Part shown: positions 1 to 64,000 of the stretch, one piece after another | Layout: each line of letters opens with the position of its first letter | How positions within the stretch are numbered: position 1 is the first letter of the stretch | Source: Candidatus Aenigmatarchaeota archaeon | Lineage (GTDB): Archaea; Aenigmatarchaeota; Aenigmatarchaeia; GW2011-AR5 | DNA: 64,000 bases | Assembly: GCA_016184005.1 (NCBI GenBank) | Contig: JACPDL010000003.1 | Coordinates: 17,839 to 81,838 of the forward strand | Reading direction: 5' to 3' | Made by a program: the position numbers and the translations under genes | The notes under the pieces: model-generated | Seen by the model: only the letters and a program-made list of their open reading frames with translations | What the model was told of the DNA's origin: nothing | Database searches by the model: none

Positions 1-118
1 AGGCAGCACGGCACGCCCTTCAAGCATGAGATTGGCTGGCTGGACTGATACGGAGCCGCTTTTTTCGGGTCAAAGTTCTTGTTCAGCCTGCCACTTTTTG
101 TGCAAGGCCACTAGAAAA
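1..118 (+). repeat. Direct repeat copy 1 (partner at 1774-1900); may be truncated by the window start
   Basis: 14-82 is identical to 1796-1864 (69 bp); similarity continues to ...ctagaaaa. Confidence 0.9.
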
Positions 119-205
119 AGCTTTGCACAATAACCCCGAACTGCACAAAAAAGTCGTTTCTGAGTAAAAGTGAAACTTAAGTTATTTCATTAGCATATAG
201 CTAAT

Positions 206-778
206 ATGCCTGACAAAGATAGCGTTTCAATGATTCATGAAAATGCAAAAGAAGCAGCGGATAGAATAAGCACGGAAATCATGGAGAGCATACATGGAAA
301 GAAGGTTGTTTTATGTGGTTCGGGCTGCGACTCTGCTTGTACTGATACAAATCACCATAGAGACTGCTGGCTTCAGAAAAGGAGGTCCCTAAGAGATACG
401 CTAATCGGGGACTTGTTTATCGCCCCCGTTATTCTTGACGATATAATCGACGGAAGGAACCATCATGTTACGGAAACAGAGATACGGTTCTGCAAAGACC
501 ATGCGGATGCCATTGTTTTATTTACTGGCAATGGACCAGGAATCAATAGGGAGTTTGAGGTGTTCAGACAGCAGAGAGAACTATTGAAAAAGTTGCTGGT
601 GTTCGTACCTGCAGACTTCTATCCTTATATCAAGCCTGCTTCGGTAGGACCTTTTGCCGAGGCATTAAATCACTTCAAAATGAGGCAAGGTGGTCTGACT
701 TTTGCGTATAATCCAATGGATATGTATGCGGCGCTTAGAAAGACCTTATTGGATTTCTTTATTCTTCCCACTGGCTGA
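206..778 (+). CDS. Hypothetical Rossmann/NDT-like protein resembling retron St85-type effectors
   Basis: Motif order VVLCGSG...E-x5-HADAIVLF-x2-GPG-x3-E...KKLLVFV...GP, recognised by eye only. Confidence 0.5.
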   Translation: MPDKDSVSMIHENAKEAADRISTEIMESIHGKKVVLCGSGCDSACTDTNHHRDCWLQKRRSLRDTLIGDLFIAPVILDDIIDGRNHHVTETEIRFCKDHADAIVLFTGNGPGINREFEVFRQQRELLKKLLVFVPADFYPYIKPASVGPFAEALNHFKMRQGGLTFAYNPMDMYAALRKTLLDFFILPTG

Positions 779-1097
779 TGTTCCCTTCTCTCAAAGCTTC
801 CAGAATTCTTTGACCTCTTTCCGTCAATTCATAATTTACGGCGTCACCAAATCCATGGTTGGATACAAGACCTACACTTACCAGAACTTGGATGTCGGCT
901 GCGACGTCTATTTTATCTCTGTTGGTTATCTCGGCAAGCTTCTCTCTATTTATATGGGGATGTTCTTCTATGATTTCCAATAAAGAGCTTCTTCGTGCAT
1001 CTTCTAACATCCTGAGTGCAGCGAGGACTTCTTTATTTGACATAGCATTCACCAATGAATACTGATTGTCGGACTCGGTAGATAAAGATTTTGGCAT
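759..1097 (-). CDS. Winged-HTH transcriptional regulator
   Basis: 112 aa; RSSLLEII..HP.I...LAE...DIQVLVSVGLV...YELTERG. Confidence 0.75.
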   Translation of the reverse strand: MPKSLSTESDNQYSLVNAMSNKEVLAALRMLEDARRSSLLEIIEEHPHINREKLAEITNRDKIDVAADIQVLVSVGLVSNHGFGDAVNYELTERGQRILEALREGNISQWEE

Positions 1098-1287
1098 GGC
1101 AATATCACATCATCATATATCTATAGAGTGGTTAATTTTCTTAAAGACGAAATAAAGTGCATGTCAGCGTACTATGTACGCCTATGTTCGAGCTTGGAGT
1201 GGACATAAAGTTTGGAGAAAGATAATTCAACATATAAAAAGGGGTTGAACTACATTATACTACAATGAACTCAAAGGAGGTAATAGA

Positions 1288-1719
1288 ATGACAATTGAAA
1301 ACGTTGAAGGTGCCTTGGAGATAATTGAAAACCATAGAATGGGACTTGATGAGTTAGCAAAACTTCATCATAGTATTGGGAAAGATAGACTGGATTTGCT
1401 TGATAGAAAAATTAAGACTTTTATAAGCAGAATCTTCCCGGATTATGAAAGAAGACAAAAAGACTATTATAACACAGTCCATGCTTTTGGCTTTGCCGTT
1501 GTTCGTGAGTATACAGATGCCGAAAAACAGGAAGAATATCAAGACCAGATAAGAAAAACGATACTGTTCGTAGATGATTTAATTGGCGAGCTAAAGGTAT
1601 ATGGCTTAGAATTCGATAAGAAAATAGGCCCCAAGAAAACAGAAACGGTCAAGGAGGTTTCTGGTGGTATCCCAGGATTAATAAGAGGTAAGTGGAGCAA
1701 GACAAAAGAAGAATCATAG
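1288..1719 (+). CDS. Hypothetical helical protein
   Basis: 143-aa ORF with AGGAGGT SD upstream; AT-rich. Confidence 0.7.
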   Translation: MTIENVEGALEIIENHRMGLDELAKLHHSIGKDRLDLLDRKIKTFISRIFPDYERRQKDYYNTVHAFGFAVVREYTDAEKQEEYQDQIRKTILFVDDLIGELKVYGLEFDKKIGPKKTETVKEVSGGIPGLIRGKWSKTKEES

Positions 1720-1773
1720 TCATCCCAGAGCGGACGATGAGATGCCTTGGTTAAGTGTTGCTTAGTGTCCAAC

Positions 1774-1900
1774 AGGCAGCCTACACGCAAAGTATCGCCC
1801 TTCAAGCATGAGATTGGCTGGCTGGACTGATACGGAGCCGCTTTTTTCGGGTCAAAGTTCTTGTGCAGGCTGCCAGTTTTTGTGCAAGGCTACTAGAAAA
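1774..1900 (+). repeat. Direct repeat copy 2, closed by the inverted stem ggcagcctacac/gtgcaggctgcc
   Basis: Identity with 14-82 at offset 1782 bp. Confidence 0.9.
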
Positions 1901-1966
1901 TCATCTGCAACATATATGATCCACTTCAGAAATGCTTTAAGAGTGGTTTGAGTAAAGAGGAATCAA

Positions 1967-2092
1967 TACGCTTCTGGACAAAGCGTAGAAACATTACAAT
2001 CTTCAATCCTCTGGACAAGGATTTAGGATTCATGAATTGGACATTTCGGGAATTTGGACAAATTACCGATAGGACTGTTTCTTTTGGATATG
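1967..2092 (+). other. Array of stem-loops presenting (C/T)TGGACA loops; candidate ncRNA or protein-binding array
   Basis: tacgctt-CTGGACA-aagcgta; aatcct-CTGGACA-aggatt; tcgggaatt-TGGACA-aattaccga; 2-3 weaker GGA(C) sites. Confidence 0.45.
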
Positions 2093-2160
2093 GGTAATTA
2101 GGCTCGAATTTAAAAGAGCTTTTCGATTGCGGGAAATATACTTCCCAGAAGTGAAAAACC

Positions 2161-3399
2161 ATGTCCGAACACGATGAAAACGTAGCAGCACACGTAGAAG
2201 AAATTATAGAGTCAGCTTCTAAACCTACTTCTGAAGCTGCTGTAGAGCCTGTCATTGATGCAAATCCTGCTCCAGCTGCTGCTCCGTTGCAAGAACACAC
2301 AGTTGATCATATTATAGCATCTGCTTCGAAGCCTGTTGCGCCGCCGATTGCAAGAAGGGGCGTAAGCTTTGACAACGTCATTGATTTTGAAGCCCACAAG
2401 GCGCGGATCGCAATTTTTGGCTGCGGAGGCGCTGGGAATAATACCGTCACGGCACTGACTGAAAAGGGCATAGATGGCGCATCGACGGTTGCAATAAACA
2501 CGGACGCAAAGCACCTTTACGTGAGCAAAGCACACAAGAAAGTGCTCATAGGAAAGAACCTGACACAAGGATTGGGTGCAGGCGGTTATCCGGAGGTAGG
2601 CAAAAACGCAGCACTTGAGAGCAAAGGAGAGCTCAGGGAATTGCTCAAAGGCGTTGATCTTGTTTTCATCACATGCGGCCTTGGAGGCGGTACAGGAACG
2701 GGTGCAGCCCCTGTCGTTGCACGGATTGCACGCGAAACAGGCGCAATTGTCATAGCAGCCGTGACGCTTCCATTCAAGCTGGAAGGCGCAAGAATTATCA
2801 AGGCAGAAGAAGGCCTTGTCAATCTGCGGCAGGCTTGTGACACGGTCATAGTCATAGAAAACCAGAGACTTCTGGAAATTGCAAAGGACATGCCTCTTAA
2901 GAAAGCGTTTGCAGTCGCTGATGATCTCATAGCCACGATGATAAAGGGCATATCAGAGACAATATCCCAGCCGTCCTTGGTAAACCTGGATTACGCAGAC
3001 GTAAAGGCGATAATGCATTCAAGCGGAGGGGTTGCTTCCATAGGTTTCGGAGAAAGCGATGGCGAAGACAGGGCATTTGAATGCATAAACAAGGCACTGA
3101 ACCATCCGCTGCTTGATGTCGATTACAACGGAGCGACAGGCGCACTTGTACAGGTTATCGGCGGCAACGACATGAGGCTGGATGAAATCAACCGCATAGG
3201 CGAAGTCGTGCAGGAACACCTCTCGCATGATGCGCAAGTAATCTGGGGCGCCCGTGTCCTGCCAGAACTACAGGGCAAGATCCAGGTCATAACCATAATT
3301 ACAGGCGTTAAATCACCATACATCCTTGGCCCTTTGTCCAGGGACGAGAAATCAAAAGTCAAGAAATCCCGGGAGCTCGGGATCGAGATAATAAAATAA
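2161..3399 (+). CDS. ftsZ: Cell division protein FtsZ
   Basis: GCGGAGNN, GLGGGTGTG tubulin signature, NLDYADV; acidic Pro/Ala-rich N-terminal extension. Confidence 0.97.
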   Translation: MSEHDENVAAHVEEIIESASKPTSEAAVEPVIDANPAPAAAPLQEHTVDHIIASASKPVAPPIARRGVSFDNVIDFEAHKARIAIFGCGGAGNNTVTALTEKGIDGASTVAINTDAKHLYVSKAHKKVLIGKNLTQGLGAGGYPEVGKNAALESKGELRELLKGVDLVFITCGLGGGTGTGAAPVVARIARETGAIVIAAVTLPFKLEGARIIKAEEGLVNLRQACDTVIVIENQRLLEIAKDMPLKKAFAVADDLIATMIKGISETISQPSLVNLDYADVKAIMHSSGGVASIGFGESDGEDRAFECINKALNHPLLDVDYNGATGALVQVIGGNDMRLDEINRIGEVVQEHLSHDAQVIWGARVLPELQGKIQVITIITGVKSPYILGPLSRDEKSKVKKSRELGIEIIK

Positions 3400-3516
3400 G
3401 CCCCTTTTCGCGGAGTGTATGACGCACTAAAGTGCGTCTAATCATTCGAAAAGGCCCTTGGGTTCAAAAGAAACTCCAAGGATCCTAATATATGAGAAAC
3501 AGGTGTTTTCTCACCA

Positions 3517-3616
3517 TTAGGAGAGAAGGTTGATACGTGCAAAGAGCAAAGCTCTTTGACGCGTCAGAGAACTTTCAGTTCTCTGCACGAGGAAGAGAAC
3601 CTAGGTTCTCGACTTA
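3517..3616 (+). repeat. Repeat family A, filled allele carrying a 54-nt twin-hairpin insert at 3536-3589
   Basis: Flanks join to the exact reverse complement of 28412-28456 and 52285-52330. Confidence 0.9.
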
Positions 3617-3739
3617 TGCTGACCACACCCCAAAGATAGGCAGTTGGTTTGACTGAAAAGCGCGAAAGCGTGATTTAGGCCTTGCCAACTGCCTACTCTT
3701 TCTTTTTTACAAAACTAGCGGAAGCTATGTCAAGAACTT

Positions 3740-3862
3740 TAAATGATATGCTCTTGATACTCCCACGACTAAAGTCGTGGGTTTCTGAGAGCATGTCATC
3801 CCAACATTGTTTATGTAATATCTGCTGTCTGAAGACAGCAGTTTTAAGCAATGTTGTGGATA
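3740..3862 (-). repeat. Repeat family B copy 1 (IS200/IS605-end-like hairpin cccacgactaaagtcgtggg) with a 30-nt hairpin insert at 3819-3848
   Basis: Aligns with 63197-63340 and 9562-9740 in reverse orientation. Confidence 0.85.
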
Positions 3863-3870
3863 AAGTTTTC

Positions 3871-5088
3871 TTAGATCAGCATTACTACAATCAGCAGCAA
3901 TGCGAAGCCGGCTGTGAATGCAAGGACTTTCTTTGCCAGTTTGCTTTGCCTGAAGAAGTAGATGGTTGCTATGTCGCCAAGCATGCCAGCGATGCTTGCA
4001 AGCACGATAGAAACGACGAATACCGGACTGCTTATCGCGCCCTGTGAAAACAGCAATGCCAACGATGCTGCAACCGCATAGCCGCTTCCCAGCCCGCCAA
4101 GAACGCTTATCGGTATCACTGCCTCAGGCGCATATGACACTGCCATGCGTGAAACAGCGAGCGTCAGGAAGAAAATCAGGCCGAGATAAAGGGCGGGTTT
4201 TATCGCGAATGGCGACTCGAAATCGCGGGTGAAGTTCTTCTTCGGGAATTTCCTGAGGAAGTAAAATGCGAAAAACAGATACAGCAGAGAAGCACCAATC
4301 AGGCCTGCAAAAAGCAGCATTGTCCCTGCCTGTTCTGTGAACAATGATGCCGCAACCATATTCCTTGCTGTCATTATGACAAAAGCAAGCAGCGAGGAGA
4401 ATGCAAACAGGTTAAGCAGCTTCTTGTTTTTCTTGTAATTCTGTATATTGGAAATGACAACAGCGGAAGAGCTGAAAATGCTGCCGAAGAAACTGGAAAG
4501 CATGACGCCTTTCTGCTCGCCGAAATGCCGCGTGGCAAGGAAGCCGGCAAATGAAACGACAGAAACTGCAAGAACAACTCCCCATGCCTCTCTGATGTTG
4601 ACGCCCAGCAGGACGTAGTCTGGCAGGAACGGGTAGATCACAAAAGCCAGGATTGCAAACTCCACGGCGTTAAGTATTTCTTTCTCCGAGAGATGGCGGA
4701 TATTTCCGACAAGCCTGTTTTTCGAGAAAAGCAGGAGAAATATTATTACTGAAGTCGCGATGGCTTCGCGATAAAACTCCAAAGCCACCATGGAGCCGAT
4801 AAAATACGTCAATATTATAGTGACAGAAGTGGTTAGTCCCGTGTGTGCCTGGGTTCTTGTCTTGTACCAGAACAGCGACACAGCCAAAGCGCTTGCAATA
4901 CCTATGCCCATGGCAAGAATAAGCGGCGAACCATACGTGAACGCAAAGAAAGTGGAGAGCATGCCGAACAGGCAGATGAAAGCTGCCGTGCGGACGCCAC
5001 TGCCCGGCCTGCCCTTGTGGTATTCCCTTTCTAGGCCGATGAAAGCGCCCAGGACAATACTGAGCAGGATTTTGTCCAGAAGCGGCAT
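3871..5088 (-). CDS. MgtC/SapB family membrane protein (DUF4010)
   Basis: IGLERE...GVRT...GLTT MgtC motifs plus multi-TM C-terminus. Confidence 0.88.
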   Translation of the reverse strand: MPLLDKILLSIVLGAFIGLEREYHKGRPGSGVRTAAFICLFGMLSTFFAFTYGSPLILAMGIGIASALAVSLFWYKTRTQAHTGLTTSVTIILTYFIGSMVALEFYREAIATSVIIFLLLFSKNRLVGNIRHLSEKEILNAVEFAILAFVIYPFLPDYVLLGVNIREAWGVVLAVSVVSFAGFLATRHFGEQKGVMLSSFFGSIFSSSAVVISNIQNYKKNKKLLNLFAFSSLLAFVIMTARNMVAASLFTEQAGTMLLFAGLIGASLLYLFFAFYFLRKFPKKNFTRDFESPFAIKPALYLGLIFFLTLAVSRMAVSYAPEAVIPISVLGGLGSGYAVAASLALLFSQGAISSPVFVVSIVLASIAGMLGDIATIYFFRQSKLAKKVLAFTAGFALLLIVVMLI

Positions 5089-5137
5089 GATTATTTTTAG
5101 CCGGAGCGGTTAATAAAGTTGAACAACGCTGCAAGAA

Positions 5138-5305
5138 TCAGCGCATGTAAGGATCGTCAGGAGCGTAGCCCTTTTTTTCATCGCGTCCGGGAAAAGAAGG
5201 CCCGGAAAGAACGTGTTGAGTATATTCTGAAAAATCTCTTTTTTCTTCTTTAGCAGTTGTTGTTAGCCGCGCTTTTTGAGAAAATAACCTTTTGAAGAAT
5301 TCCAT
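5138..5305 (-). CDS. Small hypothetical protein, 55 aa (MEFFKRLFSQK...DDPYMR)
   Basis: Manually translated; ATG starts immediately after the TrmB stop and fills the gap. Confidence 0.45.
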   Translation of the reverse strand: MEFFKRLFSQKARLTTTAKEEKRDFSEYTQHVLSGPSFPGRDEKKGYAPDDPYMR

Positions 5306-5306
5306 G

Positions 5307-6131
5307 TCACTTCACTGGCTTTGAGTTGTGCCAGATAAGGTCGAACATCGGCTCAAGAAAGTTTGTAACAACGTGATCGCTTTTTGTCCAGAATGCAACA
5401 TCCTGCGTAGGGTGTATTTTCGTATCGTCTGTCAGGCCGAGGACGAATTCCTGGCCGTCAACGACGCACAATCTGCCGAGCAGCCTGTCAATTTTCTCGA
5501 TATCATTAACGTTCCTTATCTGCGCGTATTTCGAAACTTCTTTTATGGTTTCCCCGTTCTGCTTCGTCATTGGCGCAGCTATCTGTATTTTCACGCCGCC
5601 GTCAGACGCTTTCTTGAGAAGGCTGCCATGATTTTCTGCAAGTTCAGCCAAGCCTGATTCTGTCGTGACAAATTTAACAGACTTTCTTGCCCTTTTCAGC
5701 ATGCTCTCGACTTGCTGCAGCATTGCATATCTGCCTTTCAAAGCCCCGGTCAGGTCTTCAGGCTTCATCGTCTTCATGTTTTCTTTGTGCAACCTTTCCA
5801 GCTCTTTTATGGAATCGCTTTTTCCAAGGCGGTCAATTTTCTCGCCTAATTCCTGCGCTTCTTCAGCTATCTTCTTTTTCGCCCTGTCAAGCGCTTCTCT
5901 TGGATGGATCGCCACATATTTGAGCGGCTTTCCCGGCTGTATAACAATAAAACCCCTGCTTGCCAGGGATTCAAGAACATCATAACACCTGCTTCTGGGT
6001 ACATTCGATATATCGGATAATTCGCCTGCAGAAGCAGCTCCTCTTGCTAGCAAAGCTGCCCATAAGTTCCTCTCGTACTTGTTCAGTCCGACTGTTCTTA
6101 ACGCGTCTAGCGTCCTTGGGCTTACCACCAT
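5307..6131 (-). CDS. TrmB family transcriptional regulator
   Basis: GLNKYE...ELSDISNVPRSRCYDVLESL HTH plus PLD-like effector domain. Confidence 0.92.
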   Translation of the reverse strand: MVVSPRTLDALRTVGLNKYERNLWAALLARGAASAGELSDISNVPRSRCYDVLESLASRGFIVIQPGKPLKYVAIHPREALDRAKKKIAEEAQELGEKIDRLGKSDSIKELERLHKENMKTMKPEDLTGALKGRYAMLQQVESMLKRARKSVKFVTTESGLAELAENHGSLLKKASDGGVKIQIAAPMTKQNGETIKEVSKYAQIRNVNDIEKIDRLLGRLCVVDGQEFVLGLTDDTKIHPTQDVAFWTKSDHVVTNFLEPMFDLIWHNSKPVK

Positions 6132-6221
6132 TTTATGACACCATATAGTTTAAGTTGTCTCTTTAAGATACTAAATTACAAATAATAATGTTTATAAGCC
6201 TTTCCAGACCACTTTTGTGGG

Positions 6222-7388
6222 CTAGAACCAGCCGCCTTTCTTCTTCTCCTTCTCTTCATTGTATTTCCTGTCAAGGGTTTCAACGACTTTTTTCACTTCG
6301 TCCACTGCACCGCTTGTGTCGCTGACTCCGCAGGAATTTCCAACACCAATAACCAGGACTGCCTGGCCTTTCTTCGCCCTTCTAATTGCGCGCATCACCG
6401 TTTCTCTTGTTTTCGGGAGAGCGTTGTATATGTCTTTTTTCATCGGCAATATCGCTTCTTCGATCCCCAGCTTAACAACAATGGTATCAATAGGCATTTT
6501 CTTCGGCAGCAGGATATTTTCAATTATTTCTCTCTGGCCTATGCCGCCCATTGCAAAGCCAACACCTTCTGCTACGCTGCCTGTTTTTTCTCCTTCCAGC
6601 TTACCGGCAGCATCTATCGTGACAACTCTTGCTATTCTCTTCTTTTTCATTATTTTTTCAATCGCTTCATCCACGCGACCCAGATGCGGCGCAGGGCCCT
6701 TTGCTTTCAGGAAGTAGCATTTCCTGCCCTCGACAACCTTCTCAGAGACAACTACGTCTTCTGCTATCTCTTTTGGCTTATCCATGAAAGACGCCGCGGC
6801 CAATGGACCTATAGAATCGCCTATAGGCCAGCCGCTTGCGAAGGCTTCTGTGCCTTTCAGTTCGCTTTCAGCCACCTTTTCTATCATAGGCAGCTGCATG
6901 TGAATTATCATGGCTATCTGGAGATTCTTGAATTTCTTTGCAATCTCAAGGAAATGGCGCACAACCTTGGATATTTGCCTCAAGCCTATTGCTGCGCGCA
7001 ATGCGTAATTGAGCTCCTGCTTTTCCTTCTCAGAAATATCACCGGCTATCTCGTCTGTAAACTCCTCAAATCTGTTTTCCATGCTTCTTATTGTCTGGTC
7101 TATCTTCTTCACAAGCCCGAAGGGATCAATAGAAGAAGGTTCAACGACAACAAGATCCGTGAACTCGTCGATCCTGTTCTTCAATTCCTTCGACGGCGCC
7201 TTGCCTGACTTCTTCGCGGCAAGCGAGTTGGCCTTTCTTGACATCTCCTCCATCTTTATTGCCGACTGCTCTATCCGGTAAATAAGCTGCGAGAGCATAA
7301 GGCGCGGATAAACAAAGATGAATATGAAAAATATGATAAAGAACACTATCTGCCCCAGTACATCAGTTGCTTGCAGGAAAAGAACCAT
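6222..7388 (-). CDS. DUF1512 family protein
   Basis: PIGDSIGP, TIDAAGKLEGEKTGSVAEGVG, GVGNS motifs; N-terminal TM. Confidence 0.8.
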   Translation of the reverse strand: MVLFLQATDVLGQIVFFIIFFIFIFVYPRLMLSQLIYRIEQSAIKMEEMSRKANSLAAKKSGKAPSKELKNRIDEFTDLVVVEPSSIDPFGLVKKIDQTIRSMENRFEEFTDEIAGDISEKEKQELNYALRAAIGLRQISKVVRHFLEIAKKFKNLQIAMIIHMQLPMIEKVAESELKGTEAFASGWPIGDSIGPLAAASFMDKPKEIAEDVVVSEKVVEGRKCYFLKAKGPAPHLGRVDEAIEKIMKKKRIARVVTIDAAGKLEGEKTGSVAEGVGFAMGGIGQREIIENILLPKKMPIDTIVVKLGIEEAILPMKKDIYNALPKTRETVMRAIRRAKKGQAVLVIGVGNSCGVSDTSGAVDEVKKVVETLDRKYNEEKEKKKGGWF

Positions 7389-7492
7389 GGAAAACACTTT
7401 TACTATAAAGATTAGAAAAACTTTATAAAGGCAATCACAAGTACTTTCCCCGTAATGCACGCTTAAATAAAAAGTCAGGTCAATTAAATATC

Positions 7493-8104
7493 ATGCGAGG
7501 ATTACTAAATTGGAAAATTTCAGCCACGGTCCTGATAACATTTGGCATGCTTCTTTTCATACTTGGCCAGCAGCCGTCAGTCGGCTCGTTTTTCGCAAAG
7601 CTTGGAGAGAAAGTCCCTCTCAGATGGGGCGAAGAAAGCAGGAATGTCAGCTTCTATCTCTCGCTGGACAAGAAAATAGACTTGTCTGTTTCTGCGAAAC
7701 GGGTGAATATAACTTTAGAGTCGCAGGGATTCGAAGGTGCCATAAGCGACACCAGTTTCAGGGCAACAAGGCTTGTTATCACCGACTTTTCAGGGAAGTT
7801 TGTATTGAATGATTCCGTTGTTATTGATGGAAACTTCCAGAATTCACAGATTGACGGCGTGAATTTCGTGAATAAGAAGATTCAGGGAAACGGCTCTTTT
7901 TCATCCTTGATTATAGACGGTCTTGAAATCGAAAAGCTGGAATTGCGGTCATCTGGAAGAATAACCGTAGGGAAGACAGAAACCAGATTCGAGAATGAAA
8001 GCGTTATTATCGAGAAGCCGGCAGGAAAAGTCATCATTAACAATACAACTGAGATAGAAGGCGTTGCAAAGAAGATACTGGTCGGCGGGATATCGACCGG
8101 CTGA
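7493..8104 (+). CDS. Membrane-anchored beta-rich hypothetical protein
   Basis: 203 aa; N-terminal hydrophobic helix. Confidence 0.7.
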   Translation: MRGLLNWKISATVLITFGMLLFILGQQPSVGSFFAKLGEKVPLRWGEESRNVSFYLSLDKKIDLSVSAKRVNITLESQGFEGAISDTSFRATRLVITDFSGKFVLNDSVVIDGNFQNSQIDGVNFVNKKIQGNGSFSSLIIDGLEIEKLELRSSGRITVGKTETRFENESVIIEKPAGKVIINNTTEIEGVAKKILVGGISTG

Positions 8105-8109
8105 AAATT

Positions 8110-8631
8110 TTACTTGCTATCGCGACTGATTATATTGCTGTTGCCTCTTTCCTCTTCCTCGTCGTCCTTGAGTTCCACATAATCGTCGTCTTTCTTTGTT
8201 TTCTGCTTCCTCTTTTCCTGATCCTTGATGATCTTTTTCAACTTATCTTCGTCCTCTCTTTCTTTTATGATCTTGTCTATCTTCACATCACGTTTTTTCG
8301 CTCCTGCAGACTTCAACCTTCTTGTTATGGGGGAAGCAGCTTTTTCTGCAATGCCCAGAGTGACATAAACAGACTTTGAGAACAGATATAAAAAATATGC
8401 TCCTAGCCCGACAGTCATGTAAAAGATTATTGAAGTGCCATCAATCGACAGCGGAAGGCCGAATACGGCATTCATTAGTATGGGGAATAAAACAGCTGCA
8501 AAAGCAATAAGCAGGGAGTTGAAAACGATTTTCTTCAGTTTCTTTACCGACAGCACGAAAAGTATGAAGATAATTCCAAGAAAAATATGGGTTATAGATA
8601 TTGACCCTATATCCAGGGGGATAATGCTCAC
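8110..8631 (-). CDS. Membrane protein with charged tail
   Basis: 3 TM segments, K/E-rich C-terminus. Confidence 0.7.
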   Translation of the reverse strand: MSIIPLDIGSISITHIFLGIIFILFVLSVKKLKKIVFNSLLIAFAAVLFPILMNAVFGLPLSIDGTSIIFYMTVGLGAYFLYLFSKSVYVTLGIAEKAASPITRRLKSAGAKKRDVKIDKIIKEREDEDKLKKIIKDQEKRKQKTKKDDDYVELKDDEEEERGNSNIISRDSK

Positions 8632-8637
8632 TTCCTA

Positions 8638-9477
8638 TTATTCAAAAATATTGTTGCTTCTTATTGCACTGTAGCTTACTGCAGTAGCCAAAGAAATGTA
8701 TGTTATAAGCTTGAATATGTTTTCAACACTGCCTGAATTGTGGTTAACAAGGGACAGGAGTTTCTTGCTTACTGGCTTCTTTGGCCAGCTGTAATTATTT
8801 TCTATATAATCAACGATCTGGTCGTAAGAAGCCTTTAGCCGCAACAAGCTCCATTCACGTATCACGCTTATCGGTATATATTTGGATGTCGCAATGCCGG
8901 CTTTTCCTTTCTTTATCGCATTCATTATGCCATCAACATCATCTGCATCTATCTGGTTCAGGCCGCAACCCATCATTTCAAGCATGTGCGCGTCGCTGCC
9001 AGCCACTCCAGGGATTTCATTCTTCTGGGCAAATTTCCTTCCTTTTATGTTCGCTATCCTGTCGAGATTAAGGCAGTTGAATATTTCCATTGCATCGCAG
9101 AAGCGCGCGCCTTCCTTAATGCCGTCATCGTTTATGTCAAAGGGATGGGCTGCAATTGCAATTGCTCCCTGTGAATGTATCTGGTCAATCGTCTCCCGCA
9201 CATCCATATGAGGCTTTATCCATTCGCTGATGCCGATAGCGAGCACGTGGCCTTCACTTGTATCAATTTCCTCAGAAGGTATGTGAAGAACCCCGTATTT
9301 CTTTGCTGATGCACCAGCAACTTTATGCGCCTTGAAAACGTCGTGGTCTGTTATAGCTACTGCCCCTACTCCAAGACGTTTTGCGTGTTTCATTATCTCG
9401 GCAGGAGAGTTTATCCCCTCTACCCTTACCTTTATCCTCTGGGAATAGTTCGAATGGCAATGAAGCTCAACAAGCAT
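8638..9477 (-). CDS. PHP-domain metallophosphoesterase
   Basis: LHCHS, ITDHD, AAHPF, GSDAH motifs. Confidence 0.9.
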   Translation of the reverse strand: MLVELHCHSNYSQRIKVRVEGINSPAEIMKHAKRLGVGAVAITDHDVFKAHKVAGASAKKYGVLHIPSEEIDTSEGHVLAIGISEWIKPHMDVRETIDQIHSQGAIAIAAHPFDINDDGIKEGARFCDAMEIFNCLNLDRIANIKGRKFAQKNEIPGVAGSDAHMLEMMGCGLNQIDADDVDGIMNAIKKGKAGIATSKYIPISVIREWSLLRLKASYDQIVDYIENNYSWPKKPVSKKLLSLVNHNSGSVENIFKLITYISLATAVSYSAIRSNNIFE

Positions 9478-9561
9478 TTTTACCAAGTTAACTTATGTTT
9501 CCCTGTTTTAATAGATAGTATGCGCCATCAACAGACATCATTTAAATGAAAGGATAATAAT

Positions 9562-9740
9562 TATCCTCAGAGACATTGAAAACTGCTGTCTTTTCTGCAA
9601 AGGACTTTTAAGAAGTCCTTTGCAGAAATCCAGGAGAGCTTCGCTCTCCATGAATTAGACAGCAGATGAAACACAATGTCTCTGGGATCACATCTTCTCA
9701 CAAACCACCGACTTTAGTCGGTGGTATATTAAGAAGATAT
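9562..9740 (+). repeat. Repeat family B copy 3 with nested twin-hairpin insert at ~9593-9655
   Basis: acattg..ctgctgtct/agacagcag..caatgt stem and ccaccgactttagtcggtgg end hairpin, covarying with B1. Confidence 0.8.
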
Positions 9741-9812
9741 GATCATGGCACAAGCACAGTTATGACCACACATAAACAGTCAGAAATTTTGCGTACGCCA
9801 GTAAAGATTGGC

Positions 9813-10775
9813 CTACATTGCCGTATCTTCGGTTTCTTCAAGATATTTGATTATAAGACTTACCATAGGTTTTATATCGCCCTTATTTCCTTCTTCCAGC
9901 GCCTCATAGTACTTGCTTCTTTCCCTATATTTGATATTAACCATAGGCAGGCCGTTTTTTCTTAGTATGAAGTTAAGCAATAGCCTGCCGACGCGTCCGT
10001 TGCCGTCGCGGAATGGGTGTACAGACTCAAAGATGTGATGAAAGTAGGCAGCCACGACAACAGGATGGTATTTCTTCTTGTTTGACCTGTACCAGAGCAT
10101 CATATGCTTGAATTGCTTTTCTACTTCTTCGGGCTTCGGCGGCATGAAACCAGCGCCTCTTACATAGACCTGCACATCCCTGAACCTGCCGGCATATTTC
10201 CAGAGTATGTTGTGCATGAGCAATTTGTGCAGCTTTAGGACAAAATTTTTGTTTATATCACCTTTGTGAATCAGCATACAGTCAAAAGCGTCCTTATGGT
10301 TCTGAACCTCATTTATCTCGCGTACACTTCTTCCTTCCGGAACGATCTTGTCGAATAGTATCAGAGCTGTTTCCTGCAGCGTTACTGTAGACCCTTCTAT
10401 AGCGTTTGTGTCATAGGTAAATTCAGTAACAAAACTCTCATAGTAATTTCTATATACGTCTTTGCTGAGTTTAGACTTGTTTTTTTGATAAAATTTCTTG
10501 ATTCCGCTTATTTTCTTCTGATGATCTGCAGAAATCAGATTAAAAAGCGGATCTGATGATTTCCTCGATTTATCAGCTTTTTTCACCAATTCAGATTTTT
10601 TGTATCTAATAAGACGTTTCAGATCTCTACTATTTAGGTCTTTCCCAATGTAAATCCGAATCTTTTCCCACCCGCCACGCGATCTGACGTTCTTCGAACG
10701 TCCATTTCTCCTGCGTATATTCTCAACTATGTAAAAATAAGTGCCGCTTTTCTTTTTCTGCCTCTCCACATACAT
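9813..10775 (-). CDS. Fic family protein
   Basis: HPFRDGNGRVGR Fic motif; TNAIEG inhibitory motif. Confidence 0.95.
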   Translation of the reverse strand: MYVERQKKKSGTYFYIVENIRRRNGRSKNVRSRGGWEKIRIYIGKDLNSRDLKRLIRYKKSELVKKADKSRKSSDPLFNLISADHQKKISGIKKFYQKNKSKLSKDVYRNYYESFVTEFTYDTNAIEGSTVTLQETALILFDKIVPEGRSVREINEVQNHKDAFDCMLIHKGDINKNFVLKLHKLLMHNILWKYAGRFRDVQVYVRGAGFMPPKPEEVEKQFKHMMLWYRSNKKKYHPVVVAAYFHHIFESVHPFRDGNGRVGRLLLNFILRKNGLPMVNIKYRERSKYYEALEEGNKGDIKPMVSLIIKYLEETEDTAM

Positions 10776-10781
10776 GCTGTC

Positions 10782-10828
10782 TTTATGGGCACATATAAAT
10801 AAAAAGCTTATTCAGGTGTGCCCATAAA
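10782..10828 (-). promoter_or_regulatory. Fic promoter: TATA-like tract flanked by a perfect 12-bp inverted repeat
   Basis: tttatgggcaca (10782-10793) / tgtgcccataaa (10817-10828) around tttatttata on the minus strand. Confidence 0.55.
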
Positions 10829-10934
10829 TAAAACCGCTGCTATTGCTGGATTGCACAGATGGTGAACTTAACCATTCGCCCCAGTCAACAGTCAGTGGTT
10901 TTTCACATAAGCTAAACGAAAGGGGCGCTGAGAT

Positions 10935-11744
10935 TCACTTTGTGAACAGCTCGACGATATCCCTTTCATGCAGCCTGTATCTGAGGCCGGCTTTTATTTC
11001 CCTTGTCCTGTCGCTTTGCTTTCGCAATATTCGTGCAAAGCGGAAGTTCTTGAGAAAATCCTTGTGTATGCGCGCCGCGAAATCCCGCACAGTCGAGTTT
11101 TTCTTGAGTGCCATGGGGAAGATCTTTCCTGTTTCACGTTTTTTCGTGTAGACAAGCATGAGTTCCAGCGATTCCCATATCTTTTCCTTGACCTGCTCTA
11201 TGCGTTCAAGCCTGGGGTTTATAAAAATATACTTCGTGCGCAGGAAATTCCTGTCCATCAGCTCTTCCAGTTTTTTAATATCCTCGCCTTTTGATACAAG
11301 CACCACCAGGTCACAGCTTCTTGCAATGCTCAGGTGCTCCGGCTCGAATGTTGACGGTATTTCTACTATCTGTATCTTTACGCCTTCGTAGTCCATCATG
11401 CCGACTTCGGGCTTTGTTGTTGTAAACGGCGTTTCTGATATCTTTGGCCTGGCATGCGTGAGCTTTGAAAGCAGCCAGGATTTGCCGGATTTAGTGTACC
11501 CTATCAGGCAGACTTGCGCCTCGCCTTCCTTGGCTATGCTGGTTTTTGTCCCGCCCCTCTTTTTCGTCTCTTTTTTCAGCTTTGCAAGCTTTGAGCGAAG
11601 CTGCGCGTGTGCATTCTCGCTGCCGTGATGCCTTGGCAGAAGCCTTATCATTTCCTCAAGGGCAGCTATCTTCTCTTCCTTGCTTTTTGCGGATCGGAAG
11701 CGGTCTTCGGCCTTGAAGTATTCAACAGGCGCATTCACGGGCAT
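10935..11744 (-). CDS. DRG/OBG-family GTP-binding protein with TGS domain (short form)
   Basis: GYTKSGKS, PFTT, IHKDF..NFRFARI TGS. Confidence 0.85.
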   Translation of the reverse strand: MPVNAPVEYFKAEDRFRSAKSKEEKIAALEEMIRLLPRHHGSENAHAQLRSKLAKLKKETKKRGGTKTSIAKEGEAQVCLIGYTKSGKSWLLSKLTHARPKISETPFTTTKPEVGMMDYEGVKIQIVEIPSTFEPEHLSIARSCDLVVLVSKGEDIKKLEELMDRNFLRTKYIFINPRLERIEQVKEKIWESLELMLVYTKKRETGKIFPMALKKNSTVRDFAARIHKDFLKNFRFARILRKQSDRTREIKAGLRYRLHERDIVELFTK

Positions 11745-11862
11745 TATTATTTCTAATATTTGCTTCCGTATAAAAACATTCCAGTGCCAGAAAACCCCGT
11801 CCTACCGAAACATTCTTAAACCTATTCGTTACTAAATAATAGTTACAGAGTAGGAGACTGTT

Positions 11863-12291
11863 ATGCCGAAAAAAGTTGTTATAGTGGACGATGAGCCTGA
11901 AATAGCAGATATGTTGAGAGAAGTTGCAGAATCAGAAGGCTTTGAAGCTTATACAGCCGCCAACGGCCAGGAAGGCCTTGCCGCTGTAGAAAGATACGAC
12001 CCGGACGGCGTTTTCACTGACTTCAACATGCCAGTACTTGACGGCCTTGGGATGGCAAAGAAATTAAGAGAGTTGGGTTATCGCAAACCCGTTTTCATGG
12101 CGACGAGCGATGTTCAGAAAGATTCCAGAGGAAATTGGTATTTGTCTGGTGGCATGCGAGATAAATTGAAACAGTATGAAATTAGCGAAGTAGAGATTTT
12201 TAATTATATCAGCCGTTGTTTGTCAAAACCTTTAGATCTTCAGGAAATCCGCGCTGCTTTAGCTTCTATCCCCGCAACCCCAGAACAATAA
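11863..12291 (+). CDS. Stand-alone response regulator receiver (CheY-like)
   Basis: VDDE, TDFNMPVLDG, SKP. Confidence 0.9.
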   Translation: MPKKVVIVDDEPEIADMLREVAESEGFEAYTAANGQEGLAAVERYDPDGVFTDFNMPVLDGLGMAKKLRELGYRKPVFMATSDVQKDSRGNWYLSGGMRDKLKQYEISEVEIFNYISRCLSKPLDLQEIRAALASIPATPEQ

Positions 12292-12844
12292 GCTCTTCCC
12301 AGTCTATCTTCTCTCTAGCAAGAACTTCTGGTGTGAAGCCGCAGCTTTCGGCGAACTCAATAACTTCTTTCTCGCCTGTTAGCGATGAGATCAAAAGAAG
12401 AATTTTTCCGTTTTCAGTCAGTCGGCCTTTTGCGCCTTCCAGAAATCTCCCTATAACAGCCCTGCCCGTCTTGCCGCCGTCATAGCTTTCGTGTGTGTAT
12501 TCATCATCGACAGGCAGATAGGGCGGATTGAAGACGATTAAGTCAAATGTGCCAGTTATTTTCTCGAAGAGATCCGAGAAGAAAAATTCTATATCCGCTT
12601 TGTTGTGGCGCGCATTTTCCATTGCTACAGCAACCGCATGCTCGCTTATATCCGTTGCACTAACCTTTGCGCCTTCCTTTGCCATCAGGATAGAAAGGAA
12701 ACCAGAGCCGCAGCCTATTTCAAGGCACTTCTTGCCCTTACGCTCCAATCTTTCCAGCGATTTTGCAAGAAGCAGCGAGTCTTCTCTGGGGTAGTATATA
12801 TTTTCCGGCACTTCAAGCCCCATATCGCCGTAATAAAACATCAT
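12266..12844 (-). CDS. HemK2/MTQ2 family methyltransferase
   Basis: YYPREDS, LEIGCGSG, NPPY. Confidence 0.92.
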   Translation of the reverse strand: MMFYYGDMGLEVPENIYYPREDSLLLAKSLERLERKGKKCLEIGCGSGFLSILMAKEGAKVSATDISEHAVAVAMENARHNKADIEFFFSDLFEKITGTFDLIVFNPPYLPVDDEYTHESYDGGKTGRAVIGRFLEGAKGRLTENGKILLLISSLTGEKEVIEFAESCGFTPEVLAREKIDWEELIVLGLRG

Positions 12845-12898
12845 TATGCTGCTTGAGATTCAAACCTTTAAGAAATAACACGGTAATGATTATAATCA

Positions 12899-14542
12899 AT
12901 GACAAATTCTGAAGCCGATTTGATTAGAAAATACGTGCTGATAAACGCCACGGAGCACGCCGGCCAAGCCCAAACAAAGAGCGTTCTAGGCAAGCTGCTC
13001 GCTGACCAGCCCGACCTGCGGGCACGCGCGCTAGAACTGCGCCCGATGATTGAAGATACAGTTGAAGACGTGAACAGGCTTGGGCTTGCCAGGCAAAAAT
13101 CAGAACTGGACAAGCTTGGCGGTTACCAGCCGATAAAGCACCAGGAAAGAAAGGGCCTGCCGGAAATGGAAAGAGGCGACAGGTTCGTTGTCAGGTTCGC
13201 TCCAAACCCGGACGGGGCATTGCATCTGGGCAACGCACGGCCTGCGGTATTATGCGACGAGTATGCAAAAAAATACAAGGGAAAGTTGATATTGCGATTT
13301 GACGATACAGACCCGAAAGTAAAGGTGCCGGAAAAGAAATTCTATAAATGGATAAAAGATGACCTGAAATGGCTGGGTATAAAATGGCATGGAGAATATG
13401 TAGCCAGCAAACGCCTGAATATTTATTACAAATATGCAGAGGCTATGATAAAATCTTCTTCTGCTTATGTCTGCACATGCGGCGATGAATGGAAAGTTTT
13501 GCGCGACAAGTCAAAGGCCTGCTCCTGCAGATCGTTGGATAGCAGAAACCAGCTTCGCAGATGGAAAAGAATGTTCAAGGGATTCAAAGAAGGCGAAGCG
13601 GTTCTTCGCATCAAGACAGACTTGGAAGCCAAGAATCCCGCTGTTCGCGACTGGCCTGCTTTCAGGATAGTCGATGCACCCAGACATCCGCTGGTCAAAA
13701 AGAAACTGTGGCCCCTATACAATTTTGCTTCGGCAATAGACGATCATCTCCTTGGAGTGACCCATATTTTCCGCGGGCAGGAACATTCAACAAACGAAGT
13801 AAAACAGAGATTCCTTTACCAGCATCTTAGATGGGAATATCCGCAAGTCATCACGCTCGGCAGATTCTCTTTATCAGGCATGGTACTCAGCAAAAGCCAG
13901 ATAAGGGAAGGCATAGAAAGGCACATTTACAACGACTGGGATGATCTGCGGCTTGGAACGCTCAGGTCATTGAACAGGCGGGGCTTCCAGCCGGAAGCAT
14001 TGCGCCAGATAATAATCGAGATCGGGCCGAAACCCAGCGATTTAACTGTATCAATGGAAAACCTTGCTGCGTACAACAGGAAGCTGATAGACAAGACAGC
14101 AAACCGTTATTTCTTCATATCCGACCCCAAAAGAATTGAAGTGAAAGGCCTGAAACTCAAGCAGATAAAAATCCCCTTGCATCCCGAAGCAAAAAGAGGC
14201 TTCCGTTCTATCTCTATCGGGAAGACATTCTACATAGACACGAAGGACTTTGAAAACTGCAAGGGACTTGAAGTGCGGTTGAAGGACCTTTGCAATGTAA
14301 AGCTCGGGGAGAAATCAGAGTTTACAGGCTTTGAAGTCAAGCCGACGCCAAAAATACAGTGGGTGTCTGAGAAACATATTCAGGTAAAAGTAATAACGCC
14401 CGAGATTGAAATTAAAGGCTACGGAGAAACGGGCATTGCAAAGGAAAAGCCGGGATCGATACTGCAGTTTGAAAGATTCGGTTTTGTAAAGATAGAGAAA
14501 TCAGGCGGCAATATCGTGACAGCCGTCTGGTCTCATGAATGA
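12899..14542 (+). CDS. gltX: Glutamate--tRNA ligase
   Basis: RFAPNPDGALHLGN, RFDDTDP, LSKS, QFERFGF. Confidence 0.96.
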   Translation: MTNSEADLIRKYVLINATEHAGQAQTKSVLGKLLADQPDLRARALELRPMIEDTVEDVNRLGLARQKSELDKLGGYQPIKHQERKGLPEMERGDRFVVRFAPNPDGALHLGNARPAVLCDEYAKKYKGKLILRFDDTDPKVKVPEKKFYKWIKDDLKWLGIKWHGEYVASKRLNIYYKYAEAMIKSSSAYVCTCGDEWKVLRDKSKACSCRSLDSRNQLRRWKRMFKGFKEGEAVLRIKTDLEAKNPAVRDWPAFRIVDAPRHPLVKKKLWPLYNFASAIDDHLLGVTHIFRGQEHSTNEVKQRFLYQHLRWEYPQVITLGRFSLSGMVLSKSQIREGIERHIYNDWDDLRLGTLRSLNRRGFQPEALRQIIIEIGPKPSDLTVSMENLAAYNRKLIDKTANRYFFISDPKRIEVKGLKLKQIKIPLHPEAKRGFRSISIGKTFYIDTKDFENCKGLEVRLKDLCNVKLGEKSEFTGFEVKPTPKIQWVSEKHIQVKVITPEIEIKGYGETGIAKEKPGSILQFERFGFVKIEKSGGNIVTAVWSHE

Positions 14543-17500
14543 CGCCTGTATCTGTATTTTCTCAAAAAGCGCAGCTTTTTGGAATTCTCAAAATGCAGAG
14601 CATTTTGGAATCTCGAAAAAACTTTGTTTTTTCGAAGATCTCGGAGAAGCTTCGCTTCTCCCAAGATTACACCCTTCTGTTTTTTACGGATTTTTCTTTT
14701 AGGCTTCTTCTTTAGGCGGAAAAAGACCAGCATGCCCGCAAGAATCACGACCCCGGCAACAGCCAGGCTGGTAGGGGAAGCCGCAACAAGGCCTGTGGGA
14801 CCTATAACCCCTGTCTGGTTTTTTTCAGCGGCAGTTTCGTTTGCAAGCGCCTGGCTTGCAGGCATGACGTTTGTTTTGTTTGTTGCAGGTGCGCCGTTTC
14901 CTGTTATATTTGCTGCAGATTTATGTGCCACGTTTGGCGTTGCATTGCTTAATGATGCATTAGTGAGATTTGGTTTTGCCTGCGGTGCAGGTCTCGCGCC
15001 CCCTCCACCGCCCGAATAGCCGCCTCCGGAAGCGGAAGGACTTGGGCTTGCTGGCGGGGTAAAGGTGAAGGCTATTGTGTTCTTGATTTCATTTCCTGAT
15101 GTATCATTTGCATACAGCACCAGCGTATTCGAGCCCTGGGACGCTGTTATTGTGGTGTTCGTGCAGCCTATAAGTGAAACATTGGAATCGTTGTTAAGCC
15201 TGTACACGCATCCATCAGCGGCAATATTGTCACTGGCAGTGTAATTAAGCGGAATTGACGATGAAGCGTATGTTGTGGATGCGACAGGAGACGTTATAGT
15301 CACATTAGGCGCCTGCGTGTCATTGCCTGCCGCCGCACCCGAGAATGAGGGCAGATAAAGCACTGAGGCATTTGTTGTCATGTTGTAGCAGGGCTTGTTT
15401 GTGAAATCTGCATTGCATGCGCTTTCAATCCTTGTTATGTCAGGCGCGTCTCGTGTGCCATTGAGATAGAAGTAAATGGCATAAACCTGCGGGAATGTTA
15501 TTTTTGCCGCGTAGCTGTTTTCAGGCAGGGCGCCGTTCATGTCTACCCACGCAAGCGAACCGAAGACGCCGCCGCTTTGACTGAAGGCGGACGACACACT
15601 TCCGGCGCCCTCTATGTCGTCTGCTATGCCCATCATATTAGACAGGTTGAGGGCTGATAAATTGAAATCGACTATTTCTATAAGCGTGCCTGTGAGGTTG
15701 AACCTCAGCGTGTAATTCTTTGCGGCATCCAGCGCTGAAACGCTGATCTCATTATCCGTTTCGAGGAATGTCATCGTTATGTTCCTTGCGGAAAGGCTTG
15801 CACTCAGGGAACCGAAATAGGACGTTACATTCTCCCTTGCCTTTATGAAAACAAGCACTTCTTGCGTGGCATTGAAATTGCCGGCCAGGTCTGCCAAGTA
15901 GGCCTTCAGCGTATAATTTCCGTCGCTCAGGTCCAGCGTTTTTGCCCATTCTTTCCCGCCGCCCGACATGCTTTCGTTGACAAAGTTGAGCTCAAGGACG
16001 GCCGAGGAAAGAGGCTCGCTTGCCGTCATGTTTATTGTTATCCGGCTTGTTTCGTGCGTTGTTCCGTTCAAAGGCGTGGGAGAAACAAAGCCAGCATCCG
16101 GCGGTATGCGGTCTATTGATGCTGACATCATGAAAGAATTTGCAGTGTTGCCGGCGAGGTCTGTTGTTTCGAAGTAAAAGCTGATTGTAGTGTTGTGCTG
16201 CAATGAAGTGAGGTTTATAAGAATGCTGCAGTTCCTTGTTCCTGAAAGGCATGCCATGCTGGTATTTGTGAAGTTCTGCGCCGCCCCCCAATAGAGGTTT
16301 GCGCGTCGCAGGTGCATTTCGCTGTACGACAATGAAAAATTCTCATTCAGGCCCCGCATGAAGGTGTTGTTTGCCGGCGAGAGTGCCAGAATCACCGGAG
16401 GCCTTGTATCAAGCGTTATATTCAGCGTCTCAGTTGCCGTGTTGCCTGCAGAATCGTTTGCGTGGATCCTGTAGTTATAAGTCCCGTCATCAGCTGTCTT
16501 GTTGGCGGTGCATGACACCAATGTCCCGTTGTTCAGTTTCACCATCGTCTGGTTTGTCCCGTTCCATTCCAGGATGCAGGCAGAAATGTTTGTTAAGTCC
16601 GAAACACTCACATTGATAAAAATGTAGTTTCTGCTGACAAAAGAATTGTTTACATCTGCTGAAACAATGCTTATAGTTGGTTTTACTGTGTCAATTGTGA
16701 AAATGACTGTTTGCGATGTTGCGTTATTCCTGCTCTGATCGCTGCATGTTACATTAAGCGGATAAGTTCCGTCAGATAGGTTGAGAATATATGAATTTTG
16801 AACCCCAGATGTTGCATTGCCTAAATTTATTTTAGTGCCATTAAGGTTGCGCGAGCATTCCTGCTCTAGATTAAGATCGTCAATAGCTGTAAAGTTGACG
16901 ATTATGTTGTTTTTGTTCAGGAAACTATTGTTAACAGGCCCTGTCAAGTCGACCGATGGAGAAATATTGTCGACGAACTTGTCAGATAGCGTGAAACTTG
17001 AGGTGATGTTATAAGCTGTATTCGCTGAAAGGCTTGATGGAACAAGCCTTGCGGTCCACATTCCAGCCGAGGCGTTAATTGAAACATTGATATGATTAGT
17101 TCGACTCGTGGAAAAAACAGAATTTCCTGAAGTGTTGTAGAGGCCCAACTGAATTGATGCATTGTCAATCCAGCCAATACTCATGCTCAGGAGCGAGTTG
17201 TTTGTTGTATTAATTCTATAATAAGAAATGCCTCCTAAAGTGTTGTTTGTGAAAAACACCTCGCCGAAAGGCAAGAAATTCGAAGCTATTGAATACTTTG
17301 CACTTCCACTTACGGTTGTTGGCAGGACCAATATGTTCCAGTAACCACTTACAGGGTTGGTGACTTTTATCATTTCTTCTGTTTGCAGCACAGAAGCCGA
17401 TGATTTTACAATAGCGCCTGATGGATCCAGAAGTTGTAAGTCGAGATTCTGGTGCACTGAGTAATTCTCAGACCAGTAAACTGTTGCGCGTATTTCTGAA

Positions 17501-18774
17501 GAATTTACCGGCACGAAAATGCTGTGGATTTTGCCAATGTTTGATATGGTTCCTGATATCGTGTTGTTTATCTCGCCGAAAATCCGCGAAACATCTATCC
17601 TTCCAGCACCTTTGTCGCTTGTCTTCGAAAAATTCCCGTTGAGATCAAGAGCAGAGTTCATCATTATCGCCTTGACTTCTGCAGGGGTAAGATTGTCCCT
17701 AGCTTGCAGCATTAAAGCGGCTATACCTGCAATATGGGGCGTAGACATGCTGGTGCCGCTTTTCTGCACGAAATCGTCCTGGGTTTCCCACCTGCTGTTT
17801 GCAGAGGCTATCGGGTTGCCGGGGGCGAGAACATCGGGCTTTATCCTGCTGTCGTCTGTGGGTCCCCTGCTCGAGAAACCGCTGACGGCATCCCGTGTTG
17901 TGCTGCCTTTTCCCGTGTCCGTGGAACCGACAGTTATGACCTTGTGCGCCAGTCCGGGCGAGCAGATGGAAAATGAGTTGCCTGTTGAATCAATTGTCCT
18001 GCAATTATCTTCACCGCTAGGTCCGCTATTACCAGCAGCTACAGTCACAACCTTGCCTTTGTCTGCTATATTGTCAAGATAAGATGAAAGCACGTCGCTC
18101 CCGTCAGCAGGAATCTCACGCCCGCCTAAACTCAGTGTAAGTATGTGCGCCCCGTTGTCAACGCACCAGTCTACGCCGCGTAATATATCCGTATCTAAGC
18201 AGCGTCCAGCGTCGTCGCACACCTTTGCGTTCAGTATGCCTGCGCCGAAAGCCACGCCGCGGAAAACAGCGTCATTTCCGGCAGCTATTCCAGCCACATG
18301 CGTGCCGTGGCCGTAGATGTCCTGCGGGTTGCCGCCGCCCGTAAAGTCGGCTTCGTTCACGACCCTGTCTGCAAGCGACGGGTGCGTTTTATCCACGCCA
18401 GTATCAAGAACGCATATCCTTATGCCTGAACCGTTGTAGCCTGTACCCCACGCCGTTGATGCATTTATTATTGGAACAGATACATCGAGCAGTATCTTCT
18501 TTTCCCCGTTGGCCCATACCTTCTCGACAACAGGATCATTTTCAAGGGCATTAAGCATGCTTTTCCTTATTCTGGCTGTGTAAAAATTTGTTTGCCTGAA
18601 CTGTTTGACGTTCTCAGCGCCCTCAATATTGTAGTTATCGTCCGCCTTGACGATTACTGTAACCTTGTCATCCTGTGACTCGTATAACGCGGGGTCTATT
18701 TTTTGAGTACTGGCCGAATAGGACAAAGCAGCAAGTAATAGAAACAGGCATAAAAATGCGGCTAATATTCTCAT
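14533..18774 (-). CDS. Secreted, membrane-anchored S8 subtilisin-like protease with Ig-like repeats
   Basis: Signal peptide; LDTG, HGTHVAG, GTSMSTPH triad; many N-x-S/T sites; C-terminal TM. Confidence 0.93.
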   Translation of the reverse strand: MRILAAFLCLFLLLAALSYSASTQKIDPALYESQDDKVTVIVKADDNYNIEGAENVKQFRQTNFYTARIRKSMLNALENDPVVEKVWANGEKKILLDVSVPIINASTAWGTGYNGSGIRICVLDTGVDKTHPSLADRVVNEADFTGGGNPQDIYGHGTHVAGIAAGNDAVFRGVAFGAGILNAKVCDDAGRCLDTDILRGVDWCVDNGAHILTLSLGGREIPADGSDVLSSYLDNIADKGKVVTVAAGNSGPSGEDNCRTIDSTGNSFSICSPGLAHKVITVGSTDTGKGSTTRDAVSGFSSRGPTDDSRIKPDVLAPGNPIASANSRWETQDDFVQKSGTSMSTPHIAGIAALMLQARDNLTPAEVKAIMMNSALDLNGNFSKTSDKGAGRIDVSRIFGEINNTISGTISNIGKIHSIFVPVNSSEIRATVYWSENYSVHQNLDLQLLDPSGAIVKSSASVLQTEEMIKVTNPVSGYWNILVLPTTVSGSAKYSIASNFLPFGEVFFTNNTLGGISYYRINTTNNSLLSMSIGWIDNASIQLGLYNTSGNSVFSTSRTNHINVSINASAGMWTARLVPSSLSANTAYNITSSFTLSDKFVDNISPSVDLTGPVNNSFLNKNNIIVNFTAIDDLNLEQECSRNLNGTKINLGNATSGVQNSYILNLSDGTYPLNVTCSDQSRNNATSQTVIFTIDTVKPTISIVSADVNNSFVSRNYIFINVSVSDLTNISACILEWNGTNQTMVKLNNGTLVSCTANKTADDGTYNYRIHANDSAGNTATETLNITLDTRPPVILALSPANNTFMRGLNENFSLSYSEMHLRRANLYWGAAQNFTNTSMACLSGTRNCSILINLTSLQHNTTISFYFETTDLAGNTANSFMMSASIDRIPPDAGFVSPTPLNGTTHETSRITINMTASEPLSSAVLELNFVNESMSGGGKEWAKTLDLSDGNYTLKAYLADLAGNFNATQEVLVFIKARENVTSYFGSLSASLSARNITMTFLETDNEISVSALDAAKNYTLRFNLTGTLIEIVDFNLSALNLSNMMGIADDIEGAGSVSSAFSQSGGVFGSLAWVDMNGALPENSYAAKITFPQVYAIYFYLNGTRDAPDITRIESACNADFTNKPCYNMTTNASVLYLPSFSGAAAGNDTQAPNVTITSPVASTTYASSSIPLNYTASDNIAADGCVYRLNNDSNVSLIGCTNTTITASQGSNTLVLYANDTSGNEIKNTIAFTFTPPASPSPSASGGGYSGGGGGARPAPQAKPNLTNASLSNATPNVAHKSAANITGNGAPATNKTNVMPASQALANETAAEKNQTGVIGPTGLVAASPTSLAVAGVVILAGMLVFFRLKKKPKRKIRKKQKGVILGEAKLLRDLRKNKVFSRFQNALHFENSKKLRFLRKYRYRRHS
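14559..14666 (+). mobile_element. Family D element, 108 nt (one 54-nt twin hairpin nested in another), in frame in the protease tail
   Basis: Four triloop hairpins; outer pair identical to 24664-24717. Confidence 0.85.
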
Positions 18775-18846
18775 TCCCTTCAGTATTTACATTGCTTTTG
18801 AATCTTTTAAGAATTCTGTTTCAAACAGTTTATGGCGTGTTTATTT

Positions 18847-19236
18847 ATGGCAGTGAAAACCAGGAAAAAGCCGGATAATCGCACGGTTGTCCTCACAGGC
18901 GGGACTTTCAACAGCCTGCATCCAGGCCACGAATATTTACTGAAGAAAAGCAAGATCCTTGGGGACTATCTTGTTGTTGTCCTGGCAAACGACAAGCACG
19001 ACAAGAAGCCTGATGCAGTGCCTGCGAAAACCAGGAAGAAGAACATTGAAAAGCTCAGGATAGCAGACAGGGTTGTCGTAGGCTCACCAAACAGTTTTGT
19101 TGGTGTTGTTCACAGATTCAAGCCAAAAATTATAGTCTTAGGCTACGATCAAGAACTACCTGATGAGGAAACGAAGAAAGCAGTAAAGAAGATGAAGATA
19201 AAGGTTGTAAGATGCGGCAGATACAAGAGTTACTGA
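18847..19236 (+). CDS. Cytidylyltransferase-family protein (FAD synthetase RibL-like)
   Basis: GGTFNSLHPGH, LGYDQ. Confidence 0.85.
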   Translation: MAVKTRKKPDNRTVVLTGGTFNSLHPGHEYLLKKSKILGDYLVVVLANDKHDKKPDAVPAKTRKKNIEKLRIADRVVVGSPNSFVGVVHRFKPKIIVLGYDQELPDEETKKAVKKMKIKVVRCGRYKSY

Positions 19237-19419
19237 CCGCCATATGGAATGTGGAAGGCGTAAAGAACGCCCTGATGTTCACGGAAATAGTTGAATGGCT
19301 TTTCATCTCCATTCTGATCCCTAGAAAGAGGAATACGCTTTTCTTTATCCCTATCCGCAGGTGGAATGGACAACTGGTCTGACATAGGTTATAATTTTTC
19401 TTAAGTAATATTAAATAGC

Positions 19420-20010
19420 TTAATTCAAAGCATCAAGAATATCCTTTTCGCTCACAGGTCCCTTTCTCAGGACTTTTTTTGTTTGGGTGTCAAAGACTGT
19501 TGAAGGCATTACTTCAGGCAGATTTCCGCCGTCTATTATCAGGCTCACTTTTCCATCAAAGACTTTTATCACGTCTTTAATCCTGTAGAGATTCGGCTCG
19601 TCTGAAATGTTTGCGCTGGTTGATGTTATCGGCCTGTTGAGCTTTCTTATCAGCTTGAGTATGAATTTGTTGTCTGGAATCCTGAAACCTACTGCCTGTT
19701 TTCTTTGCTTCTTGCTTCTGACTACAAGCGTTATTGGGCCCGGCATGAATGCCCTAGCAAGCCTTTCCGCTTGCTTGTTCAGAGTGAAGTGCTTCTTGGC
19801 CATGGTTATGCTGCTTACAGCCACAGAGATCCTCTTGCCGGCCGGCCTTTGCTTTATTCTTATGACCTTTACAACGGCTTTTTTGCTTGTCGCGTCAGCG
19901 CCTATGCCGTAGCATGTCTCAGTCGGGTAGATTATAACACCGCCTTTTCTCAGGATTTGCACAGCTTTTTCCGCCGCCCGGTTGTTTGGCTTGAGGATCA
20001 GGGTTTCCAT
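19420..20010 (-). CDS. sua5: L-threonylcarbamoyladenylate synthase (Sua5/YrdC)
   Basis: YPTETCYG, KQRP, PGPIT, STSANIS. Confidence 0.93.
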   Translation of the reverse strand: METLILKPNNRAAEKAVQILRKGGVIIYPTETCYGIGADATSKKAVVKVIRIKQRPAGKRISVAVSSITMAKKHFTLNKQAERLARAFMPGPITLVVRSKKQRKQAVGFRIPDNKFILKLIRKLNRPITSTSANISDEPNLYRIKDVIKVFDGKVSLIIDGGNLPEVMPSTVFDTQTKKVLRKGPVSEKDILDALN

Positions 20011-20041
20011 GAAAGTCTTAATGGAAAGAAACGGATAAAAG

Positions 20042-21484
20042 CTATTGTGCCAGAAGCCTTTTTCCAAATAATTCTTCATGAGCTTGTTCTATTATTCGCT
20101 TGGAATCCCCGGTATAATTTTCAGGGTTGGCAAATTCATCTATTTGTTCCCTCGAAAGATATCTGGTTACTTCTGGATCTTCCAGCAATGAATGTGCGTA
20201 TTTTCTGCCTGACTTCATTGCTTCTCTTGCCAGTTTTCCAGATAAAGTCCTTGCCTTTTTTTCCGGCATGCCTTTATTGATGAGTGCATACCGGATTCTT
20301 TCTGATGTTGGCGCACCCAATGTTCTCCATATACCTGCTTTCAATTTTTCCGGCTGTGGTTCGACTCTTAGCAAAACATTTGCGGCAAGAGCATTTCCAT
20401 AATCCAGCATGATAAAAGATTCCGGTATCTTTATCCTGTCAAGGGCAGAGCCTTCCAGATGTCTGGCATCTTCTCTCGAAGTTGTTTCGAGTATAGCAGT
20501 AAAATTTCCGTGAAGCCCGTAAGAAAGACCTACTGTCCTTTCCTCTACTGAAGGATTGCCTTCTTTATGTGGCATTGCTGATGATCCTATTGTTCCTTCA
20601 TCAGGCTCTTCTCTTAGCTCGCCCCGTGCAGTATTTTTCAAATACTTTACCCATTTCAATACATTTGCTACAGTGCGCCCCGATATTGCCAAATCAGCAA
20701 AAATATATGCCAAATGTTCGCGTGGCGGGTCCTGAAGGGAAACGGAAGGCGTCAGGCCCCATATACCACAGCATTCCTGTTCAATCAGCCTGCCATCAAT
20801 TCCGGCGGCTCTCATAGGATGAAAATTACCGGTTGCGCCTGAGAGTGTACCGACAACGTGGTTGTCGGAATCATAGAATAGTCTGTTTGCATTAGAATCG
20901 AGCATATATGCTTCTGTAGCAAGTCTCCTGCCAAGATATTCCGGCAGAGCGTCTGCACCATGCGTCGAAGCCATATGCAAATGACCCTGTTTAAGCCATT
21001 CGGTGGCAACACCCAAGCATGTATCCCTAAGTTCCTCAGTTCCGCGTATTAGTATTCCAAGCCCCTTCTTGAGCAAAAGGTATTTTGCAGTCTCTGAAGA
21101 ATCGGCACTGGTCAAGAAAATATGAACGTAAGGCCTGGCGGCTTCACCCACTTCTTCTCTGAGCGTTTCAAATATAGAATCTTCCAGATGATGTGTTACG
21201 GCTTCTCTTTCTGCAACCCGTCCCAGAAAGTCGTCCATTCCTCCAGCCCGTATCCGGTATGCCACATCTTGTATTCTTCCAGCATGTTCAGGCGGCACCA
21301 GACGCGGATATCTTCTTGAAATAGCGTAAGGAACAATGCCTTCGACTTCAAGCATGGTACTAGTTATCGCAAACCTGTCATCCATCAGTTTTGACATTTC
21401 AGGCATGCCGTAGCGCGTGCCGACAAGCCCTCCTTCTGTTCTTCCGGAAGCATTTGTGTCTAATTTCTTTGGTCTTCCAGGCAT
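20042..21484 (-). CDS. purB: Adenylosuccinate lyase-like protein (fumarase superfamily), divergent
   Basis: TRYG, LTSAD, STHG, SGATGN, GSSAMPHK-GNP. Confidence 0.8.
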   Translation of the reverse strand: MPGRPKKLDTNASGRTEGGLVGTRYGMPEMSKLMDDRFAITSTMLEVEGIVPYAISRRYPRLVPPEHAGRIQDVAYRIRAGGMDDFLGRVAEREAVTHHLEDSIFETLREEVGEAARPYVHIFLTSADSSETAKYLLLKKGLGILIRGTEELRDTCLGVATEWLKQGHLHMASTHGADALPEYLGRRLATEAYMLDSNANRLFYDSDNHVVGTLSGATGNFHPMRAAGIDGRLIEQECCGIWGLTPSVSLQDPPREHLAYIFADLAISGRTVANVLKWVKYLKNTARGELREEPDEGTIGSSAMPHKEGNPSVEERTVGLSYGLHGNFTAILETTSREDARHLEGSALDRIKIPESFIMLDYGNALAANVLLRVEPQPEKLKAGIWRTLGAPTSERIRYALINKGMPEKKARTLSGKLAREAMKSGRKYAHSLLEDPEVTRYLSREQIDEFANPENYTGDSKRIIEQAHEELFGKRLLAQ

Positions 21485-21517
21485 ATTTTCACTATACAAT
21501 GCAAAGTTATAAAGGAA

Positions 21518-22591
21518 TCAGACTTTTACAAACTCCCCGACTGTTTTTTGCCTGCCTTCGCGGCGCAGGTTTGCGACACGGACGCCGACCAAGCGGATCC
21601 TCTTCTTGCTTTCGGCGAACTTCTTCAGCAGGTCTTTCGCAGTATTTTTTATTGTTTCAGCATCATTAAAGTTCTGTTGCAATGTCTTCTGTCTGGTATG
21701 TGTTTCAAAGTTTTCATACCGGATTTTTAGGACGACGGTACGATACCATAAGCCTTCTTCAGCAAGAGTTGTAGCCAGGTCTTCTGCTGTTGCATCTATG
21801 ATTTCGTTTATGAGAGCGATATCATTTGTGTCGTCTTTGAAAGTGTATTCACGGCCTACTGACTGAATCCCTTCTGATTCTTCAACCTCGCTTTCATCCG
21901 AACCTTGAGCAAGAAAATGCAATTCAGTTCCCCATCTGCCGAACATTGACTGAAGCATTTGTACATCAAAGTTTGCAATATCACCAATAGTTTCTATACC
22001 AAGTTCTTTCAGTGCTTTGTCTGTCTTCTCGCCAACACCGTATAGTTTTCTTGAAGGTAAAGCAGAAAGAAATGCCTGAGCTTCTTCGGGCTTTATGATT
22101 GTCAATCCTTGAGGTTTCTGAAAATCGCTGGCTGTTTTAGCTATGAGTTTGTTTGGACCGATGCCGATGCTGCATGTTACATTCTCAGTAGTTTCTATTT
22201 CCTGTTTTATTCTGGCTGCGACTTCTGCGGCTTTTTCAAAGCTTTCTGCAGAGCTTATATCTATGAAAGCCTCATCAATGCTGATTTGCTGGAACCTGTC
22301 TGCATGCTTGCGGAGGATTTTCATTACACCTTCCGCTACCCTATAATATAACGGGAAATTAACAGGAAGGAATGCGGCTGCCGGGCAGAGGCTGTAAGCC
22401 TTTGATATCGGCATGCCCGAGTGTATGCCGTATTCCCTTGCTTTGTAGTTTGCAGTAGAAACAACGCCCCTGCCTTTTCCTTTTTCTGGGTCGTGACCTA
22501 TTACAACAGGCAGCCCTTTCAGTTCCGGCCTTTCTCTTTCCTCGCAGACCGCAAAGAACGCATCCAGGTCCACGTGCATTATTATGCGCAT
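21518..22591 (-). CDS. dinB: Y-family DNA polymerase IV
   Basis: HVDLDAFF, ANY.AR.YG, SIDEAF, AKTASD..KP.G. Confidence 0.95.
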   Translation of the reverse strand: MRIIMHVDLDAFFAVCEERERPELKGLPVVIGHDPEKGKGRGVVSTANYKAREYGIHSGMPISKAYSLCPAAAFLPVNFPLYYRVAEGVMKILRKHADRFQQISIDEAFIDISSAESFEKAAEVAARIKQEIETTENVTCSIGIGPNKLIAKTASDFQKPQGLTIIKPEEAQAFLSALPSRKLYGVGEKTDKALKELGIETIGDIANFDVQMLQSMFGRWGTELHFLAQGSDESEVEESEGIQSVGREYTFKDDTNDIALINEIIDATAEDLATTLAEEGLWYRTVVLKIRYENFETHTRQKTLQQNFNDAETIKNTAKDLLKKFAESKKRIRLVGVRVANLRREGRQKTVGEFVKV

Positions 22592-22631
22592 GCGTAGAAC
22601 TTGCATCGAAACTTCTTATTGGCAGTCAAGC

Positions 22632-22871
22632 TCACTCAATGACTTCTACTTTCTCCTTGTCGGGCAAAAACTTGTCAAATAGTTTGTCTATAACGTAGTA
22701 AAACGCATACGATGGCACAAGGACAAAGAAGATTGCCCACGTAAGTATAGCAGCCGTATCTGCCGGGTGGAAAAGCGTGAAAAAGCCGGCGGCAAGCAGA
22801 ATTCCAAAACCAAGCGTTGCAGCCGTTTTCTTCATCTCGCTCTTTTTCATGTCCAATTTCAGTTTAACCAT
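22632..22871 (-). CDS. Small 2-TM membrane protein
   Basis: 79 aa; start overlaps the Kae1 stop. Confidence 0.6.
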   Translation of the reverse strand: MVKLKLDMKKSEMKKTAATLGFGILLAAGFFTLFHPADTAAILTWAIFFVLVPSYAFYYVIDKLFDKFLPDKEKVEVIE

Positions 22872-23854
22872 GCAACATCAGCCTCGTTTGTCCTCCATCT
22901 CTGCTTAAAATCAGCTTCTTCTGCTTTTATGCCTTTCTGATCGCTGGCAAAAGCAAGCATACCGGCAACAGCTATCATAGCCCCGTTGTCGCCACTGAAC
23001 TCTTTAGGGCACCCGTAAAACTTCGCGCCGCGCTCATTGCACATCATCCCGAGCATTTCATTCAATCGCTGCGAAGCTGCAACGCCGCCTGTAAGCAATA
23101 CTTCCTCTTTTCCCGTATGCGCCAGTGCGCGCTCCGTAACCTCCGTGAGCATCGCATAGCATGTTTCCTGAAAAGAGAAGCAAAGATCATCAAGCGCCGC
23201 GCCTTTCTTGAATCTCTGCAGCGCTGATGTCATGATGCCAGAGAATGAGAGGTCCATTCCCTTGACAACGTACGGCAGTTCGATGTAGTTCTTGCCTTGC
23301 TTGGCCAGGTTCTCCATTACAGGGCCGCCCGGATAACTGCCATCAGTCTCGCGTATGAACGTATCAATTGCATTGCCAATGGAAATATCCTGCGTCTCGC
23401 CAAAAACCCTGTAATGTTTAGCCGCATACGCAATGACCTGCGTGTTCCCGCCTGAGACATAGAGCGTGACAGGATCGCGGGCGCCGGAAAGCAATTTCCC
23501 GATCTCTATGTGGCCGATGCAGTGGTTGACCGGAAGAAGAAGCTTGCTGCATTTATTTGAAAGCTGCTGCGCAAATTCCAGGCCCGCTTTCAGGCAAGGC
23601 GGAAGCCCGGGGCCGGCAGAGTATGCTATGGCATCTATGTTATCAAAAGAAACATCTGATTCGGACAAGGCTTTCTCCAGAACTTCCTTGGCGACAGTCC
23701 TGTGGTGCTCTGCTGCTTCTGAAGGATGGATGCCCCACCCATGCTTCGGCTTGTACACATCCCTTGCATTTGCGAGTATTTGCATGCCGCTGTCTTTTTC
23801 CACAATTCCTATGCCAAGCGTGTGTGCTGTTGATTCGATACCAAGGATTAGCAT
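22859..23854 (-). CDS. kae1: tRNA t6A threonylcarbamoyltransferase Kae1
   Basis: LGIESTAHT, NHCIGHIE, VSGGNT, DNGAMIA. Confidence 0.96.
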   Translation of the reverse strand: MLILGIESTAHTLGIGIVEKDSGMQILANARDVYKPKHGWGIHPSEAAEHHRTVAKEVLEKALSESDVSFDNIDAIAYSAGPGLPPCLKAGLEFAQQLSNKCSKLLLPVNHCIGHIEIGKLLSGARDPVTLYVSGGNTQVIAYAAKHYRVFGETQDISIGNAIDTFIRETDGSYPGGPVMENLAKQGKNYIELPYVVKGMDLSFSGIMTSALQRFKKGAALDDLCFSFQETCYAMLTEVTERALAHTGKEEVLLTGGVAASQRLNEMLGMMCNERGAKFYGCPKEFSGDNGAMIAVAGMLAFASDQKGIKAEEADFKQRWRTNEADVAWLN

Positions 23855-23887
23855 GGGAGTAATTTTATGAGAGCGTATAAAAACAAA

Positions 23888-24121
23888 TCACTCAAGTTTG
23901 TCGACTAAAATATCTTCATTTCTGCAATAAGACCTGAGGGCTTCAAGCTCCCCGCCTGTTAGGGATTTATCCGTTTCTATTTTTCTCCTTATCAGATCTG
24001 CCGAAGATCTGTAACCCAGTTCTGCAAGCTCCCTTACAACGGTGTGTTGTATCCACGGCAATACATCATTTGCAATGTTGCCTGGACGATTTTCTGAATA
24101 TCTGAGAGAATAAACAGCCAT
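23888..24121 (-). CDS. Hypothetical protein (ORFan)
   Basis: 77-aa ORF with a TATA-like sequence upstream. Confidence 0.6.
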   Translation of the reverse strand: MAVYSLRYSENRPGNIANDVLPWIQHTVVRELAELGYRSSADLIRRKIETDKSLTGGELEALRSYCRNEDILVDKLE

Positions 24122-24233
24122 TTAATCAGAGAATTATCTGACTTGAGATTATAAATAAATTGAAAACCCGGAAACCCGGGAAAAGTTTTTGCGCAAATCA
24201 TTTTATGCGCTTTCACCAATTTCAGCTAAAAGC

Positions 24234-24266
24234 TTATTTCTTCTTAGCTTTTCTTTTCTTTGCCAT
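24234..24266 (-). CDS. Candidate micro-peptide MAKKRKAKKK
   Basis: GAGGTGA SD 6 nt before the ATG, in otherwise non-coding DNA. Confidence 0.45.
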   Translation of the reverse strand: MAKKRKAKKK

Positions 24267-24449
24267 TTCTTTTCACCTCATAGCTTTGCAGCCAGATGAA
24301 CATAAGTTGGGCTAGCTGATGAACTGTAAAACAGAATTCAGCTAGAATTCACCTTTAATATATTGTGTAGGTTAATTTATATACATTTCGCTTTTCAGAA
24401 TCTTGTTGTAGTGGAAATTTCATTAATAATTTTAGAAGAAATAATTTTT

Positions 24450-24815
24450 ATGCCAACAGCAGGTCAGCTTGGACTTAGAAAAGGTGATGTTGTCCGTCTC
24501 GCTACAGTCTACAAAGAATTTGCCGCTTCAGATTTAGCAGGTAATCCGTATTCTGTCAGAAGACTGATGGGCCTTGACATGACCGGAGGGCCAAGGGTTG
24601 AAGTCATAGAAACTCATGTTCGTCATCCAAGCGCTAAAGGATTCTATACTAGAGTTATGTATATTCTCAAAAAGCGCAGCTTTTTGGAATCTCGGAGAAG
24701 CTTCGCTTCTCCCAAGATAGATGACGACCCATATTCAGGAACATTATCAGAAGAGTTGGGATATATCTGGGAAAGGTTTGAAGGTTTCGTGGGACCTGTA
24801 GAAAGATTAAAGTGA
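24450..24815 (+). CDS. Hypothetical protein containing an in-frame 54-nt palindromic insert
   Basis: ORF stays open through 24664-24717. Confidence 0.65.
   Translation: MPTAGQLGLRKGDVVRLATVYKEFAASDLAGNPYSVRRLMGLDMTGGPRVEVIETHVRHPSAKGFYTRVMYILKKRSFLESRRSFASPKIDDDPYSGTLSEELGYIWERFEGFVGPVERLK
24664..24717 (+). mobile_element. Family D 54-nt twin-hairpin unit
   Basis: ttctcaaaaagc-GCA-gctttttggaa + tctcggagaagc-TTC-gcttctcccaaga. Confidence 0.88.
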
Positions 24816-24816
24816 C

Positions 24817-25074
24817 TTATTTCTCCATTTCGCTGTAGAAGCAGCGTCCGCAATATTTCCTGTTCTTGTATCTGGCAAGGAATATGCCTGCGCCGCAGCG
24901 CGGACATTCTTCGTTTTTGCGCGTGACTTTTTCGCCTTCAATCTTGTAAAGTTTCCACACCTGGACTTTCTTGTGCTTCTTCTTCGACTTGGGCCTCTCT
25001 TTCTGCGATTTCTTCTCCTTCTTCTTCTCTTCCTTTACAGGTGCTGCCGCTTCTTTTTCTGGTGGTCTGGCCAT
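24817..25074 (-). CDS. rps27ae: 30S ribosomal protein S27ae
   Basis: CPRCGAG..LA....R.YCGRC; position after S24e. Confidence 0.93.
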   Translation of the reverse strand: MARPPEKEAAAPVKEEKKKEKKSQKERPKSKKKHKKVQVWKLYKIEGEKVTRKNEECPRCGAGIFLARYKNRKYCGRCFYSEMEK

Positions 25075-25080
25075 TAATTA

Positions 25081-25386
25081 TCACTCTTGCTTTTCCTCTT
25101 TCTTTTCTTGCTTCGTTTCCTGCCCCTTTTTCTCTTCTTTTGCCGCTTCTTTCTTGACAATCTTTTCTTCCCACACAAAGACCTTAGCGCGGGATTTAGG
25201 CAAACCCGTTTCAGTGAAGATGTGCTTTATTTCAACCTTGTCCGCATCCGTCTTGAGCTCTTTTGATATCCACTGCTGCAGCGCATCCTTTCTGGGTGAA
25301 GCTTCGCTTTCGTGTTCTATTTCTGCAGCAATCTCTTTCCTCTTCAAGAAAGGATTATGCTTGTCTGACAGAATATTGACTTTCAT
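25081..25386 (-). CDS. rps24e: 30S ribosomal protein S24e
   Basis: NPFLKRKEI...H...SP.K...I.T.TG. Confidence 0.9.
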   Translation of the reverse strand: MKVNILSDKHNPFLKRKEIAAEIEHESEASPRKDALQQWISKELKTDADKVEIKHIFTETGLPKSRAKVFVWEEKIVKKEAAKEEKKGQETKQEKKEEKQE

Positions 25387-25447
25387 TTTTAAACCTCAAT
25401 CCAGATTTCACATTTTCCTCTTAACAATCCTCTTGCAGATGCGATCA

Positions 25448-25555
25448 TCTTGGGAGAAGCTTCGCTTCTCCGAGATCTTCGGAGAAACTGAGTTTCTCCG
25501 AGATTCCGAAATCCTTTGGATTTCGAGAATTCCAAAAAGCTGCGCTTTTTGAGAA
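25448..25555 (-). mobile_element. Family D element, 108 nt, intergenic between spt4 and rps24e
   Basis: Reverse-orientation homologue of 14559-14666 with compensatory stem changes. Confidence 0.88.
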
Positions 25556-25583
25556 TATTGTCTGCCAGCAGGATATCTCATTT

Positions 25584-25763
25584 CTAAACCCTTATGGCAT
25601 ATTTGCCCGGGGCTGTTATCCCCAGCCTTTTTGCTATCTCTGACTCTGTGTCGAATATAATAACGACTCCCTGAAAGCTTGTTGTCGTGTCGTTTGTCTT
25701 GCAGACAGGGCACTGCGTCTTCTCGACAATCCTTTTGCAGTTCCTGCACGCTCTTCTTGCCAT
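25584..25763 (-). CDS. spt4: Transcription elongation factor Spt4 (RpoE'')
   Basis: ACRNC...CPVC...SEIAKRLGI..PGKYA. Confidence 0.95.
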   Translation of the reverse strand: MARRACRNCKRIVEKTQCPVCKTNDTTTSFQGVVIIFDTESEIAKRLGITAPGKYAIRV

Positions 25764-25767
25764 CTTA

Positions 25768-26310
25768 TCACTTCTTCTTTTTGCTTCTTTCAATCCAGTC
25801 AAGCGAGCCCATGCAAGGCTGGCGCATCGTGAGCGATATTTTGTTCCTGCCTTTCCCAAGCGAAACAGCTACAACACGGGCGCGCACGACATCGCCTTCC
25901 TTCAGGCGATAGTTATTCTTTTTGCCGGTGAATATAGCATTCTTTGCATCGTAAGCGATCTTGTCGTCCATCACCTGCGAAACATGCACAAGCGCATCCA
26001 GAGGCCCTATCCTCGTGAACGCGCCGAATTCTGTGATATCAACAACCTCGCCGACAACAACTTCGTTCATCTCTGGCATGTAGACCATTGCTTTGAATTC
26101 TGCGGGATAGAATATTGCCCCGTCTTCAGGGACTATTTTTCCCTCGCCTATGCTGGTGACTTCTGTCACGGCAAGGAAAACCCCAAGATCCGGATTGATC
26201 TTGCCCTCAAGGTTTTCCTGAAGGCTTTCTTTAACTGAATCTTCTACATTCAGATCAAACTTTGTGGGGTGCACTCGCACTTCGTCTCGTATTGCCAGGA
26301 TTTTGAACAA
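25768..26310 (-). CDS. rpoE: RNA polymerase subunit Rpo7 (RpoE')
   Basis: EFGAF..IGP.D.L.HVSQ S1 domain; LTMRQP. Confidence 0.95.
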   Translation of the reverse strand: MFKILAIRDEVRVHPTKFDLNVEDSVKESLQENLEGKINPDLGVFLAVTEVTSIGEGKIVPEDGAIFYPAEFKAMVYMPEMNEVVVGEVVDITEFGAFTRIGPLDALVHVSQVMDDKIAYDAKNAIFTGKKNNYRLKEGDVVRARVVAVSLGKGRNKISLTMRQPCMGSLDWIERSKKKK

Positions 26311-26433
26311 AATTTATCATCCCATTCTCCAGAGTAATTGATCAATGTCAGCTTTAGTTTTCAGAGTGAGGAATTTAAATCTATCTTTTATGGGTTCTGT
26401 TAACTTAGTAGGTATTGCCCTTCAGAATTTAAA

Positions 26434-28392
26434 TTAGATTAAGGTCAGCAAAAGAGGCGCAATGACTATTGAGAGCGTGTTCATTGTCTTGATGAGCGAG
26501 TTTATTGCAGGGCCGCACGTGTCCTTGCACGGGTCCCCGACTGTGTCGCCCACGACTGCAGCTTTGTGGGCATCGCTTCCCTTGCCGCCGAGGTGTCCTG
26601 ACTCTATGTATTTCTTTGCGTTGTCCCATGCGCCTCCTGCGTTGGCGAGCATCAGTGCGAGCAGCAGGCCCGATGCAACGGAGCCTGCAAGCATAGCGCC
26701 CAATGCTTCCGCGCCGAGCAGCAGGCCGACAAGAACAGGCCCAAGCACTGCTATCAATCCGGGCATAGCAAGTTCGCGCAATGCCGCCTGCGTGCTTATG
26801 TCAACTGCCTTTGCATAGTCTGGTTGCGCTTTGCCTGACATTATGCCCCTGATTTCCTTGAACTGCCTGCGCACTTCCTTGACTATAAGATGCGCAGCCT
26901 TGCCGACAGCCCGCATGAGATATGCTGAAAACAGGAATGGAATTGCAGCGCCTATAAGCAATCCAACAAGGACTGCGGGTTTTGTTATATCGATGCTTAT
27001 CAAGCCGGAGGCTTCAGTGAAGGCGGCTAATAGTGCTAAAGCCGAAAGCGCAGCAGAAGCAATTGCTATTCCCTTTGTCGTTGCCTTCGTTGTGTTGCCT
27101 ACAGCATCCAGCGCGTCCGTGACTTTTCTTGTGCCGGGCCCGAGCTTTGCCATTTCTGCAATGCCGCCCGCATTGTCAGTGATCGGGCCAAAAGTATCAA
27201 TTGTCATGATTATTCCAGTTATTGAGAGAAGTCCCATTACCGACAGCGCTATGCCATACACGCCTGCAAACGAATAGGAAGCAATGACAGCAAGTGAAAT
27301 CACTACCACAGGCAATATCGTGCTCTTCATGCCCGCCGCCAGCCCCGCTATGACATTTGTTGCAGCTCCAGTCTCGCTGCTTAACGCTATTTCTTGTACA
27401 GGTTTTTTCTCCTTGGAGGTGTAGTATTCAGTGATTTGTGAAATGAGAACTGCAGCAATCAGCCCGGATAGAACTGAAAGAAACGCGCTTGTGCTGTTCA
27501 TAAACATTACTGAAATCGCATAGGATCCTATTGCAGCCAGCAGGGCGGAAACAATGAGGCCCCTGTTCAATGCAGGCCAGATTTCTTTTTCCTTCTTCGC
27601 GCGGACAGCGAATATTCCTATTACCGATGCAATTATCCCTACAACAGCAACGAGCAAGGGGAATATAACGCCATCAAACCCGAGGCCTGCTCCAAGTATC
27701 ATGGCAGCAATTATTGTGACTACATAGGATTCGAAGAGGTCCGCACCCATTCCAGCACAGTCACCTACGTTATCGCCAACGTTATCTGCGATAACTGCCG
27801 GATTGCGCGGGTCGTCTTCAGGAATGCCTTTCTCCAGTTTGCCAACAAGGTCCGCACCCACGTCAGCCGCCTTTGTATATATGCCGCCGCCTACCCGGGC
27901 AAACAAAGAGATCAGCGAAGCGCCAAACGCAAAGCCAACGATCAGCTTAGGGTCGCCGTAAACTGCGAATAATGCCGTGACACCAAGAAGGCCAAGGCCC
28001 ACGATTGCAAATCCGTTCACTGCGCCTGCGCGAAGCGCAACAGACATCGCGCTGCTGAGGCCTTTTTCAGCAGCCTTTGCTGTGCGCGCATTTGACTTGA
28101 CGGCAACTATCATGCCTATATATCCAGCCAATGCGGAAAGAACCGCGCCAAAGACAAAAGACAGAGCAGTAATTGTTCCAAACACAAAATAAAGCAGAAC
28201 GGCAAGCAATGCCGCAAATATGGAAACAGTCCTGTACTGCCTGTTGAGATAAGCCTTGGCGCCCTGCTGTATGACGGCAGATATATGCCTCATCTTTTCA
28301 TTGCCTTGGTCTTTCCTCAGGGTTGAGTAAGCAAGAACGAACGCAAAGAGCAGTGAGAACAGGCCTGCGGCCGTTATCAGTTCAAATATCAT
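26434..28392 (-). CDS. hppA: Membrane-bound ion-pumping pyrophosphatase, probably a K+-independent H+-PPase
   Basis: GGGIYTKAADVGADLVGK, DNVGDNVGD, GNTTKA (Lys determinant), GGAWDNAKK. Confidence 0.95.
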   Translation of the reverse strand: MIFELITAAGLFSLLFAFVLAYSTLRKDQGNEKMRHISAVIQQGAKAYLNRQYRTVSIFAALLAVLLYFVFGTITALSFVFGAVLSALAGYIGMIVAVKSNARTAKAAEKGLSSAMSVALRAGAVNGFAIVGLGLLGVTALFAVYGDPKLIVGFAFGASLISLFARVGGGIYTKAADVGADLVGKLEKGIPEDDPRNPAVIADNVGDNVGDCAGMGADLFESYVVTIIAAMILGAGLGFDGVIFPLLVAVVGIIASVIGIFAVRAKKEKEIWPALNRGLIVSALLAAIGSYAISVMFMNSTSAFLSVLSGLIAAVLISQITEYYTSKEKKPVQEIALSSETGAATNVIAGLAAGMKSTILPVVVISLAVIASYSFAGVYGIALSVMGLLSITGIIMTIDTFGPITDNAGGIAEMAKLGPGTRKVTDALDAVGNTTKATTKGIAIASAALSALALLAAFTEASGLISIDITKPAVLVGLLIGAAIPFLFSAYLMRAVGKAAHLIVKEVRRQFKEIRGIMSGKAQPDYAKAVDISTQAALRELAMPGLIAVLGPVLVGLLLGAEALGAMLAGSVASGLLLALMLANAGGAWDNAKKYIESGHLGGKGSDAHKAAVVGDTVGDPCKDTCGPAINSLIKTMNTLSIVIAPLLLTLI

Positions 28393-28411
28393 CTATTTTG
28401 CACACACCCAA

Positions 28412-28456
28412 TAAGTCGAGAACCTAGGTTCTCTTCCTTATCAACCTTCTCTCCTA
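28412..28456 (-). repeat. Repeat family A, empty allele; begins at the PIN gene stop codon
   Basis: Identical to 52285-52329; contains the gagaacctaggttctc palindrome. Confidence 0.9.
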
Positions 28457-28810
28457 TTCTTCAGTCAGGAGTTTCCATTGCCTTAATCGGATTATTTTGA
28501 TATTATGCCTTTTTAAGCTTTGTATAAGTATCCTGTCGTTTGTGGCAACAGGGCAGTTATTTTTCACTGCATAGTCCAGAATCGCGCTGTCCGGATTTCC
28601 TTCCGCACTGACTACCTTCACGTTGTTTTCAGCCAACCCAAGCGCTACTTTCGCATGAACAGCCGGCTTGCCTTTTCCTTTTGCAATCTTTTTGAGCTCC
28701 TTGATGCATTGCACCGTCGTCAGAAATTCATGCCCTTTGAGCCTGCTGTATATATCAACCTTATGCTGCGCAGGGAGCATGAGAAAATTAGTATCGAGAA
28801 GCAGTTTCAT
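28454..28810 (-). CDS. PIN-domain protein (Fcf1-like)
   Basis: LLDTNFL, D.AIL, VATND; usual neighbour of rpoE'. Confidence 0.88.
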   Translation of the reverse strand: MKLLLDTNFLMLPAQHKVDIYSRLKGHEFLTTVQCIKELKKIAKGKGKPAVHAKVALGLAENNVKVVSAEGNPDSAILDYAVKNNCPVATNDRILIQSLKRHNIKIIRLRQWKLLTEE

Positions 28811-29322
28811 TTCACCACTCTCCTGTAACCGAATTTTTCCAGATCATCTTTTATATCCCCGAATGACTTGCCGCAAAGCATGCCGCCGGCGATGAATTCT
28901 TCCTGCGTGACTTCAGCAAGGCAGAAATCCGGCATTTTGAATGCGTTCTTTTCTTCCTCTGAATCAAATTCGAAATCCACAAGGACAAGCCCGCTCAAGC
29001 TGCCCTGGAAAACATCTATCTCGGCCTTTTTTCCTTTGTGAGAATATTCATACCTTATTTTGCGGACTTTCTTGCCGTCCAGGGCCGCAAGCGCAGCAAA
29101 TTCTTCTTCTGTGAGAAATATATTCTGCTCTTCGAAAACAGACGTATCATTGTCTTTCAAAGGAACTTTCTTTGTTATAATGAATTTATCTCCATTCTTT
29201 CTAATCCGCATTTTCGGGTGCGCATCTGATTTTGGAATGTAAATGTCTATAATTTCTTTTGACTTGCAGCTGCCCAAATCCGGCAAATGTCTGACAAGAA
29301 ATGTCCTTTCGACTTCTTTCAT
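28807..29322 (-). CDS. CYTH-domain protein
   Basis: EVERTFL, RIR, K.R, EID.F, DFEF. Confidence 0.85.
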   Translation of the reverse strand: MKEVERTFLVRHLPDLGSCKSKEIIDIYIPKSDAHPKMRIRKNGDKFIITKKVPLKDNDTSVFEEQNIFLTEEEFAALAALDGKKVRKIRYEYSHKGKKAEIDVFQGSLSGLVLVDFEFDSEEEKNAFKMPDFCLAEVTQEEFIAGGMLCGKSFGDIKDDLEKFGYRRVVK

Positions 29323-29346
29323 AATTCGTGTTTGTGTGGAAAACTC

Positions 29347-29649
29347 TTAAAATGAATATCTGCCAAATAATGAATGTCTACCCGTTTTTTCTGCTGCTAT
29401 TGCCAAGGCTTGCTTGACTGTTGCATGTGCTTCGCTATTTCTTGCCTGTGGAGAAAAAGACATTTCTTGCCCATTCAAAGTTTCCCAGTGTGCAGCAGTG
29501 GCATAATTCGGATTTGCTGAAATTCTTTCTGCAAGGCTTGGCCCATGCCTTTTACCTGTCAGTGCTGAAGTTTTGTATCGCCGTGCTGCATATTGCACTG
29601 GTTCTGCAACTAAACCTTCATGCCCAAAATAAAAGGTGTCTCTGGCCAT
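29347..29649 (-). CDS. Hypothetical protein (ORFan)
   Basis: 100-aa ORF with a TATA-like sequence upstream. Confidence 0.55.
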   Translation of the reverse strand: MARDTFYFGHEGLVAEPVQYAARRYKTSALTGKRHGPSLAERISANPNYATAAHWETLNGQEMSFSPQARNSEAHATVKQALAIAAEKTGRHSLFGRYSF

Positions 29650-29800
29650 ACAAATCCTGGTTCTATTTCCGCATTGAATTATTTAAGCTATGGATAAACC
29701 CTGAAGAAAGACATCTGTAATTGTTTTGTAATTGGATTGTAAATAAGAAAAATAAAATAAGAATGTCAAATTTACTCTTGGTTTTCTCTGGTTTCAAAGT

Positions 29801-30208
29801 TTACTCTTTGTCTTCGTCTGAAGATTCTGATTCCGATTCCCAAGAAGACTCTTCCTTCTCTTCCTTTTCTTCCTTCTCTTCTTTTTCTTCGGACGAGTCC
29901 TCGCTTTCTTCTTTCGACTCGGAGCTGCCGACCTTTTCACCAATGGCGAACTTGTTTGCAACTTCTTTTATTCTTATTCTGCACTCTTCGCCTTTCTTTG
30001 CGCCGTGGACAAAGATGATGAAATTCTCTATTTTTGTTATTCCATCGCCTTTTGCACCGACATCGGTGATCTTTACGTCGTACTCTTCGCCTAACTTTAC
30101 TGGCTTAGGTTTGTCAAAACTGTCTCTTCTTCCAAAACCTCCGCCTCCGCCGCCTCCGCGGCCGAAACCTCCAGATCCGCCACCATTTCTATCTCTTCTT
30201 CCGTACAT
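29801..30208 (-). CDS. TRAM-domain RNA-binding protein with RGG N-terminus and acidic tail
   Basis: PVKLGEEYDVKI...GDGI.KI..F.IFV; AGGAG SD. Confidence 0.9.
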   Translation of the reverse strand: MYGRRDRNGGGSGGFGRGGGGGGGFGRRDSFDKPKPVKLGEEYDVKITDVGAKGDGITKIENFIIFVHGAKKGEECRIRIKEVANKFAIGEKVGSSESKEESEDSSEEKEEKEEKEEKEESSWESESESSDEDKE

Positions 30209-30354
30209 TTACACGCACTCCTTTATTCATTTTTAGCTGTTTTCCAGCTTCGGCTAGTAAGCAGTTGAATGAAGACCTAGCAGAACTAGACCCATCTACC
30301 GCCCTAACCTATCTTTATTACCGTACATCAAATATTTAAATAGTTCATAGTAGC

Positions 30355-31068
30355 TCATTCAAGCACAAATTCCACACGGCGGTTTTCCTTGCCCTTGTTT
30401 TCAGCTTTTGTGATTACTATCTTGCCAATTTCTTTCGTGTTCTTCACATGCGTGCCGCCGCATGCTTGCGCATCGAAGCCAGTAATATCCACTACGCGCA
30501 CCTCATGCATTGCATCTGGCAGCGGTTTATGCTGCAGCCTTACTAAATTCTCGATCTTGTTTGCTTCTTCACGCGGCATTATGAGCCATTTCACATCCAT
30601 GCCTTTCTTTACTGCCTCATTTGCCTTTTCCTCGTAGCTGTTTATTTTCTCCTTGTCGAAGTCCTTTAAAGAAAAGTCTATTCTTGCACGATCTATGTAT
30701 ATTTGCTTGCCAGTCACCATCGCATCAGTCTCGTTGAAGATGACACGTGAAAGTATGTGGCATGCTGTGTGATAGCGCATCAACGTATAGCGCCTTGACC
30801 AGTCTACAGAACAAGACACGATATTCCCGACCGAAAGACCGGCCTTGTCAACCTTGTGCACCACCCTGTGTCCTTCTTTTTTTGATGATAAAACAGCATA
30901 TCCCTTGTCGTTGCAGACCATCCTGCCTTCGTCTGCCGGCTGCCCTCCGCTTTCAGGATAGAACGCTGTCCTGTCCAGAGCGATTTCCGTGCCGTCTGCA
31001 GACACTTCAGTGACTTCCGCCTGCCAGTCATTCAGGTAGCAATCCAGGTACCAAAGCATTTGTGTCAT
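30355..31068 (-). CDS. alaX: AlaX aminoacyl-tRNA editing protein
   Basis: FYPESGGQPAD, HTACH, CGGTH. Confidence 0.93.
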   Translation of the reverse strand: MTQMLWYLDCYLNDWQAEVTEVSADGTEIALDRTAFYPESGGQPADEGRMVCNDKGYAVLSSKKEGHRVVHKVDKAGLSVGNIVSCSVDWSRRYTLMRYHTACHILSRVIFNETDAMVTGKQIYIDRARIDFSLKDFDKEKINSYEEKANEAVKKGMDVKWLIMPREEANKIENLVRLQHKPLPDAMHEVRVVDITGFDAQACGGTHVKNTKEIGKIVITKAENKGKENRRVEFVLE

Positions 31069-31148
31069 AGAAATCAAATCTAATTGAATGAATTTAAGCT
31101 AAAGAATCGCCGGCAATATTTTTAACCTTTATTATTAGATTGTACAAA

Positions 31149-31793
31149 ATGCCTCAAGACAAAGAAACAGATCCAGATCTAGCAGATGATATGCTCTTCG
31201 GGCCACTAAGTGATTTTCTTCGCCTTGAAAGATCCAGCTTTGATGATGTTGTATGGGCAGCATCAAATGGAAGTCCGTCGCAAAAAAGTGAAATAAAAAA
31301 GAAAAAAGATTTTTTCCAATATAAAGGCTTCGTTCTTGAAGCTTATGCCAAAAGAAAATTAAGAGAGTTCTCAAGAACCTGTGGATGTATTTTTGTACCA
31401 GCTGAGATTAAGGAAGGAAAGCTATCAGAAAGCGTCTTTTTCTCTATGGATGAATATGGGAATACATATTTCTATCAAGATGGAGGGGCAATTGCAGAGA
31501 TAGACGATATTTATGAGCTTAATGGTTCTTTGTCATGCCCTGTAATATTTGAGATAAGTTTTGCAATAATGCCACCTAAACCTTCAAGATCGTCTTTCAA
31601 AAGAGGCCTTGTAAAAGAAATCTACAAACAGCCTCCGTATTGTTGCAAAATAAGGCCGGCAAAAGTTGGAGAGGATGTCGGTTTAAGCAGGGGAGCATCT
31701 GATTATTACAGAAGAATACTGATTCCATCCTCCCCTGTATTCGTGGCTGTTTCTAGATACCTGTGGAAACAAGATGGCAATAATCCTATTTGA
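31149..31793 (+). CDS. Hypothetical protein, possibly a degenerate PD-(D/E)xK fold
   Basis: E...EIDD...VIFEIS pattern; AT-rich. Confidence 0.55.
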   Translation: MPQDKETDPDLADDMLFGPLSDFLRLERSSFDDVVWAASNGSPSQKSEIKKKKDFFQYKGFVLEAYAKRKLREFSRTCGCIFVPAEIKEGKLSESVFFSMDEYGNTYFYQDGGAIAEIDDIYELNGSLSCPVIFEISFAIMPPKPSRSSFKRGLVKEIYKQPPYCCKIRPAKVGEDVGLSRGASDYYRRILIPSSPVFVAVSRYLWKQDGNNPI

Positions 31794-32418
31794 AAACCTC
31801 TCCAGTCTCTTCTGACCAGAATAGAAGATCCAGTTCTGGAAAAGGTATGTTTATTCTGTCAGCGAATTCCTTCATCTTTTCTTCTATCTCCAAATATTTC
31901 TTGGGCGTCAGTGATTTAGGCAACGATTCTATTGCTCCGTGCTTCACTAAGTTCTTGAGAATATGCCTGTCAAGTATCGCTATATCTTCCCAATAACCGA
32001 TATTGCGCAGGAAATGTGAGGCTTCCTTGTAGCCGAAGCCTTTGATGTTCTTTACCAGCCATTCGCGCGCTTGCTTGGCATCGGAGAATTCATTCAGGTG
32101 CTTAGTTACATTTGAGCCGTTTAGAAATTTCCTGTTGTAGACAATATGCCTTGCTTTCGTGTGATGAAAACGTGCATATGCCTTGATGATCTTCTTTATC
32201 TGATTGACCTTACCAGAAAAAAGCACGTCGTGTGTTTGAAGCTTTTCTATAGCAACCCAGCATCTGCGGCCATTCGATTGTGGGGTAAGCAAACAAAACG
32301 CAAGCTCGGCGAAAATTACATTGCCGTCTTTGTTGCGCACGTCTTTGAATTCTTTGAGCCTCTGTTTAATGACATTTTTCCTTTCCTTATATTGCTGGCG
32401 AAGATAAGAAACATCCAT
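31786..32418 (-). CDS. ogg: 8-oxoguanine DNA glycosylase/AP lyase
   Basis: EL.FCLLTPQ, GFGYKEASHFLRNIG, AILDRHIL. Confidence 0.93.
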   Translation of the reverse strand: MDVSYLRQQYKERKNVIKQRLKEFKDVRNKDGNVIFAELAFCLLTPQSNGRRCWVAIEKLQTHDVLFSGKVNQIKKIIKAYARFHHTKARHIVYNRKFLNGSNVTKHLNEFSDAKQAREWLVKNIKGFGYKEASHFLRNIGYWEDIAILDRHILKNLVKHGAIESLPKSLTPKKYLEIEEKMKEFADRINIPFPELDLLFWSEETGEVFK

Positions 32419-32469
32419 ATATTTGCATTTGCTGCAAAAGGATTTATTCCTAAAACACCAACAATCATC

Positions 32470-32766
32470 ATGAAACTTGTCAGGGATAAGATACCAGAAA
32501 TCATGAAAGAGAAAGGAAAACATCCAACCATTCACGTGGCGGAAGATGGTGAATATTGGCAGATGCTCAAGGAAAAACTAAAAGAAGAAGCAGAAGAATT
32601 CTGGGGAAATGAAAACGTTGAGGAGCTTGCTGATATCTTAGAAGTGATTCACGCTATTTGCGAGTTTAATGGTACAGAAATGCAGAAAATCGAAGAAATG
32701 AGGAAGAAAAAAACTCAGAAAAGGGGGAGTTTCAAAAAAAGAATAATTCTTGATGAGACGAAGTAA
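32470..32766 (+). CDS. MazG-like NTP pyrophosphohydrolase (PRA-PH-like)
   Basis: KLVRDKIP, KL.EE..E, EELADILEV, KRG.F. Confidence 0.9.
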   Translation: MKLVRDKIPEIMKEKGKHPTIHVAEDGEYWQMLKEKLKEEAEEFWGNENVEELADILEVIHAICEFNGTEMQKIEEMRKKKTQKRGSFKKRIILDETK

Positions 32767-32767
32767 A

Positions 32768-33910
32768 TCATTTCAAGAATTTTTCTATGCGATTCATTGC
32801 ATGTTCTATCAGCCTGTAATCGGTGGCGAAAGAACAACGGATATAGCCTTCGCCGTTCTTGCCAAATTCACTGCCCGGCACGACGGCGACTTTGGCTTTT
32901 TTCAGCAGCGTATTGGCGAAGCGGAAGCTGTCTTTCGAGAAATTCCCGATGTTTGCGAATGCGTAGAAAGCGCCTTCAGGTTTCACTGTGTGCATGCCCA
33001 ATTCATTAAGCCTTTTCACAATCAGATCGCGCCTTCTTCTGTATTCCTTTACCATAGCCTGCGTATATTTGCTGCTCATTTGGAGCGCTTTGGCGCCCAC
33101 CATCTGTGATATTGTAGGCGCGCATATGGTGCTGTACATGTGGATCTTCGTCATTGCCTGCACGATGTCTTTTGGCGCAATGCAGTAGCCTAAGCGATAC
33201 CCGCACATAGCATAACTCTTCGAGAATGTCTGCAGGGTTATTGCATAGTCTTCCATCCCGTTCAGGCTTGCTAGGGATATGTGCTTCTTTCCATAGATTA
33301 TCTTTTCGTAAGCCTCGTCGCTGAAAACATAGATATCGTATTCTACTGCAATATCCGCTATCTCTTCAAGCGTCTTCTTGCTCAGCACGTTTCCTGTCGG
33401 GTTTGCCGGCGAATTTATTATGAGTGCATGCGATTTCTTCCTGTCCGCTGCTTTCCTTATGTCATCGGGATCTATTTCCCATTTGTTCTTCTCGTGAAGC
33501 GTGAAAGGCACAGGAACGGCGTCAGTCAGCTCCACGCTTGGCGTGTAGCCAAGAAAACCCGGGTCTGGAATAAGCACCTGCTCATTGACATCAACCGTGC
33601 ATTGCAGAGCAAGCATCAAAGCTTCCTGGCTGCCTGCTGCAACAACTATATTCTCCGGGCCGCAACGAATTTTATTTTCCTTTCCCAGCTTCTTTACAAT
33701 CGCTTCCTTCAGTTCTTTCCTGCCGCCAGGCGGTGAATAATGGTTGAACTGCGCGAATTTTTTGGTCCATGCGACTATTGGCTTAGGCGCAGGAAAGTCC
33801 GGTTCGCCGGGACCCAGAGAAATGACATCCTTTCTCTGCACAGCTATCTCAAGCATCCTGCCGATGAGCGCCTCGGGCAGTTCGCGCTCGCGCTCTGAAA
33901 CGTGCCTCAT
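32768..33910 (-). CDS. PLP-dependent aminotransferase class I/II
   Basis: GEPDF, NSPANPTG, SDEAY, FSKSYAM.G.RLG. Confidence 0.94.
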   Translation of the reverse strand: MRHVSERERELPEALIGRMLEIAVQRKDVISLGPGEPDFPAPKPIVAWTKKFAQFNHYSPPGGRKELKEAIVKKLGKENKIRCGPENIVVAAGSQEALMLALQCTVDVNEQVLIPDPGFLGYTPSVELTDAVPVPFTLHEKNKWEIDPDDIRKAADRKKSHALIINSPANPTGNVLSKKTLEEIADIAVEYDIYVFSDEAYEKIIYGKKHISLASLNGMEDYAITLQTFSKSYAMCGYRLGYCIAPKDIVQAMTKIHMYSTICAPTISQMVGAKALQMSSKYTQAMVKEYRRRRDLIVKRLNELGMHTVKPEGAFYAFANIGNFSKDSFRFANTLLKKAKVAVVPGSEFGKNGEGYIRCSFATDYRLIEHAMNRIEKFLK

Positions 33911-33979
33911 AACAAATCCCTTTTCTTTAGGAAAGAAAAGGTCTTTGTAAACCCCAAAAGAAATTCAAGACCTTCTCTA
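33908..33979 (-). repeat. Repeat family E copy 1: hairpin leader ending at the aminotransferase ATG
   Basis: Homologous to 48077-48149. Confidence 0.85.
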
Positions 33980-34015
33980 AGGAATTAATTATCACGGTAG
34001 AATAAAAAGAACTAG

Positions 34016-34981
34016 TTAAGATATCTTTCTACGTTTTCCTTTTTCCAGCGCATCAAGTCGTTTCTGCATATCAGTTAATGTTTGCTCGGTACTGTATTGT
34101 CTTGTTTCTATCGTTTCGACCGCTTGCTTTAATACAGTCTGTCGGCCTGTCTCTTCAGCAATTTGTCTGCGCATATTAGCTAACATCTCAGCCTCTTCCG
34201 CCTGTCTACTTCTCCTTCGAGCATCATATTCGGATCCTGCGAGCACTCCTGCCACTCCGACTGCTCCAAAGACTCCAAACAGAAGTGCATTATAAAGCCT
34301 GTCACGAGCATCCCCCAGTGGTTCGACAATTAATCTTAATGCGCGCTGGTTTTCTTCAGAGGAGAAATAAGCTTCAATTTTGTCAAGTTCTGCATAGAGT
34401 TGCCCGTTCAATTGCGTTTGATTTAAGTCGAGAGAACCATCAAAGTGCCGGAAAACAAATTCCTCGTTGCTTTCTCCTTTTGCTCTGTGCAATGTAGCCC
34501 TGTCCTTATTTGCAACCATTTTATTCATTTCGCGGAAAAGGGCGTTTCTTATTTCATGATAAGAAGCAAACTCTCCTTTTTCACCCCGTTTGGTGCCATC
34601 ACTGAACAAGTAATTGTATACTCGCCATAATTCATCTTCTAATGCGTGTTTGGGATGTAAACTATCAAAATATGTCGCCCCTAGTAATTTAGGGCGCATA
34701 TCTTCTGTTCTATGCTCGATAAACCTTCTTGGGTCAGTCTCTGCAGCCACGTAAATTAATTCCTTGGCGTTCCACACGCCGTCTTCGCTGTATTTTGCCA
34801 GATTTCCTTTTATGTCCTGTGCAATCTCTGCCTTGGCAGCCATGTCGCGCGCTGCGATGTCGCCCCAGTTTCTTACTATAGGTACTGGATGGAAATAACC
34901 TCCTAATGCTGCAGCCCCTGCCACCGCAGTGACTGCTGCCGCCTTTCTGAGTTTCTGATAAAATTTTTCCACGCCTTTCAC
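34016..34981 (-). CDS. Hypothetical membrane protein with C-terminal coiled coil
   Basis: 321 aa; N-terminal signal-like helix, one TM, coiled-coil tail. Confidence 0.65.
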   Translation of the reverse strand: MKGVEKFYQKLRKAAAVTAVAGAAALGGYFHPVPIVRNWGDIAARDMAAKAEIAQDIKGNLAKYSEDGVWNAKELIYVAAETDPRRFIEHRTEDMRPKLLGATYFDSLHPKHALEDELWRVYNYLFSDGTKRGEKGEFASYHEIRNALFREMNKMVANKDRATLHRAKGESNEEFVFRHFDGSLDLNQTQLNGQLYAELDKIEAYFSSEENQRALRLIVEPLGDARDRLYNALLFGVFGAVGVAGVLAGSEYDARRRSRQAEEAEMLANMRRQIAEETGRQTVLKQAVETIETRQYSTEQTLTDMQKRLDALEKGKRRKIS

Positions 34982-35065
34982 CCAGTTATCTTATGCTTGC
35001 AATACCTAAGCAGAAAATCTATTAAAAACAGCACAATGAATCTTGTGTAATTGATTCGTGATTGT

Positions 35066-35590
35066 TCACAGCCATTTCTCGTCTTCAACGCCCTTCCTCT
35101 TGTTCGCTGCGCGCGCCAGAACAAAGAATAAGTCAGAAAGGCGGTTGATATAGACAAAAACATAGTTATTGAGCTCCTCATGCGCCTTCAGCGCCACTAT
35201 GGACCGCTCAGCGCGCCTGCAAATTGTTCTGCAGATGTGCAATACAGCGGCTTCTCTTGATCCTCCGGGAAGGATGAACCTGTTAAGCGGTTCCAGTTCG
35301 CTTTCAAGCCTAGAAATATAATCTTCAAGCCTTTTCACATCGTCGTGGATTATCCTTTGGCGCTTTTCAGCGATATCAAGAGGCGTTGCGACATCGGCGC
35401 CGGCAACAAAAAGGTCCCGCTGCACTTCTTTCAGTATCTGTCTTATTTCACCGCCATCGAAGCCTGAAACAGCCAGGCCGACGAATGAATTCAATTCGTC
35501 CAGTGTGCCTATAACGCCGATGCGCACAGAGTCTTTCCGCGTTCGCCTGCCGTAAAGGCTTGTCTCTTCCTTGTCCTGGAAAATTTTCAT
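35066..35590 (-). CDS. pduO: PduO-type cob(I)alamin adenosyltransferase
   Basis: G.LDELNS, FILPGG, RT.CRRAER, YINRLSDLFF. Confidence 0.9.
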   Translation of the reverse strand: MKIFQDKEETSLYGRRTRKDSVRIGVIGTLDELNSFVGLAVSGFDGGEIRQILKEVQRDLFVAGADVATPLDIAEKRQRIIHDDVKRLEDYISRLESELEPLNRFILPGGSREAAVLHICRTICRRAERSIVALKAHEELNNYVFVYINRLSDLFFVLARAANKRKGVEDEKWL

Positions 35591-35619
35591 GATTGCTATA
35601 CACACAGAAAGCATAAAAG

Positions 35620-35853
35620 ATGAAAAAAGAAGATAGAATAGTGTTGGATTATAGATTAACAGTTTTTGATCAGGACGGTATAGATGTTTACACTTTACAA
35701 TTTTCAGAGGCAGAATTTCAAACCCGCATTGGACATGGAGAATTCGTTCCAGTTAACGGCGACACATACAGATGGGGATTTTTATGCTGCAAACTGAAAG
35801 ACTATAAACCATATCAGTTTGAATCAATTAACTCTAAAGCCATCCAATGTTAA
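35620..35853 (+). CDS. Hypothetical protein (ORFan)
   Basis: 77-aa ORF. Confidence 0.5.
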   Translation: MKKEDRIVLDYRLTVFDQDGIDVYTLQFSEAEFQTRIGHGEFVPVNGDTYRWGFLCCKLKDYKPYQFESINSKAIQC

Positions 35854-35880
35854 TGGTTTAAACATGTATTGTGGTGCATT

Positions 35881-37041
35881 ATGTCTTTCCGCGAAATACT
35901 TTCTATGCCGGGCATGAAGCCTGTATTGTTCAGTTTATTCATTGCGAGTTTGGGTTTCGGCATTATCCTGCCCATACTGCCTTTCTATGCGCTCTCTCTG
36001 GGCGCAGAGCCATTCCAGCTCGGTATGCTTACAGCCACCTTCGCATTGATGAGCTTAATCTTTGCACCTTTTCTAGGCAGATTGGCTGAAAAGAAAGGAA
36101 GAAAAAATGTTATTCTTGTCTGCATGGCAGGCTATGCACTTTCTTATCTGCTGTTCACATTTACAAATTCGCTTGCGATGGCTTTTGTTGCGCGCGGCTT
36201 GCAGGGATTCTTTACAGCAGGCATCATGACAGCATGCGTCTCTCTTATCACAGATATGAGCAGCGAAAGCCAGAGGGGCAAAGCAATGGGGCTTTTTGGC
36301 ATGACGTTTTCCCTTGGATTCATAATGGGTCCTGCTATCGGAGGATTCGCAGCTGCCATTTCAGTCCAAACAGCTTTCCTGCTTGCTGCCGTGCTCTCAA
36401 TTGTTGGCATTGCCTATGTTCACAGCCGGTTAAGAGAACCGCCAATGAAAGACGCCGATATAGTCCAGAAAGAGGTGTCCATGCTTACACACATCTCATC
36501 CCCTCTTCTTTTGATTTTCATGTCGGTTTTCATGGTAACTTTCATGATAGGCGGGATGGAAGCGACATTGGCGTTATACACATCTGAGAAATTGAGCTTC
36601 ACTTCAGCCGAAGTGGGCTTGATTTTCACTTTCATAGGATCAGTAGTCATGATCGTCCAATACCTTGGCGGAAGCCTTGTAAACAAAGTAGGCGAAATAA
36701 GGCTTATCCAACTGGGTCTGGCTCTTTCAGGCCTTGGTTTCTTCCTGCTCGTTTTTGCAAGCAACTGGGTTTCCCTGCTCGTGCCCGTTGCAATATTCGT
36801 AACGGGCAACGCAATAGTCTTCCCTTCAGCAAACTCATTGCTGTCAAAGAAAGCAACGGGCGACAGGGGCGCCGTGCTCGGGCTTGCCACTTCTTTTAGG
36901 TCTTTAGGCCAGTTCGTCGGACCCTTGCTGGCTGGATTCCTGTACGGGATAAATCACAGCTATGCATTCCTGGGGCTTGCAGTAGTTATATTGGTGTATT
37001 TTGCGGTCTTCTCAATTATATCCATGAAGAAGCTGAAGTGA
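35881..37041 (+). CDS. MFS transporter (TetA/DHA1-like)
   Basis: G.LAEKKGRK, GFIMGPAIGG, ~12 TM. Confidence 0.92.
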   Translation: MSFREILSMPGMKPVLFSLFIASLGFGIILPILPFYALSLGAEPFQLGMLTATFALMSLIFAPFLGRLAEKKGRKNVILVCMAGYALSYLLFTFTNSLAMAFVARGLQGFFTAGIMTACVSLITDMSSESQRGKAMGLFGMTFSLGFIMGPAIGGFAAAISVQTAFLLAAVLSIVGIAYVHSRLREPPMKDADIVQKEVSMLTHISSPLLLIFMSVFMVTFMIGGMEATLALYTSEKLSFTSAEVGLIFTFIGSVVMIVQYLGGSLVNKVGEIRLIQLGLALSGLGFFLLVFASNWVSLLVPVAIFVTGNAIVFPSANSLLSKKATGDRGAVLGLATSFRSLGQFVGPLLAGFLYGINHSYAFLGLAVVILVYFAVFSIISMKKLK

Positions 37042-37101
37042 TTTTTATTAGATTCTCAAAAAAAGTATTTGTATTTAACCTTGTCATTAATAACAAAAAC
37101 T

Positions 37102-37629
37102 ATGTCAGACGACATAGAAGCAAGATATCAAGAAGCTAAACGCTCTATTGAATCCTATGTTAGCGTGTTAAGACGAGATGCACATTTAATCCATGGCGAT
37201 TTATCTAGAAGATACGACAGGAATCCTTTTCTTGGAACAGAATTGGAATTTATTCCTCAAGCCTATCGTGAAGACAGAGCTGCTGCTGATTTTATCAGAC
37301 TTCATGGTTCGGATGAAATAACAGGTTGGGAAACAGCAAGTCTTCTCGCCACAGAAGTTGGAGTTCTCCAGTATGCAGAAGATCCGCAAGGCAAATGGTT
37401 TCATGTTAGTCGCAACGTGCCGGAAAGAATGTTAACTCATGAATTAACAATGAATTGCACGAATTTTCATGCTTTTAAGAATATTTTAAGATTTGGACCT
37501 GCATATTATGATCCTCACAAATTCATAGCAACTTATACTTTTCCTCCTGGTCGAGAGGATAATGCTTGGCAAACTTATTATGCTGCAGAAATGATGCCAG
37601 GTGTTTCTGTGAGCATGGAAACTAGATAA
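37102..37629 (+). CDS. Hypothetical protein (ORFan)
   Basis: 175-aa ORF, AT-rich. Confidence 0.6.
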   Translation: MSDDIEARYQEAKRSIESYVSVLRRDAHLIHGDLSRRYDRNPFLGTELEFIPQAYREDRAAADFIRLHGSDEITGWETASLLATEVGVLQYAEDPQGKWFHVSRNVPERMLTHELTMNCTNFHAFKNILRFGPAYYDPHKFIATYTFPPGREDNAWQTYYAAEMMPGVSVSMETR

Positions 37630-37641
37630 CTTAGTTAAGAA

Positions 37642-37953
37642 TCAATTCTGAGAGTAAGCTATGCCTCTTCCGCCTGTTTGCTCACTGACTAGAAATCTCA
37701 AGTGGGCTTTGCCTTCTTCTGTTTGTAACTCAGCATCAAATCGTACACCTGCAAAAGAGCCCAAGACATCATATTTCCATACTGTAGAAACAATGCCTTC
37801 GTAATCTCCACCTTTAACTTCCCTTTCGCCTTCTTTCCTAAGGTACATTCCTGTTGCATGATAGACTAGCTCTTCTCTGCTTTCTTCAGAAATTGCCGTA
37901 CTTGTAGATAGAAAAGTAACGCCCCATCTAAAACCACGATTATTAACAGACAT
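37642..37953 (-). CDS. Hypothetical protein (ORFan)
   Basis: 103-aa ORF with TTTAAA upstream. Confidence 0.6.
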   Translation of the reverse strand: MSVNNRGFRWGVTFLSTSTAISEESREELVYHATGMYLRKEGEREVKGGDYEGIVSTVWKYDVLGSFAGVRFDAELQTEEGKAHLRFLVSEQTGGRGIAYSQN

Positions 37954-38031
37954 TTTTCTATCGTTGACAGTTATTTATTTAAACTTATCAGTAGTGACAT
38001 GATTTCTAAAGAAACAAAAAAGTCTGCGCAT

Positions 38032-40308
38032 TTATGCGCAAATACCCCAGCCGCACTCTACGCAGGTGACGCAGCCTTCCTTGTGCTCGACAGCGCCTGT
38101 GCAGCTCGGACATTCGGTCACTGTGTGCTTGTTTACTGCGCCGCCTACTGGAACACGTATCATCGGCTTCTCTATTGCTTCGATAGGGATAGCCAGTTCT
38201 TGTTCCTTCTTCTCTTCCTTTGCCAGATGCAGGACTTCCTTCACTCTTGAGCCGCTCCTGTAGACTGTCAATGACTTGCAGCCAAGCTGCCAGCCGAGGA
38301 TGTACGCATCGCTCACGTCTTCTTTCGTAGCGTCGTTAGGGAAGTTGCATGTTTTTGATATGCTGTTGTCTATGTTCTTTTGGAATGCAGCCTGCATCCT
38401 TACATGGTCCTCGGGCCTGATGTCAAGCGCAACTACAAAGATTTTCTTCAGGTCTTCCGGGAGATCAATGCCCTGTACGCTTCCATGCTCCTCTACCTGC
38501 TTCATGATTTCATCTGAATAAAGCCCGCGGTCTTTCAACGCTTTCTCGAGGTGCCGGTTCAGGTAGGAAAGCGACTGGCCGCCCATTATGTTTGATTTCC
38601 TGTAGGCAAGGGCGAAATAAGGTTCTATTCCGCTTGCGCAGTCACATATCATGCTTATTGATCCAGTGGGCTGCACTGTTGTCAGCGCCGCGTTCCGCAT
38701 CTTTATGCCCTGCCGTCCATAGATGCTTTGCTTCCAGTTAGGAAAGCTGCCCTTCTCTTCTGCAAGCTCACTGGACATTTCATGCGCCGCGTCGTTAATG
38801 AATTTTACAACCTTCTCGGCTGTGTCGAAACCTTCTTGCGTGTCATAGCCTATGCCCAACCGTATCAGCATATCAGCAAAACCCATTACGCCAAGGCCGA
38901 TTCTTCTGTTACTTCTGAAGGTCTTGTTCACCTTTTCTACAGGAAAGTCTGTAAGGTCTATTACATTGTCAAGCATTCTTACTGAATGACGCGTAACGTA
39001 TCTGAGCCTCTCCCAGTCTACCTGGCCATCTTTAACGAATTTGTCAAGGTTTATGGATCCGAGATTGCACACGTCGCCGTCGTGGAGAAATTGTTCGCCG
39101 CACGGATTGCAGGCCTCTATAGGTCCAAGCTGTGGCAGGGGGTTTGTCTTGTTCACGTTGTCTATAAAGATTACTCCAGGCTCCCCGTTGTTCCACGCAG
39201 CACCTATTATCTCTTCCATTATTTCCCTTGCTGTCATGGTCTCTTCTTTTATGTCAAGCACTGTTCCGTATTCGTCTCTAATGATCCTTCGTGGTTTCAT
39301 CTCCATTCCACGCCATTCGCACATCCAGGGCGAAGGCGCGTTGTTCATGACTTTCTCCATGAAGCCGTCTGTAAGCGCGACTGAGATGTTGAAATTCCTT
39401 ATGTCTCCTTCACGTGCCTTGCAATGAATGAACTCCAGCACGTCAGGGTGCGTGACTTTCATGACAGCCATGTTTGCTCCATGCCTGCCCTGCTGTTTGA
39501 TAACTCCAAAGGACGCATCATAAACGCGCAGGAAAGATACAGGACCGGACGCTACCCCGCGCGAGCGTACAGCGCGCCTGCCAGCCGGCCTAAGCAAATG
39601 GAATGGGAATCCAAGACCAGAACCGGCCTGTTGCAGCAAGCATGCTTCCTTGAGCGTCTCAAAAATGTCGTCCATGCTGTCTTCCATGTGCAGCACGATG
39701 CAATTGGAAACAAGCCTGGTGGGTGCTCCTGCATTTGTGAGTGTCCTTCCTGCTGGAAGGAATTCCAGACTGCTCATGACTTCCCTGAATTCCTGCTGAA
39801 GCTTAGAAATCTTTTTCTGGTTGGCGCCATATTTCTTCTCCACTGTAGCTAGCGCTTTAGCTACGCGCTCAAACATCTCTTCAGGCGATTCAAGCACGTT
39901 GCCGTCATTGTCTTGTATAAGATATCGTCCTGCAAGAACACGCAATGCATTCAAACTAAGATCCTTGTACATTCTTGTGAAGCGGCCGCCTAGTATCCTC
40001 TTGGCTTCGTCCCTGATCTTCATCCTTTCCTGCCTATAAATTATATAGTGCTTTGCTGTCAAGGCGTGGCCGTTATCGATGAGTACCTTTTCAACAACGT
40101 CCTGGACTTCCTCAACAGTAGGAATATAATTGCGCTGCTTTGATGCCCTGTTCTCAAGAACCTTGATAACCTTCTCGGCCAGTTCTTCTGCGAGTTTAAT
40201 GTCCTTGCCCCCGACAGACTGAGCCGCCGAGAATATAGCCCCAACTATCTTTCTCTTGTTAAAGGCCACCATTTTTCCGTCTCTTTTCATTATCTCCTTT
40301 GTCTTCAT
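38032..40308 (-). CDS. nrdJ: Class II (adenosylcobalamin-dependent) ribonucleotide reductase with ATP cone
   Basis: ATP cone KRDG; SNC, GRHGANM, NPCGEQ, CNLGSINL, PTGSIS, ISKTCN; C-terminal Cys cluster; no NrdB nearby. Confidence 0.93.
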   Translation of the reverse strand: MKTKEIMKRDGKMVAFNKRKIVGAIFSAAQSVGGKDIKLAEELAEKVIKVLENRASKQRNYIPTVEEVQDVVEKVLIDNGHALTAKHYIIYRQERMKIRDEAKRILGGRFTRMYKDLSLNALRVLAGRYLIQDNDGNVLESPEEMFERVAKALATVEKKYGANQKKISKLQQEFREVMSSLEFLPAGRTLTNAGAPTRLVSNCIVLHMEDSMDDIFETLKEACLLQQAGSGLGFPFHLLRPAGRRAVRSRGVASGPVSFLRVYDASFGVIKQQGRHGANMAVMKVTHPDVLEFIHCKAREGDIRNFNISVALTDGFMEKVMNNAPSPWMCEWRGMEMKPRRIIRDEYGTVLDIKEETMTAREIMEEIIGAAWNNGEPGVIFIDNVNKTNPLPQLGPIEACNPCGEQFLHDGDVCNLGSINLDKFVKDGQVDWERLRYVTRHSVRMLDNVIDLTDFPVEKVNKTFRSNRRIGLGVMGFADMLIRLGIGYDTQEGFDTAEKVVKFINDAAHEMSSELAEEKGSFPNWKQSIYGRQGIKMRNAALTTVQPTGSISMICDCASGIEPYFALAYRKSNIMGGQSLSYLNRHLEKALKDRGLYSDEIMKQVEEHGSVQGIDLPEDLKKIFVVALDIRPEDHVRMQAAFQKNIDNSISKTCNFPNDATKEDVSDAYILGWQLGCKSLTVYRSGSRVKEVLHLAKEEKKEQELAIPIEAIEKPMIRVPVGGAVNKHTVTECPSCTGAVEHKEGCVTCVECGWGICA

Positions 40309-40344
40309 GCCTTCCACCCCTCATATTTTATTGCCTTGATCTTG

Positions 40345-40522
40345 TTTTCAGTTTCCAGCATTAATAGGAACCCAGCATATTACGTTTATTTAATCGGTTC
40401 CTATTACCTCCGATTCAATAATGCAGGAATATATCCTGAAGGACATAAGTTTTCAGACAAATTACAATGTCCTTCAGATACACCAAAGACATTAATTGTA
40501 CGAATAATTAATGTCTTTCAGT
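40345..40522 (-). promoter_or_regulatory. Highly structured nrdR-nrdJ intergenic leader
   Basis: Perfect 11-13-bp stems: 40362-72/40396-406, 40436-46/40467-77, 40485-97/40506-18. Confidence 0.5.
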
Positions 40523-40530
40523 ATAAATGG

Positions 40531-40974
40531 TCAGCTGACCCTTTTCAGCAGCCTCACTTCTTTCTCAAAGGCCGATATGTCGCCGAACGCCCTGTAAACT
40601 GACGCAAAACGAATGTATGCAACCTTGTCGATGTGCTTGAGTTTCTCCATGAGAATCTCGCCTACTGTCTGGCTTTGGATTTCTGCGCCATAGCTGCGTA
40701 GTTCGGCTTCTACGTCGTTAACTGTCTTCTCGATTGTTTCCTGGCTGACAGGCCTTTTCTCGCATGCTTTCAGCACGCCGCTGAGAAGCTTCTGCCTGTC
40801 GAATCTTTCCCTTCTGCCATCTTTCTTGATGATTATGATGTTGACTTCAGGCCTCTCGTATGTTGTGAATCTCTTGATGCATGAAAGGCACTGCCTCCTT
40901 CGGCGCGTTGTCTCCTCGCTGTCACGCTTGTCAGTGACTTTCGTCTCTTTGTACCCGCAGAAGGCGCATTTCAT
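40531..40974 (-). CDS. nrdR: Transcriptional repressor NrdR
   Basis: CAFC...RRRRQC..C..RFTTYE, ATP cone, VAYIRFASVY. Confidence 0.96.
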   Translation of the reverse strand: MKCAFCGYKETKVTDKRDSEETTRRRRQCLSCIKRFTTYERPEVNIIIIKKDGRRERFDRQKLLSGVLKACEKRPVSQETIEKTVNDVEAELRSYGAEIQSQTVGEILMEKLKHIDKVAYIRFASVYRAFGDISAFEKEVRLLKRVS

Positions 40975-40987
40975 GAGGAACACCAAT

Positions 40988-41058
40988 TCGTGTTATATTG
41001 TGGCCGCGCGTGTGCGTAGCACAACATATTGTAGCTTTAGAGTCCCATATAAAAAGGC
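40988..41058 (-). promoter_or_regulatory. nrdR promoter (TATA ~41047-41055) with tandem NrdR-box-like sites
   Basis: gcacaacatattgtag (41019-41034) and tcgtgttatattgtgg (40988-41003), 31 bp apart. Confidence 0.6.
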
Positions 41059-41125
41059 TTGCTGTAATGCAAAGTAGTCTTCAGAAAGGTGAAATCACTG
41101 GAAGGAAGTTATAGCGATTTTTGCA

Positions 41126-41180
41126 TCTGCAAAGAAGCAAAGCTTCTTTGAGACTCTGAAAAGCTTTGCTTTTCAGGAGA
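41126..41180 (+). mobile_element. Solo ~54-nt twin-hairpin unit
   Basis: caaagaagc-AAA-gcttctttg agact ctgaaaagc-TTT-gcttttcag. Confidence 0.8.
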
Positions 41181-41246
41181 ATAGCGGTAACTATATATAT
41201 CAGGCAGCGACAAAAACAAAATAGAATTTTTGATGAGGTGAAATCC

Positions 41247-41306
41247 ATGCCTGTAAAGAAAAAACACAAGCACAGCACTAAGAAAAACATATGCGAGTAC
41301 TGCTAA
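41247..41306 (+). CDS. Candidate micro-peptide MPVKKKHKHSTKKNICEYC
   Basis: GAGGTGA SD 5 nt before the ATG; C-terminal CxxC. Confidence 0.55.
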   Translation: MPVKKKHKHSTKKNICEYC

Positions 41307-41309
41307 TCC

Positions 41310-41478
41310 TTTCTTATTTTGCTATCGTAAAAACTACTGGTTTTGCTCAGATGAATCTTCGATTCATCTGGCAACTTAAGTCGAGCGAAGCTCAACTTCA
41401 AGTCAACCAGTAGACGAACACGATAGCGAAAGAAATCCTCAAAGAAACCACCACATTCATGTGATGGTTGCATAAGGG
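41310..41478 (+). repeat. B-like composite element: long stem with nested twin hairpin, then an end hairpin
   Basis: gctatcgt/acgatagc and ctactggtt/aaccagtag enclose cagatgaatc-TTC-gattcatctg and gagc-GAA-gctc; then aaccaccacattcatgtgatggtt. Confidence 0.7.
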
Positions 41479-41994
41479 AAAATTATCGACAAGCCTGTCA
41501 AGGAAGCTTTCCTTGTGCGCAAGCAGGCATTTTATTATCATCTTCCTGCACTCGCTGTTCTTTATCGAATAGAAGCGGAAACGCCCTTTCTTGTTGTGCT
41601 TTATTATGCCCTTTTCCATCAGGTACTTCAGGCTCCAAGACAGGCTTGAGGGCGAGTACCCGAGGTCAGAAGCGATCTTCAGCGCATTGGTCTTGTTATT
41701 CTCCATGAGATATACTATAATGTGCCTGAAAGGCTTGTGGCGCAGTATGTCAAGCAGTTCTTTCTCGCTTTGCTCATAAGCCGTGTCGCTTACATAATAA
41801 CGCAAGAAGCGGCCAGTTCTCTCTGCCCTCAGCAACCCCTGCTTGACCAGGAAGTGCAGGTGATAATCGGCAGAGCCTGTAGCGACACCTACTCGCCTCT
41901 GGACTTCCCTGAAGTGAATGCCAGGCGAGCCTTTTATACAGTCGTATATCTTTCTTCTGGTGTCAAGCTCAAGAAAATCTGATACAATCGTCAA
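41398..41994 (-). CDS. Double winged-HTH regulator with atypical C-terminus
   Basis: R..IY..I...PGIHFRE..R...G...YHL; second HTH. Confidence 0.85.
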   Translation of the reverse strand: MTIVSDFLELDTRRKIYDCIKGSPGIHFREVQRRVGVATGSADYHLHFLVKQGLLRAERTGRFLRYYVSDTAYEQSEKELLDILRHKPFRHIIVYLMENNKTNALKIASDLGYSPSSLSWSLKYLMEKGIIKHNKKGRFRFYSIKNSECRKMIIKCLLAHKESFLDRLVDNFPLCNHHMNVVVSLRISFAIVFVYWLT

Positions 41995-42411
41995 TCACCT
42001 GCGGTATATGTACATAAGCATCATGAATGAGAGCAGTATAAGGAACTCCAGCCCTCTTTCTGCGTGTCCAATGAAAACCGTTTCTCTTGGGAAGAAATTA
42101 TCAATGAGGAAAAGAAACTCCTTCAGCGCGAAGAAGAAGAACGCGAGAGAAATTATGAATATCCTTATGTCTTTCTTCCGCTTGAACGCGATGAGTGAAA
42201 TGCCCAAAAGGGCGAAGGATGCCACTGTTGTCCCAAGTATAAGCAGGTCCAGTGCTGTGATGATGTTGTCCTTGCCGCCTATCTGGAACTCCAGCCCGTG
42301 AAAGCCGAACTGCTGCAGGACGACGATGTAAAACACAAGCGCTACTATAAAGAACGCGTAAATTCCAGCTACCGCATAATAAGAAGATACTCTAGATTCC
42401 TTCTGCTTCAT
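41995..42411 (-). CDS. Small multi-TM membrane protein, upstream partner of the HTH gene
   Basis: 4 TM segments; adjacent and co-oriented. Confidence 0.7.
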   Translation of the reverse strand: MKQKESRVSSYYAVAGIYAFFIVALVFYIVVLQQFGFHGLEFQIGGKDNIITALDLLILGTTVASFALLGISLIAFKRKKDIRIFIISLAFFFFALKEFLFLIDNFFPRETVFIGHAERGLEFLILLSFMMLMYIYRR

Positions 42412-42451
42412 CTGCCGCCATGCCTCCAATAAGAACACTTCCCTGAAAAGA

Positions 42452-42619
42452 TTAAAAAGACTTCTGGCGGGACTCGATCCACACGTTTCCTTTCTCAAAC
42501 GCCAGTCCCCTGTTTTTCTCCACAAGTATTCTTTCTATCTCTTTCAGCTCCTTCATCTTCTCGCTTAAATCGAGTTCATTTATGGTGTCGTCTGTGTCCA
42601 GCTCAAAGACGATTTTCAT
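42452..42619 (-). CDS. Small hypothetical protein, 55 aa (MKIVFELDTDD...RQKSF)
   Basis: Manually translated; tight operon spacing. Confidence 0.55.
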   Translation of the reverse strand: MKIVFELDTDDTINELDLSEKMKELKEIERILVEKNRGLAFEKGNVWIESRQKSF

Positions 42620-42623
42620 CTGG

Positions 42624-42734
42624 TCACTTCCTGAATTGGTAGCCGCACAGGTTACAGAAGATTACGCTGTGCGATTTCACTATCTTTCCCCTGAAGCCAT
42701 CGCCGCAGTAATGCTTCTTGAAATAATTCTTCAT
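42624..42734 (-). CDS. Small Zn-finger protein, 36 aa (MKNYFKKHYCGDG...FCNLCGYQFRK)
   Basis: GGGGTG SD; HxC...CxxCG. Confidence 0.6.
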   Translation of the reverse strand: MKNYFKKHYCGDGFRGKIVKSHSVIFCNLCGYQFRK

Positions 42735-43046
42735 TCCCAAACCACCCCGTTTTATCAAGACAAAACTAATCTGCTTTTCTGTCAGCTGCAGCGAAATGAA
42801 GCCTGCATAATGCTATCGTGATGCCGCTCAGACTTGCGAGAAAAGTTGCGTCTTTTTTGCATGCAATACAGTTCATCAAAACCACTGGTTAACTATATGC
42901 AGCGCGTTTAATAGTGGTTTTGGTACAAAGCTCGAAAACTAGTGCAAAAATTGAAACTTCGCATTCCACTGTTTTCTGGTATTAACGGAATAGTTACTAA
43001 GCAGTAACTTCCAGGATTAAATACTTTGCTATCATAGTTGATTTCT

Positions 43047-43736
43047 ATGACATACGCAGAAATTGAGACAATGCAGAAACAGGCAAAAATATTATTCGAG
43101 CCAAGCGGATGGGCACTGTCTTATCAAAAGCTGCACGACCAGACGGATGTCTCTGGCTGGGAAATGTTTCTCTTGGAAAGCCATGATAATTTCAACAACC
43201 CTTTTGCCCAAGCGATGCAAAGCTTATACACAAATAAAGGCTGGTTCGGATTAATTCTTAGAGACGTTATCAGAGACGGCGGAACAGGCACGGATGACAA
43301 AGGAAGGCTGCACTTGACTTATGTTTCTCACGCGGGCACAGAATGGGAACAAGCACATGACATAAAAGCTCCAAAGAATGGTTTTTACGTGCCAAACGAC
43401 GATTGTGAAACAATAAACGGAGTGGTTGTGCCTTTCCAGCCCGGAACAATAGTTCCTTTCGAGACTGTGAAAAGCAAAAAAGAAGCAGTGAAAAGATTTG
43501 AAAAACACGGACTTGATCCAGAATACGTATCTCGTGCTCATAGATTAGACAGCTATAAAGATGATCCGCGGTTCGCTGGTCGCGACTTCGGCCCCGGCCT
43601 CGACGTCGACGGCCGCTTCGACGCGGGTTTCGTCGGGCGCCCTTCCTGCTCCGGCTTTGGCTGGATTGCCTCTCTTCCAGCTTATAGAGAACAGGAACTT
43701 GTGATGAGAGTTCGCGCTATCAAAGAAAAACGATAA
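43047..43736 (+). CDS. Hypothetical protein with a DGR-target-like C-terminal variable region
   Basis: 14 consecutive NNC codons at 43581-43622; GRDF..DGRFDA..RPS. Confidence 0.7.
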   Translation: MTYAEIETMQKQAKILFEPSGWALSYQKLHDQTDVSGWEMFLLESHDNFNNPFAQAMQSLYTNKGWFGLILRDVIRDGGTGTDDKGRLHLTYVSHAGTEWEQAHDIKAPKNGFYVPNDDCETINGVVVPFQPGTIVPFETVKSKKEAVKRFEKHGLDPEYVSRAHRLDSYKDDPRFAGRDFGPGLDVDGRFDAGFVGRPSCSGFGWIASLPAYREQELVMRVRAIKEKR

Positions 43737-43778
43737 AGCAAGTATAAATTATCCGCAACGGCATCTTCAACTGAACAT

Positions 43779-44621
43779 TTACACAAGCGATATGAAGAAA
43801 AAGATTCCTGCAACAGCATAGGCAGCCATAAGCCTGGGATAACTTTTCTCGACATTCTTCATCTTTCTGTGCTCGAGATAGATTATTGCGCCGGTCGCTA
43901 ACGCAAACCACGCAAAATAATTCAAAAATCCCGCCAGTGCAAGATAAGCTATTGTAGCCCCTGCAAGAAGCACAAAAATCTTTGAGAGGGCCACCATTTT
44001 CTTCAGCCCTAAACGGGTTGAAGTTGTTCTAACCCTGCCCTTTTTGTCGTCGTCAATGTCTCTTACCTGCAATAAGATATGCCCGCTTGATGCTACAAGA
44101 AACGGGATTAAACCTAATGTATGCATGTTCAATGTTATTTCTTTTCCTGCGGCGAGTGCGACAATGTAAAAAGGCAGCGTGCCGTAGCCCAGACCGTTCC
44201 ATATAGTCTCTAAATAAGGCCTTTCCTTGATGCGCAGCGGCCGCGCCGAGTATGCGATTATCATGAAATCAGAGAATAAGACAAGATAGAAGACTGCCGC
44301 CGGTAAAAAAACGTAAGCAACAGCCGCAGGCATGATCATTAGGATTATGCTGGTTGCCAGGGCTGTTCCTTTGGAAACCTTTCCGCTTGCAACAGGAAAC
44401 CTGTAAATCTGCCTGCTCTTCCTGTCGCTTTCGTAATCGCAGTAATGGTTGAATGTGATGCTTGCCGAGCAGACCATGATGAAAACCGGCACCAACAGCA
44501 TGTAGGGCAGCGAGAGCGGTGCGTCGATGGCGAGGAACGCAATGAGATAAATTCCAAGCACGAAAATTGACACGTTTGGACGCAGGAGATGGTTTAAGTC
44601 GGTGGGGTTCATGATTATCAT
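43779..44621 (-). CDS. UbiA family prenyltransferase
   Basis: NHYCDYESDR, YS..P.RIK, RDIDDDKKG. Confidence 0.9.
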   Translation of the reverse strand: MIIMNPTDLNHLLRPNVSIFVLGIYLIAFLAIDAPLSLPYMLLVPVFIMVCSASITFNHYCDYESDRKSRQIYRFPVASGKVSKGTALATSIILMIMPAAVAYVFLPAAVFYLVLFSDFMIIAYSARPLRIKERPYLETIWNGLGYGTLPFYIVALAAGKEITLNMHTLGLIPFLVASSGHILLQVRDIDDDKKGRVRTTSTRLGLKKMVALSKIFVLLAGATIAYLALAGFLNYFAWFALATGAIIYLEHRKMKNVEKSYPRLMAAYAVAGIFFFISLV

Positions 44622-44827
44622 TTGATGATACTTAAAGAATATAATTCAAAATAATTAAAGCAAGGATTATCTGAATTTAGCACGATCTTTCGACTCCTTC
44701 CATTTTCTTAATTTCTTGTCTGCGCCGAACATGCTTAACCCAATCTTTTCCAGAAGCCCCTTTTTGTCCTTCATTACAAAATTTATTTGGCTGCACATTT
44801 CTTAAAGATTTTTCGCCAACTATTCGC

Positions 44828-45499
44828 ATGATCAGGGCTGTGCTCTTCGATCTCGACAACACCCTCATAGATTTCATGGGGGCGAAGATGCGCTCATGCG
44901 AGGCAGCAATTGACGCGATGGTCGGCGCAGGATTAAAGATGGAGAAGAAGAAAGCCATCGATATTCTTTTCGGTCTTTACAACCACTATGGAATAGAGTA
45001 CAAGCTGATATTCCAGAAATTCCTGTTCAGTGTTATCGGCAAGATGGACATGAAAATACTGGCAGCAGGCATAGTTGCCTACAGAGAGGTGCAGGCTACA
45101 TACCACAAGCCATATCAAGGTGTTCTGCCATTACTCGCGGTGCTTAGAAAGAAGGGTCTCAAGCTCGGCATAGTATCTGACGCGCCTGTGCTCAAGGCTT
45201 GGCTTCGCCTTACAGAAATGGGCGCTGCAGAATATTTTGATGTTGTTGTCGCATACACAGGAAAAAGAAAGCCGCACCCTTTGCCGTTTAGAAAAGCCAT
45301 CAAAGCTTTGGAGGTGAAGCCGGAGGATATTCTGTTTGTCGGCGACGATCCGAGGCGCGATACAAAAGGAGCTAAAGCCTTGGGCATGAAAACAGCGCTT
45401 GCGAAATATGGTCTCCAAGATAAGTTCAGAAAATATGTTAATAAATACAAAGCAGATTACGAGCTGGCGAGATTCAAAGATCTGTTAGAAATAGTTTGA
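44828..45499 (+). CDS. HAD-family hydrolase
   Basis: FDLDNTL, KPHP, FVGDD..RD..GA. Confidence 0.92.
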   Translation: MIRAVLFDLDNTLIDFMGAKMRSCEAAIDAMVGAGLKMEKKKAIDILFGLYNHYGIEYKLIFQKFLFSVIGKMDMKILAAGIVAYREVQATYHKPYQGVLPLLAVLRKKGLKLGIVSDAPVLKAWLRLTEMGAAEYFDVVVAYTGKRKPHPLPFRKAIKALEVKPEDILFVGDDPRRDTKGAKALGMKTALAKYGLQDKFRKYVNKYKADYELARFKDLLEIV

Positions 45500-45626
45500 T
45501 AGCTGTGCAGCAAAATAGTTCAGCTTATTCCAAGAATCCCGCTTATTGCATCCAGATCTGATAAGATGTTGTTTTTTGTATATATAACGCTTCTGTTATC
45601 TTAGGGCTCAGGTCATAGCTTGCTTT

Positions 45627-45890
45627 TCATTTCCCAATGGCCCATGCTTTAAACTTGTCGTAGGTCGTCGAGCCGCAGATCCATTTCTCAGTTTTCTTGT
45701 TGAAGAAGAACGGCACGCCGCCGCAAAAGCCCTTGTCGAGCTGCCGGAGGAGTTTTGCATTCGCCTCATTGTGCCACACCTCGAGGCGCTGGATTTTTAA
45801 TGCCGTTTCTTTCTCGAGTCTGTCGATAAGCGGCTCCATTGTCTTGCAGTGCGGGCACTCCGTGCCGTAGAACTCGAGCAGGTCTGACAT
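45627..45890 (-). CDS. Thioredoxin/glutaredoxin-like protein
   Basis: ECPHC, CGGVPFF. Confidence 0.88.
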   Translation of the reverse strand: MSDLLEFYGTECPHCKTMEPLIDRLEKETALKIQRLEVWHNEANAKLLRQLDKGFCGGVPFFFNKKTEKWICGSTTYDKFKAWAIGK

Positions 45891-45998
45891 ATATTTTATT
45901 TGTCAGACTGATAAATAAAGTTTTGCTTAAGATTGTATAGCGATTACCGACAACCAACTTTATATTCTCTTTTATGTGTAATCCTTATAGTGATGTAT

Positions 45999-46205
45999 AT
46001 GTCCAAGGAATTTAATGTAATTATAGAAAAAGGCGAAGACGGCTATTTGATATCAGAAGTAATGGAGCTTCCGGGCTGCCATACCCAGGCCAAGACTCTG
46101 GACATGCTTATGAAAAGGACACGAGAAGCTATTTCTCTCTATCTAAAAAGCAAGAAAGGCTTGGAAATAACAAAATTCATAGGCGTGAAAAAGATAAAGG
46201 TCTAG
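45999..46205 (+). CDS. hicB: HicB-like antitoxin
   Basis: VIIEKGEDGY...ELPGCHTQA.T...REAI. Confidence 0.88.
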   Translation: MSKEFNVIIEKGEDGYLISEVMELPGCHTQAKTLDMLMKRTREAISLYLKSKKGLEITKFIGVKKIKV

Positions 46206-46295
46206 CCTTATAGTTAAAATCTGAGACTGATGGATGCAATATATCCTAAAACCATAAGATTCTAATATATATACTAGAGCTACTATCTATATCAT

Positions 46296-46523
46296 ATGGC
46301 TAAATTGCCGCTTCTGACAGCCAAGGAATTAAGCAAGGTTCTGGTTGACATGGGCTTCAGGCCGATAAGGCAAGAAGGAAGCCATATATTCTTTCAACAC
46401 CCAGATGGGAGAACTACTGTCGTTCCTGATCACTCTGGGGAAGAAATAGACAAAGGCCTTCTGAACAAGATAATCAAGAAAGATTTGAAAATAACGAGAA
46501 AAGAATTTGACAAGTATCTTTAA
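46296..46523 (+). CDS. hicA: HicA toxin
   Basis: GF...RQ.GSH.F..HPDGR.T.VP.H. Confidence 0.92.
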   Translation: MAKLPLLTAKELSKVLVDMGFRPIRQEGSHIFFQHPDGRTTVVPDHSGEEIDKGLLNKIIKKDLKITRKEFDKYL

Positions 46524-46546
46524 TTCGCGCATAGCAAAAACTATAT

Positions 46547-46885
46547 TTAGATTATCGGTCTTCTCAGCGGCCTGCCGTTCTGTATTTCAATTGTTTGCGA
46601 GCCGTTCCTTGCAGAAAATCTCCCTCTTCGCGCAATGTGAGTATAAGCCCAGTGGTTTATCTCGACTCTTATTTCCTTTATCCCTTCAAACCCTGTTCCT
46701 TCTCTTTGATAACTCAATTCAATGCCATCCACGTGTTTTGTCTGCCCATACGTGAGCACAACTGGCTTTTCTGTCTTGCCTTCGGCTGTTGTCAGTGTGG
46801 TTCTGAGCGGGCTCTCTACAAGACTACGAAGCTCGCCTTCCGCAAGAACAAGAAGATAATCAGCCCCGTCAAATTCGGCTATCAT
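46547..46885 (-). CDS. Hypothetical protein (ORFan)
   Basis: 112-aa ORF. Confidence 0.6.
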   Translation of the reverse strand: MIAEFDGADYLLVLAEGELRSLVESPLRTTLTTAEGKTEKPVVLTYGQTKHVDGIELSYQREGTGFEGIKEIRVEINHWAYTHIARRGRFSARNGSQTIEIQNGRPLRRPII

Positions 46886-46989
46886 AAAAAATAATAAACC
46901 GCAAATGTATATAACTATTCATAGCGTTTCTTTCTGTGATTTTTGCGTAATTGAAAAACTATATATCCCGCTTCGGCGATATTCTACTC

Positions 46990-48069
46990 ATGCTCAAAGT
47001 GGTGAAGAATTTCTCCGTGTCCTACATGCAGGTTCTTGACGAGAACGGAAAGATAGACGCGAAGCTGATGCCGCAACTCAGCAACGAGGACATACAGAAG
47101 ATGTATGAAGCAATGGTTCTTGGCAGAATGTTTGACGAGACCATGCTGAAGCTGCAGCGCGAAGGGCGGATAGGCACTTACGCACCTGCCATCGGACAGG
47201 AAGCAACCCAGACAGGCTTCGCATATGCAATGCAGCCAAGCGACTGGTTCTTCCCGATGTACAGGGATGTCTCATCTTACATCTTTCGTGGCATGCCTCT
47301 TGAAAACCTTGTGCTCTATTGGTCAGGCGACGGAAGGGGAATGCACATCCCAGAAGGGCAGAATAATTTCCCTGTTGCAATCCCTGTAAGCACCCAGATA
47401 GCACATGCCGTGGGCGCAGCTATGGCTGCAAAGATACTGGGCCATAAGATTGCTACGTTGGTTTGCACAGGCGACGGCGGCACATCAAAAGCAGACTTCC
47501 ACGAGGCATTGAATTTTGCAGGAGTATTCAGGGCGCCTGTAGTTGCAATCGTCCAGAACAACCAGTACGCCATTTCAATGCGGCGGGAAAAACAAACAGC
47601 AGCTGAAACAATCGCGCAGAAAGCAATAGCTTACGGCTTCGAAGGCATTCAGGTTGACGGCAACGATGTCTTTGCGGTCTACAGGGCAGCAAAGGATGCA
47701 CTGGAAAAAGCACGCGCAGGCTCAGGACCTACACTCATTGAATGCGTAACATACAGGATAGCTGACCACACAACAGCCGACGATGCAGCGCGTTACAGGA
47801 CACAGGAAGAGATTGGTGAATGGATGAAAAAAGACCCCATAGAAAGATTGCGCAAGTACATGGAATCCAGGGCTTTGTGGAGCCAGTATTATGAGAAACG
47901 CGTACGCTTCAAGTTCGAGGAACAGATAAACGATGCTATAAAGAAAGCGGAGAACATGCCGAAGGCTGAGATAGATGATATCTTCAAGCACATGTACCAG
48001 GAAATGACGGAAAATCTTAAGGAGCAGCTTGAAGAACTGAAGAGCTTCCTCAATGCGAAGAAGTTATAG
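46990..48069 (+). CDS. pdhA: Pyruvate/2-oxoacid dehydrogenase E1 alpha
   Basis: GQEA, GDGGTS...NNQYAIS TPP motif, YR..HTTADD. Confidence 0.95.
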   Translation: MLKVVKNFSVSYMQVLDENGKIDAKLMPQLSNEDIQKMYEAMVLGRMFDETMLKLQREGRIGTYAPAIGQEATQTGFAYAMQPSDWFFPMYRDVSSYIFRGMPLENLVLYWSGDGRGMHIPEGQNNFPVAIPVSTQIAHAVGAAMAAKILGHKIATLVCTGDGGTSKADFHEALNFAGVFRAPVVAIVQNNQYAISMRREKQTAAETIAQKAIAYGFEGIQVDGNDVFAVYRAAKDALEKARAGSGPTLIECVTYRIADHTTADDAARYRTQEEIGEWMKKDPIERLRKYMESRALWSQYYEKRVRFKFEEQINDAIKKAENMPKAEIDDIFKHMYQEMTENLKEQLEELKSFLNAKKL

Positions 48070-48076
48070 AAAAATA

Positions 48077-48149
48077 AGAGAAGGTTTTTGATATTTCTTT
48101 TGGGGAATACAAAGACCTTTTCTTTAGGAAAGAAAAGGGATTTGTTATG
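48077..48149 (+). repeat. Repeat family E copy 2: hairpin leader ending at the pdhB ATG
   Basis: acaaa-GA-ccttttcttt-AGG-aaagaaaagg-GA-tttgt t ATG. Confidence 0.85.
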
Positions 48150-49112
48150 ACTGTAATGAACATGGTGCAGGCAATCAACAGCGCGCTTACGCAGGAAATG
48201 GAAGCCGACGGAACAGTTGTTGTTCTAGGTGAAGATGTCGGCATTGACGGCGGCGTTTTTCGCGTGACAGACGGATTGCTGAAAAAGTTCCCGAACAGGG
48301 TTATTGATACGCCGCTTGCAGAGCTTGCTATTGCAGGCACTACAGTAGGCATGGCTGTTTATGGCTTGAAGCCGGTTGCAGAGATACAGTTTGACGGTTT
48401 CAGCCCTCCTATACTGGATCAAATAATATGCCATGCAGGCCGCATCCGATGGAGAACGGGTGGCAGGTATCATGCGCCGCTTGTAATACGGATCCCTTAT
48501 GGCGGCGGCATCAAAGCATTGGAACACCACTCTGATTCGCCGGAAGCTTATTTTGTACATACGCCCGGAATAAAGGTTGTCATACCTTCAACCCCTTATG
48601 AGGCAAAGGGCCTGCTCGCTTCAAGCATCCGCGATCCGGATCCAGTCATATTCCTCGAGCCTAAGAGAATTTACCGCGCAATAAAGGAAGATGTTCCGGA
48701 TGAGCCCTACACCATACCGTTGGGTGAGGCAAAAATAGTGCGCGAAGGCGAAGATGTTACTCTGGTTTCTTACGGCGCTATGACGCGCACATGCAAGCAA
48801 GTAATGGAAAAATCCAAGCACAGCATAGAAATCATTGATGTGCGAACGCTTTCACCGCTGGATACTAAGACAATCATCGAGTCCGTGAAAAAAACAGGCC
48901 GCGCGGTGATCGTGCATGAAGCACCCAGATCATGCGGCTTCGGCGCCGAGCTTGCCGCCGTGATCAATGACAGAGACCTGCTGCACCTGAAAGCACCCGT
49001 GACGCGCGTCACGGGTTTCGACACAGTAATGCCTCTGCCGAAGCTTGAGGAATACTACATACCCAGCGCAGAGCGCATAGAAGCAGGGATCGAGAAGGTC
49101 ATGGAGTTCTGA
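48147..49112 (+). CDS. pdhB: Pyruvate/2-oxoacid dehydrogenase E1 beta
   Basis: GEDVG..GGVF, DTPLAE, EIQF, FLEPK. Confidence 0.95.
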   Translation: MTVMNMVQAINSALTQEMEADGTVVVLGEDVGIDGGVFRVTDGLLKKFPNRVIDTPLAELAIAGTTVGMAVYGLKPVAEIQFDGFSPPILDQIICHAGRIRWRTGGRYHAPLVIRIPYGGGIKALEHHSDSPEAYFVHTPGIKVVIPSTPYEAKGLLASSIRDPDPVIFLEPKRIYRAIKEDVPDEPYTIPLGEAKIVREGEDVTLVSYGAMTRTCKQVMEKSKHSIEIIDVRTLSPLDTKTIIESVKKTGRAVIVHEAPRSCGFGAELAAVINDRDLLHLKAPVTRVTGFDTVMPLPKLEEYYIPSAERIEAGIEKVMEF

Positions 49113-49120
49113 TGTAATTG

Positions 49121-49381
49121 CTAAATAGAATTCAGATATTGTCTTATTTCTCCAAGTCTCCAAGATAGTAGTGAAATATGAATACCGTAGTGTTTTCTTT
49201 TTGTACTGATAAAACCTTTCCTAATCAATTCATCTAAGGCGTTCTTCACAATCTTTTTGTCATTGGATGGGACATGTCTTATCAGGTTTTCATACGTGGT
49301 TTGCTTATTGCCGATATAACGATGTGCAAGAAGGTAGTCAATTATAAAACGCTCTGCTTCTTTCTGTGTAAATTTTTGCAT
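49121..49381 (-). CDS. Small winged-helix-like protein
   Basis: 86 aa; IGNKQT...LDELIRKGFI. Confidence 0.6.
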   Translation of the reverse strand: MQKFTQKEAERFIIDYLLAHRYIGNKQTTYENLIRHVPSNDKKIVKNALDELIRKGFISTKRKHYGIHISLLSWRLGEIRQYLNSI

Positions 49382-49441
49382 TATTTAGTTAAATAATGTT
49401 AACTTTAAATATCCGTATTGCCAATTATATTGTTGATTAAA

Positions 49442-49807
49442 ATGGGCTTGGTTCACATATTCGGAGAAAAACCTGTACCGAAGGTTCTGGATTTCTTTAG
49501 GGTTCATTCTTACTGGGATTATTCACTTAAAGATCTGTCGAAAGCTACAAAGATAAGCCACAGAACTTTGCAGCAGATAATCCCGCAACTTGTTAAGCAT
49601 GGTTTTCTGAAATACACAAGAACAGAAGGAAAAGCGAAAATGTTTATTTTTAATAAAGAATCAAAAATAGCCAAAGAACTGCACGAATTTGCTCGAACAA
49701 TAGATTTTGAGTTTTTATCTACAGACCATAAAAAAAAGCAGCACTCGCCTGAGATTGCCTTTGATCTTGGGAGAAGCGAAGCTTCTCAGAGATTCCAAAA
49801 AGCGTAG
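49442..49807 (+). CDS. HTH protein whose stop codon is supplied by a palindromic insert
   Basis: KVLDFF...DYS...LSKAT.IS..TL; last 13 codons lie in the D element. Confidence 0.75.
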   Translation: MGLVHIFGEKPVPKVLDFFRVHSYWDYSLKDLSKATKISHRTLQQIIPQLVKHGFLKYTRTEGKAKMFIFNKESKIAKELHEFARTIDFEFLSTDHKKKQHSPEIAFDLGRSEASQRFQKA

Positions 49808-49818
49808 CTTTTTGAGAA
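49765..49818 (-). mobile_element. Family D 54-nt twin-hairpin unit
   Basis: Reverse homologue of 24664-24717. Confidence 0.88.
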
Positions 49819-49999
49819 TTTTGAAGATATACAGATTAAGCAGCGGAAAATACATTAGCCAGTTTCATTGCTTTTTTTCTTTGTAGTTAACTTCCTTGAG
49901 GAAATTGTCTATGGGGTTTTTCATTTCAATTTGAATGAAACCTTTTTATCATTGATTTGTGAAACAAACTAATTGTAACGAACAAGTAAATCAAGAAAT

Positions 50000-50929
50000 T
50001 TATTTTCTTGATGTCTGCCTTTGGTAAATTCTTTCCAGCACCTCAGGCTGCAGGAAAAAGTCCCCCGCTTCTGTAGGTGATAACCTGCCCGGTTTTAGCC
50101 TATACTTATCAACGCCTCCGGTTATAGGGGCTTCTATGTAATCTCGCAACGTACCTTCCAATCTCAAGTAATGTGGTATTGCTTGGCGAATCTGCTCTTC
50201 TGGATTTTCGCTTGGTGTTCCGCTATTTTCTATCCATATCGAAGGCACACCCACGCCCAATAACCAATCATGAATCTCGATAAACGCGTTGTAAATAACC
50301 CCTTCTTTGCTAAGACTCATTTGTCCAGCTGTGCCCACACCAATTTTCTGGCGATAAGCCCTTCTAAGAGGAATTTGTTCAAGCGAGCAAGTTACAATAA
50401 TTTGCAGGTTTGGATACCAAATTCCCATATGTTCATTCAATCTACGTATAGCTTCCCATCTATAAGGGCTGTCTTCACAACCCTTTGCTGGACAGGATTG
50501 ATATGCCCAGCCTGTAACCTGCCATCTGTCCAGGATTACGTCTTGTTTTTGGACAGCCTTTATGAGTTTCTCATTTACTATTGTCCTGCCAGCGGCAAAC
50601 ATGTAAGCAAGTGCTGCCTGCCTGTCCTTTTCAAGATCGGGCCCGTCCATGTCAAGCCGTTCAACGTAATCACGCGCGTTCTTGATAGCATCAAGGTACT
50701 GGGGATATTCCTCTTCAAGTTTATCCAAACCTTCAAAACACAGCATTCCAGATCTGTACATCTCATTTAATTTTGCGGTTGCTGGCCGCAAAGGGTCAAA
50801 AGTATTTTCTCTAATCACAACAGCATTCTCGCTTCTTTCGTAAAGCATCTGCACAAAAGTGCTTTTCCCTGCAAGTGATAAGCCATCAAAAGCTAAAATC
50901 GCATGGTCCTGATCAACTTCAGTTGACAT
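50000..50929 (-). CDS. Thymidylate-kinase-like P-loop protein (long, divergent)
   Basis: FDGLSLAGKST, F.AGR, VILDRW...AYQ. Confidence 0.7.
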   Translation of the reverse strand: MSTEVDQDHAILAFDGLSLAGKSTFVQMLYERSENAVVIRENTFDPLRPATAKLNEMYRSGMLCFEGLDKLEEEYPQYLDAIKNARDYVERLDMDGPDLEKDRQAALAYMFAAGRTIVNEKLIKAVQKQDVILDRWQVTGWAYQSCPAKGCEDSPYRWEAIRRLNEHMGIWYPNLQIIVTCSLEQIPLRRAYRQKIGVGTAGQMSLSKEGVIYNAFIEIHDWLLGVGVPSIWIENSGTPSENPEEQIRQAIPHYLRLEGTLRDYIEAPITGGVDKYRLKPGRLSPTEAGDFFLQPEVLERIYQRQTSRK

Positions 50930-50982
50930 GAACATATCAAAACTGTCAAACTTTATAAGTTTGATTCTGCAATTTAATCGTA

Positions 50983-52284
50983 ATGCCATACGAATTCAGG
51001 TTTCCCGATGTTGGCGAGGGCATAACAGAAGGTGAGATAGTAAAATGGCGCGTGAAGGAAGGAGATACTGTTAAGGAACATGATGTCATCGCCGAGATAG
51101 AAACAGACAAGGCAATAGTCCAGATACCTTCGCCAAAGAGCGGCAAAATAGCAAAACTCCATCATCGTGAAGGCGATACCATTCACGTAGGAGAAACGCT
51201 CGCGACTATCGCTGAAGAGAATGAGCAGCTTATTTCTTCCACGGAAAAATCCATTGAAATGCCGAAACAGCAGAAAGGTGTCGCTGTTGTCGGCCAGCTT
51301 GAAGAAGCAGCAGATATAGAGCCTGCTGTGAAACAGCCCACGGCTAAGCCAGCCGTAAATGCAGCAAAGCAGGTTACCGGCAAGATGGCTGAAGTGCTGC
51401 CGGCTGTAAGGAGGCTTGCAAGAGAGCTTAATGCCGACATTTCAAGCGTAAAAGGAACAGGGAAAGACGGACGAATAACAGAGGAAGACGTCAGGCAGTC
51501 TTCTCAAGCAGCAGAAAAAAAAAGCGAAGAAGTACAAGAACAGTCTCTTGTCAGGATAGAAAGAAAATACGATATGTACGGTTATGTTGAGCGTGTGCCG
51601 TTGAAAGGCATCAGAAAAGCAACAGCGAAGAACATGGTGAAGTCCATGTTCACAGCGCCGCATGTGACACACATGGATGAAGCTGACGTCACAGAACTTT
51701 CAGCAATTCGCGAAAAAGAAAAGGCAAAAGCTGAAAAGAGCGGCATAAAACTGACTTTCCTGCCGTTCGTCGTGAAGGCAGCTGTCGCTGCGCTGAAGGC
51801 GCATCCATACATGAACGCAAGCATGGATGATGAGCATGGCGAAATAATACTGAAAAGCTACTACAATATCGGCATAGCTATTGACACTACAGACGGCCTG
51901 ATAGTTCCTGTCATCAAGGAAGCAAGCGAAAAAACAATCCTGGAGATAGCAAAAGAAATACAAAAATTTTCTGAAGCCGCTAAGGACAGGAAAATAGATC
52001 TTGCTGACATGAAAGGAGGCACGTTTACCATAACAAACGTCGGCTCTGTGGGCGGTCTGCATGCAACGCCAATAATAAACTGGCCCGAGGCGGCAATAAT
52101 TGCGACTGGACGCATATACGACAAGGCTGTCGTAGCCGGTAAAAAAATTGTTGCAAGAAAGATGATGCCTCTTTCCGTTTCATTTGATCACCGCATAGTC
52201 GATGGCGTAGAAGCAGCCAGGTTCACAAACACGCTGAAAGAGCACTTGGAAGATCCTGAATTGCTGTTGATTGAGGGACGATAA
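50983..52284 (+). CDS. pdhC: Dihydrolipoamide acyltransferase E2
   Basis: ETDKA lipoyl site, GTG..GRI, FDHRIVDG. Confidence 0.95.
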   Translation: MPYEFRFPDVGEGITEGEIVKWRVKEGDTVKEHDVIAEIETDKAIVQIPSPKSGKIAKLHHREGDTIHVGETLATIAEENEQLISSTEKSIEMPKQQKGVAVVGQLEEAADIEPAVKQPTAKPAVNAAKQVTGKMAEVLPAVRRLARELNADISSVKGTGKDGRITEEDVRQSSQAAEKKSEEVQEQSLVRIERKYDMYGYVERVPLKGIRKATAKNMVKSMFTAPHVTHMDEADVTELSAIREKEKAKAEKSGIKLTFLPFVVKAAVAALKAHPYMNASMDDEHGEIILKSYYNIGIAIDTTDGLIVPVIKEASEKTILEIAKEIQKFSEAAKDRKIDLADMKGGTFTITNVGSVGGLHATPIINWPEAAIIATGRIYDKAVVAGKKIVARKMMPLSVSFDHRIVDGVEAARFTNTLKEHLEDPELLLIEGR

Positions 52285-52330
52285 TAAGTCGAGAACCTAG
52301 GTTCTCTTCCTTATCAACCTTCTCTCCTAA
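52285..52330 (-). repeat. Repeat family A, empty allele directly after the pdhC stop
   Basis: Identical to 28412-28456. Confidence 0.9.
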
Positions 52331-52390
52331 ATAAATTTATTACAACAAAAATATAGGTTGAGAACCAAATAAAATATTAGAGAATTTGAT

Positions 52391-53284
52391 ATGTTCGATT
52401 ACGAGTATTGGGGAAACGAAATCCTGCCGGCAAAGACGAACATGATGCTGGAAGAATTCATGCTCAGAAGGTCGTCTTTGTATCCTGTTGCATGTGCACG
52501 CTTTTTCAGCGTGTCCCGCGACGCCGTGGTGCTTGGTTATGCACAGGACACCGATGCATTGAAGAAAAGAGATGCCAGCTTTGATGTTGTCCGCCGGCTT
52601 ACTGGCGGGTCTCATGTGCAGCTGGGGCAAAACATACTTGCTTATTCGTTTTCAGTGCCGCGCGACGGAAGCTTCAAAAATTATGAAGGCATGCGTGCTT
52701 ACTATGCGCAGCACGTAGCCGATGCCTTTGAGGATCTCGGCATAGAAAATATCACCGTTGACAACAAGGCGTCAACCATAAACGTGGACGGCAGGGTTGT
52801 TGCCAGCCATGCAGTCATATGGGGTGTTGAAAGCGCACTCCTTCATGGACTGATTATAGTCTCACCTTACGACATGGAAAAACTCTCTGGAAGAGTATTC
52901 CTTGGGCAAAGAAAGATAGGCGGGAAATGTTATACAGAGCAGGCTGCCATCAAGAACATGCCGGCTCTTTCCAAGTTCCTTGATGAAAGAAGAAGAAAGA
53001 TCGCAAACGATCTCATTGCAAATGCCATACTTGCGAGGGTAACGAAAGGAAAACATAGGAAAATGAGATTTGACAAAAAAACGCTCGAGGGTTGCCAGAC
53101 TATTGAAAACAAACATGCAAGCGAAAGATGGGTTGCTGAAAGAAGGCCGCCCTTTGAAGAAGATCAAATAGAAGAAATACCAGGCGAGCAGCTTGATGGC
53201 AGATTGAAGAAGAACATGGGTTATTGCATGTACCTGCAGGTTAAAGACAAGCACTTCAAGAAAATGAGCGAGCCAAAAGAATAG
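52391..53284 (+). CDS. Lipoate-protein ligase/lipoyltransferase family protein
   Basis: NM.LEE, VVLG..Q, VRRLTGG, LLHG; next to E2. Confidence 0.82.
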   Translation: MFDYEYWGNEILPAKTNMMLEEFMLRRSSLYPVACARFFSVSRDAVVLGYAQDTDALKKRDASFDVVRRLTGGSHVQLGQNILAYSFSVPRDGSFKNYEGMRAYYAQHVADAFEDLGIENITVDNKASTINVDGRVVASHAVIWGVESALLHGLIIVSPYDMEKLSGRVFLGQRKIGGKCYTEQAAIKNMPALSKFLDERRRKIANDLIANAILARVTKGKHRKMRFDKKTLEGCQTIENKHASERWVAERRPPFEEDQIEEIPGEQLDGRLKKNMGYCMYLQVKDKHFKKMSEPKE

Positions 53285-53323
53285 GCGCAATGTGTTTTTA
53301 AGGTTTGAGTTTATCCTATTTTC

Positions 53324-53596
53324 ATGAAAATGTTCTATCTACAGGAAACACCTTTCGGTGAATTTTTCTACGATCCAGAATCACATCAAGGAGTTGCTAT
53401 TACTGAGGTCGGACCTATGATTATGTGTATGGCTCAAGATTACAATCCTGCAACCTTTCCAAAGCATAAGGAATGTGAAGTCCCTGATGACACTTTTTTT
53501 GATCTTGTAGATGCCGTATCGAGATATACTTCTGGAGAGCGCGATATTCGAGGTATTTTAAGCCGCTTTCCAAGAACTGACCATTCTTCCAGATGA
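53324..53596 (+). CDS. Hypothetical protein (ORFan)
   Basis: 90-aa ORF with TTTTAA upstream. Confidence 0.55.
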   Translation: MKMFYLQETPFGEFFYDPESHQGVAITEVGPMIMCMAQDYNPATFPKHKECEVPDDTFFDLVDAVSRYTSGERDIRGILSRFPRTDHSSR

Positions 53597-53618
53597 ACTA
53601 ATATCTCATGACCTGATT

Positions 53619-53726
53619 CTAATCAAACAAGTGGCTGTTGCCGCAATTCTCGCATTCGTCAGGCTTTTCCTCGTAGGTGCGCATGCAGTAATGGCAGTGA
53701 TAATGTTTTTTCTTTATACTTTTCAT
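53619..53726 (-). CDS. Small Zn-ribbon protein, 35 aa (MKSIKKKHYHCHYCMRTYEEKPDECENCGNSHLFD)
   Basis: CxxC-x10-CxxCG; AGGT upstream. Confidence 0.65.
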   Translation of the reverse strand: MKSIKKKHYHCHYCMRTYEEKPDECENCGNSHLFD

Positions 53727-53738
53727 ATTATTACCTAC

Positions 53739-53894
53739 TAGGAAAGAGGTGTAGAGAGGAGATCTGCAAAGAACATAGTTCTTCTTGCAGAAACCTTTGG
53801 TTTCTGAAGACTCAGGAAAGCTTTGCTTTCCTCGAGTTGAGACCTCAGAGAACTTTTAGTTCTCTGCAGAAAACCCTAGGTTTTCTCCTTCTTA
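53739..53894 (+). mobile_element. Three-level nest: A-like hairpin > 54-nt unit > 54-nt unit
   Basis: Removing 53783-53836 and then the rest of 53763-53870 restores a perfect hairpin at each step. Confidence 0.82.
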
Positions 53895-54914
53895 GGTTAT
53901 GCAGACTTTTGGAGGATTCTTGATGAATTCCTCAAGCAGTTTTATCGCATTCTCGACATCTTTCATGCTGGCCATTCCGATTGTCGAGTGTATATTCCGC
54001 ACGGCAATTCCTACCACTGTAGCCGGAACGCCTTCGCGCGAAAGCGATATGCTCAGTGCGTCTGTGGTGCCTTTATCGCCTACATCGTACTGGATTGGTA
54101 TGTTTTTCTGTTTTGCTATGTCTGTCAGCCAGTCATTCATGCACCTGTTTGTTATCATGCCCGAATCTTTCAGCGTTATGCATGGTCCCTTGCCAAGTAC
54201 GTTCGATTGAATCTTGACCCCTTTATCCTCCGCGTTAGTTACGTCAACTGCAACGGCAAGGTCAGGCTTTATCTTGTATGTGGAAGTTTTTGCGCCGTAA
54301 AGCCCTATCTCCTCTTGGACTGTGAAGACATAGTAAGTATCGCTTTCAGTCTTCTTTGACAGTTTTGCAAGCTCCATGAGCACGTAGCAGCCGATCCTGT
54401 CATCCAGCGCCCGCCCATAAACAACGTTGTTGTCAGCAAACATCCCTATTTCCTGCTGCAGCGAAATAAATGAGCCTACCTTGACATCCTTCTTCAGCAG
54501 TTCCTCTTTGCTTAAACCCGTGTCTATGTACATATCAAGGCTTCTTGGCATGCTGTCAGTCATGTCGCCGTTGCTTATCTCTGCTGTAGTTATGACGCCG
54601 TATACAGGTTCTTTGCCCGCCTTGATTTTAACCCTCTGGCCGATCAGCGTCAGGGATTCTATACCGCCTACCCGGGAAAATATTATGGCGCCGTCAGAGT
54701 CTATGCCTTTTACCATAAGCCCTATCTCATCCATGTGGGCCGTGAGCATAACCCGAGGCGTGTCGCCCTTCTTGTGTGCTATAAGATTTCCTATGCTGTC
54801 CACAGTCACTTCGTCGACATGCTTCCTTATTTCCTTCATTATAAGGTCGCGTACCTCTGACTCATCACCGCTTATGCCGTCCGTTTCCATCAGCCTTTTC
54901 ATCATCTCAAACAT
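53892..54914 (-). CDS. M42 family aminopeptidase
   Basis: AHMDEIG, ALDDRIG, VQEEIGL.GA, GTTDA, NIHS. Confidence 0.93.
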   Translation of the reverse strand: MFEMMKRLMETDGISGDESEVRDLIMKEIRKHVDEVTVDSIGNLIAHKKGDTPRVMLTAHMDEIGLMVKGIDSDGAIIFSRVGGIESLTLIGQRVKIKAGKEPVYGVITTAEISNGDMTDSMPRSLDMYIDTGLSKEELLKKDVKVGSFISLQQEIGMFADNNVVYGRALDDRIGCYVLMELAKLSKKTESDTYYVFTVQEEIGLYGAKTSTYKIKPDLAVAVDVTNAEDKGVKIQSNVLGKGPCITLKDSGMITNRCMNDWLTDIAKQKNIPIQYDVGDKGTTDALSISLSREGVPATVVGIAVRNIHSTIGMASMKDVENAIKLLEEFIKNPPKVCIT

Positions 54915-54919
54915 CCAAA

Positions 54920-56233
54920 TCACCGTCTATTTAATTCTTTTATCGAGTCCTCTATTATATCTATGCCATTGTCCGCCTGTTGCCGCGTGAGTGTCAGGGG
55001 CGGGCATATTCTTATCACACTCATGCCAGCTGGCAACAATATGAGTCCTTTTTCGCTTGCCTTGCAGAGCACCTCTTTTCTTTCTTCAACTGCAGGCATG
55101 CGGGATTTCTTGTTTTTGACCAACTCCACACCTATCATCAATCCTAAGCCACGAACGTCGCCTACTATTTCATATTTGTCCTTGAGTTCATTCAGCCTCT
55201 TGAGCATATGTTTTCCAATCTTTTGCGCATTTTGTCCCAACTTTTTTTCTCGCATGAATTTCAGCGTTGCTATGCCTGCTGCGCATGCCAATAAATTGCC
55301 GCCAAATGTATTTGCGTGTGAGCCGGGAGCCCAGTCCATGACTTTTCTGCCTGCAACAGTTGCGCCAAGCGGAACTCCTCCGCCGATTGCTTTGCTCAGA
55401 GAAACTACATCCGGCACAACACCAAAGTTCTCTATTGCCAGGAACCTTCCTGTCCTGAAACAGCCTGACTGGACTTCGTCGTCGCAAAGAAGCACTCCGT
55501 ATTCATTGCATAGTTTTCTCACGCCTTTGACGAACGATCTTGGCGGCACGATATAGCCGCCTTCGCCCTGCACAGGCTCGAGGAATATAGCCGCCACATC
55601 GCCCCTTTTCAATCGAATGGCTCTTTCGAGTTCAGTCAGGCAGTAAGAGCTGCAGTCTTCCGGTTCCATCTTCATGCGGTAATGATATGGAAAAGGCGCA
55701 TGCTTGACAGGCAGGAAGGGTGAATATCTGCCGCGCTGAACCGGCTTGGATTTTGTCAGAGAAAGAGAGCCCATTGTTCTTCCGTGGAAAGCATTCTCGA
55801 AGGCGATGACCCATTTCCTCTGACTATGCCATCTTGCAAGCTTGTACGCCGCTTCTATGCTTTCTGTGCCTGAATTAGACAGGAAAACGGTATCAAGCTG
55901 CTTGTGCATGAAAGTCAACAGGAATTCTGAAAACTCCAACGGAAGTTCGGCATAGAAATCAGAAAAAGCAGCATGTATCCCGAGCTTTATCTGCTTGTGG
56001 AGTGCCTTCTCTATCACTGGATTCGTATGGCCTATGCCAGCCACAGCCACCCCAGCAGCAAAATCTAGGTAGCGACGACCGTCAACATCATAGACATAGC
56101 AGCCTCTGGCGCGCTTGAAGACAAACGAGTATTCCCTTGTCAGCGAAGGCGATATTATTTTATGGTCGCGTTCGATTATTCGTATCGATTTCTTTCCTGG
56201 TTTCCTGCAGATGAATTGTATTTTTCCCATCAT
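54920..56233 (-). CDS. Class III PLP aminotransferase
   Basis: NSGTES, FHGRT, EPVQGEGG, DEVQSG..RTG, TFGGN. Confidence 0.93.
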   Translation of the reverse strand: MMGKIQFICRKPGKKSIRIIERDHKIISPSLTREYSFVFKRARGCYVYDVDGRRYLDFAAGVAVAGIGHTNPVIEKALHKQIKLGIHAAFSDFYAELPLEFSEFLLTFMHKQLDTVFLSNSGTESIEAAYKLARWHSQRKWVIAFENAFHGRTMGSLSLTKSKPVQRGRYSPFLPVKHAPFPYHYRMKMEPEDCSSYCLTELERAIRLKRGDVAAIFLEPVQGEGGYIVPPRSFVKGVRKLCNEYGVLLCDDEVQSGCFRTGRFLAIENFGVVPDVVSLSKAIGGGVPLGATVAGRKVMDWAPGSHANTFGGNLLACAAGIATLKFMREKKLGQNAQKIGKHMLKRLNELKDKYEIVGDVRGLGLMIGVELVKNKKSRMPAVEERKEVLCKASEKGLILLPAGMSVIRICPPLTLTRQQADNGIDIIEDSIKELNRR

Positions 56234-56237
56234 AAGA

Positions 56238-58088
56238 CTATCTCCAGGGCATAAATAAAGTTTTTTCACTGTGGCAATTCATCTTTTTCCGCGGAAGCGG
56301 CGACGGTCTTTTGTACCGGTAATGATATTTCCCGGGTTTTCGCTTGGACAGGATTATGCAAAATACGATAACAAAGATGACAGCCGTATCTACCAGTATA
56401 AGGTCAAACGGTATCCGCCCTTCAGGCACGTTTACTGCTGAAGGGGTTACTATGCTTATTTGTTCTGCAGAGGCATAGCTGAAAGGCATCGTGGCTATTA
56501 CATTTCTGACATAGTAACTGACATTTCTCTCTTCAAACGGCTTAAGGTCCAGGAAAGTATATTCTACCAGCGGGTCTTCTTCTATTATTCGCGGAGAAGT
56601 GCCGATGAAAACAACTTCGTCCGCGCGGGACGCTATATTCTTGTCTATTCTAACGGCAAGTGTAGCAGACTCCAAATGCTGTTCCTTGTTCTTGATGTTT
56701 ACACGAATATGTGTTTCGTTTTTAATTTCATCAACAAACGAGTTCCCAATGACGATGAAGTTTCTTTGCAATATCTGGTCCCTTGAATAAACACGGAGTA
56801 TAAAGAAGAGTTCCCTCAGAGCAGTGCCGTTGAAGAACCTTAGCCTTGCCTGGTAGTTTCCCGGGACAGCTGTTGGCGGCACGTCTAGAATCATCGTAAC
56901 AATTTTTTCTCCCTTTTGCTGTGCATCAAAGACAGGCTCCGGGATCGAAACCCAGTCAGAAATGCCGTCTACGGATGCTCTTATACCGCTTATATCATTG
57001 TCAGTCGGATTATACAAGACAATATTTTCTGCCTTTCTTTCCCCCTGAAATATTTCCACTAGTGCAGGTACAGTAACGAATTGCAGTGTTTCCGCAACTG
57101 GACGCGGGATCTGGGTTAGATTGGTTATATTCTGTACGGGTGCAGGTACAGATGCTCCGCCACTTCCTCCTCCGCCTCCGGAAGATGCGGATGTTGAAGT
57201 AGATTCAAGGATATTGAAAATCACTGTCTTGTTTGGAGTCAGAACCTCATTGCCGCCAGGATCTGTAAACAGGATCTGGCCAGTTGCATTATATTGCCCC
57301 GCAGCCGTGAAGCCAGCGCTCCATGTCATGATGTTGACCTGTACCTGCGTAGCTGTTTCGTTTGCTTTCAGTTCCTGTGCCACCCCGGTTTTGGAGAAGA
57401 CCAATGCCCCCTGCGAGTTGTATACAAAGAGCTTTGGCGTGATAGTCGAGTTTACAGTTCCCATATTCACTGCACTGTAGCTGAACGCAATTGAATTTCC
57501 CTGGAAAACCTGCGGATCAGAGGTGAAAGATGCCAATTTCACAAAACCTGCATATACGCCCTTCGAGCTTGATATGTCCGCAAAACCCGGTTTCGCAATG
57601 CTTACTTGTATTGTGTAGTCCCCTATATCCGAAAGATTGAAATTATTTGTATAGTTTCCTGCCGCGGTTTCAGTAAAGTTTATGGGTGTTTGCGAGCCAC
57701 CGGGGCCTACAATTGTTCCATTCACAACTGCTCCAGAAACAAGATTTCCAAGATTATCGCTGACTATGACAGACAATATCTGGCTGCCTGTATGTATCTG
57801 GTCTACGAAATCCAAACGTGCTGAGGTAGCATTGCTTGGTCGCAAAAGCGGCGGCGGTTCTAAGATGCCGAGCACTAAACGATACAAAGAGGAACTTGAG
57901 CTGTCAGCTGACAAAGCAGATTCGATAAACGCCTTGTAGCTTGTTGAGTTTCCTGAATCCGCATAGGCACTGGTATCCACAATGAGCCTGTAGTTAGCCG
58001 AGTCGCCAGAGTCTGCATAAGAAACAGAAAACAACACTGTCAAGCAAACAGCAATTATAATGTACAGAATCTTCATGCATACCATCAC
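56238..58088 (-). CDS. Secreted, membrane-anchored Ig/CARDB-like surface protein
   Basis: Signal peptide, SGGGGG linker, C-terminal TM plus basic tail. Confidence 0.75.
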   Translation of the reverse strand: MMVCMKILYIIIAVCLTVLFSVSYADSGDSANYRLIVDTSAYADSGNSTSYKAFIESALSADSSSSSLYRLVLGILEPPPLLRPSNATSARLDFVDQIHTGSQILSVIVSDNLGNLVSGAVVNGTIVGPGGSQTPINFTETAAGNYTNNFNLSDIGDYTIQVSIAKPGFADISSSKGVYAGFVKLASFTSDPQVFQGNSIAFSYSAVNMGTVNSTITPKLFVYNSQGALVFSKTGVAQELKANETATQVQVNIMTWSAGFTAAGQYNATGQILFTDPGGNEVLTPNKTVIFNILESTSTSASSGGGGGSGGASVPAPVQNITNLTQIPRPVAETLQFVTVPALVEIFQGERKAENIVLYNPTDNDISGIRASVDGISDWVSIPEPVFDAQQKGEKIVTMILDVPPTAVPGNYQARLRFFNGTALRELFFILRVYSRDQILQRNFIVIGNSFVDEIKNETHIRVNIKNKEQHLESATLAVRIDKNIASRADEVVFIGTSPRIIEEDPLVEYTFLDLKPFEERNVSYYVRNVIATMPFSYASAEQISIVTPSAVNVPEGRIPFDLILVDTAVIFVIVFCIILSKRKPGKYHYRYKRPSPLPRKKMNCHSEKTLFMPWR

Positions 58089-59932
58089 ACATCGGCACCG
58101 AACACAGTTATTTCTGTGTTTCCGAGCAGATTAGCTCCACCAGCGCCGCCAAACAGGTTAATCATTGTTATGTTTGCTGTTCTGTTAACCCATATTCCCC
58201 GGGCAATTTGTATTGTTGGGGCGGTTGCCGCACTGTCTGTACCGGACAGCCCGTCTATCATAACCCTTTTTACCGTGCTGTTAAGCGCATTAAAAACATG
58301 AACCACAAGACTTCTCTGCGTTGTCACTGCTGTTTCAGATACAGGAATGCCGGTCGTGCTGCTTACGGTTGTTTTGGGATTGGTTAATCCGTCTGACGCA
58401 GAACCGGCGTAGTTGGCCTGTCCGTCGTCGCTGAAGGCTATCCTTGCTATATCATCGTCCGAATAGCCTGTTATGTTGATATAGATAATAAGGAATTTTT
58501 TGGATCTGGACAGCGTGACATTTACCCAGCGTTGACTCACGGTAGTTTTGTTGTATCCCAGAAATTCAAGCGACTGGCGGTTTGTTTGTGCATCCGAGCC
58601 GCAACTAACTATGCCGGCCGAGTTCGTGTCAAGCGTGTCGCAGCCGGGCAGGTTTGGTATACGTATGCCGGCAAACGTCGCATTGCCTGTTATATTGACA
58701 GAAGCAACTGTGCCGCCGCCGGATTCCCAGACGGTTATGTTTGCATCCGTATCCGCCCTTACAAGCAGGCGGGACGCATTGATAGCGCCTGTTACATTCA
58801 CGCTGCCTGTTATTACTGTGTTGAATGCTGCAGCCGCATTCCGGGAGCCTATCAACACGGAAATTCCTGCTGTGTCGTTGTATACTGCACTTGCTGATGT
58901 TGTCCAGCCCGAATCTGTTGTATCCTGATCTGCAGCGCAGGAAACAAACAAGCCGGAGTTATTTAACGTGACATTAACGGCTTTGCTGCCTCCGCTGCAC
59001 TGGCCTGATCCTGCCAGATTTGAAATATTGGTTATTGGCAGACTCTCTATACTCAATCTTGATTGAGGAAAAGAGCCTGTTGTGTTCGCTATTGGCAGTG
59101 TTATGCTTAATTTCGACTGATCCAGAGACTGAATCATTGCCGACGTTATTATATTGTTTGGGAAAAGCAATACGCCGCCAGTAATTAACTGCAGCACTGA
59201 AGCGCTGACGTAGCCTGTCGCATTGACATTGATGAAATTTCCGTTGCGCCAGCGAAGGAATTGCAAGCCAAGATCATAAGAACTATCTGCGTTGGGCAAA
59301 AAGTCGCCGAGTGCACGCGCCCCGCTTTTTGCGAAGTTTGTCTGGTTTGCCGTAAACGTATAAGGCACGCTTCCTAATTCAAAGCGCGGGGATACTGTCT
59401 CATTATTTACTGCAATCTCAAGGAATGATCCATCATCAAAAGTGACATTAATAGGGGTGTTGTTTCCTAGCAGAGCTGAAAAAAGTCCTGTACTGACTGT
59501 AAGATTTTCCTGCAGTTCGCTCCATTGTATACTTCCGCCTGTTTTCGCGTTATAGATCATGAAAGTGAAATTTGTGCTTGCATTGATGGCGGTATCATTC
59601 AGAGATGTAAGCCTGCCGTTGATGGGTATTTTATTTGGTATTGCATAAGCAGGCAAAACAACGGCTGAAAGAAATGTAAAAATCAGAACGAGCGCAAAGG
59701 CTTTTTTAATTACGAACAATTTTGCCATTCCTATGCGGCGGTGAATGACCTTTTTTTCAGCCTCCAGCACGGCGAGATACTTGGACGCTGTTGTATAATG
59801 CATCCCGAGATCTCTGGAAATCTCGGAAATAGTGAGGCCGCCGCTTTTTTCTATAAGCTTCAGGATCCTGCTGCGTATGTCCAGTGCCCGTAGTTCCTCT
59901 GTTTCATTAACAAGACTACTCTTTTTTGCCAT
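58085..59932 (-). CDS. Winged-HTH fused to a signal/TM helix and a tail-fibre/adhesin-like extracellular region
   Basis: ArsR-like HTH (aa ~15-73), hydrophobic helix ending PAYA, then NGRLT..F.IY...GG...W.E...GLFS..LG...PY. Confidence 0.75.
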   Translation of the reverse strand: MAKKSSLVNETEELRALDIRSRILKLIEKSGGLTISEISRDLGMHYTTASKYLAVLEAEKKVIHRRIGMAKLFVIKKAFALVLIFTFLSAVVLPAYAIPNKIPINGRLTSLNDTAINASTNFTFMIYNAKTGGSIQWSELQENLTVSTGLFSALLGNNTPINVTFDDGSFLEIAVNNETVSPRFELGSVPYTFTANQTNFAKSGARALGDFLPNADSSYDLGLQFLRWRNGNFINVNATGYVSASVLQLITGGVLLFPNNIITSAMIQSLDQSKLSITLPIANTTGSFPQSRLSIESLPITNISNLAGSGQCSGGSKAVNVTLNNSGLFVSCAADQDTTDSGWTTSASAVYNDTAGISVLIGSRNAAAAFNTVITGSVNVTGAINASRLLVRADTDANITVWESGGGTVASVNITGNATFAGIRIPNLPGCDTLDTNSAGIVSCGSDAQTNRQSLEFLGYNKTTVSQRWVNVTLSRSKKFLIIYINITGYSDDDIARIAFSDDGQANYAGSASDGLTNPKTTVSSTTGIPVSETAVTTQRSLVVHVFNALNSTVKRVMIDGLSGTDSAATAPTIQIARGIWVNRTANITMINLFGGAGGANLLGNTEITVFGADV

Positions 59933-60111
59933 TAGCTCAACCTAAACTCTTGATTTCCTTTCTAGCTCTGATGGATGATTGTATTAACTGATCATATTCA
60001 TATACTGTATTAATAGATAAGATTATTAGTGAACATTATCGGCTCTGTTCTTAAATTTTTCTATTGCAGAGGATAGAGTCTTTGGCAGGACAGAACACGC
60101 AGAATTCACAA

Positions 60112-60750
60112 TCATGAGCACTTTGTTATCTTCCTGAGAAGGGACCTGTTTTCCAGTCTTATTGCCTTTCCGATTTTCTGCACAGGTTCCGGATAAACTG
60201 TAAATTTCCCGTCAACTTCTTCATCAAGATCTGTGTCGAAATACGCCTCGAAACTTTCATTTGACCCTTTTTTGACTAGTTTCCTGACTATGCTAGCAAG
60301 CCCCCCGTGTTTAGATGTGTCAAGAAGGTATTCTACGCTATAGTAATGATCTTCCACATCAAGGTTCTGCAGAATTACAGTATAATTATAGAATGCCCCC
60401 AGTTGATTGTTCCAGCCTTCTTCTAAATATGAGCTGACTGCATTGTATTTGGGATAATATGCATAGAGTGTCTCAACCTCATACGGCACTTCTGTAAGGT
60501 ATTCTTCTTCCACTTCACGGCAATTTTCCGCGGCTGTTATCTTGCCAGTCGGAATGCCTGAAAAAATTAGCGATACAGTTATTACAAGCAACAGAGCAAC
60601 CGGAATAAGCAAAGCCTTGTTTTCTATATGCAAACCTTTTCCAATCTCATGCGGATATACATCTTCGCCATCGACAAGTTCCCTGCCGCAATATCTGCAT
60701 CTTTCATCATTAGTAAAATATTTTACATCGCACTTTTTGCAATACCGCAT
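60112..60750 (-). CDS. Zn-ribbon plus TM protein
   Basis: CKKC...CRYCG, one TM. Confidence 0.75.
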   Translation of the reverse strand: MRYCKKCDVKYFTNDERCRYCGRELVDGEDVYPHEIGKGLHIENKALLIPVALLLVITVSLIFSGIPTGKITAAENCREVEEEYLTEVPYEVETLYAYYPKYNAVSSYLEEGWNNQLGAFYNYTVILQNLDVEDHYYSVEYLLDTSKHGGLASIVRKLVKKGSNESFEAYFDTDLDEEVDGKFTVYPEPVQKIGKAIRLENRSLLRKITKCS

Positions 60751-60805
60751 TCTATTAATTACAACGGGTGATATTTATTAGTTGTTTAACCGATTTTCTG
60801 CAAAT

Positions 60806-63151
60806 CTAACTGTCTGGTCTGAGAAAAGGATTGCTCACATTTTCTTCTTTCTTATGCCTGCCTTTCAGTTTGCCGATCATAATAATCAGGAAAACCACGC
60901 CGGCAATAATAATTACAAGGCCAAGCATGTCAGAGCTCGCCTGAGCTGGCGTTTGTGGCGGAGCCTGTACAGGTATCTGCTTTTCCTCTGGCTGCGGCTC
61001 TTCAGGAGGTTTTGTAGATACAGACCCTCCGATAGCAAAGATTGAGAAGCCTGTTGTTTCAGCTACAAAGTGATATACATAGCTTGTCTCGTCAAGCCTT
61101 GCAGTGTAAGCTGGAGTCCAGGAAGTGCCGGCTAAGCGGTACAATTTTATTGAATCTACATCGATATTATTATCTTCTATCCATTTCTTGTCTACCCTGA
61201 ATTCTATTTTCACAAGCTGCATGTCTTCACTCACAAAATTTATAGGTTTTATGTTGAAGGCCTTGTAAACGACGGGTCCTTCAGGAAGGCTTGTTATGGT
61301 TGTTATCTCTGACGTGTCTAACGATAAAGTTGTCCCACTTGATACTGTCTTCCTGTTTGTAAAGTCGACGAAGACCCTGAATATATCGAAATTGGCATAT
61401 GATACTGTAATGTTTTCTAATGTTTTTGACGAAGAACCCCCACCACCAGAGCTTCCACCACCACCGCCACCTGAACCACCTCCGCCTCCTGAAACTATTG
61501 GTGTCTGACAGACACCGCAATCTGTGGAGCATAGCGAGCAGCTTTCCAGGCTGCTGCAGAAGTTATCGCCGCAATAGCTGCCATCCTGAACAGAATACTC
61601 GGTGAAATGCGGCACTGTAAACGTCAGGTTCCCGCCTATGAAACTTATTATTCTGCAATCCGGACAAGTAAAGTTGTTCCTGTATACCAAAGGATTTGCA
61701 ATTCCTGCAAGGACGAGGGTGACGGTTGCCGAAGTATTAAATGTTGCAAAAAGTTCTGAACGAACTATGACTCTATGAAGAGAAAATTCGATAGCCCTGC
61801 TTAGATTTACAGGAACCAGAATGCCGGAAATATTTTCAAGCAGGCTTATGGTTTTTGAGCCGAAATCCAGTTCACCTACGCCCCTGATGCCTATCTTGAA
61901 ATATGCGAAATCTGACAAATCAACATCTGAAAGATTCGTACTGAGATCAGGCGAGAAATTACCGGGAGGTATGGGACATCCATGTCTGCCCACGGCGTAT
62001 TGCGGCGGGGTGCTGGGACATCTGTCTAAACTGTCAGGAACACCATCACTGTCTGCGTCTGAAAAAACAACATTCACGCTTGCATTCAGTGCAGTTGTAC
62101 TGATGGCAGTGCCGTTGCTTGATGCGAGCAGTACTTGTGATAATCTTAAGTCAGACATGCCCTTATTGGTTGCTCTCAAATATACTGAAGCTATAGTGCC
62201 ACTGCCACTAGCGCCGCTACCTATTCTTACAACGGCAATGTTCTTTATAATACCAGGAGATGTTGAATCTGTTGTTTCAAGGAAGAGTGTTTGTACACCT
62301 CCCTGTTTCAGGAATGTGCCCTCCTGAGCCCTCTCGTATCGCAGCACTGCAGGATCGTAGCTTACGCTTGCCTGGATGCCTGCAAGGCCGCTTATGTTAT
62401 TTGCGACAATATCAACCCTTATTTCATTGCCCAGTAGCACAGACGGTGAAGACGGTTGAAGTGCAATAGAATTTGTGACAGTTACTGGAGCAGCCCCAAC
62501 AGAAATTGTTACTGATTTCGTTGTGCTGCTACCGGCACCTGTGCATGTGAGCGTGTACGTTCTGCTAGATGTCAAAGCCCCTGTGCTCTCGCTGCCTGAA
62601 AGCGGCTTTGCGCCTAACCAAGCACCGGATGCTGTGCAGGAGTTTACATTGGCTGCACTCCATGAAAGCGTTGCTGCACTGTTGTAAGCTACTGATGATG
62701 GACTTGCTGCAAAATTTAACGTTGGCATCAAAGGATTTACCGAACCCGTGAAGCTTACATTACCGCTGTTGATGATATAACCCGCGGTACTCGTATGGAC
62801 AAAGCGCAGCGAATTGGTTCCTTGTCGCCACCAGTTTGCATTGGTGGTGAAGGTCATTGATTTATTGAGGTTATCGTTTGCAGTTGTACCTTGTGCACCG
62901 AATAGTTGGACAGGTCCGTTACCGTTTATGTAAAGCAGGCCTTCATTAGGGAAGTCTGGATCAAAGACAGACATGGTAAGAATGGCATTCTGGAAGATCT
63001 GTGGATCAATAACGACGGTCTCCGTGACTGTTTTTTCTTCTGGAAGGGTTGTTCCTAGTAGCGAAACCGGAGCGAAAGCGAAAGCCAGCGGTATTGTAAA
63101 CAGCATCAAGAGTGCGAATAGCATGATTTCTGCTAGAAGGTCTCTAGTCAT
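60806..63151 (-). CDS. PGF-pre-PGF surface protein with cohesin-like domain and TSP3 repeat
   Basis: YDPAVL...EG.FL, DADSDGVPD..DRCP.TP, F.VDKKWI...TTGFSIFAI, TM. Confidence 0.85.
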   Translation of the reverse strand: MTRDLLAEIMLFALLMLFTIPLAFAFAPVSLLGTTLPEEKTVTETVVIDPQIFQNAILTMSVFDPDFPNEGLLYINGNGPVQLFGAQGTTANDNLNKSMTFTTNANWWRQGTNSLRFVHTSTAGYIINSGNVSFTGSVNPLMPTLNFAASPSSVAYNSAATLSWSAANVNSCTASGAWLGAKPLSGSESTGALTSSRTYTLTCTGAGSSTTKSVTISVGAAPVTVTNSIALQPSSPSVLLGNEIRVDIVANNISGLAGIQASVSYDPAVLRYERAQEGTFLKQGGVQTLFLETTDSTSPGIIKNIAVVRIGSGASGSGTIASVYLRATNKGMSDLRLSQVLLASSNGTAISTTALNASVNVVFSDADSDGVPDSLDRCPSTPPQYAVGRHGCPIPPGNFSPDLSTNLSDVDLSDFAYFKIGIRGVGELDFGSKTISLLENISGILVPVNLSRAIEFSLHRVIVRSELFATFNTSATVTLVLAGIANPLVYRNNFTCPDCRIISFIGGNLTFTVPHFTEYSVQDGSYCGDNFCSSLESCSLCSTDCGVCQTPIVSGGGGGSGGGGGGSSGGGGSSSKTLENITVSYANFDIFRVFVDFTNRKTVSSGTTLSLDTSEITTITSLPEGPVVYKAFNIKPINFVSEDMQLVKIEFRVDKKWIEDNNIDVDSIKLYRLAGTSWTPAYTARLDETSYVYHFVAETTGFSIFAIGGSVSTKPPEEPQPEEKQIPVQAPPQTPAQASSDMLGLVIIIAGVVFLIIMIGKLKGRHKKEENVSNPFLRPDS

Positions 63152-63196
63152 TTTATATATTCATCCTGAGCCTTAAACTTAAAGTTTTTCTCCTAC

Positions 63197-63340
63197 TATC
63201 CGCAACATTGTTACATAAACAATGTTGGGATGACACCTTGCAGAACAAAGTTCTGCGAGGTCTCGAAGAGCTTTGCTCTTCGAGGATGCTCTCAGAATCC
63301 CACGATTGAAGTCGCGGGAGTATTAAGAGCATATCATTTA
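63197..63340 (+). repeat. Repeat family B copy 2 with a 51-nt twin-hairpin insert at 63236-63286
   Basis: Reverse complement of 3740-3862 apart from different inserts and a few substitutions. Confidence 0.88.
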
Positions 63341-63435
63341 CACTATGCCTGATGTAATCACTTCAAAATAATGATTTTTCCCTCAAAAGCCATTTTAAAG
63401 TATTGCCTGCAGTATCAATAACAGAGGTGACAACA

Positions 63436-63492
63436 ATGGCAAGGAGAAGAAAGAAAGCAGCATCAAAGAAAGCAGAAAAAGAGGAATGGTAA
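63436..63492 (+). CDS. Candidate micro-peptide MARRRKKAASKKAEKEEW
   Basis: GAGGTGA SD 5 nt before the ATG; TTTTAAA upstream; T-rich tract after the stop. Confidence 0.55.
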   Translation: MARRRKKAASKKAEKEEW

Positions 63493-63596
63493 GTTATATT
63501 TAGTCTTTTCCTTTTTTCCTTTTTATAGAGTTTCTGTACACCTGATTATTTATTTTTCGGGCAAAACCTTTTATCTTTCTAAAAGAAGTGTATACG

Positions 63597-64000
63597 ATGC
63601 TTTACGACGTAATCATAATAGGATCAGGATGTGCCGGTTATACAGGTGCCATATATACAAGCAGGAGTAACCTGAAAACGCTTGTTATTGCCGGCAACAA
63701 GCCCGGCGGCCAGCTCATGCTTACCAGCGACGTCGAGAATTACCCCGGATTTCCTGAAGGCGTTCTCGGCGGAGACCTCATGGACAGGATGCGCCAGCAG
63801 GCAGAACGCTTCGGCGCAGAAATAGTCTATGAAGATGCGGCAGAGGTTGACTTTAGCAGCAGCCCCTTCAAAGTTATCGCTGACAAAGAGTACGAAGCGA
63901 AAAGCGTGATAATCGCAACAGGCGCCTCTGCAAAGTGGCTCAACTTGCCATCAGAACAGCGCCTGATAGGCAGGGGTGTGGCGAACTGTGCTGTATGCGA
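63597..64000 (+). CDS. trxB: Thioredoxin reductase (partial, runs off the window)
   Basis: IIIGSGCAG, GGQL..TSDVENYPGF, ATGA, GVANCAVC. Confidence 0.93.
   Translation, partial: MLYDVIIIGSGCAGYTGAIYTSRSNLKTLVIAGNKPGGQLMLTSDVENYPGFPEGVLGGDLMDRMRQQAERFGAEIVYEDAAEVDFSSSPFKVIADKEYEAKSVIIATGASAKWLNLPSEQRLIGRGVANCAVC

Follow-up and report, generated by a model that had tools for sequence, protein, structure and literature searches.

A 54-nt double-hairpin cassette within an intergenic repeat of an Aenigmatarchaeota archaeon: probable member of a superfamily of miniature mobile elements

The genome under study (G000; 919,184 bp in 5 contigs) is that of a Candidatus Aenigmatarchaeota archaeon whose SSU gene scores 1066 bits with an archaeal model and 766 bits with a bacterial one. 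The source habitat is groundwater or an aquifer, and the genome is tiny. We refer to bases 17839-81838 of contig 4 (C4), the whole stretch of 64,000 nucleotides that was analysed, as the window. A 471-nt spacer within it separates two convergent open reading frames (ORFs), one FtsZ-like and one for an MgtC/DUF4010 protein, and contains a copy of a small repeat, repeat A, whose left (L) and right (R) arms are held apart by a double-hairpin cassette that we designate v1 (Table 1). An earlier note on this DNA had described repeat A as split by exactly 54 nt at 3517-3616, and direct reading, a cut made by script, and pattern searches all agree. Searching the window for arms 40-60 nt apart returned 3518-3616(+) only, and searching for joined arms returned 28412-28456(-) and 52285-52329(-), with no matches to either pattern in 100 dinucleotide-preserving shuffles. 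Once the first L base is counted, the joined copies extend over 28412-28457 and 52285-52330, and the joining of their arms, also claimed previously, is equally evident by reading. At the window locus L is purine-rich, with TAG at bases 2-4 and TTGATA at its 3' end, and R ends in TAA when read on the opposite strand, so that a stop codon is present at each end of the repeat.

The substructure of v1 is as first reported, with two hairpins, the palindrome GACGCGTC at the centre, and the ends CGTGCA/TGCACG. As single-stranded DNA, either strand is predicted to fold into the two hairpins at -18.1 kcal/mol (z = -5.9), and scarcely any structure is predicted for an empty repeat A (z about -1.2). The junctions GATA-CGTG and CACG-AGGA (here and below a hyphen within a sequence marks the point of insertion) have no base in common, and v1 is therefore inserted without a target duplication, in agreement with the absence of a clear duplication noted before. 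The window copy is the one full-length v1 in G000. A diverged relative, identical at 35/37 nt by BLAST, is present at C4:378540-378620, where it occupies the corresponding position in a related box; a stem has changed in a compensatory manner and a loop is flipped.

Table 1. Coordinates of the features discussed, numbered from the first base of the window. G001 is the sister genome.
Feature	Position	Strand	Description
FtsZ-like ORF	2161-3399	+	one side of the 471-nt spacer
Left extension of the unit	3483-3516	+	TAATAT box at 3486-3491; extra 19-nt hairpin at 3494-3512, between the box and L
L arm of repeat A, 19 nt	3517-3535	+	TTAGGAGAGAAGGTTGATA; read directly and cut by script
54-nt double-hairpin cassette, variant v1	3536-3589	+	ends CGTGCA/TGCACG; no target duplication
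Hairpin 1 of v1	3536-3561	+	inner stem of 8 bp, CAAAGAGC/GCTCTTTG; loop AAA; outer stem of 3 bp past one unpaired base
Hairpin 2 of v1	3562-3589	+	inner stem of 9 bp, CAGAGAACT/AGTTCTCTG; loop TTC; outer stem of 3 bp past one unpaired base
R arm of repeat A, 27 nt	3590-3616	+	AGGAAGAGAACCTAGGTTCTCGACTTA; AGGAAG, perfect palindrome GAGAACCTAGGTTCTC (3595-3610), then GACTTA
MgtC/DUF4010 ORF	3871-5088	-	other side of the 471-nt spacer
Class-I 108-nt four-hairpin element, hairpin span	14563-14661	+	present in G000, absent in G001
Class-I 54-nt cassette, hairpin span	24668-24712	+	CAAAAAGC and GGAGAAGC hairpins; same superfamily
Empty repeat A	28412-28457	-	PIN_9 stop codon TAG inside L; H+-pyrophosphatase start 19 nt past the R end
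PIN_9 ORF	28454-28810	-	ends with TAG within L
2-oxoacid dehydrogenase E2 ORF	50983-52284	+	TAA immediately before the element's own TAA
Empty repeat A	52285-52330	-	directly after the E2 acyltransferase (pdhC-like) TAA; lipoate-ligase-like start 60 nt past L
108-nt four-hairpin insert (54 nested in 54)	53760-53867	+	in A'-type sister box GGAGA-...-GAAAACCCTAGGTTTTCTCC

Both empty copies in the window had been said to abut a stop codon, and they do (the PIN TAG and the pdhC TAA), although no stop codon adjoins the filled copy, and across the genome such contact is common without being universal. The empty copy next to the E2 gene is missing from the sister genome G001. In 12 of the 26 copies of repeat A in G000, an ORF of at least 80 codons runs up to the R end and terminates at the element's TAA or up to 12 nt short of it; four copies have the same arrangement at the L end, where the stop is the TAG of L or lies shortly before that. 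A gene starts 7-60 nt past L, pointing away, in 11 copies, and past R in three. In 17 of the 26 a TAATAT sequence is found no more than 16 nt from L (compared with 0.3% of random 16-mers), the window copy being among the nine without it in that range. These counts place the box mostly between the stop codon of one gene and the start of the next, with a promoter-like box on the L side. The TAATAT box is AT-rich and promoter-like in sequence, and may serve as a promoter element.

The 26 copies were identified by scanning the genome for the arms. Eight are empty, 15 carry an insert at the exact L-R junction GATA-AGGA (site 1), two have L and R joined but with the central R palindrome replaced by a longer hairpin, and one is odd. 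A genome-wide tally of insertion points, which the earlier note had proposed, showed the 15 to be split at the same position. Nine of these inserts are 54 nt long, four are 56 nt, and two are 52 nt. The note had also reasoned that the short form would be a deletion product if most copies of repeat A carried the 54 nt; v1 is present in just one of the 26, and the 15 filled copies contain 12 distinct sequences. Together with three site-1 inserts in G001 and one in G002, a more distant genome of the same genus, there are 19 inserts with 15 distinct sequences, mosaics in which six types of hairpin 1 and five of hairpin 2 are combined; alpha, a type of hairpin 2, is joined to three types of hairpin 1. 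All 15 have two subterminal hairpins, and the outer stems of hairpin 1 are kept paired by two-sided changes (CGTG/CGTG, CCTTG/CGAGG, GGTT/GACC, CTT/GAG). The variant v1 also has 6-nt inverted termini and is the only one with a mirror-symmetric frame (CGTGCA..TGACG, then CGTCA..TGCACG), whereas in v2-v5 both unpaired bases are on the 3' arm, and the two hairpins are therefore directly oriented. Each of the 19 inserts, as well as a nested copy in G002 (contig C33), is preceded by TTGAT or TTCAT plus one base.

We compared these loci with the two genomes of the same genus; all of the genomes compared are metagenome assemblies. G001 (84% complete) has flanks that are mostly 88-99% identical to those of G000, and G002 (91% complete) is about 77-83% identical. 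G001 has 11 records of repeat A, of which five are empty (two share one flank), three are filled at GATA-AGGA, and three have a different 54-nt cassette inserted 5-7 nt beyond that junction, at AGGAT[GA]-GAGAACC, which constitutes a second landing point. G002 has six copies, four empty or near-empty and two filled. Using the flanks to establish orthology, 17 of the 26 G000 copies could be placed in G001. In eight of these places repeat A is absent, and in nine it or a sister box is present with a different fill, even though the flanks at the nine shared loci are 81-99% identical; in none of the 17 is the state the same. Turnover of cassette content is therefore rapid.

Two loci, C4:542515 and C4:398097, could be polarised with G002 as the outgroup. 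At C4:542515, G002 has a degenerate remnant (TAAGTTGAGAAC...), G001 has an empty repeat A, and G000 has repeat A with a cassette, which indicates that a cassette was gained in G000. At C4:398097, G002 lacks repeat A, G000 has v2 at GATA-AGGA, and G001 has a different 54-nt cassette at AGGAT[GA]-GAGAACC, a configuration explained most simply by two independent gains. A third locus, C4:530382, has repeat A with v4 in G000, a sister box with four hairpins in G001, and in G002 repeat A with a v1 that has a further 52-53-nt two-hairpin cassette inside its hairpin 1. Of 70 genomes of the order, eight contain a 30-mer spanning the joined L and R arms, among them members of four other genera of the family and of another family; none contains the reversed control. 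The three same-genus genomes have 9, 5, and 3 copies, and each of five others, one of which is in another family, has one or two copies with 2-3 mismatches. The short form is thus old and widespread rather than a local deletion product. A scan of viral contigs for the empty junction gave no matches.

These data bear on the possibility that the long form is ancestral, and that the 46-nt form arises from it by precise loss of both hairpins through replication slippage. Filled copies do outnumber empty ones (15 to 8 of 26), and direct repeats of 5-27 nt border several of the indels that distinguish G000 from G001, so that repeat-mediated deletion does operate in these genomes; repeat-mediated loss of the core has also been described for the PATEs (palindrome-associated transposable elements) of Haloquadratum in the part of that study available to us (PMC3119063). 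However, the v1 junction has no flanking repeat that could mediate such a loss, and a deletion would have to account for 12 different fills, with v1 occurring once, for two different cassettes at two points of one orthologous box, for an outgroup and a sister that both lack the cassette at C4:542515, and for joined arms with few mismatches in other genera and another family. We consider this explanation highly improbable. The reading of v1 as an insertion, put forward in the earlier note, is instead supported by its presence in one copy of 26, by the wide distribution of the empty junction, and by the cassette gain polarised with the outgroup. The word 'alleles', which the note had used for the empty and filled forms, is nonetheless the wrong one, because the copies are paralogues at different loci and no empty allele of the window locus was seen.

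Cassettes of this type are not restricted to repeat A. G000 has 507 perfect hairpins with a stem of 8 bp or more, as against 69 after shuffling, and many are in arrays of 2-9; there are 97 arrays of two or more, 10 of them within through-reading ORFs. Alignment of G001 with G000 (about 495 kb aligned, from the 676 kb of G001 taken) revealed 170 indels of at least 20 nt, 91 of which are clean. The sizes of the clean indels are quantised, with peaks at 53-55 nt (n = 12) and 108 nt (n = 8), and the extra copy may be in either genome. In the 108-nt element the linker of one 54-nt cassette holds a second of the same length, and this inner cassette is independently polymorphic. An example is the four-hairpin insert in the A'-type box of the window, which is absent from the orthologous place in G001 and has a junction ambiguity of 3 nt. 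Among class-I cassettes the junction overlaps are 0-8 nt and always match the element's own end (...CAAGAT[TC]); the exception is one BLAST overlap of 15 nt, which by eye is a single shared base. Junctions read by eye show that class-I cassettes mostly follow AT, ATT, or ATC; class-II cassettes in a second box follow ..AAA. Cassettes other than v1 have 0-3 nt of junction ambiguity at box sites. The GGAGAAGC hairpin occurs 24 times in G000, 28 times in G001, twice in G002, and 0-3 times elsewhere among 70 genomes. The same genomes also contain elements of 131-134 nt with CCACC-type hairpins, inserted after TTCAT and ending in TTGAT; these junctions may be compared with the L arm of repeat A, which ends in TTGAT or TTCAT plus one base.

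An alternative to transposition is that cassettes spread among copies of repeat A by homologous recombination or gene conversion through the 19-nt and 27-nt arms, and that the window copy was converted or relocated in this way. The cassette v4 is always accompanied by the arm variants GAGGAGG, GATC, and AGGATG (4/4 full copies), and this co-variation, together with the shuffling of half-cassettes seen in the site-1 mosaics (such as alpha with its three partners), indicates that gene conversion explains part of the pattern without transposition. Likewise, arm bases at the junction differ between the orthologous C4:369955 in G000 (empty) and C56 in G001 (v2), a locus for which no G002 orthologue is identifiable in a region composed entirely of repeats. 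Conversion cannot, however, give rise to a first insertion or a new site. Empty and filled orthologues have identical arms at C4:542515 and C4:389522, and the same cassette classes recur at the second landing point in G001, nested in hairpin 1 in the case of G002, and in A'-, A''-, and B-type boxes. Moreover, polymorphic 54- and 108-nt relatives of the cassettes occur in unique sequence, and through-reading ORFs contain some arrays that have no homologous arms. As an explanation for the whole of the data, conversion seems to us unlikely.

The history of the window locus suggests a further mode of movement. In G001, 18 other bases are present instead of 3399-3618, and the same form is seen in contigs from three runs of other studies. 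A rarer population form, in runs X7 and X8, lacks exactly 3483-3618 and joins 3482 to 3619 with 14 other letters, and the window form is present without a difference over 2900-3786 in one run of a further study. These metagenome joints have short sides of 21-29 letters, and we gave them weight only when G001 had the same form. Four metagenome runs yielded no allele of the window locus with an empty repeat A. The identical 100-nt composite of repeat A and v1 is, however, present in G001 at a non-orthologous place, an intron-like gap in a tRNA-like sequence that reads like tRNA(CAU), and a 111-nt block at this locus is cleanly missing from G000 (gataa-tgaga). Scanning metagenomes for the v1 core identified two contigs, both at the G001-type tRNA-like locus. 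ARAGORN called no tRNA, either in the spacer at the window locus or at three flanks that look tRNA-like, and an Rfam scan of the G001 locus gave nothing near threshold, so our statements about tRNA rest on reading of the sequence. Because the composite is identical at a non-orthologous place, the window copy most likely arrived already filled, and the simplest reading of the sequences is that the filled box can move as a unit.

The placement of repeat A beside genes raises the possibility that the repeat and its variable hairpins form a functional structured RNA, or a regulatory leader or trailer, with the hairpins as selected expansion segments. The positions of stops, starts, and TAATAT relative to the box are consistent, L contains AGGAGGT, which is Shine-Dalgarno-like and matches the 16S rRNA 3' end, the hairpins are kept by compensatory change, and the arms, which recur in other genera, hardly vary between species with 77-83% identity in the flanks. 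Yet the box is found in both orientations relative to the flanking genes (PIN to pyrophosphatase as compared with E2 to lipoate ligase), none of the nine shared loci keeps the same hairpins in the two sister genomes, and eight of the 17 placed copies are absent altogether. Cassettes are also present in the intron-like gap of the tRNA-like sequence, and some hairpin arrays are in through-reading ORFs. No Rfam family reaches threshold at the window locus (20.4 bits at best, with a gathering score of 39.8), and by reading there is no RUGAUGA box and there are no C/C' boxes as in a C/D-box sRNA. A primary role as RNA is accordingly quite improbable in our view, although box A may have a regulatory side effect.

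We also considered what might mobilise the cassettes. G000 contains a Y1 (IS200/IS605-type) transposase insertion sequence (IS), with PF01797 matches at three contig ends, all C-terminal fragments, and the other end of this IS starts three more contigs. G001 has three full-length Y1 genes, and Y1 genes are present in 11 of 41 genomes, G000 counted, but none was found in G002, which is 91% complete and carries filled A copies. The subterminal hairpins of the resident IS ends are unlike the purine-rich CAGARR...YYTCTG stems of the cassettes. The flanks of seven Y1 genes (two in G001 and one each in G023, G020, G010, G034, and G021) have CCACC-type, other GC-rich, or no evident hairpins; none is cassette-like, and no RAYT-like gene flanked by CAGARR-type hairpins was identified among the flanks read. 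There is no match to the TnpB-type domain PF07282 in the G000 genome, class-I cassettes show no pattern of strand bias along the largest contig, C4 (where GC skew is weak), and neither an excision circle nor an intermediate was seen. Because the hairpins are unlike those of the IS, Y1 genes are patchily distributed, and strand bias is absent, we regard movement of the cassettes by a Y1-type mechanism as possible rather than probable. Their insertion and mobility as such we consider to have good odds.

The cassettes correspond incompletely to the element classes with which we compared them. They resemble a PATE derived from IS200/IS605 in the absence of target duplication, but the expected kinship between their palindromes and the resident IS was not found. 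The minimum-free-energy fold of v1 consists of two separate hairpins, not the single long hairpin of inverted REPs that characterises a REPIN. Duplications of fixed length, as in a classical MITE, are absent, the overlaps being 0-8 nt, plus BLAST overlaps of 11 and 15 nt that we take as local similarity. An archaeal bulge-helix-bulge intron, in which paired exon flanks place two 3-nt bulges around a 4-bp helix at the splice sites, is excluded by reading, since both flanks are purine-rich on the plus strand and pyrimidine-rich on the minus strand and cannot pair, and the cassette ends pair only with each other.

The interpretation we favour, and think fairly probable, is that v1 is a member of a superfamily of non-coding, non-autonomous, mobile two-hairpin cassettes of about 54 nt, and was inserted without duplication into repeat A. 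The absence of duplications, class-specific landing points, nesting, similar subterminal hairpins each with one unpaired base, compensatory change, and fast turnover together fit elements that are recognised as single strands. The presence of a Y1 IS, and the TTCAT and TTGAT junctions of the 131-134-nt elements, point the same way. In the model we propose, repeat A would be a portable 46-nt intergenic box with a stop codon at each end, positioned most often just behind the stop codon of a gene, often tens of bases before the next start, and usually with TAATAT beside L. Cassettes would insert into such boxes without target duplication at landing points particular to each class, that of the v1 class being GATA-AGGA, and would nest in one another, 54 + 54 giving 108 nt. 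The filled box could itself move as one unit, which is the most likely route for the window copy, and recombination between box copies probably also spreads cassettes. By analogy with the 'peel-and-paste' transposition of IS200/IS605, and with PATEs and REPINs, a trans-acting enzyme presumably recognises the folded single-stranded hairpins. A broader proposal, which we advance only tentatively, is that DPANN archaea of the Aenigmatarchaeota type carry new, ultra-small, self-nesting double-hairpin cassettes of about 54 nt with landing points in stop-capped boxes, moved by a single-strand recombinase other than the recognisable transposase of the resident IS. With such boxes serving as pads that have a stop codon on one side and a promoter-like box on the other, cassette traffic would retune the spacing and expression of neighbouring genes in genomes that have few regulators.

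If this interpretation is correct, few known mobile units are as small as these 54-nt elements, which also nest in one another. Nothing else in these very small genomes turns over as fast, the content differing at every box that the sister genomes share, and the cassettes could serve as high-resolution strain markers for uncultured DPANN populations. They also offer a tractable case for learning how archaea recognise and move hairpin-only elements, a question that work on Haloquadratum left 'enigmatic'. For annotation they warrant caution, as they are found in intron-like tRNA gaps that ARAGORN and Rfam miss, in the 16S gene, and in frame within proteins.

Miniature hairpin repeats at gene borders or in frame include the palindromic elements of Rickettsia (RPEs) and the Correia elements of Neisseria, and these may carry promoter-like signals. 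A TA duplication and inverted terminal repeats mark the Correia elements, RPEs exceed 100 nt in length, and neither is known to form 54-nt self-nesting units.

A high density of MITEs is reported for some DPANN genomes in the part of the source available (PMC11602168), and our literature searches on miniature inverted repeats of DPANN and on hairpin repeats of Aenigmarchaeota turned up no description of the present cassettes. Closer parallels are provided by Haloquadratum walsbyi, whose 52-bp terminal-only PATEs derive from IS200/IS605-type transposons (PMC3119063). As far as the available part of that study describes them, PATEs are like the cassettes in having an archaeal host, a length of about 52-54 nt, no coding capacity, two similar near-terminal palindromes, and no target duplication, and also in differing in presence between strains and in nesting among members. 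They differ in that PATE palindromes resemble those of resident IS605-type transposons and the cassette hairpins do not, and v1 is further set apart by its 6-nt inverted termini. A fixed landing point within a small repeat and quantisation at 54 and 108 nt are cassette traits for which the same part of the account gives no PATE counterpart (PMC3119063). The SMR-A elements of Haloquadratum (HqIRS42/43/55), which we liken to the cassettes from their description, are likewise free of duplications and prefer to insert at or near the palindromes of other small mobile elements, but measure around 110 bp and have prominent inverted terminal repeats; their mobilisation was called 'enigmatic' there (PMC3119063). 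In bacteria, REPINs are moved by single-copy Y1 transposases called RAYTs (Bertels and Rainey 2011, PMC3116915). In the portion of that work available, REPINs share with the cassettes the palindrome doublet as the replicative unit, predicted single-stranded DNA hairpins, a non-autonomous and extragenic nature, and evolution within lineages, but their two inverted REPs form one long hairpin, whereas v2-v5 have two direct hairpins (PMC3116915); the mirror-symmetric frame of v1 is in this respect REPIN-like. We thus read the cassettes as PATE/REPIN-like and as belonging to a kind already known, that of hairpin-only, duplication-free miniature elements.

The small palindromes carried by the cassettes (double-hairpin inserts of about 54 nt, seen among other places in repeat A, the 46-nt intergenic box) appear in alternative forms. 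One hairpin type has the loop TTC in some cassettes and GAA in others of the same orientation, as at window 24694-24712 versus 189051-189069 of contig 4 (C4) of the studied genome (G000), and the loop is also flipped between v1, the 54-nt variant, and a related cassette at C4:378540-378620. Because the flips occur among same-orientation cassettes and between v1 and its relative, we suggest that these palindromes undergo frequent loop inversion.

The box itself also varies. The central palindrome of its right arm is exchangeable (window 28412-28457; C4:253344; loci L058 and L084 of the sister genome, G001), orthologous G001 boxes having other hairpins, CTTTCTTttgaAAGAAAG and GGAAAACCGTAGGTTTTAC, at this position, and one orthologous G001 box has 15 additional nt within the left arm. 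An empty copy at C4:166628-166680, present in G000 only (compared with G001 locus L088), has TTTTAATTAG on either flank; this arrangement could mean that the copy inserted where a core matched, or that a deletion took place between direct repeats.

In the repeat (such as the copy at contig 2, 7592-7637, in G000) the left arm contains AGGAGGT, which is complementary to the 3' end of 16S rRNA, and in the AGGATG copies an ATG 9 nt further on starts a three-codon open reading frame, ATG AGA ACC TAG. The true 3' end of the G000 16S rRNA gene is ...GGATCACCTCCT, and the gene holds a large insert lying between about C5:69640 and 70440, as well as an array of hairpins (see table).

An interrupted sequence in G001 reads like a tRNA(CAU), as far as its sequence indicates, with an intron-like gap of more than 200 nt after the anticodon loop, and neither ARAGORN nor Rfam calls a tRNA(CAU)-like gene there. 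The gap contains hairpin modules and the 100-nt composite of repeat A and v1; the orthologous G000 locus is without a 111-nt block seen in G001.

Locations of repeats, insertion sequence ends and RNA genes
Feature	Location	Remarks
IS200/IS605-type insertion sequence ends	C2 start, C3 end, C4 end; C1, C3, C5 starts	G000, outside window
Repeat of ~124 nt	window 3740-3863	just before end of MgtC-like gene
131-134-nt elements with CCACC-type hairpins	G000 C4:260282-260407; G001 L054:5181-5311	
16S rRNA gene, ~2.6 kb	G000 C5:67898-70520	outside window
Three-hairpin array	G000 C5:68606-68681	inside 16S rRNA gene
tRNA(CAU)-like sequence with intron-like gap	G001 C36, L032, ~1230-1760	minus strand

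Other repeats are present. The ~124-nt repeat has six further genomic copies with 95-97% identity, and its summed contig depth is very high in four metagenome runs. One IS200/IS605-type insertion sequence, present in multiple copies, accounts for six of the ten G000 contig ends, each being one of its two ends; the assembly is broken at this element and contains its transposase gene only in part. At one end, the C-terminus of the Y1 (IS200/IS605-type) transposase is present, and after it come the hairpin CCACCGTA..TACGGTGG and TCAATTTAAA. The 131-134-nt elements are each present in one sister genome and missing from the other, with the insertion point 3' of TTCAT and the element ending in TTGAT. 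This is the classical behaviour of palindrome-associated transposable elements, unlike that of the 54-nt cassettes.

Follow-up and report, generated by a model that had tools for sequence, protein, structure and literature searches.

What are the short twin hairpins that recur along this stretch of archaeal DNA, do they move, and what might move them? The window, the whole stretch of 64,000 nucleotides analysed here, belongs to a genome of 0.92 Mb (G000) in which imperfect palindromes of about 27 nt are greatly over-represented. Each is built of a 3-bp foot, a 1–2-nt bulge, an 8–10-bp stem and a 3-nt loop, and they are arranged as 54-nt twins and 108-nt quads. Perfect stems of at least 8 bp with a 3-nt loop number 271 genome-wide, against 19–23 in three Markov-2 simulations; when at least 9 of 10 pairs are demanded, the count is 210 against 21–29. 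The centre-to-centre spacing of the hairpins peaks at 25–28 nt (26 successive pairs). The initial annotation listed 13 units at 10 places in the window, and all of them are tandem triloop hairpins, with coordinates right to within a few bases. The roughly tenfold excess over simulation, the recovery of the same elements from at least 25 genomes, assembled independently, and their presence in contigs from the sequencing runs of several studies refute an origin in assembly artefact or chance.

Do the units fold? Treated as single-stranded DNA, all 15 stretches folded (the 10 window places and five insertions from the congeneric genome G001) gave tandem triloop hairpins, with z-scores of −3.5 to −8.8; only 0 or 1 of 200 shuffles was equally good. 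Each module of a twin folds on itself, and the stem sequences of its two modules differ. Within the window, perfect stems were located at 3540–3585, 14563–14661 (four), 24668–24712 (two), 25453–25551 (four), 41130–41176 (two), 41348–41370, 49796–49814, 53788–53886 (four) and 63262–63284. The stems covary, complementarity being kept while the sequence drifts, and the compensatory pairs quoted initially are indeed found, at 14613/25479 and 14589/25507. As for the loops, GC-GAA-GC, GC-GCA-GC and GC-GTA-GC, with both strands counted, are found in 58 of the 271 perfect hairpins, so that the earlier ‘often’ stands and ‘almost all’ does not; AAA or TTT loops with GC closing make up 38. Loops occur in both complementary forms. 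On the GGAGAAGC stem TTC is found 16 times and GAA six times in G000 (14 and seven in G001), and the pairs GCA/TGC, GTA/TAC, AAA/TTT and TCC/GGA are also present. The D module has the loop GAA at 49765–49818 and TTC at 25453–25471, which shows that a loop has flipped.

The modules of a quad follow the order A-B-C-D, and A-D and B-C are each found alone as twins. Pattern searches counted 11 A-D, six A-B-C-D and one B-C in G000, and six of each in G001. Ten A-D copies from G000 share a mean identity of 94.5%, with 6 of the 45 pairs identical; this high identity marks the A-D subfamily as recently active. Inverted repeats of some 10 nt or longer at the ends with a fixed target duplication, as in a classical MITE, were not found, the ends sharing only TCT...AGA. 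A CRISPR array was also considered and rejected: the modules follow one another without a gap and have different sequences, and identical repeats with unique spacers are absent.

Where do the units lie, and are the same sites occupied in G001? A covariance model (R1) of 60 sequences, run on the window with filters off, matches all 10 places, weakly at 41345–41401 and moderately at 9592–9654; these matches arise partly by construction, since 11 of the 60 sequences come from the window. The 54-nt twin at 3536–3589 (+ strand; CGTGCA...TGCACG; 48.9 bits; z −5.9) sits in a copy of a 47-nt repeat, the segment 3517–3620 being that repeat plus exactly 54 nt. Empty copies, of repeat family D14, lie at 28410–28456 and 52283–52329, the two being 100% identical; filled and empty forms thus coexist in the window, as first proposed. 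At the orthologous G001 site the twin is absent (4 of 54 columns aligned). At 9593–9655 a 63-nt variant (a 14–15-bp stem and a triloop hairpin; 21 bits; z −8.8) occupies the hairpin loop of a composite MITE of about 190 nt, of which copies with uninterrupted loops are present elsewhere; it falls in a 1.4-kb segment missing from G001. The quad A-B-C-D at 14559–14666 (+), in the C-terminal tail of the subtilase-like ORF 14533–18774 (−), folds and matches the model, and the G001 alignment records an exact 108-nt absence.

The A-D twin of 54 nt at 24664–24717 (+), from the commonest subfamily, folds, scores 76.8 bits and lies inside ORF 24363–24815 (+), which has no Pfam match. A quad in reversed orientation, at 25448–25555 (−) in the 3′ end of ORF 24971–25552 (+), folds and matches the model; it is absent in G001 (10 of 108 columns aligned). 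The empty sites of both quads, at 14559–14666 and 25448–25555, are also bridged by contigs from two other studies (runs X7 and X8), with 25386 joined to 25584 at the second of these sites. The twin at 41126–41180 (−; 65.6 bits), of a second subfamily (TCTGCAAAGAAGC... / CTCTGAAAAGC...), folds and corresponds to a 53-nt indel with the G001 site empty. At 41343–41400 a hairpin pair, of one 10-bp triloop hairpin and a short second hairpin, is a weak member (12.6 bits; E 0.078; z −5.6) in a region that is alignable in G001 and diverged. A reversed A-D twin of 54 nt (49765–49818, −; 68 bits) folds at the end of ORF 49418–49807 (+). The quad at 53763–53870 (+), of a third subfamily, folds, matches the model and interrupts the hairpin GGAGAAAACC-cta-GGTTTTCTCC within its stem; it is an exact 108-nt indel, and G001 is empty (0 of 108 columns aligned). 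The 51-nt twin at 63236–63286 (−), of 11-bp and 10-bp triloop hairpins (46 bits; z −7.6), is spanned by no G001 alignment. In sum, the orthologous site is empty in G001 for at least 5 of the 10 places.

The same pattern extends over the two genomes. Between them we found 140 clean indels of at least 20 nt, with sharp peaks at 54 nt (12 indels) and 108 nt (nine); triloop twins or quads account for 11 of the former and all of the latter. The direction of the indels is split evenly at 54 nt (6/6) and nearly so at 108 nt (4/5). Microhomology at the junctions is only 0–5 nt, which indicates that there is no target-site duplication, and the indels keep to the sizes 54 and 108 nt. A cassette is therefore gained or lost whole between close relatives, with fixed ends. 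Gains and losses of single modules (27 or 28 nt) are also seen, with overlaps of 1–11 nt that are typical of slippage. We conclude that the twin-hairpin elements are non-autonomous and mobile, as the initial annotation had held; the precise presence and absence of copies between congeners, without target duplication, bears this out.

What do the elements choose as a target? The main subfamily has an A-rich pentamer immediately on its 5′ side, with the consensus C-(A/T)-A-(T/A)-A (C-W-A-W-A), at −5 to −1: C at −5 in 22 of 33, A at −3 in 29 and A at −1 in 24 (P 7e-8 to 5e-13). The right side offers only a T at +1 (23/33). The pentamer pre-exists in empty sites, and the preference is soft, not absolute. 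One site, between GGTTGATA and AGGAAG in the 47-nt repeat, hosts two different twin types. Hairpins had been suggested as the preferred targets; of the 21 indels in these two size classes, 54 and 108 nt, at least five do lie in other palindromes or arrays, but the remainder lie in ordinary sequence, and the A-rich 5′ pentamer is the better-supported rule. Nesting itself, in one another, in other repeats and in ORFs, was observed as described, and a twin nested in a quad at C4:104484 is polymorphic. The 3′ ends of the modules (GGAA, GAAGA, CAAGA) resemble the target pentamer, and new cassettes may therefore land at module junctions, giving nested and tandem arrays.

How do genes tolerate such insertions? 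Element lengths are divisible by three, and most frames through the elements contain no stop. Two in-frame examples come from G001, a quad in the linker of an E2 acyltransferase and a twin in a loop of an MFS transporter. Where a copy lies in a gene, the product gains 18 or 36 residues in a permissive linker or loop and the gene stays unbroken. The majority of the arrays fall outside long ORFs (67 of 82 in G000, 62 of 70 in G001); those deep in ORFs of at least 150 aa number 13 of 82 and 8 of 70.

With the covariance model the family was detected in 25 of 31 relatives, but in only 18 of the 151 genomes that were sampled from the whole phylum. The family is lineage-restricted, to one order and a few neighbours. 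In two of the relatives, G005 and G006, the sampled copies are diverse with stems still perfectly paired; pairs of nearly identical copies are few and have their flanks in common, a sign of segmental duplication.

What, then, moves the cassettes? The window itself encodes no mobilising enzyme, in agreement with the first reading of the sequence, and the Y1 transposase genes that it suggested seeking do exist elsewhere in the genome, but they are not flanked by twins and their hairpins differ. In G000, PF01797 fragments occur only at three contig ends, with one common sequence, and three further contigs start with one common 140-nt end, whose hairpin is of the type found in the Y1 insertion sequence (IS); the multicopy Y1 genes probably break the assembly at these six contig ends. 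G001 has three full-length Y1 genes. The resident Y1 copies are ordinary multicopy ISs of the IS200/IS605 type, whose hairpins have GC-rich CCACCG...CGGTGG stems with 3- to 6-nt loops and whose ends lie about 10–14 nt beyond the hairpin foot, against 0–5 nt in the twins. No twins were found beside the PF01797 or 140-nt contig ends of G000. A separate MITE family of 117–119 nt in the same genome has hairpins that match the resident IS and inserts 3′ of TTAT (five polymorphic copies read), and is thus an obvious client of the Y1 enzyme. Across the 31 relatives the median number of model matches is 99.5 where Y1 is present (n = 8) and 4 where it is not (n = 23; Mann–Whitney p 0.002), a trend among kin that are not independent.

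We tentatively favour tiny, lineage-restricted, non-autonomous 54-nt cassettes of two palindromes that are moved in trans by a Y1 transposase. The hairpins would extrude from single-stranded DNA and be recognized by their structure, and cutting and joining would be done in trans by a Y1 transposase of the HUH class, IS200/IS605 type. New cassettes would tend toward target-like pentamers at module junctions, building up the arrays, and template switching from arm to arm on the extruded hairpin could keep stems perfect and flip loops. The same element might instead have another motor: a lineage-specific protein, a host repair or replication nuclease acting on extruded hairpins, or a virus or plasmid enzyme outside the assemblies. 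We regard this as possible, if less probable. Five element-rich genomes gave no Y1 match by HMM or protein query, G005 (87 model matches; an assembly of two contigs, 90% complete), G006 (131), G014 (46), G007 (69) and G002 (57), and the twin hairpins are unlike those of the IS. The perfect stems of the diverged G005 and G006 copies suggest maintenance by something besides recent Y1 activity, and a family present in just 18 of 151 genomes fits a lineage-specific factor. However, no transposase or other candidate gene was found around the densest twin clusters, whose neighbours are pilins, PIN-domain proteins, methyltransferases and regulators; integrase, DDE transposase, reverse transcriptase and TnpB (PF00589, PF01609, PF00078 and PF07282) had no match in G000; and copy number tracks the presence of Y1.

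Might no dedicated enzyme be needed? Quasi-palindrome template switching is established in bacteria, and loop flips and concerted arm changes are its expected products. Together with slippage and short-homology recombination between palindromes it could act alone, the size reflecting what the replisome tolerates; the junction microhomology, often matching the element's own ends, and the slippage-like overlaps of the single-module changes agree with this. Yet slippage alone accounts for loss and not for copying to distant sites, and near-identical, fixed-end units stand at many unrelated loci beside a one-sided pentamer, with indel sizes sharply peaked at 54 and 108 nt; we consider such an origin improbable. 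A hairpin-only transposon without a transposase of its own kind, its twins copied to A-rich pentamers by host replication or repair enzymes at work on the extruded hairpins while arm-to-arm template switching perfects stems and flips loops, is unlikely too, if less so; were it true, this stop-free element, its length divisible by three, would be a standing source of 18- and 36-residue protein insertions in genome-reduced DPANN archaea. Still less probable is it that the hairpins are mainly functional, as intercistronic RNA stabilizers, terminators or protein-binding sites under selection, with mobility incidental. The position of most arrays outside long ORFs, the seven twins that separate or adjoin the genes of a type IV pilin cluster in G005 and the intact stems of diverged copies would suit such a role. 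On the other hand, congeners differ freely in whether an orthologous site is filled, some copies lie within coding sequence, orientation to the upstream gene shows no preference (10 same, eight opposite), and Rfam covariance models gave no match in the window at gathering score. Stem mismatches are without strand bias (A.C 8 and 10, G.T 9 and 7), and so do not suggest that one RNA strand is under selection.

How do the twins compare with known systems? Elhai and colleagues are said to have described, in 2008, small dispersed repeats (SDR) in heterocyst-forming cyanobacteria: units of 21–27 nt whose hairpin is kept by compensatory changes, and which reportedly insert into one another and into other repeats with no known transposase. 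The likeness would lie in small hairpin units, compensatory changes and mutual nesting, and the difference in the host, here an archaeon, and in the mobile unit, here a 54-nt pair. In-frame genic residence and loop flips are not known from SDR. The twins resemble IS200/IS605-derived MITEs in lacking target duplication, in inserting 3′ of a short one-sided conserved sequence, in having hairpins at both ends and in sharing a genome with a Y1 transposase. They differ in hairpins unlike those of the resident IS and in having almost no spacer from foot to end. They may also differ in replication-strand bias: orientation was unbiased both before and after the cumulative GC-skew minimum of contig C4, in an archaeon whose origins are unmapped. 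The 117–119-nt family fits that class far better.

The Rickettsia palindromic element (RPE) is palindromic selfish DNA of about 150 bp in bacteria, with a conserved peptide, lying in frame in unrelated housekeeping genes (PMC10969869). The twins likewise lie in frame in genes and add a peptide segment; they differ in unit size (54 or 108 nt) and in being mostly intergenic. A close parallel is with REP, BIME and REPIN. Bacterial REPs are short, high-copy, imperfect palindromes of which the doublet, not the singlet, spreads; clusters arise by insertion beside or into existing copies, and the mobiliser, a RAYT class related to IS200, is thought to act in trans (PMC3116915). The twins share the short high-copy imperfect palindromes, the doublet as spreading unit and clusters formed by nested or adjacent insertion. 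They differ in that a REPIN is two inverted REPs in one long hairpin whereas a twin is two separate, self-folding tandem modules. In addition, no single-copy RAYT gene flanked by repeats was found in G000, the copies are not confined to extragenic space, and the host is a DPANN archaeon. We conclude that the twin-hairpin elements are new and REP/REPIN-like.

How well do the tandem hairpins of the window stand up to scrutiny? At the ten places where the initial annotation had put them they were confirmed, with stems of 8–10 bp and loops of 3 nt. The window spans positions 17839–81838 of contig C4. The whole genome (919,184 bp in 5 contigs, 93.9% complete) contains 271 perfect hairpins with a stem of at least 8 bp and a 3-nt loop, against 19–23 in three Markov-2 simulations, and 210 hairpins with at least 9 of 10 pairs, against 21–29 simulated. 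The centre-to-centre distance of successive hairpins clusters at 25–28 nt. Folded as single-stranded DNA, 15 of 15 stretches (the ten places and five insertions from G001, a congeneric comparison genome) formed tandem triloop hairpins, with z from −3.5 to −8.8. The module recurring in these folds has a 3-bp foot, a 1–2-nt bulge or small internal loop, a stem of 8–10 bp and a triloop. R1, a covariance model built from 60 twins (54-nt pairs of triloop hairpins), matches 10 of the 10 places, weakly at 41345–41401 (E 0.078); as 11 of its 60 seeds are window sequences, these matches are not an independent check. Rfam gave no match in the window at the gathering score.

With at least 7 of 8 pairs required per hairpin and a spacing of 24–30 nt, the genome yields 82 arrays: 60 twins, 7 triples, 13 four-module quads, one five-module and one six-module array. 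The corresponding 70 arrays of G001 comprise 46 twins, 9 triples and 15 quads. All subfamilies have in common the loose consensus TCTC-RRARAAnC-nnn-GnTTYTYY-(G/C)AAGA. The commonest twin is A–D (TTCTCAAAAAGC...CTCCCAAGA, 54 nt) and the commonest quad A–B–C–D (108 nt); B–C is found alone too. By regular expression A–D, A–B–C–D and B–C number 11, 6 and 1 in this genome and 6, 6 and 6 in G001; counts of single modules are unreliable because palindromic modules may score on both strands. Since A–D and B–C both exist as twins, the quad reads as B–C within A–D. Ten 54-nt A–D copies of this genome have a mean identity of 94.5%, 6 of the 45 pairs being identical.

A separate hairpin family, ACAAAGACC-TTTTCTTT-nnn-AAAGAAAA-GGGATTTGT, occurs at 33912–33948 and 48109–48145 of the window and at many other genomic sites. 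Its 5' arm is pyrimidine-rich, its positions are intergenic, and it may be terminator-like. Its loop sometimes holds a twin, as in the G001 insertion at C4:424611.

Do the twins and quads move? G001 is about 90% identical to this genome across 580 kb of long alignments, and the comparison covered nearly all of it. Among 140 clean indels (at least 20 nt, flank identity at least 80%), sizes peak at 54 nt (12) and 108 nt (9), with lesser peaks at 27–28 nt (8) and 117–119 nt (8). Triloop twins or quads make up 11 of the 12 54-nt and all 9 of the 108-nt indels, and six more events of the same kind measure 52–57 or 106–107 nt. Insertions are found on both sides: 6 and 6 of 54 nt, 4 and 5 of 108 nt, in this genome and in G001 respectively. 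The quad at 14559–14666 is exactly missing at the aligned G001 site (GTATT/108 nt/TTACACC versus GTACTTTGCACC), and at 3536, 14559, 25448, 41126 and 53763 no more than 10 G001 columns align, so that empty orthologous sites do exist. The places at 24664 and 41343 are aligned in G001 but diverged; three others are spanned by no long alignment. Contigs from sequencing runs of two other studies (X7, X8), possibly of G001's own lineage, bridge the empty forms 14560/14670 and 25386/25584, the flank on either side being no shorter than 255 letters. The joints 9591>9655 and 14585>14639 in contigs of runs X3 and X5 we reject as evidence of excision: their shorter side measures just 20–26 nt, and they could derive from different copies of the repeats.

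The best split of each filled and empty pair leaves 0–5 nt of ambiguity while the size is constant at 54 or 108 nt; thus the ends are fixed and target-site duplication is absent. Mobility without target duplication, as first proposed, is therefore borne out by precise presence or absence of 54 or 108 nt in both genomes. The left flanks of 33 A...D elements from the two genomes (one of 34 was removed, its flanks being near-identical to another's) carry C at −5 (22), A/T at −4 (30), A at −3 (29), A/T at −2 (25) and A at −1 (24), with P of 7e-8 to 5e-13 for the three fixed positions. On the right, T prevails at +1 (23 of 33). Since the pentamer is found in empty sites too (for example ACCAATA/ and CAACAT/), it belongs to the target, not to the element.

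The 3' ends of the modules (GGAA, GAAGA, CAAGA) are similar to the target pentamer. Such ends could draw insertion to module junctions, and nesting would result. Nesting itself was seen directly: a polymorphic twin of a different type sits at a GAGAT/TCC junction at C4:104484. Are hairpins then the preferred targets, as the initial annotation held? At least 5 of 21 events of 54 or 108 nt fall in palindromes or arrays, but the remainder lie in ordinary sequence; hairpins are frequent but unrequired targets. The GGTTGATA/AGGAAG position of a 47-nt repeat has been taken by two unrelated twin types. This repeat family (TAGGAGAGAAGGTTGATAAGGAAGAGAACCTAGGTTCTCGACTTATT), a repeated landing site for twins, is represented at 28410–28456 and 52283–52329 (both empty), at 3517–3620 (with a twin) and at C4:166621. 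It is itself polymorphic, one copy being a 53-nt indel between 10-nt direct repeats TTTTAATTAG.

Structure is kept better than sequence. In the alignment of 60 twins 90.3% of pairing cells are paired, against 73.6% after shuffling, with double changes in 17 of 20 pairs; when partners are slid by one column, pairing falls to about 54%. Because a hairpin scan had supplied these twins, and 19 of its 79 candidates had been removed as too dissimilar from the commonest one, the count is partly circular; a test on the left arm alone was therefore added. TCTC followed by a purine-rich 8-mer gave 147 matches, 46 of which (9 distinct arms) have at least 7 of 8 complementary letters at the right distance. 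When the right arms were re-dealt among the 46, 1000 trials averaged 28.2 and never exceeded 35; the stems covary by this measure too.

The loops occur in both complementary forms. In one flank-defined orientation the stem GGAGAAGC carries TTC 16 times and GAA 6 times in this genome, 14 and 7 times in G001; GCA/TGC, GTA/TAC, AAA/TTT and TCC/GGA are other complementary pairs, and a flip is present inside the window (25453–25471 versus 49770–49788). Template switching on an extruded quasi-palindrome would give both concerted arm changes and loop flips. Tolerance of G.U pairs of the RNA type would favour one strand; the stem mismatches of the two genomes showed no such bias (A.C 8+10, G.T 9+7), and nothing in this symmetry indicates selection on one RNA strand. 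No orientation bias was seen with respect to the upstream gene or, on contig C4, the GC-skew arms.

How do genes accommodate these insertions? Both 54 and 108 are divisible by three. In the 54-nt A–D copies a mean of 4.8 of the 6 frames lack stops, against 2.1 for mononucleotide shuffles and 3.2 for random genomic windows; for 108-nt copies the values are 3.75, 0.67 and 1.96. Residence inside ORFs, another early observation, holds for 13 of 82 arrays here and 8 of 70 in G001, counting arrays at least 20 codons deep in ORFs of at least 150 aa, some of which are perhaps not genes. The frame LGRSE...QKAALFE is shared by 6 of these 21. In the E2 acyltransferase gene of G001 an in-frame quad follows residue 124, between the lipoyl domain (4–76) and the E3-binding domain (140–171); it adds 36 residues and leaves the ORF open. 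An in-frame twin after about residue 196 of a G001 MFS transporter (390 residues) adds 18, again with an open ORF. The quad at 14559 lies within the basic C-terminal tail of a subtilase-like protein.

The window's archaeal genes include those for TrmB, Kae1, DUF1512, FtsZ, H+-pyrophosphatase, class-I GluRS and the 2-oxoacid dehydrogenase complex. Within the ftsZ ORF (2161..3399), positions 2581–2655 hold about 73–75 bases more than in G001. The net length difference, from BLAST pieces, is not divisible by three; a frameshift or an assembly error in the G001 copy is conceivable, as is an offset of the alignment. A 119-nt direct repeat (14–132 and 1796–1914; 92% identity) has 1.8 kb between its copies.

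Beyond the window, R1 (E ≤0.01, both strands counted) finds at least 134 matches in this genome, at least 121 in G001, and at least 131, 122, 108, 91 and 87 in the relatives G006, G016, G020, G028 and G005. The family is present in 25 of 31 relatives and gave no match in six. Of 151 genomes sampled evenly across the phylum, 18 match at E ≤1e-4; all of these belong to the family or order of the present genome or to a few families of its class. In G020 the quad forms part of a larger repeated unit. Seven twins lie between or beside the genes of a type IV pilin cluster in G005. In pilin-like clusters (Pilin_N, DUF7266, DUF7287, DUF7289; G005 C2:74000–86000 and, in the present genome, C4:1–10000) most intergenic gaps hold a twin, which may reflect a role in these operons or tolerance by them.

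What moves the twins? The sole transposase-type gene found in this genome is an IS200/IS605-type Y1 (PF01797). Fragments of it stand at three contig ends (C2 start, C3 end, C4 end), and three further contig starts (C1, C3, C5) have a common 140-nt end with a CCACCG...CGGTGG hairpin; a multicopy insertion sequence (IS) thus accounts for 6 of the 10 contig ends. In G001 three copies of Y1 are full-length. TnpB (PF07282), tyrosine integrase (PF00589), DDE_Tnp_1 (PF01609) and reverse transcriptase (PF00078) were not found in this 93.9% complete genome. Y2_Tnp (PF04986) had no match in 5 genomes, nor in control genomes. Pfam searches beside the densest clusters (C4:1–10000, C5:1–8000 and C3:26000–33000; G005 C2:74000–86000) gave no transposase; the neighbours are pilins, PIN-domain proteins, methyltransferases and regulators. 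We tentatively take Y1 acting in trans to be the single most likely motor, though at rather less than even probability. Among the 31 relatives the median number of elements listed is 99.5 with Y1 and 4 without (Mann–Whitney p 0.002, the relatives not being independent). In G005 and G006, which lack Y1, sampled copies are diverse with intact stems, and the few near-identical pairs have common flanks; this pattern of copies fits inactivity without Y1.

Several further observations speak against Y1, and a motor other than Y1, which we regard as possible, ranks close behind. The initial annotation proposed a search for Y1 genes flanked by these hairpins; Y1 is indeed present, but the hairpins of its IS are unlike those of the twins. 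The twins end 0–5 nt from the hairpin foot, the IS about 10–14 nt beyond it. A separate 117–119-nt MITE family, not the twins, matches the IS hairpins. Five element-rich genomes (G002, G005, G006, G007, G014), one of them in 2 contigs, have no Y1 by HMM or protein query, and in G005 and G006 the stems are intact despite its absence. Nor was an orientation bias relative to the GC-skew arms seen among the twins. Even so, Y1 in trans is the motor that we rate higher.

Both ends of the IS read outward as the CCACCG...CGGTGG hairpin, about 10–14 nt and then TTTAAA. The 117–119-nt MITE has the hairpins CTGCTGTCT-TTA-AGACAGCAG and ACCACCGAC-TTTA-GTCGGTGGT and lies at 9555–9746 and 3741–3863 of the window and at C4:109102, C4:156704, C4:309359 and C2:29096; its copies are polymorphic against G001. 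It was inserted 3' of TTAT in 5 of 5 polymorphic copies read, and is likely a true IS200/IS605 derivative because its hairpins resemble the Y1 IS ends. A composite MITE forms the left edge of a 1.4-kb segment (9524–10934) with a Fic/DOC-domain ORF (9813..10775, minus strand). The segment is missing at the orthologous G001 site and in contigs of two other runs, and appears to be a mobile insertion or a recent acquisition.

The literature on Aenigmarchaeota and DPANN repeats, the supplements of a 2024 MITE-Tracker census apart, gave no description of the twin family; the census article places DPANN genomes among the MITE-densest archaea (PMC11602168). Tools that rely on terminal inverted repeats and target duplication may miss the twins, because these have neither. 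If our reading is true, few mobile elements as small as these have been described from archaea, and their host is a densely coding DPANN lineage with genomes below 1 Mb. They would illustrate how selfish DNA can persist in small genomes: its length is a multiple of three, it lacks stop codons, and essential proteins tolerate it in their linkers and loops. Element abundance does not match the presence of Y1, and this discrepancy makes it possible to test concretely if REP-like hairpins depend on such an enzyme in every case.

How do the twins compare with known systems? They work similarly to REP/REPIN and IS200/IS605-type hairpin elements. However, REP/REPINs have an inverted REP doublet and a RAYT, and the twin family has neither; IS200/IS605 derivatives have hairpins like those of the resident IS, and the twins do not. 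Terminal inverted repeats and target duplication, which are defining elsewhere, are both absent. Rickettsia palindromic elements have the same way of living inside genes, and cyanobacterial small dispersed repeats appear to resemble the family. Where tested, the twins fail defining features of the families compared.

Follow-up and report, generated by a model that had tools for sequence, protein, structure and literature searches.

Family B, a family of hairpin-rich repeats in an Aenigmatarchaeota genome, very probably consists of PATE-like, non-autonomous IS200/IS605 elements that carry no gene, lack terminal inverted repeats, and insert without duplicating the target. Its copies are mobile, have precise boundaries, and occupy a specific target. 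No duplication accompanies their joints, their pairing pattern is supported by covariation, and an IS200-type element with like hairpins resides in the same genome. The original prediction of PATE-like elements that carry smaller units is supported by the element boundary, by pairing of the IS608 type, and by the similarity of a hairpin to the end of the resident IS.

Copies and distribution

The window analyzed was a stretch of 64,000 nucleotides (64 kb), in which B1, B3, and B2 are the only copies of family B (Table 1). They lie where the original prediction had placed them, and a check of position and sequence bore out the frame that they had been said to share; their boundaries were refined from empty sites. 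When B1, B2, and B3 were used as blastn queries against the whole 919-kb, five-contig genome (E ≤ 1e-3), 37 loci were obtained. Ca. 10 of these are 95–97% identical to B1, ca. 10 are of the B3 type, and four represent a third type whose stems and hairpins differ; the remainder are further variants, solo halves, and fragments. The elements range in length from 116 to 402 nt and are too short for a transposase gene. The family was also found in 18 of 60 related genomes (19 of 61, counting the present one); these include 15 of the 36 further members of this genome's taxonomic family and a few from its order. Copies are located in spacers (11 of 30 between convergent ORFs), often 1–20 nt from a gene end, and they occur in both orientations relative to the neighboring ORFs.

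The host is a tiny groundwater archaeon with a genome of ca. 0.9 Mb, which is 93.9% complete. The genes near the B copies of the window encode TrmB, DUF1512, and FtsZ, and the genome is archaeal. A tRNA scan of the window returned no tRNA. No Rfam family matched in the window at gathering scores, and around B1 only two sub-threshold matches at chance level were obtained. The GC skew of the three largest contigs was too flat for placement of an origin.

Table 1. Features of the three family B copies, with positions in the 64-kb window.
Feature	Position	Strand	Description
B1 target TTAT (putative left cleavage site, C_L)	3860-3863	minus	In the flank, directly 5' of the element
B1 element proper	3743-3859	minus	117 nt; cargo-free core, B1-type subfamily; folds as two hairpin-in-stem modules
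B1 putative left guide (G_L), AAAA	3842-3845	minus	Tetranucleotide directly 5' of the left hairpin
B1 left subterminal hairpin hp1, CTGCTGTC-TTCA-GACAGCAG (proposed IP_L)	3822-3841	minus	20 nt
B1 putative right guide (G_R), GAAA	3782-3785	minus	
B1 right subterminal hairpin hp2, CCCACGAC-TTTA-GTCGTGGG (proposed IP_R)	3762-3781	minus	
B1 putative right cleavage site (C_R), TCAT	3743-3746	minus	Final 4 nt of the element
B3 target TTAT	9561-9564	plus	5' of the element
B3 element proper	9565-9743	plus	179 nt; B3-type core plus nested unit
B3 left hairpin hp1	9583-9665	plus	Arms at 9583-9590 and 9658-9665
B3 hp1 loop	9591-9657	plus	Expanded to 67 nt: TTTA plus the 63-nt twin-hairpin unit
B3 putative right guide, CAAA	9701-9704	plus	
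B3 right hairpin hp2, CCACCGAC-TTTA-GTCGGTGG	9705-9724	plus	
B3 putative right cleavage site (C_R), TGAT	9740-9743	plus	
B2 element	63200-63337	plus	138 nt; decayed B1-type copy, preceded by CTAT at 63196-63199
B2 decayed end hairpin (hp2)	63299-63318	plus	With mismatches
B2 51-nt twin-hairpin unit	63236-63286	plus	In the 5' arm of the outer right stem

Mobility, boundaries, and target

Empty sites were sought in a sister genome of the same genus (G001), which is 94–98% identical in syntenic regions; nearly all of it was compared, and the flanks of every B copy were mapped. Fifteen sites were aligned. Four of these are exactly empty in G001 (C2:29091, C4:93273, C4:119629, and C5:50658), five are empty with one or two substitutions beside the joint (C4:109100, C4:134727, C4:156701, C4:309354, and the B2 site at C4:81023), and six were unreadable. 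Among four further sites, that of a cargo-carrying copy (C5:60648) yielded a sixth near-exact empty site, and the remaining three had unrelated or unalignable sequence in G001. The comparison thus gave four exact and six near-exact empty sites. At the exact ones, the left flank of G001 ends in TTAT and is followed at once by the right flank; the host has TTAT, then an element that reads CC......T-C/G-AT, and then the right flank. The element therefore starts with CC and ends with T-C/G-AT. Target duplication is absent from the joints, which show only a 2-nt AT ambiguity. The comparison was also made in reverse for six sites: a 235-nt cargo-laden copy of G001 (L059) corresponds to an exactly empty site in the host, and for a second G001 copy the empty site of the host has TCAT instead of TTAT.

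A conserved target of 4–5 nt, which the original prediction had proposed to look for, was found. TTAT stands directly before 28 of the 30 left ends in the genome (its background frequency is 0.63% per position), and the other two are preceded by CTAT (B2) and TCAT. In the relatives, T-N-AT precedes all 18 parsed copies, as the parser required, and TTAT precedes 17 of them. Conservation beyond the element is one-sided, with TT before the AT at the left and nothing fixed at the right. In the "tatcc" that had been included in the shared frame, the TTAT part is the target in the flank and lies outside the element.

At the B1 site, no clean empty allele was found; the same 22 unrelated letters stand there in G001 and in the contigs of three other public runs. 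The contigs of four DNA runs were checked at both B1 and B3, and they held no empty allele. The joints inside B3 that appear in the run contigs stem from other repeat copies. B3 sits in a 1.4-kb segment with a Fic-domain gene, and this segment is absent from G001.

The B2 site is empty in G001 although B2 is without hp1; this speaks for hp1 being either dispensable or a feature that B2 lost at a later time. Given the strain-specific copies that have a 63-nt unit in the hp1 loop, hp1 may either tolerate a large loop or not be required.

Fold and covariation

Read from TTAT to the final AT, the cargo-free core (ca. 117 nt) consists of two modules, each of them an outer stem around a hairpin of 8 bp whose loop is usually TTTA. 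In module I of B1, the outer stem is formed by CCACAACATTG with CAATGTTGGG, has one bulged base, and encloses AAAA and hp1. That of module II is formed by GACATGCTCT with AGAGCATATC and encloses GAAA and hp2. The distance from the 5' end of B1 to the start of hp1 is 18 nt, and that from the end of hp2 to the 3' end is 19 nt. In B1, B2, and B3, the 12 nt at one end are not the reverse complement of the 12 nt at the other, so these copies are without terminal inverted repeats; the pairing is internal, each end pairing with the center. The 30-nt hairpin in the stem of B1 had been taken for cargo. It is instead the standard left subterminal hairpin with its AAAA guide, present in 18 of this genome's cargo-free copies and in 18 of 18 copies from relatives. 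The descriptions of the other two copies held: B2 has an empty stem, the inner left hairpin (hp1) being absent, and its 51-nt unit lies elsewhere (its guide is GAAT); the hp1 loop of B3 contains 63 extra nucleotides, the predicted twin-hairpin.

Compared with shuffled sequences, the single-stranded DNA folds of B1, B2, and B3 had z-scores of -7.6, -10.0, and -14.7, respectively. The opposite strand of B1 had a z-score of -9.1; both strands fold equally well.

Covariation was scored in an alignment of 37 cargo-free copies from nine genomes (19 copies from the present genome and 18 from eight relatives). Three helices were included, namely the two inner hairpins (hp1 and hp2) and the outer stem of module II; that of module I, which MAFFT did not align between subfamilies, was left out. 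The three helices are 93.7% paired, and 17 of their 28 pairs are altered on both sides, a count matched by none of 500 shuffles. When the partners were slid by 1–3 columns, 28–46% were paired. The hp1 helix by itself is 98.6% paired, with changes on both sides in six of its eight pairs, and hp2 is 99.0% paired, with such changes in four of eight. The end hairpins thus covary, as had been claimed from the three copies of the window.

Pairing of putative guides with cleavage sites

In the available portions of two accounts of IS608 (PMC3201880, PMC5934647), the cleavage sites are described as being read by the 4 nt that lie 5' of each hairpin. Base 1 of the guide pairs with base 2 of the site and base 2 of the guide with base 1 of the site, and the A at site position 3 has no partner. 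That guide base 4 pairs with site base 4 is suggested by the IS608 sequences TTAC/AAAG and TCAA/GAAT.

At the left end of B, the guide AAAA fits TTAT according to this scheme, and AAAA occupies the left guide position in 18 of 18 parsed cargo-free copies of the present genome. The right ends are GAAA/TCAT in the B1 type and CAAA/TGAT in both the B3 type and the third type; a third right-end state, AAAA/TTAT, was found in relatives. For a systematic scan, right modules were treated as oriented if a left stem was found upstream and none downstream, which retained 46 of 96 rows; the dropped rows comprised 28 with the stem in reverse only, 19 with both, and three with neither. Of the 46 oriented modules, which come from 10 genomes, 45 show complementarity between guide base 1 and base 2 of C_R. 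The states are GAAA/TCAT (27), CAAA/TGAT (15), CAGA/TGAT (one), and AAAA/TTAT (two), and the exception is a single TAAA/TGAT. Counted by haplotype, 18 of 19 fit the rule, which was reached in none of 10,000 permutations. Among the 22 ambiguous dropped rows, 13 fit the rule and nine do not; in seven of these nine, CCCA follows, a mark of the opposite-strand reading of a copy.

The same pair (guide base 1 with C_R base 2) is present in 37 of 37 copies of the alignment (GC in 22, CG in 14, AU in one; slid controls, 0–62%), and in 37 of 37 guide base 1 recurs as the base in the 5' arm of the outer stem that pairs with this same C_R position. This confounds the guide covariation, in that natural copies cannot separate the guide from the stem plus linkage, and the three guide states need only about two independent switches. 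The left end is the cleaner argument, because the TT of TTAT belongs to the flank and cannot be explained by an internal stem. The three-way covariation of outer-stem base, guide base, and cleavage-site base may be the mark of a switch between a "closed" and a "transposase-ready" fold.

The resident IS200-type element

Matches to Pfam Y1_Tnp were found in only three places in the genome, all of them C-terminal fragments of 33–35 residues at contig ends. Six of the 10 contig ends are the two ends of one IS200-type element, in three copies each and identical over 140 nt. Breakage of the assembly at these ends is therefore due to a multi-copy element of the IS200 type, whose right end reads GAATT-CCACCGTA-TTTA-TACGGTGG-TCAATTTAAA and whose left end reads TTTAAAAACGAATT-CCACCTGTCTTCAGACGGTGG, where CCACCTGTCTTCAGACGGTGG is a bulged hairpin. 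The resemblance to IS200/IS605 hairpins that the original prediction had suggested is found in this resident element: its right hairpin (CCACCGTA-TTTA-TACGGTGG) and hp2 of B3 are identical at 16 of 20 positions. Both a similarity to an IS end and a boundary motif were thus found, in the form of this hairpin match and of the sharp TTAT boundary.

The site of one resident IS copy is empty in G001. Complete relatives of the element are present in two other genomes and have the same type of hairpin; the 130-residue TnpA of a relative matches the TnpA proteins of ISDra2 (E = 3e-22) and IS608 (E = 1e-6). The resident IS and B differ in several respects. GAATT precedes both IS hairpins, TTTAAA stands at the IS end, and the left IS hairpin is bulged, whereas the hairpins of B are perfect; the guides and targets of the two also differ. 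The resident IS would fit the guide scheme if it were cut one base inside the shared TTTAAA (TTAA with AATT), its joint having an ambiguity of 6–7 nt. B is without sequence homology to an IS core and is not an obvious deletion derivative, and B copies are absent from the contig ends that hold the Y1 fragments.

No family match to DDE_3, DDE_Tnp_1, rve, or TnpB was obtained in this genome at its 93.9% completeness. An omegaRNA-like role, for which the original prediction had advised looking, is not suggested, and the genome has no match to the TnpB family.

Across the 61 genomes, B and Y1_Tnp were found together in seven, B only in 12, TnpA only in 12, and neither in 30, i.e. with no co-occurrence beyond chance. 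One genome in two contigs (G005) has 11 B matches and no TnpA match. MAGs under-report TnpA, because even in the present genome it survives only as fragments at contig ends.

Proposed mechanism

From the boundaries, the pairing, and the resident IS, we infer TnpA as the enzyme and a single-stranded intermediate. A Y1 (HUH) TnpA acting in trans, the likely source of which would be the resident multi-copy element of the IS200 type, would cut B from single-stranded DNA and paste it into single-stranded DNA. The transposase would bind hp1 and hp2 as subterminal palindromes, and the cleavage sites would be recognized by pairing with DNA guides, namely the 4 nt located 5' of each hairpin. At the left, AAAA would pair with the target TTAT, and integration would therefore be directed 3' of TTAT. 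At the right, GAAA, CAAA, or AAAA would pair with the final 4 nt of the element (TCAT, TGAT, or TTAT, respectively). The two outer stems would gather both cleavage sites at the center of the fold. Anything between the ends would travel along, including the smaller units located in the hp1 and hp2 loops or in an outer stem.

Nested units

The 63-nt unit of B3 belongs to a family with 13 loci in the genome, all of which are bracketed by hairpin arms; B copies contain 10 of them, in hp1 or hp2, and the remaining three are in other hairpins or fragments. The units have one orientation relative to the host hairpin and are placed at T/TT^TA of the TTTA loop. No inverted repeats were evident by eye at their termini. 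The 51-nt unit of B2 recurs at the same place in another copy (C3:29719-30124), and an analogous unit is found at the same place in another genus (L120, L122).

Cargo-laden B copies are strain-specific insertions with clean TTAT joints, and two that stand at different loci (C4:315520 and C5:60648) are identical except for 2 nt. B elements seem to move together with their cargo. The IS608 scheme was tried on the nested units as well; however the joints were read, inspection by eye gave no T-N-A-N target that had a guide to match. It is doubtful that the units of 51–63 nt are second-tier mobile DNA that lands in the 4-nt loops of transposase-binding hairpins, as parasites of a parasite. If they are real insertions, they would represent an undescribed, structure-directed integration at hairpin loops, perhaps a side reaction of the Y1 transposase on a bound hairpin.

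Alternative explanations

Family B could be mobile and yet be moved by an unrecognized enzyme, or spread by hairpin-driven replication slippage or template switching, in which case the match to the IS608 scheme would be a by-product of its own stems. We consider this improbable. It would accommodate the chance-level co-occurrence of B and Y1_Tnp in the 61 genomes, the hp1-less B2 that still looks strain-specific, and the nested units, which clearly move without such guide logic; moreover, guide base 1 is always the same as the outer-stem base, so linkage alone could mimic the covariation. The invariant TT of the external TTAT, however, is left unexplained by any internal stem and is predicted by an AAAA guide. 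The joints show no duplication and the ends are not inverted, the hairpins match those of the resident IS200, and no other transposase family was found among the five tested.

The strong fold with its compensatory changes, and the location in spacers close to gene ends and in part between convergent ORFs, would also be expected if family B were mainly a set of structured non-coding RNA genes or of 3'-end signals (terminators, stabilizers). This is highly improbable in view of copies that lie in both orientations relative to their neighboring ORFs, strands that fold equally well, presence and absence with precise TTAT joints between near-identical genomes, and the lack of any Rfam family at threshold. 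At the joints, AT stands both in the TTAT that precedes the element and in the xxAT with which it closes. This 2-nt ambiguity can be read as a 2-bp AT duplication of the target, which would make family B a conventional MITE that has terminal inverted repeats and is moved by a DDE transposase. The probability of such an identity is close to negligible: the termini do not form a pair of inverted repeats, the conservation outside the element is restricted to the TT at the left with nothing fixed at the right, and the genome has no match to DDE_3, DDE_Tnp_1, or rve. A PATE-like element dependent on a Y1 transposase is thus the preferred reading of family B.

Implications

For one family of hairpin-rich repeats in DPANN genomes, a testable mechanism is now proposed: a DNA-guided, single-strand "peel and paste" with TTAT as the target. 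The three matched guide/cleavage variants within one family would amount to a natural retargeting experiment that parallels the engineered retargeting of IS608. The inserts in hairpin loops, in a genome of ca. 0.9 Mb, offer a compact system in which to study the movement of loop-targeting units, and they have a haloarchaeal parallel. Copies of B and of the IS200-type element break assemblies and create false ORFs in MAGs, and known boundaries help annotation. The element is of a known kind and is new for its lineage, the Aenigmatarchaeota (DPANN); a literature search found no published description of such elements in Aenigmatarchaeota or DPANN in the parts of the sources that were available.

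Comparison with known systems

Two classes were considered and rejected. For MITEs with terminal inverted repeats, inverted termini, a duplication, and DDE matches are all absent. The REP/BIME/REPIN repeats with their RAYT (TnpA-REP), insofar as the available portion of PMC8266576 describes them, are like B in being short, palindromic, high in copy number, and located in spacers, and a Y1 HUH enzyme related to the TnpA of IS200 is believed to mobilize them. Their gene is a single domesticated one flanked by the repeats, whereas the Y1 fragments here belong to a multi-copy IS (at least three identical copies) with two ends of its own, and B has two different ends and a defined target.

PATEs of Haloquadratum walsbyi and other haloarchaea are defined, in the part of PMC3119063 available, by the lack of inverted ends, near-terminal palindromes, the lack of a duplication, and a length that leaves no room for a transposase. 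Every one of these sequence-level features is found in B, together with a target and guides of the IS608 type. According to the same portion of that account, PATEs are like B in further detail: they have no terminal inverted repeats, palindromes near both termini, and no target duplication; they are too short for a transposase; their palindromes resemble those of IS200/IS605-type elements of the same genomes; a short targeting oligonucleotide is located at the 5' end; and their insertions are strain-specific. Relative to the PATEs described there, B differs in belonging to a DPANN lineage (Aenigmatarchaeota) with a genome of about 0.9 Mb and in having a partner IS of the IS200 type (tnpA only, with no TnpB match found). 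It also has a long outer stem that encloses each subterminal hairpin and pairs with the cleavage sites, and in sequence it has no homology with the core of an IS.

The closest match for the nested units is SMR-A of Haloquadratum, whose mode of mobilization is given as unknown in the accessible part of PMC3119063. Like the nested units, SMR-A is described there as small, gene-less, located inside the near-terminal palindromes of PATEs or IS605-type elements, and without target duplication. It is ca. 110 bp in length with prominent inverted terminal repeats, whereas the nested units are 51–63 nt with none seen by eye. The nested units further differ from SMR-A, as far as that text describes it, in being placed exactly in the hairpin loop with the arms bracketing them (13 of 13 loci) and in one orientation.

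IS608 (Helicobacter pylori) and ISDra2 (Deinococcus), as presented in the portions of PMC3201880 and PMC5934647 at hand, insert 3' of a fixed tetranucleotide that is kept in the left flank, as B does. IS608 pairs TTAC with AAAG and TCAA with GAAT; B would pair TTAT with AAAA and TCAT with GAAA by the same base-to-base scheme. The TnpA proteins of IS608 and ISDra2 are homologous to that of a relative, and B itself has neither tnpA nor tnpB. When compared with what these texts describe, B is distinguished by a distance of ca. 18–19 nt between hairpin and cleavage site at both ends, by perfect 8-bp hairpin stems that are without the bulge of imperfect palindromes, and by the coexistence of three natural guide/cleavage variants within one family.

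Hairpins and an IS200-type element across the genome

Perfect 8-bp hairpins with 4-nt loops were counted in the entire genome from which the window derives (G000), and 133 were found, as compared to 13 in a shuffled version of the same genome. The loop was TTTA or TAAA in 56 of the 133. Several arm types that lie outside family B, the PATE-like IS200/IS605 elements, were present among these hairpins (CCACTGTT, CCACCGTC and CCACCACA), and they may be members of other families of this kind. A single IS200-type element accounted for six of the ten contig ends in the assembly; these were its two ends, without any difference over 140 nt. Its interior, including most of tnpA, is missing from the assembly.

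Features in the window and at the contig ends of G000 (contigs C1-C5)
Feature	Location	Strand	Remark
Hairpin-rich 220-nt insert	window 3399-3618		a short distance upstream of B1
Separate repeat	window 3517-3617		final 100 nt of the 220-nt insert
1.4-kb segment	window 9524-10935		contains B3
Fic/DOC-domain gene	window 9813-10775	minus	within the 1.4-kb segment
IS200-type element ends	C1, C3 and C5 starts; C2 start; C3 and C4 ends		

Sequences near the window copies and sites that differ in the sister genome

The 220-nt insert next to B1 was absent from the sister genome (G001), in which 18 different letters were found in its place; contigs of three other runs agreed with G001 at this position. 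The repeat that constitutes the end of this insert was present in many copies in G001 and in another relative, G002. The 1.4-kb segment containing B3 was also absent from the syntenic G001 contig, and approximately 20 nt occupied its position.

Two further sites were compared between these genomes. For the B copy at C5:60648, no copy was located at the orthologous G001 site (locus L048, about 2160-2320); a different hairpin-rich element of ca. 110 nt, featuring four small hairpins, was located 10 nt beyond the position of the B copy. At the second site (C4:362986-363173 in G000, L088 7114-7309 in G001), the sequences matched as far as TTAT, after which a B copy followed in G000. At this point G001 had an unrelated stretch of about 190 nt instead, and this stretch also ended in TTAT before the common right flank. 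The difference may represent a rearrangement between two TTAT sites.

Outer stem and unusual copies

The outer stem of module II, which encloses the right guide and a hairpin, contained a conserved C-A mismatch; the two positions (columns 77:129 of the alignment of cargo-free B copies) were unpaired in 26 of the 37 copies. In B1, they correspond to the C of GACATG and the A of CATATC. On the opposite strand, the mismatch would read as a G-T wobble.

At locus L143 of the relative G014, TCAT replaced TTAT before a copy whose left guide was GAAA; if the boundary set by the parser holds, the left end, too, would show a compensatory change. At locus L111 of another relative (G016), a second B copy began immediately after the ...GATGTGAT end of the first, and the target was TGAT rather than TTAT. 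This tandem pair is the equivalent of a right-end/left-end junction.
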